The notes under the pieces were generated by a model. That model was not told the DNA's origin. It saw only the letters and a list, made by a program, of their open reading frames with translations, and searched no databases. Positions 1 to 64,000 of a DNA stretch of 64,000 bases are shown one piece after another. A program made the position numbers and the translations under genes. This DNA is from Owenia fusiformis (Eukaryota): assembly GCA_903813345.2 (NCBI GenBank), contig CAIIXF020000001.1:24304001-24368000 (forward strand), read 5' to 3'. Numbering within the stretch: position 1 is the first letter of the stretch; every line of letters starts with the position of its first letter.

Positions 1-1649
1 AGTGACTTTTCCTAAGCGCCTACTTTTAGCTATTTTTCAGTCACATTTTCAGAGGGCTGAAAAGGTTATGTTTAGGGTCATTCTGACCATTTCAATTGTG
101 TTCCTGGTCATGTAAATGATATGTGGAACTTGTTAAACTGACTGGAGGTCAAAACAGAACTCTGTTATCTTGGTTCAAAAAAATTTCAAAATCCAGCATG
201 GTTTTAAAACTTTTTGTTTTGTCACTTCCTGTTAACTACCACCGCACCTAAACTAAAAACGTTGTAGAGAAAAAAATTCCTTCACTGTTAAGTCAAGGTT
301 AAAAACATGACAGACATGAAAAAATTTGAAAGTTTGCACACTTGTAACCAAAAATCGATATAACGTATGTTGTGAAAGTTTCATGAAGAAGCAAGAGAAC
401 AAAAGTTATATCAAAATCAGCAATACTTATTGAACATAGATACAAATACTCATACAAGATGGAGCATTCAGTCAGAAACTCTTGACTTGTACTTTTCAGC
501 AAAGGCCAGAAAGTATTTCTTGAGAAATTGTAAGCTTGCTATGATCACTATTATTGTGCCTTGAATTCAAATCTAAATTAGAATGTACAAATTACAATGT
601 GCGCTTTGTTCAGAGATAATGAGAAGGAAAGTGCATTCATGCTCGATTCATCTGTTTTTTCAACTTTCGAAAGGGTATACCCCATTTAGGGTTATCTAAA
701 TTTAACAAGTCCTATCTTTGATCTTTTGCAAAAGCTTAAATCATATGAGGAGTTTGTCTTGTATAATTGATCAAAAAAGTTCTAGGATTGTACAAATGCA
801 AGGCATCAGACCAGATAGGGCTAGATAGGTCAGATCAAATCTAGATGTATTCGATGAGATTCAAATTTTATACATCTTAGTCAAATTTGCTCGAGCCTGT
901 GGAATTCTAGAGTGTTTTATTTTAGTGTTTGCAGCATTTCACTTACAGAGGGACTGAAGTCATAGTTGCTACATACATACCTGGAAGCTCTCAGTTGAAA
1001 CATCTTAAGGGCATTCATTTGGTGTCTGAAACAGCGGTCCCACTCTATGCTGGACAAATTTGAAGGTAGCCACTTTAATTTTCCAATTCAAAATCATGTC
1101 TGAAGTCTTGTTTGCATATTTCCAGACAAACCCTTTGATAACTTGATATAAAATTGCATGGGTCTTTCTTGGTATGAAAATAACAATGAGCATAGATCAT
1201 TGGGGCAACTTTAGGAAATTGTAAAAATAAAAGGTATAAGAAATATATTGTTAAATGTTATTCCTTGTATGTTTCAGGTAAAACCATCTCGGTGGGATAA
1301 CATGCAGATTAGCCTGTACAAACACTTTATAAACATGGTTTACAGCTTTGGTTCTACAAATTATAGAGGACAACAACCTGACCCAGAGGTTCAGTCACCA
1401 ACAAGCCTCGATAACCCAGTCGTTTCCCTGAACATAAGTACACCAAGCACAGGTACAGCACTTTATTACCTCTGTTCAAACCTATAAAGAAATAAACGCA
1501 GTCGATTTTTGGAAAAAAAGTAGTAATTTTCTTCACATGTTTAAGTTTCTTTCATAAATGTGCAAGGTAAGTGATGCTAGATGAGTAGAATGAAATATTA
1601 GTATGAATCTACAATACCAGTGTGAAATCTTAATTTTGAGTTCAGGTAA

Positions 1650-2200
1650 GTGATATCATCAGCCGCATTATCTTAGCCAAAGTAACGAGCATCCTCAAAT
1701 TGGAGTTCAATAGCTGTCAGTGCACAGACTACTACAGACTGTGAGACAGTTGTGTGGTTTGTATTTTTGAGAAATTTGGTATCCGCAAGAAACAAATTTA
1801 TGTCATTATTTTCATCCACTTTGTTGATGGGAGCTAAGAGAATATTCAGCACAAACTTCCCCATATCATCATATCATATCATCGAATCAGATTGTAACTG
1901 ATCAGCAGAGGGTGTGGGATCTCCGTTGGTTTCCCATGTATTTAGGAATTGTGTGACAGCTTGGTGGTCCCTTTTTCTTGAGGTATGTTTGCCTCATAAC
2001 ACATTTTAACGAAATCTTTAGGAACACATATACTGTGCTGAGCACACTGTTTGAGCAGCGAACAATGTGTCCTACCGTCCTTTGGTTTGTAGGGATAGTA
2101 TGTGGATATAAATAAAGGTAAATTTTAAAAAGCACAACTAAATCTGTTGTGTGTTTTTGATGTTTTGCTGTTGAAATATTCTTATCAATCGTCAATCCTG
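1650..2200 (-). pseudogene. Degenerate hAT-superfamily (CGGBP1-like) transposase fragment
   Basis: Minus-strand frames give KDFVKMCYEANIPQEK and GKFVLNILLAP..LFLADTKFLKNTNHTTVSQSVV..L..FEDARYFG*DNA, resembling CGGBP1-type hAT transposases. Stops and frameshifts are present; boundaries are approximate. Confidence 0.55.
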
Positions 2201-3069
2201 GATTTGCGACTATGATCCACCCTCATGTTGCATGGGGTGCAAAATAAACTCCCCCACCTTTCATTAAAGTATCCCTTATATTAAGATTATATTCCCTGGC
2301 CTGTGACTTGGCTGATGTTGATGTCCTGTGATTGGGAACTGAATCTTTACCCACAAATCACTTGATATTATCATGTCCATTAAAAGAATAATCAGAATGT
2401 AAAGTTGATTTTTTTTTCAATTTTACCAGATGCCATAAATCAGTATGTGCAATATTTTAAAATATCCTATTAGGCAACCCTGTTACGACCGGATGTTACG
2501 ATCCCCAAGAGTCGGGTGGTGGCCGATGGATCAGAGCATATGTGACCCAGGCATATCAGATTATTATTTTACCTCAGTTATTTTGTCATCATCTTGAGGG
2601 TCTAGTTACTCTTTAAGACGTCCCTTTGCTTGCTTCTAAGGAAGAGTTGACCACTTTGCTCAAGGGTCGAAGCTCACATTTTTTATTTACCTGGTAGTTA
2701 TTTAAAATCTAGTAGTTGTAAAAGATGTTTACCGAATTGACTAAAATGACATACATGACATACAACCAATGTTTTGACTTCATTTGTTTGAGATGGTCAA
2801 TAGAATAACATAACGTTCATACCCATTCCAAAAATTCACGATTTGAAATTGAAATGCTTAGAAGTACATGTTGGATGAATACCTAGTTGTTTATGTGAAA
2901 TTATGGAATACATGGATTATAAAAAAAACCATTTTTACACAGATTGGTAAGTCAATTGGTCAATGTTGCTTGCAATTTTGCCACCACTCCCTTTTGATCC
3001 GATTCTGCAAGCAACATTAAAGAGAGAATCAGATCTATCGAGCAACCCACCAATTTATAACATATTCAT

Positions 3070-4070
3070 AACGTATTTGTTAGGCACCCTGCATTTTCAA
3101 GTGGCTCCCTTAAATGATCAACAAGTGTTTGGATTTCGATGTTTCCATACAACAGAAGCTCATTTTGATCATTTAAATGTGAGGGCCAATTCCTCATTCT
3201 CCTAAGCAGGTGTCCAGAATCTGTACCTCCTTCTTCCCCCCCCCTCCCCCCCCTGCTATAACCAATTTGGAAGCGCCCAATTAAACTGAATCAAATGATC
3301 TTGTTATGCGCAATGACTTATACATGATTTCTGTCGCAGTGTTGCAACAGCCAATCAGATTGCGAGTTCTTATTCGGAGAAATGCTAACTGCTTATCGCA
3401 GGGGGTAAAAGAAAGAATATATTCTGGATTTGAAGCCCTGTGATCGGAGGTTGCAATTCCTTGTCTTGAGGACTTAACATGCTTTGAAAATATGGTCATG
3501 TCTTTAATTTGTAAATCTTCTGCTATGTGCTTGAATTATTTTTTCTAAGACAATGACTGTCTGGTTTGATGTTATGTCAGGATTGAAAAAACAGCACTTT
3601 GGAACCTGTGTTGTTCTTTGGATAAATGACTGAACATTGGGGCCTGGGATGTCTTGCATCGAGGTTAGCATCAATAGTGCTTGATCAAATTTTGCACACA
3701 CGCTTGAAACATTAATATCATCTCCTTGAAATAGTAAGCTGACACTTGCTATCTCATTTCAAACATCAGTCATGAAATGCAAATAATAGACAAATTTGAA
3801 CACTTTCAATCTTGTTAAGTAACCTCTGCATTTTGCCCTGTCTGCTGCTGAGTTAGTTATCCTGACAATAATTTTCCAATTGCATTATTATAACTTTGTA
3901 ACTGTCTCTAATCTGCAGAAGTGCTCGCAGTTTATGATTTGTCCAGCGAGTTCCAGTTGCTTTGGTTTTTTTTAAACACTACCTCAGTGTCATCATTCAT
4001 ATCATTCTCCAGGATGTCTACTATCTGTTAAGCTTCCCTTACTCTCTTAGCAGAGCCTCTAGAAAATAAC
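3070..4070 (-). pseudogene. Degenerate hAT (ZNF862-like) transposase fragment
   Basis: DRAKCRGYLTRLKVFKFVYYLHFMTDV*NEIASVSLLFQGDDINVSSV...PGP, followed downstream by NWPSHLNDQNELLLYGNIEIQTLVDHLREPL, match the ZNF862-type hAT middle region. In-frame stops; apparently interrupted at about 3230-3500. Confidence 0.6.
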
Positions 4071-4765
4071 AGGGGGATTCATTTAAAAACACCTCAATTG
4101 TGCTTAGATATATTGCAACATGTAGGCATTCAAGAAATTCTTAATTCATTTTTTGCAAGTATACAAGTATGTCATTGTCAATATCAATATTATTTCCTTC
4201 AACATCTTAAGTAACAAAATAATATGCCTAATTAGTACCTGTTCCTTAAACATATTATAGCATGCAAGGGAAATTATTATCATAATTTAATACTTGGTTC
4301 GATTTAGAGATATTGATCTGTAGAATGTAATATGTCATAAGTGTAAATTTTACAAAATATAGATAAATTGCAACAATTACATACTTGTAGAAAACATATC
4401 TAGATTTCATTGTCTCACTTATAGTGTCCATATAGGTGTCTTTGAAGGCATCTTTATTTGCCAATTCTAACCGTTGGCCTACCCAGCCTTTCAGTAGGTT
4501 CGCTTTAGGTAGATATGCTAGGTTCATTTAGGTAAATATTTCAGGTTCGCTTTAGGTAGCCATCCAATGTTATAATCCCATTGGTAGGTTTGCTCTAGGT
4601 GATGTCCAAATATGCTAATGAGGTACTGGGTTCGCTTGGGTTCGAACCTATGTGAACCTCAATCAAGGTTCACTTTAGGTAAATACTACCCAACTGAACC
4701 TACGACTGGGTTCACTTTTGGTAAATACTACCCAACTGAACCTACATTTGGGTTCGCTTTAGGTT

Positions 4766-6990
4766 GTTTTTTTAAAAAATATTTATTGCTTCATAAAAAT
4801 ATCATAATATAAATCCCTTCAGTCGCCCGAAGGCATTATAGAAGGGTACATTAATAGCACAAAATACAAAATTATGATTAGGTCAAGGGGTTCACTCTGC
4901 ACTTGTGGTTGGCCATGGGGTGGAAATATTAAGTGTGGATAATATAAAATAAAGTATAGTATATATAGTATGTAGGGAGGGGAAAATGTTATAGGTTCAT
5001 TTCAATGAATTCAGCGATTGAGGTTTGGAGATGTAAATTTAGATCAAGGGAAATATTGTCAGAGCCATGTTTCATTAAGTAAAGGAGATCATTCTGAGTT
5101 AAATGATTATCTGATAGTCCAGTTATATTAATAATATAAGTTTTTAATTTTGTTATCTTTTCTTTAATAAGGGGACAGTGAAAGAAGAAGTGTTTTTCCG
5201 TCTGGGGGGCTCCACATTTACAGTTTGGATTCTCAACATAAGTAAAGTTGTGAGCATAAAGTTTGGCTTTGAAAAGTAAATCAGCTCTAAATTGGTTAAT
5301 CAAAATTTCATGAGATCTTTTTAGATTGAGTTTGGAGGTGCTAATAAAACTTTCTTGGTTTTTAAACAAAATCTTTTGGTGTTTTTTAAGGATTGGAGAG
5401 TTTTCAAATTACGTAATCGTTTTGGTAGTCGTGACCAGTTTGATATTGCTGATGGAACTGATGAATTCAAGAACCTCTTTGAGCACCAGGTTGGTAAATT
5501 AAAGTCAGATCTATCACGCAGATTGCGTGTTCCCTGATTTTTGAATTTATGAAAAATTTCATCTAAAAAGAGTGGATTTGGACCATTTACAACTTTGAAC
5601 ATAAAGTTGTTAATTTGCATTTTTCTTCTTGTGTCTAGAGAAGGCCATTGAAGGAGATTCAAAACTTTATCAGTATTACTGCCATGAAGACAACCAGAGC
5701 ACAAAAGAGCAGCCTGATAATAAATTTGATCAAGTCTATTTAGAAGATATTTTGATGCAGTGTTAAAAATAGCAGTACCATAATCAAAATGAGGTCTTAT
5801 AAATGAGTTGAAAAGCGTTTCCAGATCTCTTGAGTTTAACTTTGTTTTAAGGTTCTTCAGGGGATTTATCATTTTCCTAACTTTATTATATCACCCTATG
5901 CAGACAGAGCCTGTGGGAAATATTGGGTGCGGAGCAAATGAGCGGAGGGTGCGGAGCTAACGGTCATTTTTGAATTTAAATTTGGGATATTTCTGAAACT
6001 AAGCCGTTTTGGGACTTCAAATATACCAAGATATGTGTATTTGACACCAAATACCAATAAAATTGTGAAAATAGTAGTGCAATTCATTTAATAGCGACGC
6101 AGTATGCCTTAAACATTTCCCAGACCTATATATTTTGAGACTATCCTTTTAATACTGCGTCCCCAGCATTCATAAAAAATGGTGTTCAAGATACACTGCC
6201 CATGCAAATTATTTTGGCATCTTGGAAGCCAGGCAGTATCTGTGTGATTTTATAAAAATTCGGAAATGTTCTTCAGATATGAGCCCCCTCTAAATATTGG
6301 GTGCGGAGCTACGTTTATGGAGCTGCTCCGCACCCAATATTTAGAGGGGGCTCATATCTGAAAAACATTCTGAATTTTTATAAAATCACACAGATACTGC
6401 CTGGCTTCCAAGATGCAAAGATAATTTGTATAGATAGTGTACCTTGAACACCAATTTTTATGAATGCTGGGGACTCAGTATTAAAAGGATAATTTCAAAA
6501 TATATAGGTCTGGGAAAGGTTTAAGGCACACTGCGTCGCTATAGAATGAATTGCGCTACTATTTTCACAATTGTATTGATATTTGGTGTCAAATACACAT
6601 ATCTTGGTATATTTGAAGTCCCAAAACGGCTTAGTTTCAGAAATATCCCAAATTTAAATTCAAAATTGACCGTTAGCTCCGCACCCTCCGCTCATTTGCT
6701 CCGCACCCAATATTTCCCACAGGCTCTGTCTGCATAGGGTGTATATAATTCTTCAATATGGTTTTGATTGGTCAGATCATGATCAAAAGTATATCCAAGG
6801 TGTTTATGTACATTTGTTCTTTCAATTTCAGAGTCACTTAGAAAGGATTTGCTTACATTTTGAGGATTTGCTCTAACTCCATGGAAAATAACTTCACAGC
6901 TCTTTTCTGGTTTAAATTGTAATTTTCACAATTTGGACCAATTTTCTATCTCAGTTAGATCAGATTTAACTAGTTCATCAATTTCTTGGG
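4766..6990 (-). mobile_element. 5'-truncated non-LTR retrotransposon (CR1/L2-like ORF2 C-terminal part) interrupted by a foldback element
   Basis: KSDLTEIENWSK..LQFKPEKS..HKHLGYTFD (6750-6985) continues into ORF 5321-5872 (FIRPHFDYG, WPSLDTRR) and frameshifted ORF 4989-5369 (CKCG..QTEKHFFFHCP zinc motif). AATAAA and an A-rich tail lie near 4770-4787. Confidence 0.85.
5892..6741. mobile_element. 850-bp foldback/MITE with ~420-bp inverted arms, CAC termini and 5-bp TSD (Transib-like, non-autonomous)
   Basis: Termini CACCCTATGCAGACAGAGCC...GGCTCTGTCTGCATAGGGTG with TATAT on both sides (5887-5891, 6742-6746). Removing the element plus one TATAT restores the LINE frame HIEELYNKVRKMINP. The superfamily label is inferred. 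Confidence 0.9.
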
Positions 6991-7184
6991 GCTTTTTGGG
7001 GTATATTCGCTTTAGGTGATGTTCAAATATGCTAATTAGCTCCAGGTTTGCTCTAGGTAGCTACCCAAATGAACCTATATTCAGGTTCGATTTGGTGAAA
7101 ACTACCTAACTGTACCTTTAGTTAGAATTGTACATTCCCATATATACCATAGCTATGTTCATTCCAGTGTATATGGTTCATATA

Positions 7185-8178
7185 CAGGGTGTCTCAAAAA
7201 AATGTACCCAATAGTATATCAAGAGCACAGATAAACCAATCAATATTTTCAGACATTTTTTGCATGGTCATGTAGCCAAAACATGAACGTTTTCTCCCCA
7301 ATACACCAATTTTATTTCAGTCTTGTCTTTTTGATGCTTTAACCCTTTACCTTTTACACCACATAATCGATGTAACCTCATATTTCGATGACAGCCTGTA
7401 TCCTTACTGCTACATTGTTCATCACATTTGATAATAATTCTGGTGGAATGTGTTGGATTTCTCTTTGGATGTTGCCCTTTAGTTGTTGTAGGTCTTTTTG
7501 CTTGGAATGAGCATTAAAACACTCCTTCAAATAGCCACAGAGAAAGATGTTTGAGGATGACAATGGCAGAACAAACACAGATAATCAGGTCAATTATCGG
7601 CAGATGATTCAGGAGTTACCTTCCAGAGTTAGGCAGGCTAGCCTGGAGACCAAATGATATCCAAATGAAAACACAGTGGTCTCAAACTGATACACACAAC
7701 AAAAGCTACACTAGAATCCCAACCAATGCAGTTTCTTGAACCTCTGACCTCTCTGTATAAGGGGGCTATAAGACATTGTGAGGGCCTCCCTATTCACCAT
7801 ATTTGACGGCCCATACTTTTTTCTTTGAGGCTATTTGAAGGACCATTTTTATGCTAAACCCAAGCTAAGAGACCTAGAACAACTTAAGACCAGCATCCGA
7901 ACAGAAATCAAAACATTCCACCAGAAATATCAAATGTGATGAACAATGTAGTAGTAAGGATACAGACCGTCATCGAAATATGAGGTCACATTGAATATGT
8001 GGTGTACACGGTAACAGGTTTAGTATCAAAAAGGCAAAACTGAATTAAAAACTGTGTATAGGGGAAAAAAAAAAGTTCATCTTTTATCTACAAGACCATG
8101 CAAAAAATGTCTGAAAATATTGATTGGTTTGTCTATGGTGTTGATATACTTTTGGGTACATTTTTTTGAGACACCCTA
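7185..8178. mobile_element. Non-autonomous Tc1/mariner element composed of two inverted transposase 3' ends
   Basis: TIR CAGGGTGTCTCAAAAAAATGTACCCAA at both ends, flanked by TA. The left arm (-) encodes IFLCGYLKE..LQQLKGNIQREI; the right arm (+) encodes PPYSPYLT..FFL*GYLKDH..LEQLK. Confidence 0.85.
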
Positions 8179-8228
8179 TATACCCCTCAAATTCATATTT
8201 GGATTTGTACTATGATTATAGAAAACAG

Positions 8229-9325
8229 TGTCACAGGGTCGAGTTCTTATTTTTAAAACCTTACCACACAGAACAACTGATGTATATAGTTTCACAGAAA
8301 TATATTTACAAAGGGGATCGACTAATTAATTATAAATCAATGCTAGCTTTTAACCAAGTTCCTTTGAACTATTATACTTTTATCTTTACATATCAATATA
8401 ATGTTTACTCAAAATAGAAACAACCAACCTTCACTAAGTATATATGTACATAAGTTTCACAATGTATATATGAGACAATAGATTGTCCTTAATTAACACT
8501 ACTCTTTGTACGTATAGTAGTGTTTCTTAATTGTACGGAATGATCACCGGCAGCATGTGTAATAGACCAGTAGAAATCGTGTAGTCTTCTGCAGTATGTA
8601 GAATTAACGATATCCGTTTGATAATCTGTTGGTCTCTCAAAATGGTATAATGATATTTGAACGTATCACGATTTGAAGTCTCCTATTTACAATCACTTCA
8701 TGCACTGCGAATACTGAACAGCCATTATTAATGTTCACTAAGTACTGAGTATTCTATTATGGATTAATCACTTCAGCATTTAACACTAATCCACTATCTT
8801 TCACAAATGTCAATAATATCAAAGATATTTTGTTCACTTCATATGTTTATAGCACAATAACGCCTTTCGTCGAAGTTGCAATGTCACACTACACAAACAC
8901 AGTTATTTTACTTTCCTCGACGAATAAGTATTCACTTTCATCACTCACAGCACAAGAACGCTGAATTGGAAAGAAAACTAAACTTTAGAACAATTGAAAT
9001 ATAAAAATATTCAAAACTCACTAGAAATATTTGAAGGTTTGATTATAATAAACTAGGTGAACTAAATCTAAATTAATATAAAAGATTGAAGGTTAGAATT
9101 TTTCTAATCTAAATAAATATTTACCTTAGACATTCTAAAACTTCACCTAACCACATACACCTGCACATGTCTGTAATATAACTAGGTAATGTATGAGAAA
9201 TTAAACTGAGCCTATAATTGGCTAAGGTAAGAACTGAGTGAACAAGTAATTAATTAATAATAAAAATACTTAAAGTACCTATGTATTGTGTGAAGACTTA
9301 AAGGACCTGTGTATATAATGTGACA
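8229..9325 (-). repeat. Putative 3' LTR of the Gypsy element (~1.1 kb)
   Basis: On the minus strand a PPT-like TTGGGGGGTAA is followed by TGTCACA (9325); the matching inverted TGTGACA end is at 8229. No second LTR is available to confirm the boundary. Confidence 0.6.
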
Positions 9326-9416
9326 TTACCCCCCAAATTGAGAAATGTTTCAATTTCTTGAGGCAGAAGATGTTTAGAAATACAATACTTCTAAATGGAA
9401 GATAATGGTAAGAAAT

Positions 9417-10196
9417 TTACACATTTCTACTCAAGAAGTCTGCATCAATGTTTTCAGATCCTTTGATGACGTGAACTTTGAAGTTGTACTGTTGAAGAAA
9501 TAATGACCATCTTGTCAGTCTAGAATTGGCTTGTTTTGCTCTTTCTAGATAAGCTAGAGGTTCATGATCAGTTTGTATGGTAAAGGTGGTACCATAGAGA
9601 TATTCTTGAAATTTGGTTATGCCCCACACTATGGCCATGCATTCTCTCTCTATGGTGGAGTAATTCTGCTCTCTCGGAGAAAGTTTTTTGCTTGCTGTTG
9701 CTACTATGTGCATCATTTCATCATGCTCTTGCATCAGTATTGCTCCTAAGCCCACGTCAGATGCATCAGTTCTGAGAAAAAACTGCTTTTCGAAATCAGG
9801 TAATCTTATAATTGGATGGGTACTTAATTTAGTTTTCAGTTTCTCAAAGGCATCTGTATGTTCATCTTCCCATTTCAGAACATTTGGTTTTCCTTTTTTA
9901 GTGAGATCTGTTAGAGGAGCTGCAATGGTTGCGAAGTTCGGAATAAACTTTTGGTAATATCCTATTGATCCTAAGAAAGATCTTAGTTCAGTCTTGTTTG
10001 TGGGTATTTTGGCTTTTACTATCTTTTCAACCTTTTGTCTTTGTGTGTGTAGTTGACCCATTCCTACTTCATGACCAATAAATTCAAGGGAACTGTAGCC
10101 AAAATAGCATTTGGAGGGTTTTACCGTCAATCCCGCCTCATGGATTCTTATGAATATTTCAGTGAGAATAGCGATATGTTGATCCATATTTTCAGT
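9417..10196 (-). CDS. Gypsy pol part 2: RT thumb and RNase H, in frame with part 1 beyond a single stop
   Basis: LRSFLGSIGYY, TDASDVGLGAIL, YSTIERECMAIVW, QTDHEPL, ADFLSR. Same frame as 10197-14045 (VII*TENMDQH). Confidence 0.9.
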   Translation of the reverse strand, partial: TENMDQHIAILTEIFIRIHEAGLTVKPSKCYFGYSSLEFIGHEVGMGQLHTQRQKVEKIVKAKIPTNKTELRSFLGSIGYYQKFIPNFATIAAPLTDLTKKGKPNVLKWEDEHTDAFEKLKTKLSTHPIIRLPDFEKQFFLRTDASDVGLGAILMQEHDEMMHIVATASKKLSPREQNYSTIERECMAIVWGITKFQEYLYGTTFTIQTDHEPLAYLERAKQANSRLTRWSLFLQQYNFKVHVIKGSENIDADFLSRNV

Positions 10197-13100
10197 TTAT
10201 ATGATGACATCATCGATGAAGTTCTCTACATGGTCTAAACCTTCCAAAAGTATTCTCATCATCTTGGTATATGTACTTCCAGCATTTTTCAGTCCAAATG
10301 GCATTCTTTTGAATCTGAATAGACCTCTTGGCGTACGGAAAGCTGTTTTGTCACGATCTTCTACTTTTACTGGTATTTGCCAATACCCCTTGCAGAAATC
10401 CAGTTTGGAAAATATTTTTCCCTTGGATAACTTAGCAAATATAGCTTCAGCTGTAGGCATAGGTTCAGCATCAAAAACTGAGATCCGATTGAGGTGTCGA
10501 AAATCAATAACAGGGCGATTGGTACCATCTTTTTTCTTAACTAGAAACAATGGTGAGGAGTATGGTGAATTTGCTTTTTCTATGACATCATATTTGATCA
10601 TGTCATCTATTTCCTTCTCAATTGTTTCTTTTGCTGAATAAGGAATTGGGAATGGTTTTCTACATGTTGGTTCATTCGTGATGACTTCTATTTCATGTTC
10701 AATGAGGTTAGTACACCCTGGTTCTGATGAAAAAATGCCCGCATTTCTATTCGTAAGATTTCTAAGCTGTATCTTTTGCTGAGTGTCTAGTTTTTCATTG
10801 ATATTTATATCAGCTACAGTTTCTTGCTTACCAATACACTGATCGATAAGGCAATCATTGTTGAACTCTTCCTCCTCGTCTTCCTCAATAATCGCTATCA
10901 CAGCTGTCATGTGTGATGGTTCAATAGATTTAATGCCTTCATCTGGATCAATAATGTTGCTTTGGTCATTTCTTTCATGGTATTTCTTCAGCATGTTGAT
11001 GTGGTAGAGCTTAGTAGTTTCACCTTTCTTTATAAGGTAATCATTTATTCCTCTTTTTTCTATGACTTCATATGGCCCCTTCCAGTGCATCAGCAATTTA
11101 TTGTGGTCTGTTGGCAACAGCATCAGTACCTTATCTCCTGGTATTAAACTTCTGGGTTTTGTTTTTTTGTCGAAATGCTTTTTGTATTTGTCTTGGTTGT
11201 TTTGTATAATATCTTGAGCTACATTACATGTTTCTTCTAATTTGTTGCGTAGGTCAACGACATATTGATAAGTAGTTTTCACTTCTTCGTCTGGTATGTC
11301 TTTTGTCCAAAGTTCTCTCATTATTGTCATTGGGCCTCTTACAGTGCGACCATAAAGAAGTTCAAATGGGGAAAAATGTGTGGTTTCTTGAGGGACTTCT
11401 CTATATGCAAACAGTAGTGGCTCTAGGTAGCGATCCCAATCTTTGGGTTTTTCAGCACACATTCTCTTTAGCATGGTTTTGAGAGTGCCATTAAACCGTT
11501 CCACTAGGCCGTTGGTTTGTGGATGGTAAGGTGTGGTTACTATTTGCTTTATTGATAGAAGCCGACAAACTGATTTCATGATTTCTGACAAAAATTGAGA
11601 ACCCTGATCATCAAGCATTTCTCTGGGAAAACCAACTCTCGAGAAGATTTTTACTAGAGCTTCTGCTACAGTTTCTGTATCAATAAATTTCAAAGCAGCT
11701 GCTTCTGGATATCTTGTTGCGCAATCGACTAGGGTAAGTATGTACCTATTCTTGGAGTTTGTTACTGGTATCAAAGGTCCCACTAGATCTACACAAACTC
11801 TATGAAATGGCGTGGAAATTAAAGGCATCTTTTGAAGGGGAACCTTTGTAACTTTGCCTTTGGGTGTGGTGCGCTGACATATGTCACATGATTGACAATA
11901 TCGTTTCACATCACCGTGAATTCCAGGCCAGTAAAACTGAGCAACTATCCTATCGATGGTTTTCTGGGTTTCAAGATGTCCACCCAATAATGAGTCGTGA
12001 CCTATTTGCATTACTTGTTTTCTGAATTTCAGTGGTACTAGTACTTGTGTTATGGTATCTTTCTTATTAGTAAAATATCGGAGTAACACTTCATTTTTCC
12101 ATTCGAAATGATAGGAACATTGGTTTCTTGTATGCTTTACATCTTTCTTTGTTGCCAGTTGTCTTACTTTTTCTAATGAGGTATCATTTTTCTGCTCTAG
12201 AATAAACTCATTATTATCTACTCCTGACATGATACAAGTTGGAACTTTTAGTTTCTTGATCGGTATGGCTTCTCGTTTTGTTTGAGCTCTAGTTTCTACT
12301 GCAGCTGTTGTTATTGGTATTTTTACTGTTGTTGATGCCATGTTTTTCACCAGATTTGTGTCTGGGTTATTGTTGTTTTGGATTTTGGTTTTCTTAGATG
12401 CTACATTTGTGCTAATCTCTTTTTTCTTAGATTGTGCTTGAATCATGTTAGATTTCTTGTTTCCCATTGTTGCACCTGGTATCTCTCCTATAATTAGTTC
12501 ACATATAGGATTGTCTATACAAATAGCTTCTGTTCGACCGGTAAAAAATGGTGTATCTACATAAATTTCTGCAACATTTGCAGATTTTATTGTGCGGTCG
12601 ATCATTACATACTTCTTTTGTTTTCCCGTCATTTGTTTTTCTGTTACTAAACTTGATTTTACAACAACACCACTGCATCCAGTGTCTCTTAGCACCTGAA
12701 CTCTCTTATCCCCCAGGAATCCAATTTCAATAGGTAACTTTGACAGATTCTCAGTTTTGTTATCACAGTTGCACGAAGATCCTACAACTTCAATATTACA
12801 CCCACAAGATAATGTGAGAGAATTTCCAGGTTGAATTTCACACTCATGATTCTCTTTAAGTATTTGACAAGATGCTGTGAATAGGTCTTCATCACTTGTG
12901 TTTAAGTCTTCATTGCTGTCTGTGTCTGATTCTGCTAGAAGTGCAGCAAGCTTAACAATTCTTTTGTTGGCTATGGACTTCGGGCAGTCTCTTGCTATAT
13001 GGCCTTCTTTAAAACAAAGATAACAGGTTCTACTGCTAATTTCTGTTCTTTTGGTTGTACCTTCAATATCATTTTTGTCATCCTTGCTATCATTTTTATC

Positions 13101-14045
13101 TTCTGGGTGGTCTTTTTTGTAAATTTTAGATCTATCGAATTTATTCTTATATCCCGTATAATCTTCTTTCAACGTGTTCATTCCACGAGCTTTACAAAAC
13201 CGATCGGCTTCTTCTATTACATCTTTTCTTGATTTTATTTGGTGTTCTCGTATGAATGTAGCTATTGCTTTTCCGCAGGAATTTAAGAATTGCTCTCTGA
13301 CTATAAGGTCTAAAATATCATCAAATTCTTTATTTACTTCAGCTAGTTCTATCCACCTCATGAAATAATTCTCAATTCTGGACATGTACTCTGTAGGACT
13401 TTCTCCATCTTCTGGACTTGATGAGTAGAATTTCCTTTTGTAGCCATATTCAGTCATTTTGTATTTTTTTAAGAGTCCCAACTTCAGTGCTTCATATGAA
13501 TTGCATTCTGTATCTGGCAGTCGAGTGTATACTTCTAGGGCTTTACCTTTCAGGAGTGCGCTTAAATACATTGCATAGTTTTCTTGTCTCCATCTTTGGG
13601 TAGAGGCATATCGTTCAAATCGCAGTAGATATGAGTCTATGTTATCTGTTTTTTCATCGAAGAAAGGCAGTTTAGGAATTTTTGGTGTATGACCTTGGAA
13701 AGGTTCTTGTTGATCGGTATTTTCAGCTGTTCTGCCTTCTTCTGCATTGTCATGCTTTATCTGTTCCAGATTAATCCGTAACTGCAATTCTCTTTGTCTT
13801 TGTTCGCCTATTAACTGCAATTCTCTTTGCCTTTGTTCACCTATTTCCATGGTCTTTATGTGTTCTCTTTCGCTCATTCTCTCTTTCCTGTCTTGTTCTT
13901 TGCTGAGTCTTTCTAATTCTTTAAATACAAATTTTTCTAGTTTTTCTTCGGTATATCCGAGGTCCTTTCCTATTTGTAGACATTTTTCCATATCAGATTT
14001 TTCTACTGATTCGCGATCTTGAGAAATAATTCCTTTGTCTGCCAT
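10197..14045 (-). CDS. Gypsy gag-pol polyprotein part 1: capsid, CCHC knuckle, protease, integrase, N-terminal RT
   Basis: 1282-aa ORF with CYLCFKEGHIARDC, LRDTGC protease, H..GGH..CQSCDIC, VDLVGP / DQGSQF / NGLVERFN integrase, LDFCKGYWQI, MPFGL and FIDD. It ends at a premature TAA. Confidence 0.92.
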   Translation of the reverse strand: MADKGIISQDRESVEKSDMEKCLQIGKDLGYTEEKLEKFVFKELERLSKEQDRKERMSEREHIKTMEIGEQRQRELQLIGEQRQRELQLRINLEQIKHDNAEEGRTAENTDQQEPFQGHTPKIPKLPFFDEKTDNIDSYLLRFERYASTQRWRQENYAMYLSALLKGKALEVYTRLPDTECNSYEALKLGLLKKYKMTEYGYKRKFYSSSPEDGESPTEYMSRIENYFMRWIELAEVNKEFDDILDLIVREQFLNSCGKAIATFIREHQIKSRKDVIEEADRFCKARGMNTLKEDYTGYKNKFDRSKIYKKDHPEDKNDSKDDKNDIEGTTKRTEISSRTCYLCFKEGHIARDCPKSIANKRIVKLAALLAESDTDSNEDLNTSDEDLFTASCQILKENHECEIQPGNSLTLSCGCNIEVVGSSCNCDNKTENLSKLPIEIGFLGDKRVQVLRDTGCSGVVVKSSLVTEKQMTGKQKKYVMIDRTIKSANVAEIYVDTPFFTGRTEAICIDNPICELIIGEIPGATMGNKKSNMIQAQSKKKEISTNVASKKTKIQNNNNPDTNLVKNMASTTVKIPITTAAVETRAQTKREAIPIKKLKVPTCIMSGVDNNEFILEQKNDTSLEKVRQLATKKDVKHTRNQCSYHFEWKNEVLLRYFTNKKDTITQVLVPLKFRKQVMQIGHDSLLGGHLETQKTIDRIVAQFYWPGIHGDVKRYCQSCDICQRTTPKGKVTKVPLQKMPLISTPFHRVCVDLVGPLIPVTNSKNRYILTLVDCATRYPEAAALKFIDTETVAEALVKIFSRVGFPREMLDDQGSQFLSEIMKSVCRLLSIKQIVTTPYHPQTNGLVERFNGTLKTMLKRMCAEKPKDWDRYLEPLLFAYREVPQETTHFSPFELLYGRTVRGPMTIMRELWTKDIPDEEVKTTYQYVVDLRNKLEETCNVAQDIIQNNQDKYKKHFDKKTKPRSLIPGDKVLMLLPTDHNKLLMHWKGPYEVIEKRGINDYLIKKGETTKLYHINMLKKYHERNDQSNIIDPDEGIKSIEPSHMTAVIAIIEEDEEEEFNNDCLIDQCIGKQETVADININEKLDTQQKIQLRNLTNRNAGIFSSEPGCTNLIEHEIEVITNEPTCRKPFPIPYSAKETIEKEIDDMIKYDVIEKANSPYSSPLFLVKKKDGTNRPVIDFRHLNRISVFDAEPMPTAEAIFAKLSKGKIFSKLDFCKGYWQIPVKVEDRDKTAFRTPRGLFRFKRMPFGLKNAGSTYTKMMRILLEGLDHVENFIDDVII

Positions 14046-14208
14046 TTTGTTTTTTGTGTAAAAGGTTTTAGATTTAAAACAAAAACAGTAAGTATATTAC
14101 CCGCAGAGCAAAAGATGTACTAGTGTGATTTTTATGAATGCAAATAAAGGAGATTTTGACCGTAGGTGTATATATGTGGTATATAAATGGTGAATTACAT
14201 TTAGTAAA

Positions 14209-14772
14209 CTAACTCATGCTTTTTAACATGTCTTTTTGACTGATTGATGTTGATAACTTAACTAATTGATAAATATTTACAACAATATCTAAGCGTTCTT
14301 TATGTGGTTTGTATGGACGAGCAGCGTAGTCCCGTACACCTGTGCACTTATTACAGATTGCCGTTCTTAGCTGCCCAACCGGTGTATATGCATCTCTTGA
14401 TCTAGCATATGCTGAAAAACAGTTTGGTTTTGTTTGGCATTAGTTCAGACATTAAGAAAGTGAGATGGAAATCACATTTGTTAAAATAGAGGACTTGAAA
14501 TGTGAGGGCACAATGTTATCAAAGCTTAGCTAAAAGTTTTTAAATTATCAAGGAAATTAACGCTTAAACTCACAGATGATTGTGTTAATGAGGATGGGGT
14601 TTAGGTATTTTTCTGCAGTCTTAGATATAGTTCCATGAAGCAGTTCATCCTTTGTGAATAGTTTGCCCAACAAAACTCTTGCTATTTGTTTTCCACCCAT
14701 TTTAGGTTTGCTGATGGCAGCGACAGTAATTTGGGATACAAACACGCCACTGCCATCAACTAACTCCACCAT
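14209..14772 (-). CDS. BEN-domain protein, two exons (14574-14772, 14209-14411)
   Basis: TTTCAG|MVELVDGSGVFV..RVLLGKLFTKDEL..LNPILINTII T|GTGAGT splices in phase 1 to TTTCAG|CA: SYARSRD..LRTAICNKCTGVR. The residue pattern is typical of BEN domains, and the frame is open to TAG at 14209. Confidence 0.7.
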
Positions 14773-15589
14773 CTGAAATTAGATAAGCCTGATATATTTC
14801 TTACTTTAAAGCAGGTGTGGGTTAAGCCCATATTTTTCTTAAAATCAGGGTTAGAAATAATCTGGGGGAAAATCAGAATTTTCCGCAAAAATTCAATAAA
14901 CCAGGAGTTTTTAACGAAAATCTAATTAAAATCGAAAAATCAGGGTTTTGATGAAAAATCAGAGTAATCACTTGACAGTCCTATGCTATTTTGTGACACA
15001 TTGTTAGAATAGAATATTGTGAAATTGAATGAACAAAGCAAAAATGCATTTTAACAAGTGATCAAAACTGCACAGTACAACAAAAACATATAACAGCTGG
15101 CTCATTGGCTTTGGATGTTTTTGCGATATTTATCACTGTGTGTCTTGTTCTGCTTTTCTTGTCGATATCCATATCAGATACAGGTTTTCCAAATCTAGTG
15201 TTAGAATCGGAGGAATATTCAGGCTCTGATATGTCGGATGTTTCGCCACTGTACCGTAAATCAAATGTGCCAATTTCACTACTATTTATTTCATATTTAT
15301 TTACTCCTCCTATAAGTCAAGGTATCCATCCTTTCGTATTCCATGCTTCTCGAATGTTCAACTAACTGTACTGAACATAGTGTTGACACCGCGTACATAC
15401 ATGCAATACATACAAATCCAATACTAATCACCATTGCCCATTCAAATGATCACGGGTCAGTGCACTCACTACGTTTACTATAGTTCATTGAAAATTGGCT
15501 ATTACTAGAGCAGTAGGTTACTTGTTATTTTCAAAGAATCAACTCTCACTCATGCTTTCTCTATAACTTAATTCTGCATGATTACTAAC

Positions 15590-15809
15590 CAGTCACTGCA
15601 ATCTGAGCCTGGATGCCCTGCAGCTCAACTTTGAACTCTGTATTTTCTTTCCTCAATGTCTCATTTATTGCAGAGAGCCGTCTGATCTCTGACTCTGCCT
15701 GAGGATGGCCCCCATCCGCTACCTCAAGCTCCTGAAGGTCTGATTTCCTCGCCTCCTTTTCCTCCCTCAGCTGCTCCTCAAGATTTTTATGAACTTTTCT
15801 AAGCAGTGC
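15590..15809 (-). pseudogene. Coiled-coil exon, probably an upstream exon of the BEN gene, with a frameshift
   Basis: AG/GT-bounded. ALLRKVHKNLEEQLREEKEARKSDLQELE shifts frame to QAESEIRRLSAINETLRKENTEFKVELQGIQAQI. Confidence 0.5.
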
Positions 15810-16529
15810 CTGTAAAGTAATATACAGGCATTATTATTTATTTTTTTTACTGGAAGGGATTGAATATAAGTTTTATTCCAAGGACAGTATGGGCCTTACG
15901 GCACTCAGAAAACATCATATTTCCAAATTAATAAAAGATACAAATATATCGAAAAATGTCGAGCACAGATTCTTTGCCCATAAATAATTCCATATTAATT
16001 GAAAAGAAATGTGTTAAGTCACGGTCATTTAAACATTTAAGCAGCCATTTTAGCAGTTAAGACTTGAGATCAATAATTTCAGAAATTAATTGAAAGAGGA
16101 AGTGTTAATCTGGGACACAATTTTTTCATTAGTTTTGAATTTGGCCTTTTGTCTGTTTGATCTGCAACAACTAAGTATCATGATTATGTGCTCAGTAAAA
16201 ATGCGTCAAAAATTTCATGCAATCATTTTCCAAAAAAACAAAAAACATGAACATTTCTTAAAAATCTACCTACATGTTTTTCATCATTAATTGCATTTGC
16301 TCTGCCGTAAGAAGTGATAAGAATTTTAGACCCCAAAATATCTTCTGGAGTTGATATTTTCATGAATTTCATTGACTTTAAACATGGCCATAAAAATTAC
16401 AATTCTGAACTGTTATGTGTTTTTTTCCTTTGAAATATCAGTAAAATAACATGGTCTTTTACTGGACTTGTGACATGTACATGTGACTTGTGAACATGTG
16501 ACTTTGAAGAACTATTCTAAAATAAACAA

Positions 16530-16763
16530 GCTAACAAACTCATATCATAGGTGAAGCCATCTGTCTGAAACAGTTTCGACATCTTGGTAAACATGTGCAT
16601 AATATCATGTAGAGCAGCAGCGATACCAAGGAACCAGATGCTACGCACACGGTTGAGATGACACCTGCCTTCTGCATCATTCTCAGCCATCTCTTCAAGC
16701 GTGGTACACAGTGGCTTCCAGTCATTCATGAAAGCATCAACTGCCTGATGAACACTCAACCAT
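16530..16763 (-). pseudogene. hAT (ZNF862-like) transposase exon
   Basis: TTTTGCAG|(R)WLSVHQAVDAF..W..L..TL...LHDIM..FTKMSKLFQ contains the hAT RW motif region. No neighbouring exons were found. Confidence 0.65.
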
Positions 16764-16934
16764 CTGCAAAAATAGTTCAGTAATGCAGCAAATTATTTGA
16801 AAAGTCATTATTGTCAATTGGAGTCTTTTAAATAATCTGTATGGTTGTTGTACACTGTGCTACTGCATAATGTCACATGTGAAAGCTACAAAACGAATGA
16901 ACGGTATCATGGTATTCTTATCATTTTTAAATAT

Positions 16935-17330
16935 GCTTGTCAACTGCAGGAACAAATTTCCATAGAACAGTTCTGATTTCATTGATGTCATTTGTCTAGT
17001 TTAGGAGATATTGCCTACTTTAGTGCTGTCCTTTTTTCCGGTCACACTGTAACTTAGGGCAAAGAGTATGCTAGTATTTGAAACGGGCGGAGACAAAACT
17101 TGCCTCTGAATACCTTAATGTAACTGATTGACAGGATCTTTGTATGTGTGTATGACTGACCATTAATTGTTTTGCATGCTTATTTGTTCTACCTGAGTAG
17201 TTTTGTTCAAATGTAACCTGTGTTACGGATTTTGGGACATACATCTTGATTATTCAAACCTTGTAATTCTTTCTACCTGCTCACCACTAGGTGGTTCCAA
17301 CACATTTGTATTTGATAGTTTTGCAGATGC
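16935..17330 (+). repeat. Segment duplicated at ~21421-21750
   Basis: TGCTTGTCAACTGCAGGAACAAATTTCC...CCAACACATTTGTATTTGAT occurs at both loci. Confidence 0.85.
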
Positions 17331-18667
17331 ATTTCCCACAATTTCTGTATTATCCAGGTTGATTGAGCCGAGGGCTTCAATGGAGACAACCCAGAAGACC
17401 ACTTCTTGTACCTGAAAATTGAGAGGGTGTCACACCCTGTTCCACGCCTTCTGAAATATCTTTTTCAGCCATTTATTGACACTATTTTATACTGATATGC
17501 GACAAACGCAATAATGACCTATTATATGATTAATAATAGACACATAACCTGCGGAAACTAGTATTATTATGCAACATACTCTGACTGGACTACCCCATTT
17601 TTAGTCAAAATACAAAATATCATTATTAAGTATTTAATTTTTAGAAATTAATTATGCTTATTGACAATGACTAATATTGTTGCACAGTCTACAAGGGATT
17701 GACTACCCTAGTTTTAGTCGACATTAAACACCCTCTGAATAATTGTTAACACATCAATGATACAAAAGATAGCATAATGGCTCGATTGTTACATGGTAGT
17801 AGCGCCTCAAAAGTGATTTTGAAGTGAAATTAATTTTCTGAGATGTCAATAAGTGTAAAATTTAGAACAAATGACAAAGAGAAAGCATTCCCCCAACAGT
17901 TATGTTTATTCACAATGAAAGATTGACATTTTCCTTATCCATATTTCATTGCATGACCACTATTCTAGAACATAGTCAGCCTTATCCATACTAGGTCTTA
18001 CACTAAAAAATACAAATCACATTCATTTCGTATTGGTTGCTCAAGTGATTTAGTCACTTATGAGCCAAGGATTTTATACATTTCTCCGCTATGTGTGATT
18101 CTCTCTTTAAACATAAATGATTAATCAAGTGTTTTAGATATTCAAAGGATAAACAAAGCAGTCATTGTAAAATAAAATGCAAACATTATCTAAATTATCC
18201 TTCACAACTTGGGGAGAATCATTATTGGAGGTTGAGTATCATCCAGAATAATTAAGGCATCTCCCTTCTCTTCAACTCCAGGCATGTCTGTGACAATGTC
18301 ACCTAAAAAGGGGGTACCTGTAAATTATTTGTTTTATTTTATAACATATGCTTTATGGGGACTCCTCCGAACCTAGAAATTACATTTCAATAAATTTCAA
18401 AAAAGAGATAAAAGATGATTACAACCTCATTTTAGATGTTAGTTTCCTTATACTTTACAATATATCAGAACTGGTTTTTATGTTTCAAATATTGCAACTG
18501 CAAATTGGCAAATAACTTAAATTAAGTGGGCATATATTTTCTGTTTGCTTACAAATACCTGTTTGTGCTGCATGTTCAACTGATGTTACTGTTTTTGTCA
18601 AATTATAACTCATTTCACAAAATCGACTGGAGCTGTTTTGGTTTTGAGGTTGGCAGGTCTTTTTTAC

Positions 18668-18868
18668 CTTTCTCTGAGATTTCGCCAGCATCACTGTCAA
18701 CATCACTGTCTTTTAAAAACAGTTGGCAATTGATTGTGTACATACTATACATTCTTTTTCTGGTCTAACACAACATATACCATCCTCTGAAGTCTGGACC
18801 CTTAGGCTGTGTTTTATGTGGGCAGTCAATTTTCTTGTATCCTGTTTGCCAGAATATAAGAAACACAT
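18668..18868 (-). pseudogene. Degenerate YR His/Tyr exon (copy 1)
   Basis: TTTCAG|MCFLYSGKQDTRKLTAHIKHSLRVQ...EK G|GT, homologous to the MKHS exons. A decayed acidic exon (DIVTDMPGVEEKGDALIILDD) follows at about 18230-18305. Confidence 0.6.
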
Positions 18869-18999
18869 CTGAAATAACCGAAAGTTCTACTTTTTATTAG
18901 ACAAAAGTGTGGAAATAACATACATCATTCAACTTGATACAGTATAAGTTAATAGCCAAATGTTTTCTAATTAGATTGTAGACCACAAACTATTTTTTC

Positions 19000-21400
19000 T
19001 TTTCACAACCTTTATTTTACTCAACAGGACGTTTCGGATACTAACTGGATCCTTTTTAAACTGTTATAAAAAACTGAACTGAAGCGCTACAAAACAAGTT
19101 AAATAAAAACAATACGTCATATTAATTCACCAAAAATCTATTTCGAATTTCCGCCAATTTATAGTTCCCTTGATCCATGTTCATATTAGTCTTCACTGTC
19201 ATCAGTATAAACTGCCACAGTGGCTCCAGGATTAACTTGGTCTAATATGCACTATTAGACCACATTTCACCAATTTTGGTTTCAATTGTTTCTCCTGTGT
19301 ATTGAAGTGCCTTGCTATATTGCATACAAACATTGATAACAATGTTGGCCTCATGTAAGGCAATCTTTTGTCCTGGCTAAATCAAGAAATCGGGGTTGGT
19401 TTGGATCCATTTGAACATTAGGATATTCTTTATGAAAGCTATTTACACTTCTGTTTAAATCCTCTCAAGAATGTGTCACATTTCCTTAGAGTATTCTTTT
19501 GTAAAAATATTGCAATATTCATCATCTGTTTTATTTTCCTGTTGGGCTTTGCCAAAATTCATATACTTTTTGTTTGTCTGTATTTGACATCAATCTCCTT
19601 GTTCTCTTCCTAGTGCACACTAAGGCAGATTCAGGATGGTTCTGGTATGACTTGTCAGTTTTAAAGTCCTATACTGAAGGTTCAGGTCATTAAGCTAGAT
19701 AATGGTGACCACTGAGACTTTCAGTTACCTGCTTGCCAAATTGTCACAAGAAGGTGTAATGTGCTAGCTAAATGGCTAGCTCAAGTGTCATAAGACAATG
19801 TGCCATGCTTAGGAGTATTCACTCATACTTTTTTTCTTAATTTAGATTACATTTATTAAGAGAGCTTATTCCTCAAAGGTGCATCTATGCTTGTCCAGCC
19901 ATTGGATATTTTATTTAGCATATTTTGCATGGTTTGTAATGATATTTTTCTAGTTTTATGGTCAACTTCCTGCTATATTCATGTCTAAATTCATCCATAT
20001 AATTCCCAGGTATTTTGTAGCTCCTATCTTTCATGTAAACCTGTTAAATATGTTTTGGTAGGTCTGTGTACTTGCTTAAACACATTGAACAAATGTGTTT
20101 CCTTCTCACCATTTTATTTTCAAAGTTGGTTCATGGGATCCGGAAGTACAAAATTAACCTCAAGTGAACTACTGATACTACAACCATTAAAATCTCACTT
20201 AAGGTATAAATAACCTTTTACTTAGATACAATTGAGGATATTTATATATTTTTTTGCCCAAGAGTAAATTTTGTTTTGTTTGTAGTATTAAAATGTTCCT
20301 TCACAAAGGTAATGTTCTTTTCCAATTTCATTATGATATGAAATCTTAGTTGATTTGTTATAGAATTTTCAATCAGCATAGTTACTGTGGATTGCAGAGT
20401 GACATAGCTTGATCGTCCGGAACTTCTTTTTACCAGGGCGCCATTTCTAATGCCTTTTCGTCCTGCAATCAGGAGATTTTATCTGGTATAACATTGTTGA
20501 ACCATCTGGAGCCCAGGGAGTTCTTAAATCTATGTGTACCTGGAATTTCTACATCACATTTTTCACTACATTCCTTATTCATTTTAATTTCTTAACTATT
20601 CTTGTCATTTCTACCATTCTACTATTTTGGCTTTCTTTGCCCTAAAACTCTGATTGGCAATCAACACAATTTTGATCACCCTCTTGATCTCAAGGATTTC
20701 GTTTTGTTGATCATCTTTTCATGTAAAGCACAACCTGTTATTTTTGCACTCTGAAAACTTGCCATGATTTTGATAAGCCATATCGTGCTTACCAACCCTG
20801 TATCTCCTGGGATCCCAAATTTGTGAGTTATTGTGAGCTTGGCTAGGGAAACATGGAACTGTCTGATACTGCTGAAAGTTTTGGAGTTATTTGCGCCATG
20901 ATTATTTCTGGGGTTGTAATACACTGTTCTGGGAATGTACATATTAGGTTGCATTATCTGCCCACATGGTGGCATCATTTGATTTACCAATCCCAAACCT
21001 TAAATCACCTCATTTTGACCTATTTGTTGTAATTTTTGCTAAATTCTGCTAAATTCTGCATAACCTGTTATCTGTATTTTGGTCAAGTGGGGCCTGATTT
21101 ACCACACTCAAATTAGCCACGTTTTTCCACCCTTTATGGAAAATTTCATATTTGACTCATTTGCATAGTCTCATTTAAACTTCCCGGGTCTTCCGAAGAT
21201 TATATGGTCATTGAGTACATCATTAAAGCATTCTGATGCCTCCCTTTCTTTTTCTTCAAAGATGCACCAGTCATTCTATATTATAGGCAAGAACCATCAC
21301 ATCTTCGTTATGCTGGCACTTTCAAGTTTTAAACTGAATTCTGAACTTTTCATGTTTGTGTAATAGATCATTCAGTGCGCTTAGTAGTTCATCATAAACA
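19000..21400 (-). mobile_element. Highly degenerate Penelope-like element remnant
   Basis: The 3' end NMDQGNYKLAEI resembles Penelope GIY-YIG C-termini and is followed by a GGATCC..GAAACGTC hammerhead-like end. The internal part is poorly resolved. Confidence 0.4.
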
Positions 21401-21741
21401 GGAATTCTGAACCAGTTGACTGCTTGTCAACTGCAGGAACAAATTTCCATAGAACAGTTCTGATTTCATTGATGTCATTTGTCTAGTTTAGGAGATATTG
21501 GCTACTTCAGTGGTTACCCTTTTTCCGGTCACCCTGTAACTTAGGTCAGAGAGTATGCTAGTATTTGAAACGGGAGGCAAAACTTGCCTTTGAATACCTT
21601 TATTTAACTGATTGATCTACCTGTGTAGTTTTGTTAAAACGTAACCTGTGTTTCTGGTTTTGGGACGTTTATTTTGATTATTCAAACCTTGTAATTCACC
21701 ACTTTCTACCTGCTCACCACTAGGTGGTTCCAACACATTTG

Positions 21742-21871
21742 TATTTGATTGTGCACATACGATGCATTCTTTTTCTGGTCATATACCATCCCCTGAAGGA
21801 CCCTTGGGCTGTGTTTTATGTGGTCAGTCAATTATCTTTTATCCTGTTTGCCAGGATACGAAGTAACACAT
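21742..21871 (-). pseudogene. Degenerate, truncated YR His/Tyr exon (copy 2), part of a duplication of ~18790-19230 at ~21790-22230
   Basis: YPGKQDKR*LTDHIKHSPRVLQGMVYDQKKNASYVHNQ after TTTCAG. Flanks match 18.8-19.2 kb. Confidence 0.6.
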
Positions 21872-23799
21872 CTGAAATAACAGAAAGTTCTACTTTTTAT
21901 TAGACAAAAGTGTGGATATAACATCCATCATCCAACTTGATACAGTATAAGTGAATGGCCAAATGTTTTCTAATTGGATTGTAGACCACAAAACTATTTT
22001 TCTTTTCACAACGTTTATTTTTCTAAACAGGACCTTTCGGATCCTGTCTGAATCCTTTTTCAACTGTTATAAAAACTGAACTGAAGCGCTTAAAACAATT
22101 AAATAAAAACAATATTACCTCATATTAATTCAGCAATAATTCATTTCAAATCCCCGCCAATTTATAGTTCCCTTGATCCCTGTTCATATTATTAGTCTTC
22201 ACTGTCAACAGTTTAAACTGCCTCAGTGGTTTAACTGTGGTTATCTATCTGCTGACATTTAACCATGTGTGGTTTATTGCCGCCTAGATAGGCAAATGCC
22301 TCTTGAGTGCCCAATGTGGTTGCCTGCCGCTTGGGGTAGTCTCCAATCATGATATATGGCAAAATGGTCCCTGATGTAGATAATTTGTCTGTACGCACTG
22401 TTACTGTGTGATATTATGTAAAATTATATATATATATATATTCCCAGATACCTGGTTATATAGTCTAAAGCACAATATTTGATCACAAATTGCCATTAGT
22501 TATCATTGAGTGGTAATGTTCATTCTTCTGACATTTTAAACATTTTCTTCCAGGGTGAATTTACATTACAGCAATGTTTTTGTATATGTTTTTTCTGAAG
22601 AATTGCTCGTGTGACTTAAATGGACATTTAAATACAATTAATCGATGAAGCTTTTTAGTTTATTGGAGCACACTGAATTCATGTTTATTATGACATATTT
22701 TACCCCAATATTTTTTTTATATAATTGCATTATATCATTGTTGTTATATTTCCAGGTGAATGGTATAGTACAATGTATACGTATTGCATGTGGTGTTGGT
22801 CTTAACCTGTTGCTTGACTCTCAGTCAATGTGTCTTACTGCTGGTGCCCTATACATATAGTAGACACTATTGTACCACCTTTCTAGACTTAAATGTTAAC
22901 TTGCAAAGTACAAAACAAAGATATTTTTGTCATGTTTGAATAGATAGCGATTAATTGTCAATGGATGATAGGTCAGTTTCAGAAAATTGTGAGTTAGGCT
23001 GTTAGGACAGACATTATTATTCTTATATGGTGATATCTTATCCCCTACTCTTAGAATAAAACAATTTCTAGTATTAGTGTACTTACACTTTATATTTATT
23101 TCATTTTTTCAATTAAGCACGATAAACTCATTTCACTAAAATGTTACAATGTTGTAATGGGTGAATTATAGATGTATCCAAATGCTGACGTCACAAATCC
23201 AATATACTACAGGTATAAAAATATAAAGTGTTTTTTTTTTGTTTTCATTCAAATGTTAATTCATGTTAGAATATTGTGCAGAACAAATTAACAAAGCATA
23301 AGTATACTTATCTGACAAAGTCCGGCAAACACTTAAAAGTAACAACACTCATAAATAAAACAAATTAAAAATTAACAAGAGTGTTTGCAGTTTTCTCATA
23401 AATAATAAATAATCTCATTATTTATGAAAAAACACTACACTTAGTATTGTACAGTTAAGCTTGTGCAATCTCAATTTCTTGGGTTGGTAGGAATATGAAA
23501 TGATTTCTGGCTTTTTTCTTCAATAATTTTCATGATTGGAATTTATCAGCAATTTCCAGTGAATGGTATTCATAAAGACAGAGTTAACTGTAATCCAAGC
23601 AGTTGTTAAAACAGTCAGCATACTGTAATTGCTAAAATAGAGAAAAAATAACACAATAATACAACATTCACACATACTGTAGTTAGGTCGTCTTCCTCAT
23701 CTGCCTCATCCCCAACAACAAGAGCAGCATCCACTAAACTGGATTCATTAACTGTTCCTGAAGAACAGTGTTTTGTAACAATATTATTTTTCAACGCCT

Positions 23800-24875
23800 A
23801 ATCAAATTAAGTTTCATGTCATATTTTTGGATATCTTAAATCTTGTTTATACATTATACAAGTAAGTAATCCCTTAGGTTGTCTAACCTTCTTTTACTAT
23901 GTCCTCATCCTGGTCCATCAGCACATTACTGATGAGGCTGTGGACAGTAGTGGAATTATGAGACTGATCATGCAGATCATAAACCTCCCTCTGCATTGTC
24001 ATACTGTGCTTCATATAACTGGCAAGCCTTTGGCGATCCTCTTGCCCAGGGTAAAGATGGCACATCTAAAATTATCCTCACTTTACATAATATACAGAAA
24101 TGACAAAAATATTCAATTTTGCTAACCCTAGTTACCATGGTTAGGCATACCTAAAATTAAGTTTTATGTTATATTTTTGGATATTTTAAATCTTGTTTAT
24201 ACATAAAATTTGTAAGCAATTCCTTAGTTGTCTAACCTTCTTATACTATGTCCTCATCCTGGTCCATCAGCACATTACTGATGGTGCTGTGGACAGTAGT
24301 GGCGTTATGAGATTGATCATGCAGATCATAAACCCCCCGCTGCATTGTCATACTGTGCTTCATATGACTGGCAAGCCTTTGGCGGTCCTCTTGCCCAGGG
24401 TAAAGATGGCATCTAGAATTATCCTCACTTTACATAATAAACAGAAATGACAAAAATATTCAATTTTGCTAACCCTAGTTACCATGGTAAGGCATACCTA
24501 AAATTAAGTTTTATGTTATATTTTTGGATATCCTAAATCTTGTTTATACATAAAATTTGTAAGCAATTCCTTAGTTGTCTAACCTTCTTATACTATGTCC
24601 TCATCCTGGTCCATCAGCACATTACTGATGGTGCTGTGGACAGTTGTTGCATTATGGGACTGATCATGTAGATCATACACCTCTCTCTGTAAAGTCATAC
24701 TATGTTTCATGTGACTTGCAAGCCTTTGGCGGTCCTCTTGCCCAGGGTAAAGATGGCACATCTAAAATTATCCTCACTTAACATAATCAACAGAAATGAC
24801 AAAAATATTCAATTATCATTCAAAAGTGGATTCCCCCTATGCTTACCCTAGTTACCATGGTTATGCATACCTAAT
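23800..24875 (-). repeat. Three tandem ~350-bp units, each carrying a YR His/Tyr exon (23888-24065, 24237-24412, 24584-24761)
   Basis: MCHLYPGQEDRQRLASYMKHSMTMQREVYDL, AG/GT-bounded. One copy is open, one has a 2-nt deletion, and two have a late TAA. Confidence 0.9.
23888..24065 (-). CDS. Tyrosine recombinase C-terminal catalytic exon (H/Y motif)
   Basis: 178-bp exon; LASYMKHS..Q..VY matches YR box II (LGH...Y nucleophile). An acidic exon follows at about 23682-23757. Confidence 0.65.
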
Positions 24876-26049
24876 TAATATTGAATGCAGCTAAATAAGA
24901 ATTTTATACTGAGTAGATAACTGAATGAGATAAAGTCTGTGAAAAGATTAGACTGATTGAATAACGTTAAGTATGCCTTTAAAATTTTGTCCATTACTTT
25001 CGAATAACCCCTCGTATAGCTTATACTTTGGTGATCCACTCAATTACGTTCATGTTACGCTCATGTTCTAACTTTAATCATCATTCGCCTGTCTAGATGA
25101 TATAGGGAATATCCCTAATTATATCTTAGTTTTGGGTTTGGCCAACTATAAAAAGATGTGTTAAAGAGAATGTAATGCCATTGAAAAACGTATTGATTTA
25201 AACATTAAAATGCCAGTCTTTTCATTTTCAGGTAGGGAAAGTTGGTATCTGGAGCTTATTTAACATGACTTTCTAAGGTATGGTCAAGCTTGAATGCAAA
25301 GGTTACCTTCAGTTACCTTTGCTTGATATTCTCATGAACTTCAGGGTCCTGTACTAGCTAGGCAGCCCAAATGCTTTTGATGGTTTTCTGACCCTCAATA
25401 ACCTATAATGATGATAACATACAAGGTGACCCAAAAGACAAGCCTCTAAAAGTGTAATGATTTATTGAATACCTATCCTATCAATCAAATTCGGACAATC
25501 AACATTGAGACAAAAACATTTCTTGAAAATGTATGAGAAATTGTGAAATGAAAGTCTCATTTAATATTTTAACTGAAAAATGAAGAATATGTAATGGTAA
25601 AACAACTAGTAAAAGATCAGATTGTCCTTCATAGATTGTATTTTCTGTTTCGGAAGTAACGATTCATTCCTTTATTTTCTAAGATCACTCTTTTGCTTAT
25701 TGATACATGATATTGCCTATCCCATTGATTATCATATTTATTTGGTTATATCTCAAGCCAGGGTTGTAAAAAAATTAATCTCTTAAAGAGGCCTCTCTCA
25801 ATTACCATATTGGGTTCATAAATTGTGTCAATTTTTGAGAATATTTTTGAAATAACAAAACACAGAGTGAACAATATCACACCCTTGAATAGACAGTCTT
25901 TAAAGGTTTCCTATGTAAGGGAAAGGATACTTACTTTATCAACACAAGCCGGACAGAGCTGCTGCCCTGCCTGTCCATCATTTTGTTGAAGGAAGGTGTT
26001 GCACATTAAACACCAATCAGACATCCATTTATTAGTGTTCATTGTCACA

Positions 26050-26420
26050 GACTTTATTAAAAAATTTTTTAGATGTTTCGAATGCAAACTGCATCCATGA
26101 TAACTAAATTTAAATTGAAAACAGTTGAAATGAATACAGGTAAATCTACTATTATGTCAATAAAACCTTAACAACGTAAAGAAATAATTAATTGCAAAGG
26201 CAATATAACTTCATCCCGCAAGCGATCTAGATTGAACTTGGCCATGTCTCTATTGACATTTTTATGTTCTCTAATGTGAATGGCTTCTCTTATCAACCTA
26301 TTGTTTCTGTTCCTTTCTGTGCTAACTATTTTATAATTGTAATAATAATTGTCAATTTCGTGGTTTTCTGCTACATTAGTATTAGGGCTTTTCTTCTTCC
26401 AACATCTCCGTGTCAACCAG
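26050..26420 (-). mobile_element. Penelope-like element 3' remnant (GIY-YIG C-terminus)
   Basis: HEID..YKIVSTERNRNNRLIREAIHIREHKNVNRD, followed by a GGATGCAGTTTGCATTCGAAACATC hammerhead-like stem. Confidence 0.7.
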
Positions 26421-26789
26421 ATCTAAAGGGTTTGAAAAAGCAAAAATCAAAATAAAAAAACAAATGCATATCATTATCCTCCTCAACCAGAGCTTCATCC
26501 CGAATAACTAAGTCCTCTTCTTACTCCTCAATAAAATCTGAAATAGGGGCAACCATACATTATTTGTATGATTTTATGACGTATGCTATAAAGGGAATCT
26601 ACCCAACCTAGAAGCTACATTTTCATAATTTCGAACATGGACATTTACATTTTCTGCATTTTAGATGTAATTTTGTGTGCAGATTCAATCTCTTTTAATG
26701 CGAAGAAAGAGAGACTTATATTTTCATTCAGAAGTTAATTCATGTTAAATTAAAATATAGACCGGAACAAATTAACGAAGCATATACTT

Positions 26790-27417
26790 ATCTGTTCACC
26801 ATGTTTGTTTATGGTGGTGCCAACCTCACATAGTCCAAGGCAGCCATAATAGAAAACTGATAATGATCAAGCCTATAGCTGCAAGCAGCTGGGCAATGAC
26901 CGAAAAAGAATAATCTGTTCATCATGTTTGTTTATGGTGGTGCCAACTTCACATAGTCCAAAACAGCAATGATAGACAACTCCAATAATCATAGCCTATA
27001 GCTGCAAGCAGCTGGGCAATGAATCTTAACAGAATCATCTGATCACCATGTTTGTATTCGTGTGTGCCAACCTCGCATAGTCGTACAACAATAACAGAAA
27101 ACTCTGATAATGACCAAGCCTATAGCTGCAAGCAGCAGGGCAATGACTCTTAAAGGGATAATCTATTCATCATGTTTGTTTTTGTGTGTGCTAACCTAGC
27201 ATAGTCCAAGACAGCAATGATAGAAAACTCCCAATAATGTCCAAGCCTATAGCTGCAAGCAGCTGGGCAATGACCCTTAAAGGAATAATCTCTTCATCAT
27301 GCTTGTTTTTGTGTGTGCCAACCTCGCATAGTACAAGACAGCAATAATAGAAAACTCTAATAATGACCAAGCCTATAGCTGCAAGCAGCTGGGCAATGGC
27401 CCTTAAAGGAATAATCA
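26790..27417. repeat. Tandem repeat, 5 x ~123 bp
   Basis: Core AGCCTATAGCTGCAAGCAGCTGGGCAATGA recurs at about 123-bp spacing. Confidence 0.9.
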
Positions 27418-27459
27418 AATCAAAGGGAATGCAAGTTCAATTAATGCTTAGCATTTTTT

Positions 27460-29846
27460 CCTTCTCGGGCTATCCTAGTGTTTGTATGTAGCCTGACATC
27501 TTTGACAGCTGAAGAGGGGTGTTTCCTGATGAACCCTTTCATGTCTCTTCCCAAGCTGTTTCCCAGGTCTTTTGACATTGATCACATATGAATGACCTCG
27601 CTGATGTTCCTGTAATCATAACATTTAGATGTTTATTCCATAGTAATCATTATATTTGAAGTATATCATGTCAAAATAGAAATAGTATTTTTGTAATCAG
27701 TGTCGAAATATGATATCCTTTATTTAAAACAGGACACATTTGAACAGTATCATATATTTGTCCAGTAACTCACCAGAAAGGTTTTAAATGTGGTCAATTT
27801 AACATTTCAGTTTTAATAATTTTAAAGCCATGTAGCAGAATAGACGAGATTGAGAAATATTAATTTAAGGCCATGCTCTTCTTCTTCCTCTCCTCCCTCT
27901 TCCCATTCCTCATCATTTTCAGGAATCACTTTCTTTAAAAACAAGATGATTCTATAATGACTAAAGGGATATCAAATTCTAAAGCCAACTTTAAGACAAT
28001 TTTCAGCAGTTTGATGACCCAATACATGTTATTTAAATAAAAACAACAAATACTAAATACATCTTATCAAATACCTTTAAAACAGCTACAGTTTATCATC
28101 TCTATTGAAATCTTAGTTTAAACTTTAAACATCATTCATAAATATCTGAATCTATTTTCTATATTTAACTTACCTTTCCTATCATTTTATCCTTTTGAGC
28201 TGGTGGACTAGGAAGGTTCAAACTGGTGATAAATTCTCTATTCGCTTTCTGGTTTTTTCTTACTACATCAGTTAATGTTTCCTATAACAAGAAATAACTA
28301 GTTATCACCAACATCTCATCATATTATTAGTTACTTAACATAAATAATTTTATAGATTATCATATTTATATTATTATTTTATAGATTATCATATTTATAT
28401 TATTATTTTATAGATTATCATATTTATATTATTATTTTACCCTATCACTAAGATTTCTTCTAATAACTAAGATTTCTTCTAATATTGTGATATCTCCAGT
28501 ATTGTTGGCAAAATGCTACAAAACTTATTCAGATATACTAGTAGCAAGGCCAGTAAAGTATTGGAGCAGATTACTATTATAACTTATACATTTATTCTTT
28601 TGTTGGCCCAACATAGACTTGATTTTGTAAAATGATTTTTTTAAATCAAATTATGGTCAGATGAATTAAAAAAATGAGTCAAACATCAATATCATTAAAC
28701 TAGGTCTCAAACAAAGAACTCATATACTGTTAGTTATAAACTCACATTATCGTGCAGGTCAGTTTGGATATTTTTGCCAGTAACCTGAAATGGGATGCAC
28801 AAAATACACTCAAAATAAGTTACAATGAAGCACAGGTAAATATGCTAGGGGTTTCACAAGAATGTCTCACAGCAGGCTAAATAAATTAGAACAACAGGCA
28901 AAATTACAGACACTATGACACCACTATGTAGCTGAGTATTTCATAAATGTTTTGAAGCACTATTAAATATTCCATTTAATTAATAGGGGACAGGTCCATC
29001 TTACCGGATATTGGTACAGCCAGTTAATAGTAAAGCTTCTTTTTTCCAAAAATTCATTGTTCTATATACTTTTAAAAACAGTTGTATGATATGATTTGTT
29101 AGTCTTGAGGCCTGCAATACTAAAGTAAATTTGGTTTTCAGTTTCTTCAAGAATTTCTATTCTCAAGCAATCTACCAATAGGACATTCAATTTCAGAATA
29201 AAAAACAAATGCATACACTATCTGAATTTCTATTCTCAAGCAGAATAAAAAACACATGCATACACTATCTGAATTGTCCTCATCATCCTGAGCATCCGCA
29301 ATTGGAGCATCATCCACAAGGAGTAAGTCATCGAGTTCCTCATCCTTAGGCATCTCTGTATTGTCCTCCTCAACCTGAGAATCATCTTCCAGAACCAAGG
29401 CATCTGCCTCATCCTCTGGCATTTCTGTGACAATAACACTTGAATTTACAACATAGGCTCTAACAGAATAAGGGAATCTACCCAACCTAGAAATTACCTT
29501 TTTTAAACAACAATTTTGCAGTAGTTTTTGTAACAAACATGCAGTTACTTTATCCGTTAAGTAAATATCAAATTAAAATTAAATGAATGTATTTATTATA
29601 TATGATATATTATATTCCTGAAATTTTCTTTCCTGTTACTGAGTTACCTTACCTGTTACCTTTCTCTGGGTTTTCGTCCACCTCATTTTGGAATACATTT
29701 GCCATAAGGTCATGGATATATTGGGCATTTTTGGTTTCATCACTGACATCATACAAAGCCCTCTGCACTCGAACGCTGTGTTTCATATGATCAGCCAATT
29801 TTCTTCGGTTTGCTTCCAAATGCATTCTTATTGGATTGTATCCCAA
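27460..29846 (-). pseudogene. 3' half of a multi-exon YR-zinc-finger gene: H/Y exon, acidic exon, 39-bp exon, 108-bp exon, acidic exon, C2H2 pair
   Basis: Successive exons: LADHMKHSVRVQRALY (~29658-29815); VTEMPEDEAD..DNSDS|GT (29264-~29440); VTGKNIQTDLHDN (28746-28784); ETLTDVVRKNQKANREFITSLNLPSPPAQKDKMIGK (28174-28281); KVIPENDEEWEEGGEEEE (from 27932); FICDQCQK..KRHERVHQETPLFSCQRC (27460-27609, frameshift and stop). Confidence 0.6.
28351..28438. repeat. 29-bp minisatellite x3
   Basis: TATAGATTATCATATTTATATTATTATTT repeated perfectly. Confidence 0.9.
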
Positions 29847-30589
29847 ATAATATTTATAATATTAGCTTTAACCTTTCAATTCCACAAACCCCATGTATGC
29901 AGGTGTCCTATCAGGTATAACAATTTAAGCGTATTCAAAGTGAGGTTTAAGTTCTCATTTAGAAGTTAATTCATGTTAAAATAGAATATTGATTGGAAAA
30001 AAATAACGAAGCATATCTTATCTAACAAGGTCCTGCAATTGTCATCCTTGTAAACACTTCAAAGTAACCAACCATATTAATCAACAAATATAAAGAGAGG
30101 TGCAGTTTTCTAATAAATAATGACCACTTACCATTTCAAAACAACACATTATTCATTAGAAAACTATTCAGTAGGAAACTATTCAGTATAGTTAAGCTTG
30201 AAAATAGTGAATAGTATAGAATTCTTTGATCAATTAAAGCTGCAACCATTAGTGCAGGGGGCCAGTGTCAAAATGTATTAAGTTTGGATATTTCAGCAAG
30301 ACTAACATATATTTTTATTATCTACAAAGAAATCCCGTGGATGAACATCATTTCAGCTGATATTCCTCTTGAAACATGGTGGGCAGGTATATTCACTAGT
30401 ACAAGATTGACTGTAACCTCAGAACACAAACAGAATAGAAATTGGAATTCCTAAAACAGAGATTAAAGGGAGTATCAGATCTATAGAGCAACCTGTCCAA
30501 ATAGTGTATAAATTTCATATTATATTTTTGTATGTCGTTTACCCCTTATATATCTGACTCTGCTTTTAAACAACAAAATGTTAGTGTTG

Positions 30590-33500
30590 ATGAACCGAAC
30601 GTTTTGTGCAGCTTGTTTCGCACTTTCTTCACTTTTGTTACCTCCTGATGGCGAGATGAGCCATTTGACAAACATTTTTAGATTATCGTTGAAACTGTTT
30701 GTGGGCGATTTAATATTTACATTCTATTTGTGTTTGTCCAACCTTTGAACACTTTTGCTACAAGATTGGCATTGTTTGTACTCGTATTTCCAAACATTCC
30801 CACATGCTTTTCTTTGCCTTGAATACTCATGTGAAAAATCGTTCTTGTAATTCTCCGGAATTTTGTATTCAGGGTCTTTCATATGAACCTGTTGGAAATG
30901 CTTTTTAAGATATCCAATCTTTTTAAAGCATGTAGGACAGGTGTGCTTGCTTCTCTTCTGTTAACTCTGAGAATATTAAGTTGACACAAGCTAACTACTG
31001 CAAAATTTTATTTGATTCAATTAACGTTTCTGATATGCCCATAATTAACATTCAATTTTTACCTTTTCAATTGATACTATTATTGATGTTAAACTGAATG
31101 TTAAATGCATATTTAGTTTATTATTTCAGTTCAACATTTCCTTTTAATTGTTTATTTGATTATGACAATTGGGTAAAATCTGAATAAAATAATAAATCTA
31201 TAGTTCTGTCCAATTCCATTTGTGGTTCCATTTTTGGTAAGGGCATATTGCTAACCTTCTCCAGCTTCCTCTTGCACATTACTGTTTAAGACATTTGTCA
31301 TGAGGTCATGGACTTTCGCAGCATTCTTTGTTTGGTCGCTGACCTCATACACTTCCTTCTGTACCCTGACAGAATGTTTCATGAAGTCAGCAATCCGTTG
31401 GCGATCATCTTGCCCAGGGTACAAACTACATATCTAAAATGATAGATGTGTCTATGATTTAGACACAAGTGTGGATGTAACATATAGGCTTACATGTAGC
31501 ACCACTATGAAACATTAAAATTAAATCTTTAATATATATTTTAGTTAAACTGTTTTTTTAATCAGATGGTATCATATTGTAAGGAAATGATTTATAATGA
31601 TATATAAAACATGTCATGGTGTAGTATTATATAATAAGATATTCATCCTTAAACTTGGGTATTGGGTTTTTTGACCCACCCTGTATATTCTTATCTGACA
31701 AAACCCCACAGATATATGATAAGACAGCTGCAACGTCAGCAGTTCTTAATACTACAAGCGAAATTGGAACTTCAATATAAAACAGACAAAGGAATTAAGT
31801 AATACCAATGTGTTGTGAAGTGTTAAATTGTGAAAGTAAAATATTGTTAATATAACAACCTGTCTAATCTAAAGACAATCGAACCAGAAAAAGTGTCCAG
31901 AAGAGCAAGTGTTCACATTTCAAGGTTTTTAACATGGAAATCACAAATATGATATAAAATGTTTTGGCCTGGGAAGTCTGTGTTAATGTTAACCCATCTA
32001 TTACCATTCTCTCTAGGTTTACATCAGGCCCATCTATTACCATTCTCTCTAGGCTTACATCAAACCCCTGTATCACCATGTATCATTTTGCAGTATACTT
32101 ACATGGTAAACATAGTAGTCTCCAACCCTGTCAGTGATATGAACATGCCTGCACTCTAAGTTTACTATCGGGTCTGCATATAACGGTCATGATATAGTTC
32201 CTTATTATGTACATTTCTTTGATGTTGACTTTAGGTTTTCCAAAGAGAGCTTTAGTGTCTTTGACATACTGAGAACCATAATATTTCACAATATCATCTC
32301 TGGTCATCATTGGACCGGTTTTTAAGTTTCCGCTTCTTTGACATAACATTCATAGAATTGCATCGAGTCTATTCTGTTTTTTTAATAGTTCAAATTGTCC
32401 AAAATCTATGGATTTTTGCATAAAAGAAGGTACTGGTGGTTAGTTTGCAGCCGTTCTAAATATGACTTAATGGTCGACGCTTGCTTGATTTGTGGAAATT
32501 TTACATTCAAAGCAGGCTCTAAAAAATTCTCATTCAAGAGGTTTGAGTCCAAAGGATAATATCCTCCAACTCCTGCATGAAGGTCTTCGATGAATCAAAC
32601 GTTTTGTGCAGCTCGTTTCGCACTTTCTTCACTTTTGTTACCTCCTGATGGCGAGATGAGCCATTTGACAAACATTTTTAGATTATCGTTGAAATTGTTG
32701 TTGGCAATTTAATATTTATATTCTTTTTGCATTTGTGTTTGTCCAACCTTTGAACACTTTTGCTACAAGATTGGCATTGTTTGTACTCATTTCCGAACAT
32801 TCCCACACGCTTTTCTTTGCCTTGAATACTCAAGTGAAGAATCGTTCTTGTAATTCTCCGGAATTTTGTATTCAGGGTCTTTCATATGAACCTTTTTGGA
32901 AATGCTTTTTAAGATATCTAATCTTTTTAAAGCATGTAGGACAGGTGTGCTTGCTTCTCTTCTGTGTTAGCTCTGAAAATATTAAGTTGACACAAGCTAA
33001 CTACTGCAAAATTTTATTTGATTCAATTAACGTTTCTGATATGTCCTTATCTAAGTTACATTCAATTTTTACCTTTTCAATTGATACTACTATTGATGTT
33101 AAACTGAATGTTAAATGCATATTTGGTTTATTTTTTCAGTACAACATTTACTTTTAATTGTTTATTTATTTGATTATGACAATGGGGTAAAATCTGAATA
33201 AAATAATAAATCTGTAGTTCTGTCCAATTCCATTTGTGGTTCCATTTTTGGTAAGGGCATATTGCTAACCTTCTCCAGCTTCCTCTTGCACATTATTGTT
33301 TAAGACATTTGTCATGAGGTCATGGACTTTTGCAGCATTCTTTGTTTGGTCGCTGACCTCATACACTTCCTTCTGTACCCTGACAGAATGTTTCATGAAG
33401 TCAGCAATCCGTTGGCGATCATCTTGCCCAGGGTACAAACTACATATCTGAAATGATAGATGGGTCTTATGATTTAGCCACAAGTGTGGATGTAACATAT

Positions 33501-35820
33501 AGGCTTACATGTAGCACCACTATGAAACATTAAAATTAAATTTTTAATATATATTTTAATTGAACTGATTTTTCAATCAGATGGTATCATATTGTAAGGA
33601 AATGATTTATAATGATATATAAAACATGTCATGGTGTAGTGTTATATAATAAGATATTCATCCTTAAACTTGGGTATTGGGTTTTTTGACCCACCCTGTA
33701 TATACTTATCTGACAAAACCCCACAGATATATGATAAGACAGCTGCAACGTCAGCAGTTCTTAATACTACAAGCGAAATTGGAACTTCAATATAAAACAG
33801 ACAAAGGAATGAAGTAATACCAATGTGTTATGAAGTGTTAAATTGTGAAAGTAAAATATTGCTAATATAACAACCTGTCTAATCCAAAGACAATAGAACC
33901 AGAAAAAGTGTCCAGAAGAACAAGTGTTCACATTTCAAGGTTTTTAACATGGAAATCAAAAATATGATATAAAATGTTTTGGCCTGGGAAGTCTGTGTTA
34001 AGGTTAACCCATCTATTACCATTCTCTCTAGGTTTACATCAGGCCCATCTATTACCATTCTCTCTAGGCTTACATCAAACCCCTGTATCACCATGTATCA
34101 TTGTGCACTATACTTACATGGTAAACATAGCAGTCTCCAACCCTGTCAGTGATATGAACATGCCTGCATTCTAAGTTTACTATTGGCTCTGCATATAACG
34201 GTCATGATATAGTTCCTCATGATGTACATTTCTTTGATGTTGACTTTAGGTTTTCCAAAGAGAGCTTTCGTGTCTTTGACATACTGAGAACCATAATATT
34301 TCACAATATCATCTCTGGTCATCATTGGACTGGTTTTTAAGTTTCCGCTTCTTTGACCTAACATTCATAGAATTGCACTGTAGTCTATTCTGTTTTTTTA
34401 ATAGTTCAAATTGTGCAAAATCTATGGATTTTTTGCATAAAAGAAGGTACTGTTGGTTAGTTTGCAGCCGTTCTAAATATGACGTAATGGTCGACGCTTA
34501 CTTGATTTGTGGAAATTTACATTCAAAGCAGGCTCTAGAAATTTCTCATTCAAGAGGTTTGAGCCCAAAGGATAATATCCTCCAACTCCTGCATGAATGT
34601 CTTCGATGAACCGAACGTTTTGTGCAGCTCGTTTCGCACTTTCTTCACTTCCTGTTACCTCCTGATGGCGAGATGAGCCATTTGACAAACAATTTTAGAT
34701 TATCATTGAAATTGTTTGTGGGCGATTTAATATTTACATTCTTTTTGCATTTGTGTTTGTCCAACCTTTGAACACTTTTGCTACAAGACTGGCATTGTTT
34801 GTAATCATATTTCCAAACGGTCATGATATAGTTCCTCATTATGTACATTTCTTTGATGCTGACTTTAGGTTTTCCAAAGAGAGCTTTCGTGTCTTTGACA
34901 TACTGAGAACCATAATATTTCACAATATCATCTCTGGTCATCATTGGACTGGTTTTTAAGTTTCCGCTTCTTTGACCTAACATTCATAGAATTGCACCGT
35001 AGTCTATTCTGTTTTTTAATAGTTCAAATTGTGCAAAATCTATGGATTTTTTGCATAAAAGAAGGTACTGGTGGTTAGTTTGCAGCCGTTCTAAATATGA
35101 CTTAATGGTCGACGCTTACTTGATTTGTGGAAATTTTACATTCAAAGCAGGCTCTAGAAATTTCTCATTCAAGAGGTTTGAGCCCAAAGGATAATATCCT
35201 CCAACTCCTGCATGAATGTCTTCGATGAACCGAACGTTTTGTGCAGCTCGTTTCGCACTTTCTTCACTTCCTGTTACCTCCTGATGGCGAAATGAGCCAT
35301 TTGACAAACATTTTTAGATTATCATTGAAATTGTTTGTGGGCGATTTAATATTTACATTCTTTTTGCATTTCTGTTTGTCCAACCTTTGAACACTTTTGC
35401 TACAAGACTGGCATTGTTTGTAATCATATTTCCAAACATTCCCACACGCTTTTCTTTGCCTTGAATACTCATGTGAAAATCGTTCTTGTAATTCTCCGGA
35501 ATTTTGTATTCAGGGTCTTTCATACGAACCTGTTGGAAATGCTTTTTAAGATATGTAGGACAGGTGTGCTTGCTTCTCTTCTATGTTAGCTCTGAAAATA
35601 TTAAGTTGACACAAGCTAACTACTGCAAAATTTTATTTGATTCAATTAACGTTTCTGATATGCCCATATCTAAGTAACGTTCAATTTTTACCTTTTCAAT
35701 TGATACTACTATTGATGTTAAACTGAATGTTAAATGCATTTACTTTTCATTGTTTATTTGATTATGAAAATGGGGTAAAATCTGAATAAAATAATAAATC
35801 TGTAGTTCTGTCCAATTCCA
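30590..35820 (-). pseudogene. Tandem ~2-kb duplications of YR gene subfamily A (large N-terminal exon plus H/Y exon)
   Basis: HTCPTCFKKIGYLKKHFQQVH..CQSCSKSVQRLDKHKC..FVKWLISPSGGN..ASTIKSYLERL..RNYIMTVIC..PIVNLECRHV..YVYH|GTAAGT (donors after 32103 and 34118). 178-bp IADFMKHSVRVQKEVY exons lie at 31256-31433 and 33270-33447. Multiple frameshifts; extra ~620-bp internal duplication at 34.2-35.4 kb. Confidence 0.75.
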
Positions 35821-36784
35821 TTTCTGGGTCACATTTCTAAAATCAATCAAAACCAACTATAACAATTATCTAGAGTTAACATTATACACACCAACTCCTC
35901 CAAATTAGCCTTGTTCCTAATGGTCCTTTCATATGACGGAGAGAACATCATACAAGCCAACTCCTACAAATATTTTCCATGTTAGTGTTATTCCATATGG
36001 TCCTTAATACACACCAAATTCAAACCAAATCCCCCAAATATTTTCTCTGCCAGCATTATTCCTAATGGTCCTTTCATATGATGGAGAACTTAATATTATC
36101 CAAACCAACTCCTCCAAATATTTTCTCTGCTAGCATTATTTCTTATGGTCCTCAATACAAACCAAATAGAAATACAAACTAAATCCTCTTTTTTCTCTAA
36201 TAGCCTTAAGGTCCGTTGAAATACCAGAGAAATGAACATTACATACAAACCACAAACCAGATTCTCGAAATAGTATCCCTTTAGTCTCATAAAACTCAAC
36301 AATTCATGAAACACAATGCATGGAAACACAAGAGCCTCATAAGGTTTTGCAAATCAATTTTGTTTTGCTTGGTCTCTCTTTATGCGTGATTTTTATGAGG
36401 CCCTTTCAAAAACATAATATGTAGTCAAACATAACAAATACTTTGCCAAGATGCACTCCGAGTTAATGTTGAAAACTGTTATGAATATTAGATGGTATAA
36501 TGCCATGTATAGGTTATCAAAACTAATTTTAGATGCTTGTATCAAGGATTGTGAACGATATTTCCACATAAGAATTTCATTTGCTATCCATCAATTTCAG
36601 CATATGTTGTTAATCATCTAAAGATTCCTCTATTAACAAACCCTGATAATGCCTTCCCTTCAAAAAGATATTATGTTTTAAAATTCATTTCAATTATGCA
36701 TTAAAATCTATAGTTTTTATTAGTTTTAATAACAGGAGTGCACCTCACAAACTGTAATAAAATGAAACATTTCTTCTTCACTAT

Positions 36785-38305
36785 CACTAGGGCAGAGCAT
36801 TTGTACTGAAAGGAGCGTTTTCAGTACAAATATGTACTGAAAAATGTACTGAATTTTTAAGTATATTTTTCAGTATAAACATGTACTGAAAAATATACTT
36901 AAAATTTCAGTGCAAATTTCAGAATAAATATGTACTGAAAAATGTACTGAAATTTTAAGTACATTTTTCAGTATATATTTATACTGAAAAATATACTGAA
37001 TTTTAAGTGTGATTTTAAGTGCAAATATGTACTTAAAAATATACTGAAATTTAAGTGTGATTTTAAGTGCAAATATGTACTGAAAAATATACTGAAATTT
37101 AAGAGCATATTTAAGTGTAAATTTATACTGAAAAATATACTTAGATTTTAAATTACGACATCTTCCTGACTTTGACATCTATACCATGGATTTTGCTATA
37201 CTCGAACAAATGAGGTTCTATGTTCATGTTATATATTTTAATTTTGATATCAATTAATTAATTTGCTAAAGCAATATGAGTGAAAATCTCATGAAAAACT
37301 TATTTTTAAGACTGAGAAAATGAGTACCTTTAATGTTTTTGAATTTTAGAACTTAATAAGGTAGAATGTATCTAGAAACCTCAAAAGGTATGGAATACAC
37401 ATGTTATGTATGATCAGTTTTAAATAAATGGTTTATCCCTCAGGAAATATGGGTATCCAAAACCTTTATTGATGGAGAAAATGCAATCAGATATTATTAC
37501 AGGATGCGTCTTAAATAATTAAATCCAAAAACATAACTTATTAAAAGGAAAACACTTGATTACAGTAAACCTAGCCTCTCCAGTTTGATTAGAGTCTGCT
37601 TTAAAGGATGTGTCTAAAGAAACTTTATTAATCCATTAATAAAACAAAATATTTTGACAAGGCAAAACAAACCTGATTACAGAGAGACTCTTGTCTGCTG
37701 TAAAGGAAGCATCCAAAATAATTTCATAATGTAATAGCATTCCTGTTGGGGGGGGGGTTCAGGGGTCCAAGCGAACCCCCCCCCCCTTGCCAAAAATTAT
37801 TTTAAAATCATGCACTTTTTCACCATTCTAAGAACTTTTTGAGTGATTTAGAGTTTATAAAGTATGCCTTACATTTACGTTCTCTCTTATTTCCATTATT
37901 GGGTACAAATATTTCTCATTGCATATATTTATACTTAAATTATCCTTAAATTTCAGTATATTTTTCAGTACATTTTTATACTGACTTTTGCACTTAAATT
38001 TCAGTATATATTTGTACTTAAATTTATCCTTAAATTTTCAGTGCATTTTTCAGTATATTTTTGCACTTAAATTTGTCCTTAAAATTCAGTACATTTTTCA
38101 GTACATATTTAAACTTAAATTTGGACTTAAAATTAAGTTTATTTTTCAGTACATGAATTTGTACTGAGAAATATACTGGAAAAAATTCATTGCATTTTTC
38201 AGTACAAAAATATACTTAAATTTGTACTGAAACAAAACTAGTACATTTTTCAGTACATATTTGTACTGAAAACGCTCTTTTCAGTAAAAATGCTCTGCCC
38301 TAGTG
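36785..38305. mobile_element. CACTA/EnSpm-type non-autonomous element with subterminal repeats
   Basis: CACTAGGGCAGAGCATTT...AAATGCTCTGCCCTAGTG, 3-bp TSD TAT, and inverted arrays of GTACTGAAAAAT motifs. Confidence 0.88.
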
Positions 38306-39311
38306 TATGTTTTACTCACTAGGGGCGATATTCTCGGTTTCCTTTGAAATTAAAAGTTAAATTAAGTTCAGTAAGATTTTTTAATCTTTTTTATCTTCAA
38401 TCATTATATTTTTTTAAGTAGTATAAACAAACAATCATTTATCACAAATAAAAACTTCAATGGCTCAATGACTGATTGGGAAACAGGCAGAGAATAATCA
38501 GTGAAACAACCAATTTATACTGAGAGAATTGAACTCACCTCTGTAGTCATGGCAACAGTTGCATCTATAACATCAATTATCTTGTGCTGGCAAATCTGCA
38601 TCAAAACAGTAGACTCTAGGGCCTACGTTCATGGCAAACAACTAGTCTACAATAATAATGATACAGTGTACAGTGGTTTGATGTAAGATTAGAGAATGAA
38701 ATTTTAGAAAATAGACTTAGAATATACTAAAATCCAAACAATTTTGATTTTATTTGCTCTATAAATCTGATTCACTCAGTCAGGTTGCAATAACCAAGAT
38801 GAAGAATGATGACTCGAAACATGTCACAGATTTCGATCCCATCTTCGTCTTGTACCCACTTTCGGATGAGCTTGTTGAGACTTTTAGCCCTCCGATTGTA
38901 CCATTGGTACTCGGTCACCTTAGGAAACATAGCGGAAACTATGATCCTGGCTCGGGTCTTAGTACGAATCAGTCTAACCGCTGTCTTCAATCTTGACAAG
39001 ACTTTCTCCTGCGACTCCCTGGGTCTGCCGTCCTTGCGAGTCAGGTTGCAATAACCAAGATGAAGAATGATGACTCGTGTAACCGAGATAAGATGTCAAT
39101 CATCTGCATCCATGCTCCACTCATCAACAACATCATCAAGGTCCTGCAACCTTCTTCCAGGTTTGGCATCAGTTGAAGCATATACGTGGTCACCAAGTTT
39201 CTTATCAAGATAACGACTCATCCCAAGTGCATGAGAATCACCGAGTACAAGAACATGGTCTGACATTGTGATATCTCAACTCCAGATGGAATAGCTGTGT
39301 TTTCAAAGGTC

Positions 39312-39319
39312 TATTTATA
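39312..39319 (-). promoter_or_regulatory. TATA box upstream of the SGNH ORF (repeated per unit)
   Basis: TATAAATA about 46 nt upstream of the ATG, preceded by GC-rich GTCGCGCG. It is mutated to AATAAATA in units 2 and 5. Confidence 0.45.
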
Positions 39320-39849
39320 GAACGCGCGACGACCTCTGAAAACAATTGATATTGCCTTGTACTAAAATATATAAAATCAACTCATATTTGTTTGGAGTTG
39401 TGTTTGTTTGTCTATTCTAAATACCTAATTTTGCATCTCTTTATTCAGATTTTTGCAATTTTTTATAATGTTCCAATGATACTTTTCAATACCTTTCCAA
39501 TGATACCAAATACTCCAAGATACTTCAAAACTACCATTATGAAATAATAAAATTTGATCTCATTTTTGAAAAAAACATTGCAAAAGAATATGTGGTAGAT
39601 CCAGAAGTGCATGTATATGTATTAGTATACAGTTTGTAATCCTTAGCATGGCGGACTGGAATTGTCGAAGTCTTTATACAACTGTAACCTCTCTTTTTAG
39701 ACAGGGCGACCATAGTATTACGCCATAGTCTGTTTTGCTTGACAAATAAGTCATAGTCCCGAGTTTTGATTTCTTTGGTGCACAAAAGCAGGTATTGGTG
39801 ATACAACTGTAACCTCTCTAAATATGATTTTATGGTCGATGCCTGCTTA

Positions 39850-40410
39850 ATTTCCAAACATCACCTCTTTTGGCCTTCTTCTCGACTGATCGCTAATAGT
39901 TGGACCCTTGCCACCTGTGGTTGTCAGCTCACGAAACATGTCACAGATTTCGATCCCATCTTCGTCTTGTACCCACTTTCGGATGAGCTTGTTGAGACTT
40001 TTAGCCCTCCGATTGTACCATTGGTACTCAGTCACCTTAGGAAACATAGTTTCCGGAGTCACCTTAGGAAACATAGCGGAAACTATGATCCTGGCTCGGG
40101 TCTTAGTACGAATCAGTGGAACCGTTGTCTTCAATCTTGACAAGACTTTCTCCTGCGACTCCCTGGGTCTGCCGTCCTTGCGAGTCAGGTTGCAATAACC
40201 AAGATGAAGAATGATGACTCCCGTAACCGAGATAAGATGTCAATCATCTGCATCCATGCTCCACTCATCAACAATATCATCAAGGTCCTGCAACCTTCTT
40301 CCAGGTTTGGCATCAGTTGAAGCATATACGTGGTCACCAAGTTTCTTATCAAGATAACAACCCATCCCAAGTGCATGAGAATCACCGAGTACTAGATCAT
40401 GGTCTGACAT
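39850..40410 (-). pseudogene. SGNH/GDSL hydrolase-like ORF (representative; ATGs at 39266, 40410, 41580, 42728, 43867, 45033, 46180, 47298, 48400)
   Basis: Consensus MSDHVLVLGDSHALG (block I), KPGRRLQD (block II), VIILHLGYCNL (block III), RIIVSAMFP..NKLIRKW. There is an in-frame TGA at about codon 57 in all copies, and the ORF is truncated before any DxxH block V. Confidence 0.7.
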
Positions 40411-43400
40411 TGTGATATCTCAACTCCAGATGGAATAGCTGTGTTTTCAAAGGTCTATTTATTGAACGCGCGACGACCTCTGAGAACAATTGATATTGCC
40501 TTGTACAAAAATGTATAAAATCAACTCATATTGATTGGAGTTGTGTTTGTTTGTCTATTCTAAATACCTAATTTTGCATCTCTTTATTCAGATTTTTTGC
40601 AATTTTTTATAATGTTCCAATGATACTTTTCAATACCTTTCCAATGATACCAAATACTCAAAGATACTTCAAAACTACCATTATGAAATAATAAGATTTG
40701 ATCTCATTTTTGAAAAAAACATTGCAAAAGAATCTGTGGTGGATCCAGAAGTGCATGTATATGTATTAGTATACAGTTTGTAATCCTTAGCATGGCGGAC
40801 GGGAATTGTCGAAGTCTTTATACAACTGTAACCTCTCTTTTTAGACAGGGCGACCATAGAATTACGCCATAGTCTGTTTTGCTTGACAAATAAGTCATAG
40901 TTCGAGTTTTGATTTCTTTGGTGCACAAAAGCAGGTATTGGTGATACAACTGTAACCTCTCTAAATATGATTTTATGGTCGATGCCTGCTTAATTTCCAA
41001 ACATCACCTCTTTTGGCCTTCTTCTGGACTGATCGCTAATAGTTGGACCCTTGCCACCTGTGGTTGTCAGCTCACGAAACATGTCACAGATTTCGATCCC
41101 ATCTTCGTCTTGTACCCACTTTCGGATGAGCTTGTTGAGATTTTTAGCCCTCCCATTGTACCATTTGTACTCAGTCACCTTAGGAAACATAGTTTCCGGA
41201 GTCACCTTAGGAAACATAGTTTCCGGAGTCACCTTAGGAAACATAGCGGAAATTATGATCCTGGCTCTGGTCTTAGTACGAATCAGTCGAACCGCTGTCT
41301 TCAATCTTGACAAGACTTTCTCCTGCGACTCCCTGGGTCTGCCGTCCTTGCGAGTCAGAATGCAATAACCAAGATGAAGAATGATGACTCTTGTAACCGA
41401 TATAAGATGTCAATCATCTGCATCCATGCTCCACTCATCAACAACATCATCAAGGTCCTGCAACCTTCTTCCAGGTTTGGCATCAGTTGAAGCATATACG
41501 TGCTCACCAAGTTTCTTATCAAGATAACGACCCATCCCAAGTGCATGAGAATCACAAAGTACTAGAACATGGTCTGACATTGTGATATCTCAACTCCAGA
41601 TGGAATAGCTGTGTTTTCAAAGGTCTATTTATAGAACGCGCGACGACCTCTGAGAACAATTGATATTGCCTTGTACTAAAATATATAAAATCAACTCATA
41701 TTGATTGGAGTTGTGTTTGTTTGTCTATTCTAAATACCTAATTTTGCATCTCTTTATTCAGATTTTTGCAATTTTTTATAATGTTCCAATGATACTTTCT
41801 TTTCAATACCTTTCCAATGATACCAAATACTCCCAAGATACTTCAAAACTACCATTATGAAATAATAAAATTTGATCTCATTTTTGAAAAAAACATTGCA
41901 AAAGAATATGTGGTGGATCCAGAAGTGCATGTATATGTATTAGTATACAGTTTGTAATCCTTAGCATGGCGGACGGGAATTGTCGAAGTCTTTATACAAC
42001 TGTAACCTCTCTTTTTAGACAGGGCGACCATAGTATTACGCCATAGTCTGTTTTGCTTGACAAATAAGTCATAGTCCCGAGTTTTGATTTCTTTGGTGCA
42101 CAAAAGCAGGTATTGGTGATACAACTGTAACCTCTCTAAATATGATTTTATGGTCGATGCCTGCTTAATTTCCAAACATTACCTCTTTTGGCCTTCTTCT
42201 GGACTGATCGCTAATAGTTGGACCCTTGCCACCTGTGGTTGTCAGCTCACGAAACATGTCACAGATTTCGATCCCATCTTCGTCTTGTACCCACTTTTGG
42301 ATGAGCTTGTTGAGACTTTTAGCCCTCCCATTGTACCATTGGTACTCAGTCACCTTAGGAAACATAGTTTCCGGAGTCACCTTAGGAAACATAGCGGAAA
42401 TTATGATCCTGGCTCGGGTCTTAGTACGAATCAGTCGAACCGCTGTCTTCAATCTTGACAAGACTTTCTCCTGCGACTCCCTGCTTCTGCCGTCCTTGCG
42501 AGTCAGGTTGCAATAACCAAGATGAAGAATGATGACTCGTGTAACCGAGATAAGATGTCAATCATCTGCCTCCATGCTCCACTCATCAACAACATCATCA
42601 AGGTCCTGCAACCTTCTTCCAGGTTTGGCATCAGTTGAAGCATATACGTGGTCACCAAGTTTCTTATCAAGATAACGACTCATCCCAAGTGCATGAGAAT
42701 CACCGAGTACTAGAACATGGTCTGACATTGTGATATCTCAACTCCAGGTGGAATAGCTGTGTTTTCAAAGGTCTATTTATAGAACGCACGACGACCTCTG
42801 AGAACAATTGATATTGCCTTGTACAAAAATATATAAAATCAACTCATATTGATTGGAGTTGTGTTTGTCTATTCTAAATACCTAATTTTGCATCTCTTTA
42901 TTCAGATTTTTGCAATTTTTTATAATGTTCCAATGATACTTTTCAATACCTTTCCAATGATACCAAATACTCCAAGATACTTCAAAACTACCATTATGAA
43001 ATAATAAGATTTGATCTCATTTTTGAAAAAAACATTGCAAAAGAATCTGTGGTGGATCAAGAAGTGCATGTATATTTATTAGTATACAGTTTGTAATCCT
43101 TAGCATGGCGGACGGGAATTGTCGAAGTCTTTATACAACTGTAACCTCTCTTTTTAGACAGGGCGACCATAGTATTACGCCATAGTCTGTTTTGCTTGAC
43201 AAATAAGTCATAGTCCCGAGTTTTGATTTCTTTGGTGCACAAAAGCAGGTATTGGTGATACAACTGTAACCTCTCTAAATATGATTTTATGGTCGATGCC
43301 TGCTTAATTTCCAAACATCACCTCTTTTGGCCTTCTTCTCGACTGATCGCTAATAGTTGGACCCTTGCCACCTGTGGTTGTCAGCTCACGAAACATGTCA

Positions 43401-46400
43401 CAGATTTCGATCCCATCTTCGTCTTGTACCCACTTTCGGATGAGCTTGTTGAGACTTTTAGCCCTCCGATTGTACCATTGGTACTCAGTTACCTTAGGAA
43501 ACATAGTTTCCGGAGTCACCTTAGGAAACATAGCGGAAACTATGATCCTGGCTCGGGTCTTAGTACGAATCAGTGGAACCGTTGTCTTCAATCTTGACAA
43601 GACTTTCTCCTGCGACTCCCTGGGTCTGCCGTCCTTGCGAGTCAGGTTGCAATAACCAAGATGAAGAATGATGACTCCCGTAACCGAGATAAGATGTCAA
43701 TCATCTGCATCCATGCTCCACTCATCAACAATATCATCAAGGTCCTGCAACCTTCTTCCAGGTTTGGCATCAGTTGAAGCATATACGTGGTCACCAAGTT
43801 TCTTATCAAGATAACAACCCATCCCAAGTGCATGAGAATCACCGAGTATTAGAACATGGTCTGACATTGTGATATCTCAACTCCAGATGGAATAGCTGTG
43901 TTTTCAAAGGTCTATTTATTGAACGCGCGACGACCTCTGAGAACAATTGATATTGCCTTGTACAAAAATGTATAAAATCAACTCATATTGATTGGAGTTG
44001 TGTTTGTTTGTCTATTCTAAATACCTAATTTTGCATCTCTTTATTCAGATTTTTGCAATTTTTTATAATGTTCCAATGATACTTTTCAATACCTTTCCAA
44101 TGATACCAAATACTCAAAGATACTTCAAAACTACCATTATGAAATAATAAGATTTGATCTCATTTTTGAAAAAAACATTGCAAAAGAATCTGTGGTGGAT
44201 CCAGAAGTGCATGTATATGTATTAGTATACAGTTTGTAATCCTTAGCATGGCGGACGGGAATTGTCGAAGTCTTTATACAACTGTAACCTCTCTTTTTAG
44301 ACAGGGCGACCATAGAATTACGCCATAGTCTGTTTTGCTTGACAAATAAGTCATAGTTCGAGTTTTGATTTCTTTGGTGCACAAAAGCAGGTATTGGTGA
44401 TACAACTGTAACCTCTCTAAATATGATTTTATGGTCGATGCCTGCTTAATTTCCAAACATCACCTCTTTTGGCCTTCTTCTGGACTGATCGCTAATAGTT
44501 GGACCCTTGCCACCTGTGGTTGTCAGCTCACGAAACATGTCACAGATTTCTATCCCATCTTCGTCTTGAACCCACTTTCGGATGAGCTTGTTGAGATTTT
44601 TAGCCCTCCCATTGTACCATTGGTACTCAGTCACCTTAGGAAATATAGTTTCCGGAGTCACCTTAGGAAACATAGTTTCCGGAGTCACCTTAGGAAACAT
44701 AGCGGAAATTATGATCCTGGCTCGGGTCTTAGTACGAATCAGTCGAACCGCTGTCTTCAATCTTGACAAGACTTTCTCCTGCGACTCCCTGGGTCTGCCG
44801 TCCTTGCGAGTCAGAATGCAATAACCAAGATGAAGAATGATGACTCGTGTAACCGATATAAGATGTCAATCATCTGCATCCATGCTCCACTCATCAACAA
44901 CATCATCAAGGTCCTGCAACCTTCTTCCAGGTTTGGCATCAGTTGTCTATACGTGCTCACCAAGTTTCTTATCAAGATAACGACCCATCCCAAGTGCATG
45001 AGAATCACAAAGTACTAGAACATGGTTTGACATTGTGATATCTCAACTCCAGATGGAATAGCTGTGTTTTCAAAGGTCTATTTATAGAACGCGCGACAAC
45101 CTCTGAGAACAATTGATATTGCCTTGTACTAAAATATATAAAATCAACTCATATTGATTGGAGTTGTGTTTGTTTGTCTATTCTAAATACCTAATTTTGC
45201 ATCTCTTTATTCAGATTTTTGCAATTTTTTATAATGTTCCAATGATACTTTCTTTTCAATACCTTTCCAATGATACCAAATACTCCCAAGATACTTCAAA
45301 ACTACCATTATGAAATAATAAGATTTGATCTCATTTTTGAAAAAAACATTGCAAAAGAATATGTGGTGGATCCAGAAGTGCATGTATATGTATTAGTATA
45401 CAGTTTGTAATCCTTAGCATGGCGGACGGGAATTGTCGAAGTCTTTATACAACTGTAACCTCTCTTTTTAGACAGGGCGACCATAGTATTACGCCATAGT
45501 CTGTTTTGCTTGACAAATAAGTCATAGTTCGAGTTTTGATTTCTTTGGTGCACAAAAGCAGGTATTGGTGATACAACTGTAACCTCTCTAAATATGATTT
45601 TATGGTCGAGGCCTGCTTAATTTCCAAACATCACCTCTTTTGGCCTTCTTCTGGACTGATCGCTAATAGTTGGACCCTTGCCACCTGTGGTTGTCAGCTC
45701 ACGAAACATGTCACAGATTTCGATCCCATCTTCGTCTTGTACCCACTTTTGGATGAGCTTGTTGAGACTTTTAGCCCTCCCATTGTACCATTGGTACTCA
45801 GTCACCTTAGGAAACATAGTTTCCGGAGTCACCTTAGGAAACATAGCGGAAATTATGATCCTGGCTCTGGTCTTAGTACGAATCAGTCGAACCGCTGTCT
45901 TCAATCTTGACAAGACTTTCTCCTGCGACTCCCTGCTTCTGCCGTCCTTGCGAGTCAGGTTGCAATAACCAAGATGAAGAATGATGACTCGTGTAACCGA
46001 GATAAGATGTCAATCATCTGCCTCCATGCTCCACTCATCAACAACATCATCAAGGTCCTGCAACCTTCTTCCAGGTTTGGCATCAGTTGAAGCATATACG
46101 TGGTCACCAAGTTTCTTATCAAGATAACGACTCATCCCAAGTGCATGAGAATCACCGAGTACTAGAACATGGTCTGACATTGTTATATCTCAACTCCAGG
46201 TGGAATAGCTGTGTTTTCAAAGGTCTATTTATAGAACGCGCGACGACCTCTGAGAACAATTGATATTGCCTTGTACAAAAATATATAAAATCAACTCATA
46301 TTGATTGGAGTTGTGTTTGTCTATTCTAAATACCTAATTTTGCATCTCTTTATTCAGATTTTTGCAATTTTTTATAATGTTCCAATGATACTTTTCAATA

Positions 46401-48975
46401 CCTTTCCAATGATACCAAATACTCCAAGATACTTCAAAACTACCATTATGAAATAATAAGATTTGATCTCATTTTTGAAAAAAACATTGCAAAAGAATCT
46501 GTGGTGGATCAAGAAGTGCATGTATATTTATTAGTATACAGTTTGTAATCCTTAGCATGGCGGACGGGAATTGTCGAAGTCTTTATACAACTGTAACCTC
46601 TCTTTTTAGACAGGGCGACCATAGTATTACGCCATAGTCTGTTTTGCTTGACAAATAAGTCATAGTCCCGAGTTTTGATTTCTTTGGTGCACAAAAGCAG
46701 GTATTGGTGATACAACTGTAACCTCTCTAAATATGATTTTATGGTCGATGCCTGCTTAATTTCCAAACATCACCTCTTTTGGCCTTCTTCTGGACTGATC
46801 GCTAATAGTTGGACCCTTGCCACCTGTGGTTGTCAGCTCACGAAACATGTCACAGATTTCGATCCCATCTTCGTCTTGTACCCACTTTCGGATGAGCTTG
46901 TTGAGACTTTTAGCCCTCCGATTGTACCATTGGTACTCAGTCACCTTAGGAAACATAGCGGAAACTATGATCCTGGCTCGGGCCTTAGTACGAATCAGTC
47001 GAACCGCTGTCTTCAATCTTGACAAGACTTTCCCCTGCAACTCCCTGGGTCTGCCGTCCTTGCGAGTCAGAATGCAATAACCAAGATGAAGAATGATGAC
47101 TCGTGTAACCGAGATAAGATGTCAATCATCTGCATCCACATCCATGCTCCACTCATCAACAACATCATCAAGGTCCTGCAACCTTCTTCCAGGTTTGGCA
47201 TCAGTTGAAGCATATACGTGGTCACCAAGTTTCTTATCAAGATAACGACTCATCCCATGTGCATGAGAATCACCGAGTACTAGAACATGGTCTGACATTG
47301 TGATATCTCAACTCCAGGTGGAATAGCTGTGTTTTCAAAGGTCTATTTATAGAACGCGCGACGACCTCTGAGAACAATTGATATTGCCTTGTACTAAAAT
47401 ATATAAAATCAACTCATATTGATTGGAGTTGTGTTTGTTTGTCTATTCTAAATACCTAATTTTGCATCTCTTTATTCAGATTTTTGCAATTTTTTATAAT
47501 GTTCCAATGATACTTTTCAATACCTTTCCAATGATACCAAATACTCCAAGATACTTCAAAACTTACCATTATGAAATAATAAGATTTGATCTCATTTTTG
47601 AAAAAAAACATTGCAAAAGAATCTGTGGTGGATCCAGAAGTGCATGTATATGTATTAGTATACAGTTTGTAATCCTTAGCATGGCGTACGGGAATTGTCG
47701 AAGTCTTTATACAACTGTAACCTCTCTTTTTAGACAGGGCGACCATAGTATTACGCCATAGTCTGTTTTGCTTGACAAATAAGTCATAGTCCCGAGTTTT
47801 GATTTCTTTGGTGCACAAAAGCAGGTATTGGTGATACAACTGTAACCTCTCTAAATATGATTTTATGGTCGATGCCTGCTTAATTTCCAAACATCACCTC
47901 TTTTGGCCTTCTTCTGGACTGATCGCTAATAGTTGGACCCTTGCCAGCTGTGGTTGTCAGCTCACGAAACATGTCACAGATTTCGATCCCATCTTCGTCT
48001 TGTACCCACTTTCGGTTTTAGCCCTCCGATTGTACCATTGGTACTCAGTCACCCTAGGAAACATAGCGGAAACTATGATCCTGGCTCGGGTCTTAGAACG
48101 AATCAGTCTAACCGCTGTCTTCAATCTTGACAAGACTTTCTCCTGCGACTCCCTGGGTCTGCCGTCCTTGCGAGTCAGGTTGCAATAACCAAGATGAAGA
48201 ATGATGACTCTTGTAACCGAGATAAGATGTCAATCATCTGTATCCATGCTCCACTCATCAACAACATCATCAAGGTCCTGCACCCTTCTTTCAGGTTTGG
48301 CAACAGTTGAAGCATATACGTGGTCACCAAGTTTCTTATCAAGATAACGACCCATCCCAAGTGCATGAGAATCACTGAGTACTAGAACATGGTCTGACAT
48401 TGTGATATCTCAACTCCAGATGGAATAGCTGTGTTGTCAAAGGTCTATTTATAGAACGTGCGACGACCTCTGAGAACAATTGATATTGCCTTGTACAAAA
48501 ATATATAAAATCAACTCATTGATTGGAGTTGTGTTTGTCTATTCTAAATACCTAATTTTGCATCTCTTTATTCAGATTTTTGCAATTTTTTATAATGTTC
48601 CAATGATACTTTTCAATACCTTTCCAATGATACCAAATACTCCAAGATACTTCAAAACTACCATTATGAAATAATAAGATTTGATCTCATTTTTGAAAAA
48701 AACATTGCAAAAGAATCTGTGGTGGATCCAGAAGTGCATGTATATGTATTAGTATACAGTTTGTAATCCTTAGCATGGCGAATGGGAATTGTCGAAGTCT
48801 TTATACAACTGTAACCTCTCTTTTTAGACAGGGCGACCATAGTATTACGCCATAGTCTGTTTTGCTTGACAAATAAGTCATAGTTCGAGTTTTGATTTCT
48901 TTGGTGCACAAAAGCAGGTATTGGTGATACAACTGTAACCTCTCTAAATATGATTTTATGGTCGATGCCTGCTTA

Positions 48976-51900
48976 ATGTTAGGAAATTCCTTATTAAGGG
49001 TAGGGGTGTTTTCAAGCTCTCTCTTTTTAGACAGGGCGACCATAGTATTACGCCATAGTCTGTTTTGCTTGACAAATAAGTCATAGTTCGAGTTTCGATT
49101 TCTTTGGTGCACAAAAGCAGGTATTAGTGATACAACTGTAACCTCTCTAAATATGATTTTATGCTCGAAACCTGCTTAATATTAGGAAATTCCTTATTAA
49201 GGGTAGGGGTGATGGATTTTTTACAAAGAACATTTTGGTCTTTGGGATTATAGCCTCCAACACCAATGTGTAAGTCCTCAATAAACTTAATATTATGAGC
49301 AGCACGTTTTGCTGTCTCGTGACTTTTGTTGCCTCCGGATGGGCTGGAGTGCCAGGCAATGAAACGTTCCATCTTTTCAGTAAAATTGGTTGTTGTTTTA
49401 GCTTTTCAGTAAAATTGGTTGTTGTTTTAGGTGCAGATGTTTCACATGTTTTTAAATGTTTGTCAAGTCTTTGGACATTTTCCCACATTTTTTATATTTA
49501 TATTGTCTTTTGATTCGACACTCTTCTTTTTCTAGAATATTCATGAGAAAATGTTGCTTTAAAATTTTGGGGAATTTTATAATTTGGATCTTTAAAATCT
49601 GCTTGTCTTAGATTCTTTCATGAATGAGAGGGAACTTAACATTATACATAAAAAGCAGAAATCATCTCCTCCAAATAGCATACAAACCAGAAAATCTCCT
49701 CCAAATGTTTTCTCTGCTCGTCTTAGATCCTTTCATGAATGAGAGGGAACTTAACATTATACATGCAAACATATACATAAAAAGCAGAAATCATCTCCTC
49801 CAAATAGCATACAAACCAGAAAATCTCCTCCAAATGTTTTCTCTGCTCGTCTTAGATCCTTTCATGAATGAGAGGGAACTTAACATTATACATGCAAACC
49901 AGAAACCACCTCCTCCAAATATTTCCTCTGATAGCCTCAAGGTCAGAGAGAATGCAACATTACATACAACCACAAACAAGCTGACCTCCAAATATTATCC
50001 TTTCAGTCTCATAAGCCCAACATTACATGTTCACAAATACAAACACAATGCATAGAACTCAAAGAGCCTCTTAATAATTGTTATTGTTTAGATTCCATAT
50101 CCCATAAAATGAAGTGAGGTATTTTATCATAAATCTGATTCTCTATTAAGTTCTAATTTATAGTAATCCTTGGATAAGAAACAAAGTTGTGATTCTTCTA
50201 TGAGGCTCTTTCCAAAACATCATATAAAGTCAAACATAACAAACACTGTGGTAAGATGCACTCCGAGTAAATATTAAATAAAAACTGAAACAAATATTGT
50301 AGATGGTAGAAAAAGGACATGAAGGTTATTCAAACTAATTTTAGATGCTTATATATTGGATTATGAATGTTATTTTCATATTGGGATTACATTTGCCATC
50401 CATCAATTCCAAAATTTCAAAAATTCATTTTCCTTCAAGAAATAAATCATGTTTTGAAGTTTATTCTTATTATGCATTAACCTTCAGATGACATACATAG
50501 GAGAGGGTTACTGTTTAAAGGTTAAAAACTTTAACAAAAAGTTGCTTTTTTGGAGACAATAATTTGATTTCCTAAATGGTGTACTGAGCAGGATTAATTT
50601 GCAATAATACTTACATGGTAAACATAACCATGTCCAATTTTGTCTGCTTGGTTGACATGCCTGCATTCAAGATTAATGATTGGTCCTGCCCGGCATGCAT
50701 TTGGGATACAGATAATTGTCATCAAGTAGTTTCGCAGGCGATACATATCACTACTTTCAATTTTTTCTTGGTCGAATAATTCTTTGTTTTTTTTACATAA
50801 GCTGAACAATGGAAGTCTTTAATATCTTGTTTTGTGGGGAGATTTTCTGCACTATTTGCTTGATTTTCAAGCTCTCTCTTTTTAGACAGGGCGACCATAG
50901 TATTACGCGATAGTCTGTTTTGCTTGACAAATAAGTCATAGTCCCGAGTTTTGATTTCTTTAGTGCACAAAAGCAGGCATTGGTGATACAACTGTAACCT
51001 CTCTAAATATGATTTTATGGTCGATGCCTGCTTACTGTTAGGAAATTCCTTATTAAGGGTAGGGGTGTTTTCAAGCTCTCTCTTTTTAGACAGAGCGACC
51101 ATAGTATTAGGCCATAGTCTGTTTTGCTTGACAAATAAGTCATAGTCCTGAGTTTCAATTTCTTTGGTGCACAAAAGCAGGTATTAGTGATACAACTGTA
51201 ACCCCTCTAAATATGATTTTATGGTCAATACCTGCTTAATGTTAGGAAATTCCTTATTAAGGGTAGGGGTGATGGATTTTTCACAAAGAACATTTTGGTC
51301 TGGGATTATAGCCTCCAACACCAATGTGTAAGTCCTCAATAAACTTAATATTATGAGCAGCACGTTTTGCTGTCTCGTGACTTTTGTTGCCTCCGGATGG
51401 GCTGGAGTGCCAGGCAATGAAACGTTCCATCTTTTCAGTAAAATTGGTTGTTGTTTTAGGTGCAGATGTTTCACATGTTTTTAAATGTTTGTCAAGTCTT
51501 TGGACATTTTCCCACATTTTTTATATTTATATTGTCTTTTTTGATTCGACACTCTTCTTTTTCTAGAATATTCATGAGAAAATGTTGCTTTAAAATTTTG
51601 GGGAATTTTATAATTTGGATCTTTAAAATCTGCTTGTCTTAGATTCTTTCATGAATGAGAGGGAACTTAACATTATACATAAAAAGCAGAAATCATCTCC
51701 TCCAAATAGCATACAAACCAGAAACCTATCTCCTCCAAATGTTTTCTCTGCTCGTCTTAGATCCTTTCATGAATGAGAGGGAACTTAACATTATACATGC
51801 AAACCAGAAACCACCTCCTCCAAATATTTCCTCTGATAGCCTCAAGGTCAGAGAGAATGCAACATTACATACAACCACAAACAAGCTGACCTCCAAATAT

Positions 51901-52497
51901 TATCCTTTCAGTCTCATTAGCCCAACATTACATGTTCACAAATACAAACACAATGCATAGAACTCAAAGAGCCTCTAATAATTGTTATTGTTTAGATTCC
52001 ATATCCCATAAAATGAAGTGAGGTATTTTATCATAAATCTGATTCTATATTAAGTTCTAATTTATAGTAATCCTTGGATAAGAAACAAAGTTGTGATTCT
52101 TCTATGAGGCACTTTCCAAAACATCATATGAAGTCAAACATAACAAACACTGTGGTAAGATGCACTCCGAGTAAATATTAAATAAAAACTGAAACAAATA
52201 TTGTAGATGGTAGAAAAAGGACATGAAGGTTATTCAAACTAATTTTAGAAGCTTATATATTGGATTATGAATGTTATTTTCATATTGGGATTACATTTGC
52301 CATCCATCAATTCCAAAATTTCAAAAATTCATTTTCCTTCAAGAAATAAATCATGTTTTGAAGTTTATTCTTATTATGCATTAACCTTCAGATGACATAC
52401 ATAGGAGATGGTTACTGTTTAAAGGTTAAAAACTTTAACAAAAAGTTGCTTTTTTGGAGACAATAATTTGATTTCCTAAATGGTTTACTGAGCAGGA
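48976..52497 (-). pseudogene. Two ~2.03-kb tandem partial copies of the YR subfamily B large exon with satellite and intron sequence
   Basis: 49624 and 51655 are equivalent positions. ERFIAWHSSPSGGNKS, STIKSYLERL and RNYLMTIICIPNACRAGPIINL..YVYH|GTAAGT (donor after 50615) are present. Frameshifted. Confidence 0.8.
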
Positions 52498-52518
52498 TTA
52501 ATTTGCAATAAAACTTAC

Positions 52519-53720
52519 ATGGTAAACATAACCATGTCCAATTTTGTCTGCTTGGTTGACATGCCTACATTCAAGATCAATGATTGGTCCTGCCCGGCAT
52601 GCATTTGGGATGCAGATAATTGTCATCAAGTAGTTTTGCAGGCGATACATATCACTACTTTCAATTTTTTCTTGGTCGAATAATTCTTTGTTTTTTACAT
52701 AAGCTGAACAATGGAAGTCCTTAATATCTTGTTTTGTGGGGAGATTTTCTGCACTATTTGCTTGATTTTCAAGCTCTCTCTTTTTAGACAGGGCGACCAT
52801 ATTATTACGCCATACATGTAGTCTGTTTTGCTTGACAAATAAGTCATAGTCCTGAGTTTTGAATTCTTTGGTGCACAAAAGCAGGTATTGGTGATACAAC
52901 TGTAACCGCTCTAAATATGATTTTATGGTCAATGCCTGCTTAATGTTAGGAAATTCCTTATTAAGGGTAGGGGTGTTTTCAAGCTCTCTCTTTAGACAGG
53001 GCGACCATAGTCTGTTTTGCTTGACAAATAAGTCATTGTCCCAAGTTTTGATTTCTTTGGTGCACAAAAGCATGTATTGTTGATACAACTGTAACCTCTC
53101 TAAATATGATTTTATGGTCGATGCCTGCTTAATATTAGGAAATTCCTTATTAAGGGTTGGGGTGATGAATTTTTCACAAAGAACATTTTGGTCTTTGGGA
53201 TTATAGCCTCCAACACCAATGTGTAAGTCCTCAATAAACTTAATATTATGAGCAGCACGTTTTGCTGTCTTGTGACTTTTGTTGCCTCCGGATGGGCTGG
53301 AGTACCAGGCAATGAAACGTTCCATCTTTTCAGTAAATTTGGTTGTTGTTTTAGGTGCAGATGTTTCACATGTTTTTATTATTAAATGTTTGTCAAGTCT
53401 TTGCACATTTTTCCCATATTTTTTACATTTTTTCCCATATTTTTTACATTTTATATTTATATTGTCTTGTTTGATTCGGCACTCTTCTTTTTCTAGCATA
53501 TTCATGAGAAAATTTTGCTTTAAAGTTTTTGGGAATTTTATAATTTGGATCTTTAAAATGTACTTGTCTAAAATGTTTGGGGAGGCCTTTATATTTATTC
53601 AAACATGTAGGGCAGGTATGCTTCCTTCCCTCTTTTTTGACACTTGAATCTGTTTTGGCACTCTGTAGATTTTCAGTTTTGGAAATACAAAATTACCACA
53701 AGCTAACTACTGCTAGATTC
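52519..53720 (-). pseudogene. Most complete copy of the YR large N-terminal exon (Zn-finger motifs, core-binding domain, catalytic Arg)
   Basis: KHTCPTCLNKYKGLPKHFRQVH is frameshifted into the 335-aa ORF: VQRLDKHL, WYSSPSGGNK, STIKSYL (internally duplicated ~60 aa), NYLMTIICIPNACRAGPIIDL (box I Arg at 52594-52596), YVYH|GTAAGT. Confidence 0.72.
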
Positions 53721-53788
53721 TATTAAATGATCATGTTTGATACAATTACAAATCTCATTAAGTTATTTTACATATTTTTACTAGTATA

Positions 53789-56700
53789 CAAGGCACGTTT
53801 GAATAGTTCTTTTCTTTATGCTCTAAAATTTTTACTATGGCATCAAACATTACGAAATACATCTCAGAAATATAATTAGAATTGATTGAGAAATAAAAAT
53901 CTGGCAGCACTTTTAAAAGGGGTCGTCAAGAATCAGTGGAGCAAATATCTGCAGTTATAACGTCACATAAAACTGTAAAAGGAATCAACACGTCACAGAA
54001 TTGGCTTTACACCAGCCTATTACTATTCCTACATTCCAATGGCACATTCGAAAGAGATCATTTCTTAACTTCTCAAGGCTCTTTGTCCTCTTCAAAGCAT
54101 TTGCCTTTAAAGACAATACATTTACAGAATCTTCTTATCCATTCCATATATCCATCATGGAGACCATCTGCGAAGGAAATCTTATTCGCATGTTCAATAG
54201 CTTTGATAAGTTAAGTATGGCTTTCAAACTTTCTCCCACGGAGACATTTTTTAAGCTGTGGAAATATTTTGAAGTCGCATAGAGCCAGGTCTGGACTATA
54301 GGGGGCATGGGGGTTATAATGAAAACACGCGCTACGCGCTAACGCGCTAGCGCACTAACGCACTGTTCAGAATGATCGTTCCCACAGGCCCGGGAACATG
54401 TATAAAAATCGAGTGAGTGAAGAGATTAGGTGGCGCATCAGAAAGCAGAAGTATGAAGAAGCCCAATGTTTGATTGTTACGTTAACTGTGCAAAGATTAT
54501 CGATTGTCAGTGTGTTTTATCTGATTTAAAAGGAAGATAAATAGAAAGTAGCACCTTACAAGATGAATGGTCGCAGATATGCGAATATGCTCCCTATTTC
54601 ATTTTCATTGCATTATTTGGGTCCATCCATCGGCGAGAAAAATCCCGTTTCGAAATCTGAGCCGGGGGCCCAACTTCTTCTATTTGTCGCATGTTACCTC
54701 TTAATATCAAGTCATGGATGTTTTATATATCTTTACTCTTTGTATTTGAAGTTATTTCTCACATGACTTACCAAACGGTGGGATAATTCAGGCGTCGCAT
54801 TTATATTTGTCCATTTTTCTTTTAATGCCCGGTTACACTCTTTCGCTTTCATGGGGGGGGGGGGTGTATGGGGTTATCGTATAAGAGGAGGGTGAAAATC
54901 TATTGTGTATGACTGCATAAGAGGGGGCAACATTTATCGTATATGGCATCGTATAAGTTAAATAAACATATGTTTTAAAAGAATTAAAGAAGCCTATTAT
55001 GAAATTTAAAGTACAGTTTGAACGAATACTGCAGATCCAGCTTATCCCCATAAATTTGGGATTTCAATACACAAGTAGTTGTGGGGGCTTGCCCGTAGCC
55101 AGCTTTTACCAGGAGGGGGAGCCTTTTTCCAGGGGAAGCTTTTTCACAATTTTGGCTAATAATCATGAAAAAATTCTCAGAATGGTGAGAAACTGCATGA
55201 TTTTGAAAGAATCTCTGGCCAGAGGGGGAGCTCCGCTCCCCCAGCTCCCCCTCTGGCTACGGGCCTGGTTGTGGGGGTGATTTGAAAAATCAGTCCCACA
55301 TTTATGGGGGTAATCCAGATCTCTATATAGTAGTCTCTATATGCCAGGACAGTAACCAGGATTTCCCAGGGGGGGGGGGGGGGCACTTTTTCAAAAAAAA
55401 ATCCAAAGTCACCCTCCGAACCCCCCTGGCTTCGGGGCTGTGTACTGCCTATTTGCCGTATGATTATACATTTGGTACTACGTGGATTCTTGCATTATGT
55501 TATTTCCTTCTGAATATTATCCAAACTTTTCTCAACGGTAATTTCAAAATTATCGTACAGATTATTTACCCGAGCTTTTTGTAAAATATAGTACTACAGG
55601 GAGATGTGAAAAATATTGCATACACTGTATGTTATACATGTAAAAGGGGTGAAAATGCTGTAAATGGTATAAGACTGAGGGGCTAGTGAAAAATAGTGTA
55701 TATGGATTTCCAAGACCCCTATAAACCCCCCTTTCATGTTTGCTTTCGTTTTTCTCAATTTGATTTTAGATTTAAAAAGTTTTGAATTACGTCAGTCCCA
55801 GTGAAATGTATTACCTATTTTATCAGGAATATTGTTGAAAACAGGATTGTATTTCATTTGGAATTAAAGTTTTAAATAAGAGACGATTTAAAAAGTAATG
55901 TAAACCTGACCAGCATGTTTTATCATTGTCCGGTAATTGGCCGTAAATATTTATTAATTCCAAGTTACTCATGTTCTTTCAGGTCAAATACAGAGAAAAG
56001 TACACGTTCATTTAGTTTTGGAATTATTTCCTAAATTGAAGTCGAATTCTGTTGTTTAACGGTGTGAAGAACATCTTAATTGGTCTTATATTTTTAGAGA
56101 AATCGTAACTTGAAAAGTGTAATTTTCGAGAGGCTTTGTTTATTTCCTGCGGCCGCAAAGTTCACATCAAAGTCTGATTGACAGGTTAGCGGTGATTTAT
56201 ACAGTCTTTGAACTGTCAATGTTTTGACAAGTTCCCAGGGAGTCATAACCCTAATTATACATGTCCCTGGGCCAAGGGTATAGACCAATCATAAACATGC
56301 GCTTAAAACATGCGCACACATCGTGGGGGAGGGATCATTTTCTATTAGCGCATTGGCGCGTGGCGCGTTAGCGCGTAGCGCGTGTTTTCATTATAACCGG
56401 GCATGGGGGAATTCTTCCATTTTTAGATTTTTGATAACTGCACGAAGACGATGTGCTGAATGACTTGGCCCATTGTCTGCATGGTAGATTACTCTGCCTA
56501 TTAGCTCAGGCCGCTTCTTTCGTAATGCATTTTGTAGATCACGCCGAAGAACCTGCAATCATATCAGAGCTTCTATTTTAATACCATACATTGGTACAAG
56601 GCTATACAGTATGCTCAGTTCGAAAAGAATTTTCATTAGGTTTAAAAAAGTAATAGGACATACGTAATTACGTACCCTGGCATAGTAGTTAGCATTAATT

Positions 56701-57730
56701 GTCTTCCCTTGTGGCACAGCATGAGTCAAGACGATGCCTTTGATATCGGCGAATGTCATCACCATCACTTTCTTAGTAGATCTGGCCACTCTGAATTTCT
56801 TAGGACGAGGGCTATTGATACCAGTCCACTGTTTGCTACTTTGTTTTGTCTCGGTCATACATAGATACAAGACTTTCATCCATAGTTAGGAACCTATTCA
56901 AGAAGACATCCCCTTCTTTGGGGAAGCGTTTAAGAAATCCCTTTGCCATCCAAACTCAGGCCTTTTTCTGTTCTTCTGTTAACATTCTAGGAATCCACTT
57001 TGCAGATATTTTTCTCAAATTCAGCTTGTGTTTCAAGATAAAATGAATTCTTTCACAACTTAATTGGGTCCTGTCTTGTATCTCTCTAATTGTAACATGT
57101 TTGTCCTCTTCTAGAATAGATTTAACGAGGTTAATGTTTGCTTGAAGTGTTGCAGATGTTTTCCGTTTCGGGGTGAATCATCAATGTCAAAGAATCCACT
57201 TTTAAATTTTTGTACCATGTCCTAATCGTTGGATAGGTACAACAGTCATCATCATATTATGTCATTTTGCACGTGTCCCAGGTTTCTTTCAATGTTTTTT
57301 TGCTGTTTTATACATATTTTTATGCATACTCTGCTCTTTGATGATACCAGATACCATTTTGCTCCACAGAAATGAAAATTTTGCTCCACTTTTGTTAAAG
57401 ATGGCTACTGAGGGTCTTGATGTAACAAAATTGTGCATCATTACATCATGGAAACAGTTAAGCACAACAGATATACAGAATAATTTGAAAAATCAACTGT
57501 TTTAAATTTACTCATACAAATTATCTGGTTGCGTTTCAAGGGTGCTCCACGGGTTCTCATTTCCTGGCTACCATGGCAACCGAAAGTACATTTCCTTTTA
57601 TGGTAAATTGATCAAATTAGTACAAATCAAGGAAAAATGGATAAACATTGTGTGGTGAAAGTTTCATAAAAATTCATGCATTGATAAAAATTTTAGAGCA
57701 AAAAGAAAGGAACTTTTCAAACGTGCCTTG
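53789..57730 (-). mobile_element. Mariner (DD34D-type) transposon, degenerate, with an intron and a nested insertion
   Basis: TIR CAAGGCACGTTTGAA with TA TSD. Motifs TMDES, SKQW..PKKF..KKVM, NANYYAR|intron 56553-56675|VLRR..KKRP..YHADN, APYSPDLALCDF. Confidence 0.9.
54312..56398. mobile_element. MULE/Mutator-like non-autonomous element nested in the mariner
   Basis: TIR GGTTATAATGAAAACACGCGCTACGCGCTAACGCGC; 9-bp TSD GGGCATGGG (54303-54311, 56399-56407). Confidence 0.85.
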
Positions 57731-57894
57731 TATTCATAATTAAGTGCAATACTCCTAAGTATTAAAATTATTATCATTATCATATCATAATCATGGCATT
57801 ATACTTATCTGACAATCTTGCTCTTCATTCTTGTGAAATGAATCTTACGTAAATCCATCGTTCTGTCCATTTGTTGGGCTCTTAAATCAATCAA

Positions 57895-58749
57895 AATCAA
57901 CAATAACAATTATCTAGATTTCAACATAAACAAACCATCTCCTCCAAATATTATACAAACCAGAAACCATCTCCTCCAAATAGCATACAAACCAGAAACC
58001 ATCTCCTCCAAATAGCATAAAACCAGAAACCATCGCCTCAAAATAGCATGCAAACCAGAAAACATCTCCAAATGTCTTCTCTGCTCGCCTTAGATTCTTT
58101 CATGAATGACAGGGAACTTAACATTATACATAAAAAGCAGAAATCATCTCCTCCAAATATTTTACAAACCAGAAACCATCTCCTCCAAATAGCATAAAAC
58201 CAGAAACCATCTCCTCAAAATAGCATACAAACCAGAAACCATCTCCTCCAAATGTCTTCTCTGCTTGTCTTAACAATTATCTAGATTTCAACATATACAA
58301 ACCATCTCCTCCAAATATTATACAAACCAGAAATCATCTCCTCCAAATAGTATACAAACCAGAAACCATCTCCTCCAAATAGCATAAAACCAGAAACCAT
58401 CTCCTCAAAATAGCATGCAAACCAGAAAACATCTCCTCCAAATGTCTTCTCTGCTCGTCTTAGATTCTTTCATGAATGAGAAGGAACTTAACATTAAACA
58501 TAAAAACCAGAAATCATCTCCTCAAAATAGCATACAAACCAGAAACCATCTCCTCCAAATAGCATACAAACCAGAAACCATCTCCTCCAAATGTCTTCTC
58601 TGCTTGTCTTAGATTCTTTCATGAATGAGAGGGAACTTAAATTATACATAAAAACCAGAAATCATCTCCTCCAAATAGCATACAAACCAGAAACCATCTC
58701 CTCCAAATAGCATACAAACCAGAAACCATCTCCTCCAAATGTCTTCTCT
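57895..58749. repeat. ~31-bp minisatellite (AAACCAGAAACCATCTCCTCCAAATAGCATAC) with larger superunits; resumes at 62220-62360
   Basis: Direct repeats are visible. Related tracts occur at ~35880-36280, 49600-49990 and 51630-51900. Confidence 0.9.
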
Positions 58750-61700
58750 CACTGGGGGGTATCGTGATGCAACAACACCGTGTTGTTGCATCAAGATGGC
58801 CAGACTTCCGGTGATAGATTTTCGTACGATGTTTTGTTTTCCCAATTTACACCTATTTCTAGGACGAGTTGCTCAATAATCATACACATGCAGTTAGCAC
58901 ATGATCTATATTTTAAAAAACTGTCATTGGTATACACGTAGCATCATCAAGAAGCGATAAATTCGTGGTTTTAATTCCTCACTATTGATGCAACAACACC
59001 ACTCTGTTTCTTATCGATGATGCAACAACACCAATGTGCTGATGCAAAAACGCCAATATAATGTATCATTGAACAACAAGAGAAACTGTTTTATGTTCTG
59101 TTTAAAGGTGTAGGTCGGGACATGAATAAAATGCGTGAGTCAGTGGTCCATGAACGAAACATATTTTGTTTGGTTTCTTTGTCTATATCAAAGTTAAAAG
59201 GATATACAAGGCAAACTAAATAAAGTACAGAATCCCCGGGAGGCAATCTCATTGATATTGTATCTGAAAAATAAAGATTATACATTTGCTAAATTAAATG
59301 CCCTTGATTTACTGTATGGAAATTGCTTACAAATAACTAATATAATTTTGGAAAGACAACAGATATCAGTCATTTTGTGTTGTTAGTACCTCAATTGAAA
59401 TACTCAATTCTGATTGGTTGATGAGCGGGCAACAAAATGTATTGTTAGTACCTCAACTGAAATACTCGATTCTGATTGGGTGATTAGCGGTCAAAATTAT
59501 GTACTGTTGACCGCTAGTAGGTACTGTTGACCGCTACTTCTGAAAAAAAGTTTCATGACGTCACAAAAAAACATGGAAGACAGACATTTTGTAAATGTTG
59601 AGGAAAATGACTTTACTAGGCGACAAGTATAGCAAAAATACAAATAGAAACTTAAAATTAACATTAATTCACTAACGAGTACGCCGTGATGACTGTCTCC
59701 ATATTTTCTAAAAAAAATATTGCTAACGTGGTTCGGAGAAAAGGTTGTGTAATGAAGCCATGCCGATTGATGATCGTCGTCTATATGTGTATTATTAGTT
59801 TACTCGGACAATTTACAAAACAATTGTAGACCTCCCCATTCGATCAACCGTCAAAATCATATACCTCGACTGTAAACCTTGAAACTTATGTTGACCTCGA
59901 CCTTCGGTCTCTGTCAACAGTATTTTTTCGGTTTACAGTCTCGGTATACAATTTTGCCAGTTGGCCTCTGGGGAGGTCAACAATTGTAAACTGTTGACCA
60001 CTACTAGGTACTGTTGACCCCTATTTTTGAAAAATTGTTTTTTTAATGTTGAATTTTTTTTAATTTTGAAAAAATAAGTTGTGTAAAAAATTACAAGTAT
60101 TCGACGGTTTGGGGATTTTTTGCTAAAACATGATACCTTTACTTATCAAATATGTTCACGTGATATTCGATTATATATTCGTCCACTTATTATATTATTT
60201 GGACTAACAGAACAATTGTTAACCTCTCTTTTCGGTCAACTGGCAAAAGTGTCCTCGACCTCTGGTCTTGATCAACAGTACTTTCAAGGTTTACAGTATC
60301 GGTATACAATTTTGCCAGTTGACCTCAAGAGGGGTCTACAATTGTATATTGTATATCCTTTTTTATCCCACCCAAAGTATGATGTCATATATCAAGTTGA
60401 AGAGTTGTATACGCTGCTCAGGAGTTTACGCTAGTGGTGTCAATTAACCGCTTGAGCATTAACCGGTTAACCGGGGGTTTTTACCGGTTAAAGTTGGTTA
60501 ACCGGAGGGAAATTTGAACTGATAATTTCAAATGAAATCTTCATCTTCGATCTTGAAAGTTGAAAAAAATTGGAAAAATGATATATCGGCGTTTATTTTT
60601 ACGTTCGTCAAGCTTTACTCTATTCTATGTAAGTAAGCGCGGATAAGCAATGTGGCAGGAATTAAAGTTGCTGATTGGATGTTTGAAAGGGATTATCGGA
60701 CCTATCACATGTATGAGTAGCTCACATGAAACTGACGCTTGAAAAACAAACAGATTAAAATGCAAAGTAAGCGCGGGAAAGCAATGTGGCAGGGATTAAA
60801 GTTGCTGATTGGATGTTTGTAAGGAGTTATAGGACTTATGACATGTATGAGTAGCTTACGTGAAACTGACACCATAAAACCAAACGGATTAGCATGCAAA
60901 ATAAGCGCGGGAAATAACAGACTTATACACGGTCAACTAACCGCCCATAAAAACACAGACCGGTCAAGGCATTATCGGCGGTTAACCGGTTAATACTTGA
61001 CACCTCTAGTTTACGCTATCCAGGAGTTGTACATCGTTCTCAAGAGTTGTATAGGATGAGTGTTGGTTTAATGATATTGCAGTTATACAATGCTATTATA
61101 TAAAAGTTATTTACTGAGAGGGATTCAATATTGGTTTTATTTCGAGAGACAATATGATATTTCCCGAGGGCCCGGGATATCTGGGATAACTATACCCCTA
61201 TCAATTTACCTTTTTGGGCCCTAAATCTTATCACTTTTGTTTACCTTTTTACTCAGTCGGAGAGAAGGAATCCAAAGAGAGCAATAATTCTACATGTGCG
61301 TCGTGCAAGATTTCCATTAAACGTGTAACTAAACGGCCTCTCTAATAAAGTCAATTAGACGTTTTTACACGTTGGCTCTCCAAATTGTAGGAAATAAAGA
61401 ATCATGTCATATTATATCATAGATGAAGCAATCATCCCATCAACATAAGCTCACGAATGTCACAGTTAAACTGTTTTAGTTATAATCTGATAAACAGTGG
61501 TAACGTACATCTACTAGTTTATCACTGTTCCACAGAAGGATGACAGATAATATCATGATAATATCCAATAGTTCATCATGTTTACAGAGAATGAAAGATA
61601 TTTGTCCACCATTATGAATGATACTAACTGGAGTCAGGGTCATCAAGCTATGGAACAGTGGTTTATGAAAATAGATTGGGTTACTAAAGCTTGCCATGTT

Positions 61701-62219
61701 AAAAGCGATTGAACTATGTTATAGAATAACGTCCAGTACATTATAATATGTAAAAGTATAAATTTTTGAAAATACATATAAAGATCTTCGCCCGCAGGAC
61801 GTGTATTTTGAATGCCTTGAGAAGAACGCAAATATGGGTAGGCTAATTGGTAACGGTATTGCAATAGTAGCATTTAAAAATCTGTTCCTCTCGAGATGAA
61901 ATTATACTATTGATTGGTGTTGCTGCATCATTGCTCAAATCTAGAGGAGTGTTGTTGCATCTTCGGTTTGGTGTTGTTGCATCAATAGTGAGGAACTAAA
62001 ACCGTGAACTTATTGCTTCTTGGTGATGGTATATGTATACTAATGACAGTTTCTTTAAATATAGATCGTGCGCTAACTGTACATGTATGGTTATTGAGCA
62101 ACTCGTCCTAGAAATGGGTTTAATTGGGGAAACAAAATATCGTACGAAAATCTATCACCGGAAGTCTGGCCATCTTGATGCAACAACACGGTGTTGTTGC
62201 ATCACGATACTCCCCAGTG
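58750..62219. mobile_element. 3.47-kb non-autonomous TIR element, CACTG termini, ~250-bp TIRs, apparent 6-bp TSD
   Basis: CACTGGGG(G/A)GTATCGTGATGCAACAACACCG at both ends. TTCTCT is duplicated, and excision restores the satellite unit GTCTTCTCTGCTTGTC. Confidence 0.85.
60432..61008. mobile_element. hAT-type MITE nested in the TIR element
   Basis: TAG(T/A)GGTGTCAA termini, TTAACCGGTTAACC subterminal motifs, 8-bp TSD GTTTACGC. Confidence 0.88.
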
Positions 62220-62379
62220 TTCTCTGCTTGTCTTAGATTCTTTCATGAATGAGAGGGAACTTAACATTATACATAAAAACCAGAAATCATCTCCTCCAAA
62301 TAGCATACAAACCAGAAACCATCCCCTCCAAATGTTTTCTCTGCTTGTCTTAGATCCTTTCATAAATTGAATAGGATGA

Positions 62380-63073
62380 TTGGCAAACTATCCTTGTGCT
62401 TGTAGGATTTATTGCATCCGGGACAAGTCAATGATGCACTGTCCTTATGCATGGCAACATGCCTTCTAAGTTGCCAACCAGTTTTCTATTCCTCCGAACA
62501 TATCGAACATATGTGTACACTTTGTCCTGGAATAACAAGGAAACAATTTTTGAACAAAGCATTAACTTAGTGAAGAGATACAGACATTCAATCAATTTAA
62601 CATCACTTCTTGTTGGTAGCATGCTAGCAACCATCAATTCACAATGGTCACCAGGAGAAAATATGGCTGGTTTCTATCTTTGAGATCTGCATTTTTAATG
62701 TCAGTTAGGGTCCTATATCACTACACAGTGTCCACATCATGCAGTTCATTACTATTAATGAATTATTTCAATAGTTTATCAATAAGCATTTCAGAAGAAT
62801 ATACTTAAGTAGTAATTCAGGCCCGTAACGGGGGAGGGGAGTTCGAGCAAACCCCCCTTGCCAAAAAAACTTTCAAAATCATGCAGTTTTTCACCATTCT
62901 GAGCACTTTTTAAGTGATTTTGGCCACTTTTGGACCAAAATTGTCATAAGTGAACTCCCCTGGAATTTAAAAAAAGTGAACCCCTTGGCAAATCCTGGCT
63001 ATGGGCCTGTAATTTAAGGTCCTACTTCTTCTTCCTCTTGCCATTCTTCATCATCATCATATTTAATTACTCT
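62380..63073 (-). pseudogene. Second copy of the acidic and C2H2 terminal exons
   Basis: RVIKYDDDEEWQEEEEVG (63020-63073) and CSICSEE*KTGWQLRRHVAMHKDSASLTCPGCNKSYKHKDSL (62380-62527) parallel the exons at 27.5-27.9 kb. Confidence 0.6.
62818..63009. mobile_element. Short MITE (CAGGCCCGTA..TATGGGCCTG); relatives at ~37740-37860 and ~55090-55268
   Basis: Short TIRs, TAATT on both flanks, shared core AAAATCATGCA.TTTTTCACCATTCT. Confidence 0.65.
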
Positions 63074-63114
63074 CTGTAAAAACAATGTGATTCTAAAATG
63101 ATTAACCCCTTCCC

Positions 63115-64000
63115 ATACATGAATCTTCATGGTCAGCCAGCGACTATATCAATTCGGGGGTTCCCCAAGGGCCCATCTTAGGACCTTTGCTATTTTTAGT
63201 TTACATAAACGATTTACCTGATAATATTTTAAGCAAGTGTTTTCTGTATGCAGATGACACTTCTCTTTATCAGCCCTTCAGCCATGATAATATGCCTGAT
63301 TGTATAAACACCCTCCAATCTGATCTAAATTCTATAAACAATTGATCTGATAAATGGCAATTAAAATTCAAACCCTCTAAAAGTGATGATTTGACATTTA
63401 GTAGTCCAAAATAGAATGAAATAATAACCCCTGACCTAAAATTGGGAACTGAATCTATACCAAGGTGTGTTTCACATAAACACCTTGGCTTTATTTTTGA
63501 CTCCACATTATCTTTCAATCCTCACATTACCCAGCTTGCAAAGAAAATTGATAAGCTTTTAAATCCACTTAAAGCATAAAGTAAAAACTTAGTGGAAACC
63601 ATCTAAATCTTATGTTCAAATCTTTTATCTTACCACATTTTGATTTTTGCGACATTCTCTATGGATGTGCAGATATTTCCAAATTAAAACGCATTGACCA
63701 ACTCTACTTCAAGGCAGCTCTGATTTGTAGTGGAACTATACATGGGTCATCTTCTGAAAAGGTGCTCAATATTCTAAATTGGCTTAAACTAGAGACGAGG
63801 AGGAAGTTTCATTGACTGACCCTCATGTTCAATATCCAAAATCAGAAAGTTCCTTCATACGTTCAAAACATATTTGATAAATATAAGAGACAACAACCTC
63901 CTCTCTATTTGAGAAATCCAACTGAATTTGTCTTGCCTGTTAAAAGATCTGTGATATTTAAAGAACACATGCATTTTTACAGCTATCTCAGAATGGAACA
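63115..64000 (+). mobile_element. Degenerate CR1/L2-like LINE reverse transcriptase fragment
   Basis: [40 protein letters not shown]. In-frame stops; similar to the LINE at 4.8-7.0 kb. Confidence 0.88.

Follow-up and report, generated by a model that had tools for sequence, protein, structure and literature searches.

A tandem cluster of broken tyrosine-recombinase-like gene copies in Owenia fusiformis

A 45-kb cluster of recombinase-like exons lies within a 64,000-nucleotide stretch of Owenia fusiformis DNA (the window), and it raises the question of whether the locus encodes the recombinase of a mobile element or a tandemly multiplied gene family. The initial annotation had described a minus-strand cluster of large, MKHS-type, acidic and C2H2 exons. 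Motif scans of the three minus-strand frames and stop-to-stop ORF lists confirmed these piece types, and all of the recombinase-like pieces were on the minus strand. When 3,334 window fragments were searched with a profile of 11 homologues, the most intact large exon (A1) matched at E 1.9e-29 and the MKHS exons at E 1e-4 to 3e-3, and the NACRAG DNA pattern was observed twice in the window against 0.02 expected. The common splice positions reported for the diverged subfamilies proved real, as did exon-limited conservation between them, with similarity between subfamilies ending at the AG acceptor.

In a search of 1.84 billion representatives, the A1 frame had 16 protein matches at E<=1e-3. The top two were partial Owenia proteins with 33-35% identity, and the others were proteins of 450-850 aa with conserved motif order, the named ones from Nematostella and Dendronephthya. 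The family is uncharacterised and metazoan, with named matches in Cnidaria, Annelida and one crinoid. On the homologue profile, the large exon covered positions 11-425 and the MKHS exon positions 521-567; NACRAG aligned to the Arg I box, and MKHS..Y to the His/Tyr box, of tyrosine recombinases. Pfam Phage_integrase gave weak matches in 8 of 29 family members. The full-length relatives carry two CPxxC...H...H fingers, an acidic linker, a core-binding (SAM-like) domain and a Cre/Xer-like catalytic domain.

Structure models were compared with known recombinases, including Cre, XerD and lambda Int as the initial annotation had proposed, and models of both a full-length homologue (P0015) and the window ORF matched recombinases. 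The P0015 model (pLDDT 75.9) had the core-binding and catalytic two-domain fold of Cre, XerA, XerH and lambda Int; its top Foldseek match was Cre (1crx_A, E 1.3e-4), and among its 30 matches at E<=1e-3 the 21 listed were all Cre (one of them the Tre variant), XerA or XerH. In the window ORF model, residues ~86-280 aligned to the N-terminal core-binding (SAM-like) domains of Brujita Int (Z 9.0 over 102 residues, rmsd 2.6), archaeal Xer (8.7), XerA (8.5), IntI (7.3), XerD (6.8), lambda Int (6.5) and Cre (6.3), scores that are moderate for a helical domain. Nine of the 11 best VIA rows for this model were N-terminal domains of tyrosine recombinases or Ndc10 (Z 9.0-6.4), and Foldseek alone returned no match to it at E<=1e-3. 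These results support the assignment of the pieces to a tyrosine-recombinase-like protein family, as had been claimed. The features of the cluster are listed in Table 1.

Table 1. Features of the cluster in 5' to 3' order of the minus strand; a slash marks an exon boundary.
Feature	Position	Strand	Remarks
Second acidic exon	63148-63017	-	homologous to second acidic exon at 27971-27825
C2H2 remnant	62485-62363	-	in-frame stop in finger 1
A1 large exon	52519..53692	-	finger 1 HTCPTC..H..VH; finger 2 ..VQRLDKH; core-binding-like domain with W.SSPSGGNK and STIKSYL; NACRAG (Arg I); donor CAT/GTAAGT
A2 large exon	~51648-50615	-	within 1.9-kb tandem unit; 93% identity to A1; NACRAG and donor kept
A3 large exon	~49617-48667	-	truncated; frameshifted; 203-bp internal duplication
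1.14-kb tandem array	38815..48977	-	~8.9 units; 93.5-96.3% identical, best at a shift of 3 units
B block	30589..35836	-	~2.6 tandem units of 2.0 kb (95% identical) plus 0.62-kb internal duplication; copies B1-B4
B1 large exon	~35580-34820	-	partial
B2 large exon	34983-34118	-	within B block
MKHS exon B2	33447-33270	-	178 bp, AG/../GT, open in phase 0; His/Tyr box
B3 large exon	33000-32103	-	within B block
MKHS exon B3	31433-31256	-	178 bp, open
B4 large exon	30960-30589	-	truncated; stop after RLDKHK
MKHS exon C	~29826-29660	-	coding part open; no AG at homologous acceptor
Acidic exon after MKHS exon C	29150..29572	-	
Second acidic exon	27971-27825	-	grouped with C2H2 remnant 27646-27478
C2H2 remnant	27646-27478	-	finger 1 frameshifted
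Further acidic exon	26520-26416	-	
347-bp tandem repeat x2.9	23804..24874	-	carries MKHS exons D1, D2, D3
MKHS exon D1	24761-24584	-	178 bp; TAA at penultimate codon
MKHS exon D2	24412-24237	-	176 bp; 2-nt deletion; TAA
MKHS exon D3	24065-23888	-	178 bp, open
Acidic exon after D3	23797-23618	-	weakly homologous to acidic exon at 29150..29572
IKHS exon E2	21709..21871	-	in-frame TAA; 1-nt shift at acceptor
E1 large-exon remnant	~20130-19235	-	degenerate; finger region, FWQSPTGK, NIARH replacing NACRAG
IKHS exon E1	18716..18868	-	acceptor at homologous place; frameshifted downstream
Acidic exon after E1	18324-18205	-	weakly homologous to acidic exon at 29150..29572

The large exon encodes two Cys/His fingers, a core-binding-like domain and the NACRAG box, and it ends at a CAT/GTAAGT donor that is identical in A1, A2, B2 and B3. 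The reading frame was broken in every large-exon copy by frameshifts, stops, truncations or internal duplications. A1 kept an open frame of 366 codons (53598-52501), with a frameshift between its two fingers and an internal duplication of ~200 bp. The coding sequence of A2 was spread across several frames and included a 204-bp internal duplication, and A3 lacked the NACRAG end and continued into the 1.14-kb array. Copies B1-B4 were each frameshifted or stopped, with an altered Arg I box, and in E1 the donor was lost, the sequence at its position reading ATTAGA with the GT mutated to AT.

Eight MKHS-type exons were found in the window, half of which (4 of 8) measured exactly 178 bp between AG and GT. 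Three (B2, B3 and D3) were open with both splice sites, and the other five were damaged. The junction from the large exon to the MKHS exon was in frame, phase 0 to phase 0. Acidic exons were located at 29.4, 27.9, 26.5, 23.7, 18.3 and 63.1 kb, and the segment at 62363..63148 is probably the 3' end of another copy whose 5' part lies outside the window. Both C2H2 remnants were broken, one by an in-frame stop and the other by a frameshift. The initial annotation was silent on this breakage and on the disruption of every large-exon copy.

One part of the recombinase was missing throughout. No part of the window yielded the ~95 residues that hold the hairpin Lys (HKT) and Arg II (FRKAAV): no fragment matched profile positions 425-520 with the full profile, with two middle-only profiles or by tblastn of 16 homologues, searches that could miss short, diverged middle exons. 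Arg I (NACRAG) was intact only in A1 and A2 and the His-Tyr box was found in the MKHS exons. Of the catalytic domain, the window encodes no more than the first helix and strand and the last helix, and the set of Arg I, Lys, His/Arg II, His/Trp and Tyr is incomplete in the window copies. The segment was missing from the B and E copies alike, suggesting that its loss is old. Because the structure is without these residues, even an undamaged copy of this form could at most bind DNA, not recombine it. As it stands, the cluster codes for no functional recombinase.

A large share of the 45 kb is recent tandem duplication, in which the repeat units measure 347 bp, 0.62, 1.14, 1.9 and 2.0 kb. The 1.14-kb unit combines a large-exon fragment (IKQASTIKSYL...ALSKKR, then a diverged continuation) with an ORF that resembles GDSL/SGNH hydrolases and lies after the recombinase-like fragment in the same orientation. 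The match to Pfam Lipase_GDSL was weak (E 0.28) and atlas clusters with GDSL families scored 0.92, which makes a putative SGNH assignment a lead. Neither the duplication that makes up most of the span nor the 10-kb array at 38815-48977 had been mentioned in the initial annotation.

The subfamilies retain a clear record of selection. Between A1 and B3 (59 codons), pS was 0.95 and pN 0.22 (Fisher p 4e-16), and identity was 36% at the third codon position against 88% at the second; between MKHS exons of different subfamilies, pS was 0.70-0.89 and pN 0.28-0.40. Nearly all synonymous sites thus differ between subfamilies with the protein kept, which indicates that the family was long under purifying selection. 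D1 differed from both D2 and D3 by a patch of ~70 nt with mostly synonymous changes (~14.5 synonymous and 2.5 non-synonymous between D1 and D2). This patch suggests conversion by a paralogue subject, now or in the past, to strong constraint, and such a source in turn suggests that functional members probably exist somewhere in the genome and possibly in the cluster.

Expression was assessed in positions 18000-37999 with three raw RNA-seq runs (1.66-1.92 Gb each, 6-12% of the run), a region that leaves the A copies (48.7-53.7 kb) outside. Depth over exon bins was 0-0.7, peaks were confined to repeats, and no joint fitted any predicted intron in the three runs. The junction check that had been proposed for the predicted introns therefore failed to bear them out in 18-38 kb. 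The composite gene of zinc fingers, recombinase, acidic and C2H2 exons had been put forward as a unit; its adjacency and repeated exon order hold, and these are what suggest it, whereas the RNA-seq reads mapped to 18-38 kb gave it no support. A nearby retrotransposon ORF of 1,299 codons is intact, which argues that the assembly is not riddled with indels. The 366-codon A1 frame and the three MKHS exons that are still open (B2, B3, D3) speak against full decay.

These results are best accommodated, in our judgement with fair though not full assurance, by a same-strand tandem cluster of paralogues from a recombinase-derived, intron-bearing metazoan family that evolved by birth-and-death and is now mostly dead. 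The tandem birth-and-death proposed in the initial annotation fits these data. The copies would have multiplied through unequal crossing-over or tandem segmental duplication, gene conversion may have patched some of them, and the copies would afterwards have gathered frameshifts, stops, truncations and splice-site losses. The gene structure presumably preserved through this process ran from a large exon (fingers, core-binding domain, Arg I and first beta strand) to the 178-bp His/Tyr exon, the acidic exons and the C2H2 fingers. We infer that no functional copy is present in the cluster.

We regard it as unlikely, given the absence of RNA coverage and junctions in 18-38 kb in three runs, that at least one functional, domesticated, non-catalytic gene survives, with the broken copies as its dead paralogues. 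In such a gene, the MKHS exon of C or D3 and acidic exons might be spliced onto the large exon of A1 or a different 5' exon, and its product could be a DNA-binding protein (fingers and core-binding domain) without the recombinase core, by analogy with DUF3504 genes. The strong past purifying selection, the in-frame phase 0/0 join, the apparently old loss of the middle segment from B and E, the open frames of A1, B2, B3 and D3 and the conversion-like synonymous patch in D1 all speak for it. Against it stand the internal duplication of A1 and the frameshift between its fingers, the damage to both C2H2 remnants and the lack of a homologous acceptor at the C exon. An equally tentative and rather doubtful extension is that the family is a domesticated, catalytically gutted recombinase (fingers, core-binding domain, Arg I helix and His/Tyr helix) fused to acidic and C2H2 exons, in which Lys and Arg II would have been lost before the B/E split, with purifying selection thereafter, and the D1-D3 exons, at 178 bp not divisible by 3, would be spliced as mutually exclusive alternatives.

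The other possibility, along the lines of the initial annotation, is a mobile element that is or recently was active, whether Crypton-like, giant or virus-derived, with these copies as its recombinase gene; it is highly improbable. Relatives do have a Cre-like fold and keep candidates for Arg I, Lys, Arg II, His and Tyr, several Nematostella copies share at least 90% identity on different contigs, some clusters comprise 42-111 member sequences, and coding sequence nearly fills the contig in some relatives, which suggests that they lack introns. An active recombinase of this kind is nevertheless not supported in the window, where the ~95-residue Lys/Arg II segment is missing and all copies are damaged, none being intact. 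In addition, the copies form a same-strand tandem series and are not dispersed, element ends could not be defined, no relative of the family was found among the viral contigs scanned, and Pfam DUF3504, the CryptonA signature, matched none of 29 family members at E<=0.01 and none of four homologues even at E<=10. Just as remote is an origin of the recombinase-like pieces, together with the adjacent SGNH-like ORF, from a decayed Ngaro-type retrotransposon (DIRS order). The same-strand ORF order that recalls such elements depends on the SGNH lead, and no copy has a reverse transcriptase or RNase H beside it. The window contains a single pol (9417-14096), which is part of a distinct LTR element that has a DDE integrase. 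In full-length relatives, the recombinase part is preceded by fingers and an acidic region, and by no reverse transcriptase.

Compared with known systems, the family shares the two-domain fold (P0015 model) or the core-binding fold (window ORF model) with Cre, XerA/XerD/XerH, lambda Int and IntI, at a sequence identity of only 8-15%; no match was found in the PDB at the sequence level. Where prokaryotic and phage recombinases have H-x-x-R, the family has T/S-x-F-R-K, a part that the window copies lack. A further comparison is with uncharacterised metazoan proteins (among them Nematostella XP_048578760, LOC5499247; Dendronephthya XP_028415023; a Clytia 'uncharacterized protein'; Anneissia XP_033114153; and the partial Owenia CAH1778523/CAH1778088), which share with the window the motif order of two CPxxC..V..L..H...H fingers, W-L-x-x-P-x-G-G-x-K, T-[VI]-K-S-Y-L, N-[AG]-x-R-[AS]-G, Y-V-V-x-V and L-A-x-L-M-x-H-x(6-7)-Y. 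These homologues have HKT and FRKAAV between the last two motifs, whereas the window copies are without that segment. Several appear intronless and multi-copy, in contrast to the intron-bearing window copies, and their acidic region is N-terminal with no C-terminal C2H2 seen, whereas in the window acidic and C2H2 exons follow.

DIRS/Ngaro retrotransposons carry a tyrosine recombinase, and amphibian Ngaro-like elements have an SGNH hydrolase ORF after it (PMC9210276). The 1.14-kb array places a putative SGNH-like ORF after a recombinase-like fragment, yet the RT/RH of those elements is absent beside the window copies and in full-length relatives. With CryptonA and DUF3504 genes the family shares a eukaryotic tyrosine-recombinase gene without reverse transcriptase. 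Animal Cryptons are described as encoding the recombinase domain only (PMC3212892), and the window copies differ from them in having N-terminal fingers. The Crypton-derived DUF3504 genes, given as KCTD1, KIAA1958, ZMYM2-4, QRICH1 and WOC in the same source (PMC3212892), are domesticated and have lost catalytic residues, and the window copies have likewise lost Lys and Arg II, although here the loss extends beyond point changes to the whole ~95-residue segment. If the family were indeed a gutted, domesticated recombinase, it would represent an independent parallel to the DUF3504 genes.

The gene pieces of the initial annotation, which had proposed a 45-kb cluster of an intron-containing tyrosine-recombinase and zinc-finger gene family (18200..63073), were borne out by minus-strand frame scans and stop-to-stop ORF lists. 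The window is AT-rich (GC 0.29-0.41), and the introns of the gene pieces are of the GT-AG type. The analysis drew on the window itself, on public protein collections and on public sequencing runs with the same species label. The large exon encodes, in order, finger 1 (HTCPTC...H...VH), finger 2 (C..C...VQRLDKH), W.SPSGGNK, STIKSYLERLQ, NACRAG and a terminal ...YVYH that runs into the donor GTAAGT. NACRAG is kept in two copies, and the donor CAT/GTAAGT is letter-identical in A1, A2, B2 and B3 and replaced by ATTAGA at that site in E1. A short exon with an MKHS or IKHS motif occurs eight times (B2, B3, C, D1-D3, E1 and E2), and four of these measure exactly 178 bp from AG to GT. D2 is 176 bp, C has no acceptor at the homologous place, E2 is interrupted by an in-frame TAA and E1 by frameshifting; only B2, B3 and D3 have an open frame flanked by both splice sites. 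The cluster also contains acidic exons and the remnants of two C2H2 segments.

Coordinates of the exon copies, tandem repeats and neighbouring elements (window coordinates)
Feature	Coordinates	Strand	Remarks
A1 large exon	ends 52519; 366-codon open frame 53598-52501	-	frameshift between fingers; internal duplication
A2 large exon	about 51648-50615	-	split across several frames
A3 large exon	about 49617-48667	-	truncated
B1 large exon	about 35580-34820	-	partial
B2 large exon	34983-34118	-	frameshifted
B3 large exon	33000-32103	-	frameshifted
B4 large exon	30960-30589	-	truncated; stop after RLDKHK
E1 large exon	about 20130-19235	-	degenerate
178-bp MKHS exons	33447-33270, 31433-31256, 24761-24584, 24065-23888	-	measured from AG to GT
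2.0-kb tandem units x2.6	30589-35836		self-comparison; 95% identical; 0.62-kb inner duplication, 98%
1.9-kb tandem units	48.8-53.6 kb		self-comparison; 86-93% identical
10.2-kb array, about 8.9 units of 1.14 kb	38815-48977		self-comparison; identity best at 3-unit shift
347-bp tandem unit x2.9			self-comparison; carries exons D1-D3
LTR retrotransposon	9417-14096	-	1,299-codon frame (gag-like, zinc knuckle, protease, DDE integrase, RT start), then 259-codon RT/RNase H frame
Candidate LINE reverse transcriptase, C-terminal part	4989-5890	-	two overlapping ORFs, 139 and 189 aa; by eye
Candidate Mariner/Tc1-like transposase remnant	56394-57177	-	split over three frames; by eye from translation

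The open frame of A1 was searched with HMMER against 1.84 billion representatives, and 16 proteins matched at E ≤ 1e-3. The top two were partial Owenia fusiformis proteins with 33-35% identity, and the others were proteins of 450-850 residues; the named records (Nematostella, Dendronephthya and the crinoid Anneissia) were titled only 'uncharacterized', 'predicted' or 'unnamed'. A word-indexed protein search with the same query returned nothing at E ≤ 1e-3. Profile searching added Clytia and 29 further clusters. The homologues share a single architecture, from two N-terminal fingers through an acidic linker, F..WL.GPDGGRK, PGTVKSYL, NNGSRAG..NMT, YVV.VKKHKT and ATSFRKAAVSAVH to LADLM.H...TA..YY. 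A profile of 11 homologues matched the A1 frame with an E value of 1.9e-29; the large exon covered profile positions 11-425, and six of the eight MKHS exons (B2, B3, C and D1-D3) were placed at positions 521-567. Scans of viral contigs, queried with an alignment labelled A2 (not exon copy A2), and of metagenome contigs, queried with the single homologue P0010, gave 363 and 576 pattern matches, respectively, of which none was confirmed. No description of the family was found in the literature searched.

An AlphaFold model of the full-length homologue P0015 was built from a 29-row alignment (mean pLDDT 75.9), and in a Foldseek search it matched Cre, Xer and lambda Int structures. The best match was Cre (1crx_A, E 1.3e-4); 30 matches fell at E ≤ 1e-3, those listed being Cre, XerA and XerH, and lambda Int, IntI and other integrases ranked lower, with E values up to about 1e-2. 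A model of the 366-residue window frame (pLDDT 65.5) gave no Foldseek match in the PDB at E ≤ 1e-3, with XerA at rank 15 (E 1.3). When this model was used in an all-against-representatives search, 9 of the 11 best rows were core-binding N-terminal domains, either from tyrosine recombinases or from Ndc10, which is related to them (Z 9.0-6.4). The Cre/Xer fold of P0015 and the core-binding matches of the window frame, together with the profile alignment, thus identify NACRAG as the Arg I box and MKHS..Y as the His/Tyr box, as had been guessed from the sequence. At the level of Pfam, Phage_integrase gave sub-threshold matches in 8 of 29 family members (best 1e-5), and SAM-like core-binding matches were likewise sub-threshold. 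The modelled fold of P0015 is clearly that of a tyrosine recombinase, despite a sequence profile that found only chance-level matches among PDB sequences (E ≥ 0.34).

The proposed recombinase relationship therefore held for the family, but not for an active recombinase at this locus, where the copies are damaged and the catalytic middle was not found. Profile positions 425-520 comprise a beta-hairpin with HKT (Lys) and FRKAAV (Arg II), and the full 11-homologue profile found no counterpart of them anywhere in the window. Two middle-only profiles matched the window only where they overlapped the start of the MKHS exon, and tblastn with all 16 homologues, including P0015, which has the ..DKH and LMKHS motifs in common with the window copies, recovered no middle segment. 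In tblastx comparisons of the sequence preceding the MKHS exons in subfamilies B, C, D and E, the MKHS exon alone matched and similarity ended at the AG. The donor of the large exon is in phase 0, as is the acceptor of the MKHS exon, so that direct splicing between them would be in frame and would yield a protein without about half of the catalytic domain. Where the middle is expected, the B2 and B3 introns (33720-33764 and 31705-31749, minus strand) encode a string resembling Arg II, VVLRTADVAAV. The pattern used for it was designed after the string had been noticed, and the fragment was absent from the 30 best matches of the middle-only profile and had no statistical support; the string is a lead only. 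The stretch of the array ORF after ALSKKR was rejected as the missing HKT segment; hhalign aligned its STIKSYL part and nothing of the second half, and tblastn with the Owenia homologue P0001 showed the stretch to be collinear with the sequence that ordinarily follows in the large exon.

Every copy of the large exon is spread over at least two frames, interrupted by stops, or truncated. In each of A1-A3 about 200 bp are duplicated internally, the Arg I box is altered and frameshifted in the B copies, and the C2H2 remnants carry an in-frame stop in finger 1 (62.4 kb) or a frameshift (27.6 kb). General assembly noise is an unlikely source of these defects, because the neighbouring LTR retrotransposon, which appears to have been active recently and has no relation to the cluster, retains its 1,299-codon ORF. 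Each 1.14-kb array unit joins a GDSL/SGNH-like ORF, an assignment that is a lead only, to a fragment of the large exon, which indicates that the ORF lay directly downstream of a large-exon copy before amplification. No longer protein containing this ORF was found. A satellite with periods of 32, 63 and 148 bp occupies 57904-58749 and recurs in the A-unit spacers (49598-49921 and 51629-51826) and beside the 62.4-kb C2H2 remnant (62217-62367). A 124-bp repeat, present five times at 26790-27416 directly downstream of the 27.6-kb remnant, reads in several frames as a recurring hydrophobic peptide.

Between subfamilies, silent sites are randomised and the protein is kept. Over 59 codons, A1 and B3 gave pS 0.95 and pN 0.22 (Fisher p = 4e-16), with identities of 66% at first, 88% at second and 36% at third codon positions; MKHS exons compared across subfamilies gave pS 0.70-0.89 and pN 0.28-0.40. 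Exons D1 (24584-24761) and D2 (24237-24412) differ by about 17 substitutions in about 70 nt, of which about 14.5 are synonymous. D1 differs from D3 by the same almost purely synonymous patch, and the surrounding exon, intron and 347-bp units are nearly identical. The patch can be read as a conversion-like mosaic, probably left by gene conversion from a constrained paralogue. The kept protein and this patch together show that the family was long functional, whether in the form of host genes or of an element under selection. Birth-and-death of host genes fits better than transposition, because the old subfamilies stand in tandem on the same strand and share intron positions.

Transcription was assessed over 18000-37999 with three raw RNA-seq runs of the same species label, from each of which 1.66-1.92 Gb (6-12% of the run) was used. 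Depth was 0-0.7 across the bins that hold exons, and no RNA joint matched a predicted intron. The majority of reads were only 95-99% alike to the window, and peaks were confined to a short high-copy repeat (30278-30382) and a satellite (36.7-38 kb). The reads piled up at the former carry long loose ends to the left and right and differ consistently from the window at 30296 and 30349, and are therefore transcripts from other copies. The latter, a 48/85-bp AT-rich satellite in both orientations (36785-38305), had a depth of 1.4-7.4 per direction in the three runs; these reads most probably stem from numerous copies elsewhere. A joint between 18197 and 18987, seen in all three runs with 2-5 reads each and two extra letters between, bypasses the IKHS and acidic exons of E1 and corresponds to none of the predicted introns; it could come from a deleted paralogue or an unrelated transcript. 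A fourth run, of contigs of uncertain nature, spans introns as well and is uninformative on transcription.

The reading that best accounts for the locus is a tandem cluster, by now largely dead, of a gene family derived from a recombinase, rather than an active recombinase; the locus is most likely non-functional. Survival of a domesticated, non-catalytic gene within the cluster is a less likely possibility. A uni-strand piRNA cluster was considered as a candidate explanation, given that the remnants of LINE, LTR and mariner elements likewise lie on the minus strand. The value of the locus is mainly one of annotation, as pseudogenes and macrosatellite-like arrays that gene finders would split or miss. 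An unnamed protein family, whose named records retrieved here from cnidarians, an annelid and a crinoid are all 'uncharacterized', is now tied to the tyrosine-recombinase fold, and the locus adds a lineage in which the family gained introns, lost the catalytic middle and grew as a tandem cluster. Functional members elsewhere in the genome, should there be any, would represent a further case of recombinase domestication.

Passages of PMC9210276 describe an SGNH ORF after the recombinase in Ngaro-like retrotransposons; no reverse transcriptase was found beside family copies, either in the window or in relatives. Animal Cryptons are described in part of PMC3212892 as encoding only a recombinase related to DUF3504, and domesticated DUF3504 genes as having lost catalytic residues. 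The family resembles this system in being a eukaryotic recombinase without reverse transcriptase and in having lost catalysis. In contrast to Crypton/DUF3504, it fails the DUF3504 test (Pfam matched none of 29 members) and has extra fingers, and the window copies contain introns and have lost a whole segment.

What the first reader, a model, noticed from the sequence alone, without database searches (positions are those of the whole stretch)
38778..48975. Nine-copy array linking a YR fragment to a standalone TATA-preceded SGNH hydrolase
Seen: each ~1.15-kb unit holds ~55 codons of the YR exon, an unassigned ~350-bp segment, a TATAAATA box and an intronless ORF with GDS starting at residue 9 and SGNH blocks I-III. 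Established: SGNH esterases occur in ORF1 of some CR1/L2 LINEs and in large DNA viruses. Inference: a compact standalone esterase gene next to a YR looks like cargo of a YR-mobilised or virus-like element, captured into a rearranged unit and recently amplified.
Basis: partly seen in the sequence, partly recalled or inferred. Interest (0 to 1): 0.75.

Follow-up and report, generated by a model that had tools for sequence, protein, structure and literature searches.

The report
Tandem array of broken esterase fragments
Nine head-to-tail copies of a stitched-together 1.1-kb piece, made of a broken and cut-short esterase gene plus a scrap of the neighbouring gene, fill 10 kb; it looks like a recent duplication product, not a working gene cluster or a new kind of mobile element.

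Summary
The array is real: 38778-48975 holds eight full units and one truncated unit, period 1096-1175 nt, 95.9-99.7% alike. Units 2-4 were re-duplicated as a block into units 5-7 (99.28% over 3457 nt). All features lie on the minus strand.

Each unit contains:
- 161 nt copied from an internal 204-nt repeat of the neighbouring gene's first exon;
- about 360 nt of AT-rich DNA with no match;
- TATAAATA (7 of 9 units) 53 nt before an ATG;
- an ORF starting MSDHVLVLGDS.

The ORF is SGNH-like. Pfam Lipase_GDSL_2 gives E 2e-6 (below its cut-off), and a low-confidence fold matches mostly GDSL/SGNH structures. It is dead: an in-frame TGA follows codon 56 in 9 of 9 units. It ends at the unit junction before the Asp/His block, and copies decay at roughly the neutral rate.

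The esterase sits beside the exon scrap only because of two rearrangement junctions. One junction carries a 13-nt templated patch. This adjacency is no evidence of an ancestral link.

The "YR" label is a weak lead: language-model neighbours only, no HMM or sequence hit, and no catalytic domain anywhere in the window. No relative of either protein turned up in the protein libraries.

SGNH genes linked to mobile elements, including Ngaro YR elements, are already published. I rate it ordinary, with low interest.

The parts
38778..48975 (-). Whole tandem array: nine units. U1 38778-39846 is truncated. U2 to U9 start at 39847, 40990, 42165, 43304, 44446, 45617, 46756 and 47880.
39847..46755 (-). 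Higher-order duplication: block U2-U4 (3457 nt) and block U5-U7 (3452 nt) are 99.28% identical.
42165..42728 (-). Representative SGNH-like ORF (unit U4). ATG at 42728, GDS at codons 9-11, in-frame TGA at 42558-42560, terminal TAA at 42165-42167 just inside the junction with the next exon scrap. No Asp/His block.
42774..42781 (-). TATAAATA 53 nt upstream of the ATG (U4). Present in 7 of 9 units.
42782..43145 (-). Unassigned AT-rich stretch (U4) between junction J1 and the TATA box. Its first 13 nt are a patch copied from the exon scrap 125 nt upstream.
43146..43306 (-). 161-nt scrap of the neighbouring gene's first exon (U4), covering positions about 11-171 of its 204-nt internal repeat. Best match is 50874-51034 at 98.1%.
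42348..42394 (-). 27-nt minisatellite inside the ORF (peptide MFPKVTPET). It has 1, 2 or 3 copies per unit: U1, U8, U9 have 1; U2, U4, U5, U7 have 2; U3, U6 have 3.
48816..53569 (-). About 2.5 tandem copies of a roughly 2-kb unit that carries the first exon. 49713-51639 matches 51629-53569 at 93.4%, and 48816-49806 matches 50874-51826 at 93.1%. The array's last unit runs on seamlessly into it.
52519..53598 (-). Longest open copy of the first exon (P0001 frame 52501-53598). It has an internal tandem duplication of about 200 nt and a GTAAGT donor-like site at 52513-52518.
30589..35419 (-). Diverged paralogous copies (35-64% aa identity per HSP) of the same first exon in another 2-kb tandem cluster. 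They end at the same donor-like site.

Best explanation
The array is a young tandem amplification (a macrosatellite) of a chimeric, non-functional DNA segment.

Step 1 (inferred from the junctions): about 0.98 kb of foreign DNA became joined to the internal 204-nt repeat of the first exon of a neighbouring, itself tandemly duplicated, Crypton/YR-like gene fragment. The foreign DNA comprised the upstream region and the first two-thirds or so of a small SGNH-type esterase gene. The join looks like a replication template-switch or illegitimate-recombination event.

Step 2 (shown): the esterase part already carried a TGA after codon 56 and lacks the Asp/His block. Every copy inherited a dead gene.

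Step 3 (inferred from the pattern of identities): unequal crossing-over or replication slippage expanded the 1.14-kb segment. A three-unit block was later duplicated again.

The copies now drift. No protein function is expected. Any activity would be at the RNA or chromatin level. Whether the esterase progenitor was a host gene or a mobile-element gene is left open.
For: - Array structure and identities. Block duplication at 99.28%.
- TGA is shared by 9 of 9 units. There is an extra TAG in U6. The GDS glycine was lost twice independently (G to C in U3/U6, G to S in U9), the block-II glycine is lost in U9, and N74I occurs in 3 units.
- After dropping the misaligned tail of U1, there are 32 non-synonymous and 14 synonymous distinct codon changes. 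The neutral expectation is a share of 0.78; binomial p = 0.21.
- The ORF is more variable than the rest of the unit: 36 of 534 columns against 11 of 499.
- The Pfam Lipase_GDSL_2 match stops at profile position 159 of 178, and the ORF ends at the junction.
- Junction J1 carries a 13-nt patch templated from 125 nt upstream, giving a 19-nt direct repeat.
- The last unit's exon scrap continues seamlessly into the 2-kb gene-fragment repeat.
- No other frame or strand of a unit has a Pfam match, and there is no RNA family or tRNA.
Against: - The progenitor was not found, so the order of events (stop first, then amplification) is inferred only from the stop being shared.
- The non-synonymous to synonymous ratio (about 0.64 of neutral) is also compatible with mild constraint.
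- The ORF being three times more variable than the rest of the unit is unexplained. CpG decay or gene conversion of the exon scrap are guesses.
- A conserved TATA box and ATG in all units would also fit a transcribed unit. No expression data were available.
- Copy number cannot be checked without reads.
Confidence: 0.7

Rival explanations
1. The esterase is genuine cargo of a YR-encoding mobile element (Ngaro-like or Crypton-like). The array arose from that element's own recombinase, for instance by repeated integration of circles into a resident copy.
For: - Ngaro-like elements carry an SGNH hydrolase ORF after the YR (PMC9210276, passages).
- Both junctions lie in the YR-like gene's exon.
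- The exon's nearest named language-model neighbours are YR-type families at 0.82-0.86, and 9 of the 10 best share a family or clan.
- The exon itself is tandemly multiplied in two clusters.
Against: - No RT/RNase H lies next to the exon copies.
- No integrase or DUF3504 domain was found in any scanned ORF.
- The scrap comes from the N-terminal exon, not from a position downstream of a YR.
- Junction J1 has a templated patch typical of replication or repair errors.
- The esterase is cut short and was stopped before amplification.
Confidence: 0.1
2. The esterase piece is the ORF1 of a CR1/L2/RTEX-type LINE.
For: SGNH esterases form ORF1p in these clades (PMC3905857, abstract and passages). The fold hits include PAF-AH, which that paper names as a close structural relative.
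Against: - In LINE ORF1ps the esterase is generally preceded by a coiled coil. Here the ATG is 8 codons before GDS and an in-frame stop lies 4 codons upstream of it.
- The fragment is cut at its 3' end, not its 5' end.
- No RT follows within the unit.
- phmmer against PDB chains at E up to 10 gave no esterase.
Confidence: 0.08
3. The nine ORFs are a working multicopy esterase gene family. The TGA would be read through or decoded as selenocysteine, or the 56-codon N-terminal peptide would be the product.
For: ATG and TGA are conserved in 9 of 9 units, and a TATA-like box in 7 of 9.
Against: - The catalytic Asp/His block is absent.
- GDS is lost in 3 of 9 units, and U6 has an extra stop.
- Substitutions are near neutral.
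- Conservation is explained by the youth of the copies.
Confidence: 0.03
4. The copy number is an assembly artefact, with one or two real copies wrongly expanded.
For: Near-identical tandem repeats are error-prone in assemblies. No reads were available to check.
Against: Units differ by unit-specific substitutions, indels and 1-3 copies of a 27-nt minisatellite. They show an ordered three-unit higher-order pattern. Assembly collapse or expansion does not usually produce that.
Confidence: 0.05

Closest known systems
Macrosatellite / tandem segmental amplification with higher-order repeats (general class; recalled, no paper read here)
   Same: Kilobase-size units lie head to tail, with 96-99.7% identity, a re-duplicated multi-unit block and a truncated edge unit.
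   Different: The unit is a chimera of two unrelated gene fragments. Its junctions lie inside a pre-existing 204-nt exon repeat.
Ngaro-like YR retrotransposons with an SGNH hydrolase ORF (PMC9210276, passages)
   Same: An SGNH-type ORF lies physically near a YR-like coding sequence in an animal genome.
   Different: There is no RT/RNase H here and split direct repeats were not looked for. The YR-like piece is an N-terminal exon scrap with a donor site. The adjacency was made by rearrangement, and the esterase is truncated and stopped.
Esterase ORF1p of CR1/L2/RTEX LINEs, e.g. ZfL2-1 (PMC3905857, abstract and passages)
   Same: SGNH/GDSL-type domain with a PAF-AH-like fold.
   Different: No coiled coil precedes the domain, no ORF2 follows, and there was no sequence match to PDB chains.
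texim genes: multicopy SGNH hydrolase genes of fish and invertebrate deuterostomes, Helitron-linked in fish (PMC4021074, abstract and Results part 1)
   Same: A small SGNH hydrolase with patchy distribution, present in several recent copies and tied to rearranging or mobile DNA.
   Different: The platyfish teximY genes have 15 exons and are expressed. Here there is one short exon-like ORF, dead in every copy. Relatedness could not be tested because no texim sequence was in hand.
Crypton YR transposons and DUF3504 genes (PMC3212892, abstract and passages)
   Same: The exon's named language-model neighbours include DUF3504 clusters from molluscs at 0.83-0.84 and other YR-fold families.
   Different: There is no HMM match to DUF3504 or Phage_integrase even at E <= 10. 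The catalytic part is absent from the window.

Membership tests
SGNH/GDSL hydrolase | Block I: GDS(x) with the serine nucleophile near the N-terminus | tested here: met
   GDS at residues 9-11 in 6 of 9 units. U3 and U6 have CDS and U9 has SDS.
SGNH/GDSL hydrolase | Family HMM match above the curated cut-off | tested here: inconclusive
   Eight of 9 units were scanned (U6 was not). Best is Lipase_GDSL_2 at E 1.9e-6 / 28.9 bits (U1) and 5.2e-6 / 27.5 bits (U8), against a cut-off of 32.9. PF19040 SGNH gave E 0.0011-0.1 in six units (U1, U2, U4, U5, U7, U8). U3 had no SGNH-type match.
SGNH/GDSL hydrolase | Alternating beta-alpha fold resembling solved SGNH structures | tested here: inconclusive
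   The AlphaFold2 single-sequence model has pLDDT 49.7 and pTM 0.50 with five beta-alpha repeats. Most of the listed Foldseek PDB hits are GDSL/SGNH enzymes (PAF-AH, PatB, sialate O-acetylesterase) at probability 0.97-1.00 and TM 0.4-0.55, but only 1 has E <= 0.001. The low-confidence model limits the weight of this.
SGNH/GDSL hydrolase | Block II Gly and block III Gly-x-Asn-Asp (consensus recalled) | tested here: inconclusive
   G37 in AKPGRRL is present in 8 of 9 units (E in U9). The block III candidate reads GYCN, with Asn one place later than the recalled consensus, and is N to I in 3 units.
SGNH/GDSL hydrolase | Block V Asp-x-x-His (catalytic acid and base) | tested here: not met
   The Pfam match ends at profile position 159 of 178. 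The ORF stops at the unit junction, and no D-x-x-H occurs in the last 27 residues.
SGNH/GDSL hydrolase (working gene) | Uninterrupted reading frame | tested here: not met
   TGA follows codon 56 (58 in U8) in 9 of 9 units.
Tyrosine recombinase (YR) / DUF3504 | HMM match to Phage_integrase, DUF3504 or SAM-like N-terminal domains | tested here: not met
   P0001 and five exon pieces gave no such family, even at E <= 10. No such family appeared in the ORFs of 55 aa or more outside the array from 14.1 kb to 64 kb nor in selected ORFs of 90 aa or more below 14.1 kb (22 short ORFs inside the 57.8-58.9 kb 32-nt satellite were left out).
Tyrosine recombinase (YR) / DUF3504 | Catalytic R-H-R-Y residues (tetrad as given in PMC3212892 abstract) | not testable with these tools
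   The exon ends at a donor-like site shortly after a candidate first Arg. No later exon was found in the window.
Tyrosine recombinase (YR) / DUF3504 | Resemblance by protein language-model features | tested here: inconclusive
   Residues 205-366 gave ResT-TelK_cat 0.86, DUF3435 0.85, DUF3504 0.84 and 0.83, Phage_integrase 0.83, Integrase_2 0.82 and NDC10_II 0.82. Nine of the 10 best share a family or clan, but all are under 0.9 and so are leads only. The whole protein matched unnamed eukaryote clusters at 0.93.
Ngaro-like retrotransposon | RT/RNase H ORF upstream of the YR in the same element | tested here: not met
   The only Pfam-confirmed RT domains belong to a gypsy-type element at 9420-14096 and a fragment at 63106-63342.
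CR1/L2-type LINE ORF1p esterase | Coiled coil preceding the esterase, and an ORF2 downstream (PMC3905857) | tested here: not met
   The ATG lies 8 codons before GDS with an in-frame stop 4 codons upstream. Upstream DNA is 29% GC and non-coding. No RT lies in the unit.

The most novel reading that the evidence does not exclude
The esterase and its TATA-led upstream region come from a so far undescribed Crypton-like or other YR element that carries an orphan SGNH gene as cargo. The element's recombinase would have built the array by recombination within its own gene. The SGNH lineage has no detectable sequence relative among 1.84 billion representative proteins.
Probability: 0.08. Interest if true: 0.55.

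Novelty: new member of a known kind. Interest (0 to 1): 0.2.

Why it matters
The main value is practical. A gene finder could call up to nine 'esterase' genes here that are all dead, and the YR-esterase adjacency could be mistaken for a mobile-element architecture.

The locus is a clean small example of how an internal exon repeat can seed a kilobase-scale tandem array. One junction bears the signature of template switching.

The SGNH-like sequence is an orphan at sequence level. If its intact progenitor exists in the genome, it could add one more case to the list of SGNH genes tied to mobile DNA.

Tried and rejected
- **Esterase relatives.** The word-indexed search gave 47 candidates and none at E <= 0.001. 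phmmer against 1.84 billion representatives gave 0. phmmer against PDB gave 4 chance-level hits, none an esterase.
- **Exon relatives.** The near-length search gave 1220 candidates and none significant. The longer-length search gave 1275 candidates and none.
- **Atlas search of the esterase read-through.** The esterase was not sent to that tool again.
- **Fold of the exon protein.** AlphaFold2 on a 10-row alignment of window paralogues gave pLDDT 37.8 and pTM 0.20. That is too poor to search with, so no fold search was run.
- **Viral structure library.** Only generic GDSL hits, none at E <= 0.001.
- **RNA gene in the unassigned stretch.** Rfam at E <= 1 gave 12 matches. All lie in the AT-rich satellite at 36.8-38.0 kb, none in the array, and all are far below gathering scores. 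There are no tRNAs.
- **Rest of the esterase beyond the last unit.** Nothing was found in 38200-38900 in three frames. tblastn gave only 4 chance HSPs outside the array, at E 7-25.
- **Later exons of the YR-like gene.** Three-frame reading of 28.5-30.9 kb and 51.3-53.7 kb showed none.
- **Not available.** The genome beyond the window, sequencing reads, the viral and metagenome contig collections, and Repbase sequences of Ngaro, Crypton or LINE esterases. The progenitor search and direct comparison with mobile-element esterases therefore stayed unchecked.
Full report

Yes, for the most part. Tandem Repeats Finder cannot see periods above 500 nt. The direct-repeat search found nine copies in register with spacings of 1094-1175 nt. 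A blastn of one unit against the window gave eight full-length matches plus a truncated first unit, covering 38778-48975.

Pairwise identities in a MAFFT alignment of the nine units are 95.9-99.7%. U2/U5 are 99.74% alike, U3/U6 98.89% and U4/U7 99.65%. The block U2-U4 aligns with U5-U7 at 99.28% over 3457 nt, with 20 mismatches and 5 gap positions. A three-unit block was therefore duplicated after the units had diverged.

A 27-nt minisatellite inside each unit has 1, 2 or 3 copies and follows the same higher-order pattern. This ordered variation argues against a simple assembly artefact. Copy number cannot be verified without reads.

**2. Anatomy of a unit (minus strand, U4 = 42165-43306)**

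- *Exon scrap.* 161 nt match five further copies at 49019-53131 at 88-98% identity, best 98.1% to 50874-51034.
- *Unassigned stretch.* About 360 nt of AT-rich DNA (29% GC over 339 nt). It has no Rfam match, no tRNA and no Pfam match in any frame of either strand (10 ORFs scanned).
- *TATA box.* TATAAATA lies 53 nt before an ATG in 7 of 9 units; U2 and U5 have AATAAATA. The octamer occurs 21 times in the window against 7.7 expected, and 14 of these are outside the array. The motif alone is weak evidence of a promoter.
- *ORF.* It starts MSDHVLVLGDS. An in-frame stop lies four codons upstream of the ATG, so there is no unspliced N-terminal extension.

**3. The ORF is SGNH-like but dead**

*Evidence for SGNH.* Read through with X at the stop, the two units with a single minisatellite copy match Pfam Lipase_GDSL_2. 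U1 gives E 1.9e-6 at 28.9 bits and U8 gives 5.2e-6 at 27.5 bits, both below the 32.9-bit cut-off. The U8 match covers profile positions 2-159 of 178. The other units give only weaker SGNH-type matches, and U3 gives none (8 of 9 units scanned).

A single-sequence AlphaFold2 model is of low confidence (pLDDT 49.7, pTM 0.50) but shows five beta-alpha repeats. Most of its listed Foldseek PDB matches are GDSL/SGNH enzymes: PAF acetylhydrolase, PatB, sialate O-acetylesterase and GDSL lipases. These score probability 0.97-1.00 and TM 0.4-0.55, but only one has E <= 0.001. I accept 'SGNH-like' on these two concordant weak lines.

*Evidence that it is dead.*
- TGA follows codon 56 (58 in U8) in 9 of 9 units. 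U6 has a further TAG.
- GDS is intact in only 6 of 9 units, and the glycine was lost twice independently.
- The ORF ends a few codons beyond the point where the sequence turns into the next unit's exon scrap. It has no D-x-x-H block.
- After dropping the misaligned tail of U1, distinct codon changes relative to U4 number 32 non-synonymous and 14 synonymous. The neutral share is 0.78; p = 0.21.
- Among U2-U8 the ORF is more variable than the rest of the unit: 36 of 534 columns against 11 of 499, Fisher p = 5e-4.

There is no sign of purifying selection.

**4. Relatives**

None were found. The word-indexed protein search gave nothing. phmmer against 1.84 billion representatives gave zero hits at E <= 0.001. 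phmmer against PDB chains gave only chance matches. The viral structure library gave generic GDSL hits no better than cellular ones.

Inside the window there is no other esterase-like sequence. Nothing esterase-like follows the last unit. The progenitor therefore remains unknown, and the genome outside the window could not be searched.

**5. The 'YR exon'**

The 161-nt scrap belongs to a 366-codon open frame (52501-53598, minus strand; P0001). This frame contains its own tandem duplication of about 200 nt. It ends at CAT|GTAAGT in 4 of 4 copies examined, including two paralogues that tblastn aligns at 35-64% aa identity per HSP. It is thus a real exon-like unit with a conserved donor-like site.

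It sits in about 2.5 tandem copies of a roughly 2-kb unit at 48.8-53.6 kb; two of them align at 93.4%. A second, diverged 2-kb cluster lies at 30.6-35.4 kb. None of these copies is followed by later exons.

Tests of the YR label:
- No Phage_integrase, DUF3504 or SAM-like domain was found in P0001, in exon pieces at E <= 10, or in the other window ORFs scanned (those of 55 aa or more from 14.1 kb to 64 kb outside the array, except 22 short ORFs inside the 57.8-58.9 kb 32-nt satellite, plus selected ORFs of 90 aa or more below 14.1 kb).
- Sequence searches at near and longer lengths found nothing.
- The only support comes from language-model neighbours of residues 205-366: ResT-TelK_cat 0.86, DUF3435 0.85, DUF3504 0.84/0.83, Phage_integrase 0.83, Integrase_2 0.82 and NDC10_II 0.82. 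Nine of the ten best share a family or clan, but all are below the 0.9 level at which the tool treats a hit as more than a lead.
- A fold attempt failed, with pLDDT 37.8.

'YR-like (Crypton/DUF3504-like)' is therefore a plausible lead, not a result.

**6. How the unit was made**

The exon scrap covers positions about 11-171 of the 204-nt internal repeat.

*Junction J1 (exon to foreign DNA).* The exon sequence ...CTAAAAAGAGAG is followed by 13 nt (GTTACAGTTGTAT) that copy the exon's own sequence 125 nt upstream. This gives a 19-nt direct repeat at 43133-43151 and 43258-43276. Only after this patch does unrelated DNA begin. Such a templated patch at a microhomology is, from general knowledge, typical of replication template switching or error-prone repair. 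It does not point to site-specific recombination or to transposon insertion with target duplications.

*Junction J2.* This joins the cut 3' end of the esterase to the start of the scrap. It is the kind of novel joint that a tandem duplication creates.

*Edges of the array.* The scrap of U9, the first unit on the minus strand (highest coordinates), runs on without a break into the 2-kb gene-fragment repeat. U1, the last unit on the minus strand, is broken 86 nt before J2 and followed by a 39-nt internal duplicate.

The simplest history has four steps. A piece of an already stopped esterase gene, together with its upstream region, was joined into the exon's repeat. The segment was duplicated in tandem. 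It then expanded by unequal exchange. Finally, a three-unit block was duplicated again.

**7. Comparison with what is known**

SGNH/GDSL genes tied to mobile DNA are well documented:
- ORF1p of CR1/L2/RTEX LINEs, where a coiled coil generally precedes the esterase (PMC3905857, abstract and passages).
- An extra ORF after the YR in Ngaro-like elements (PMC9210276, passages).
- ORF3 of rotifer LTR elements and ORFs of Penelope-like Terminons (PMC5408684, abstract and passages).
- The multicopy, Helitron-linked texim genes of fish (PMC4021074, abstract and Results part 1).

The present ORF fails the LINE test: it has no coiled coil and no ORF2. The locus fails the Ngaro test, since no RT/RNase H is adjacent. 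Relatedness to texim or to Ngaro hydrolases could not be tested for want of their sequences.

Two of my three literature searches were for a YR-esterase link: Ngaro/SGNH/tyrosine recombinase, and Crypton/esterase/GDSL. They turned up the Ngaro case and no Crypton-SGNH element. This is not proof that none is in print.

**8. Verdict**

The 'cargo of a YR-mobilised or virus-like element' part is not supported by anything in the window, and in its general form it is already known biology.

The feature is a new instance of a known kind: a young chimeric tandem array of pseudogene fragments. Interest 0.2.

The boldest reading still open is an undescribed YR element with an orphan SGNH cargo whose recombinase built the array. 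I put this at about 8%.

Noticed in passing
9420-14096 (minus strand): Large gypsy-type retrotransposon frame in which the integrase domains (residues 687-876) lie before the RT/RNase H, and a SCAN-like domain lies in the gag part. From memory this order recalls Gmr1-like elements of deuterostomes (Pfam).
   Followed up: partly
36818-37151 and 37923-38271: An AT-rich satellite of about 48 nt lies just beyond the low-coordinate end of the array. It gives weak, far sub-threshold matches to several miRNA hairpin models, probably by chance.
   Followed up: partly
57932-58749, 62272-62333, 49647-49899, 51678-51740: A 32-nt satellite (CATACAAACCAGAAACCATCTCCTCCAAATAG) recurs in long arrays. It also sits inside each 2-kb gene-fragment unit, upstream of the exon.
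   Followed up: no
53600-53690 (minus strand, another frame); also about 30900: A C-x2-C ... H-x4-H zinc-finger-like motif (HTCPTCLNKYKGLPKHFRQVH) lies just upstream of the first exon, in a different frame from P0001. A similar motif precedes the paralogue at 30.9 kb. The only Pfam match is weak: Zn_SUZ12 at E 0.031.
   Followed up: partly
56562-56885 (minus strand); 63106-63342 (plus strand): A mariner-type transposase fragment (Transposase_1, E 3.5e-11) and a reverse-transcriptase fragment (RVT_1, E 2.7e-8). Both are unrelated to the array.
   Followed up: no
array units, ORF part versus the rest: Among U2-U8 the dead ORF varies about three times more than the exon scrap and the unassigned stretch: 6.7% against 2.2% of columns, Fisher p = 5e-4. 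CpG decay or conversion of the scrap by the neighbouring 2-kb repeats are untested guesses.
   Followed up: partly
23804-24814; 26790-27416: Two further tandem repeats: 347 nt x 2.9 copies at 92%, and 124 nt x 5.0 copies at 84%. The window as a whole is repeat-rich.
   Followed up: no
42165-42185 (U4) and equivalents: The ORF's last codons read ...AAAGAG|GTAATG or GTGATG. This could be the progenitor's own splice donor, lying about 12 nt before junction J2. If so, the progenitor was not intronless.
   Followed up: no
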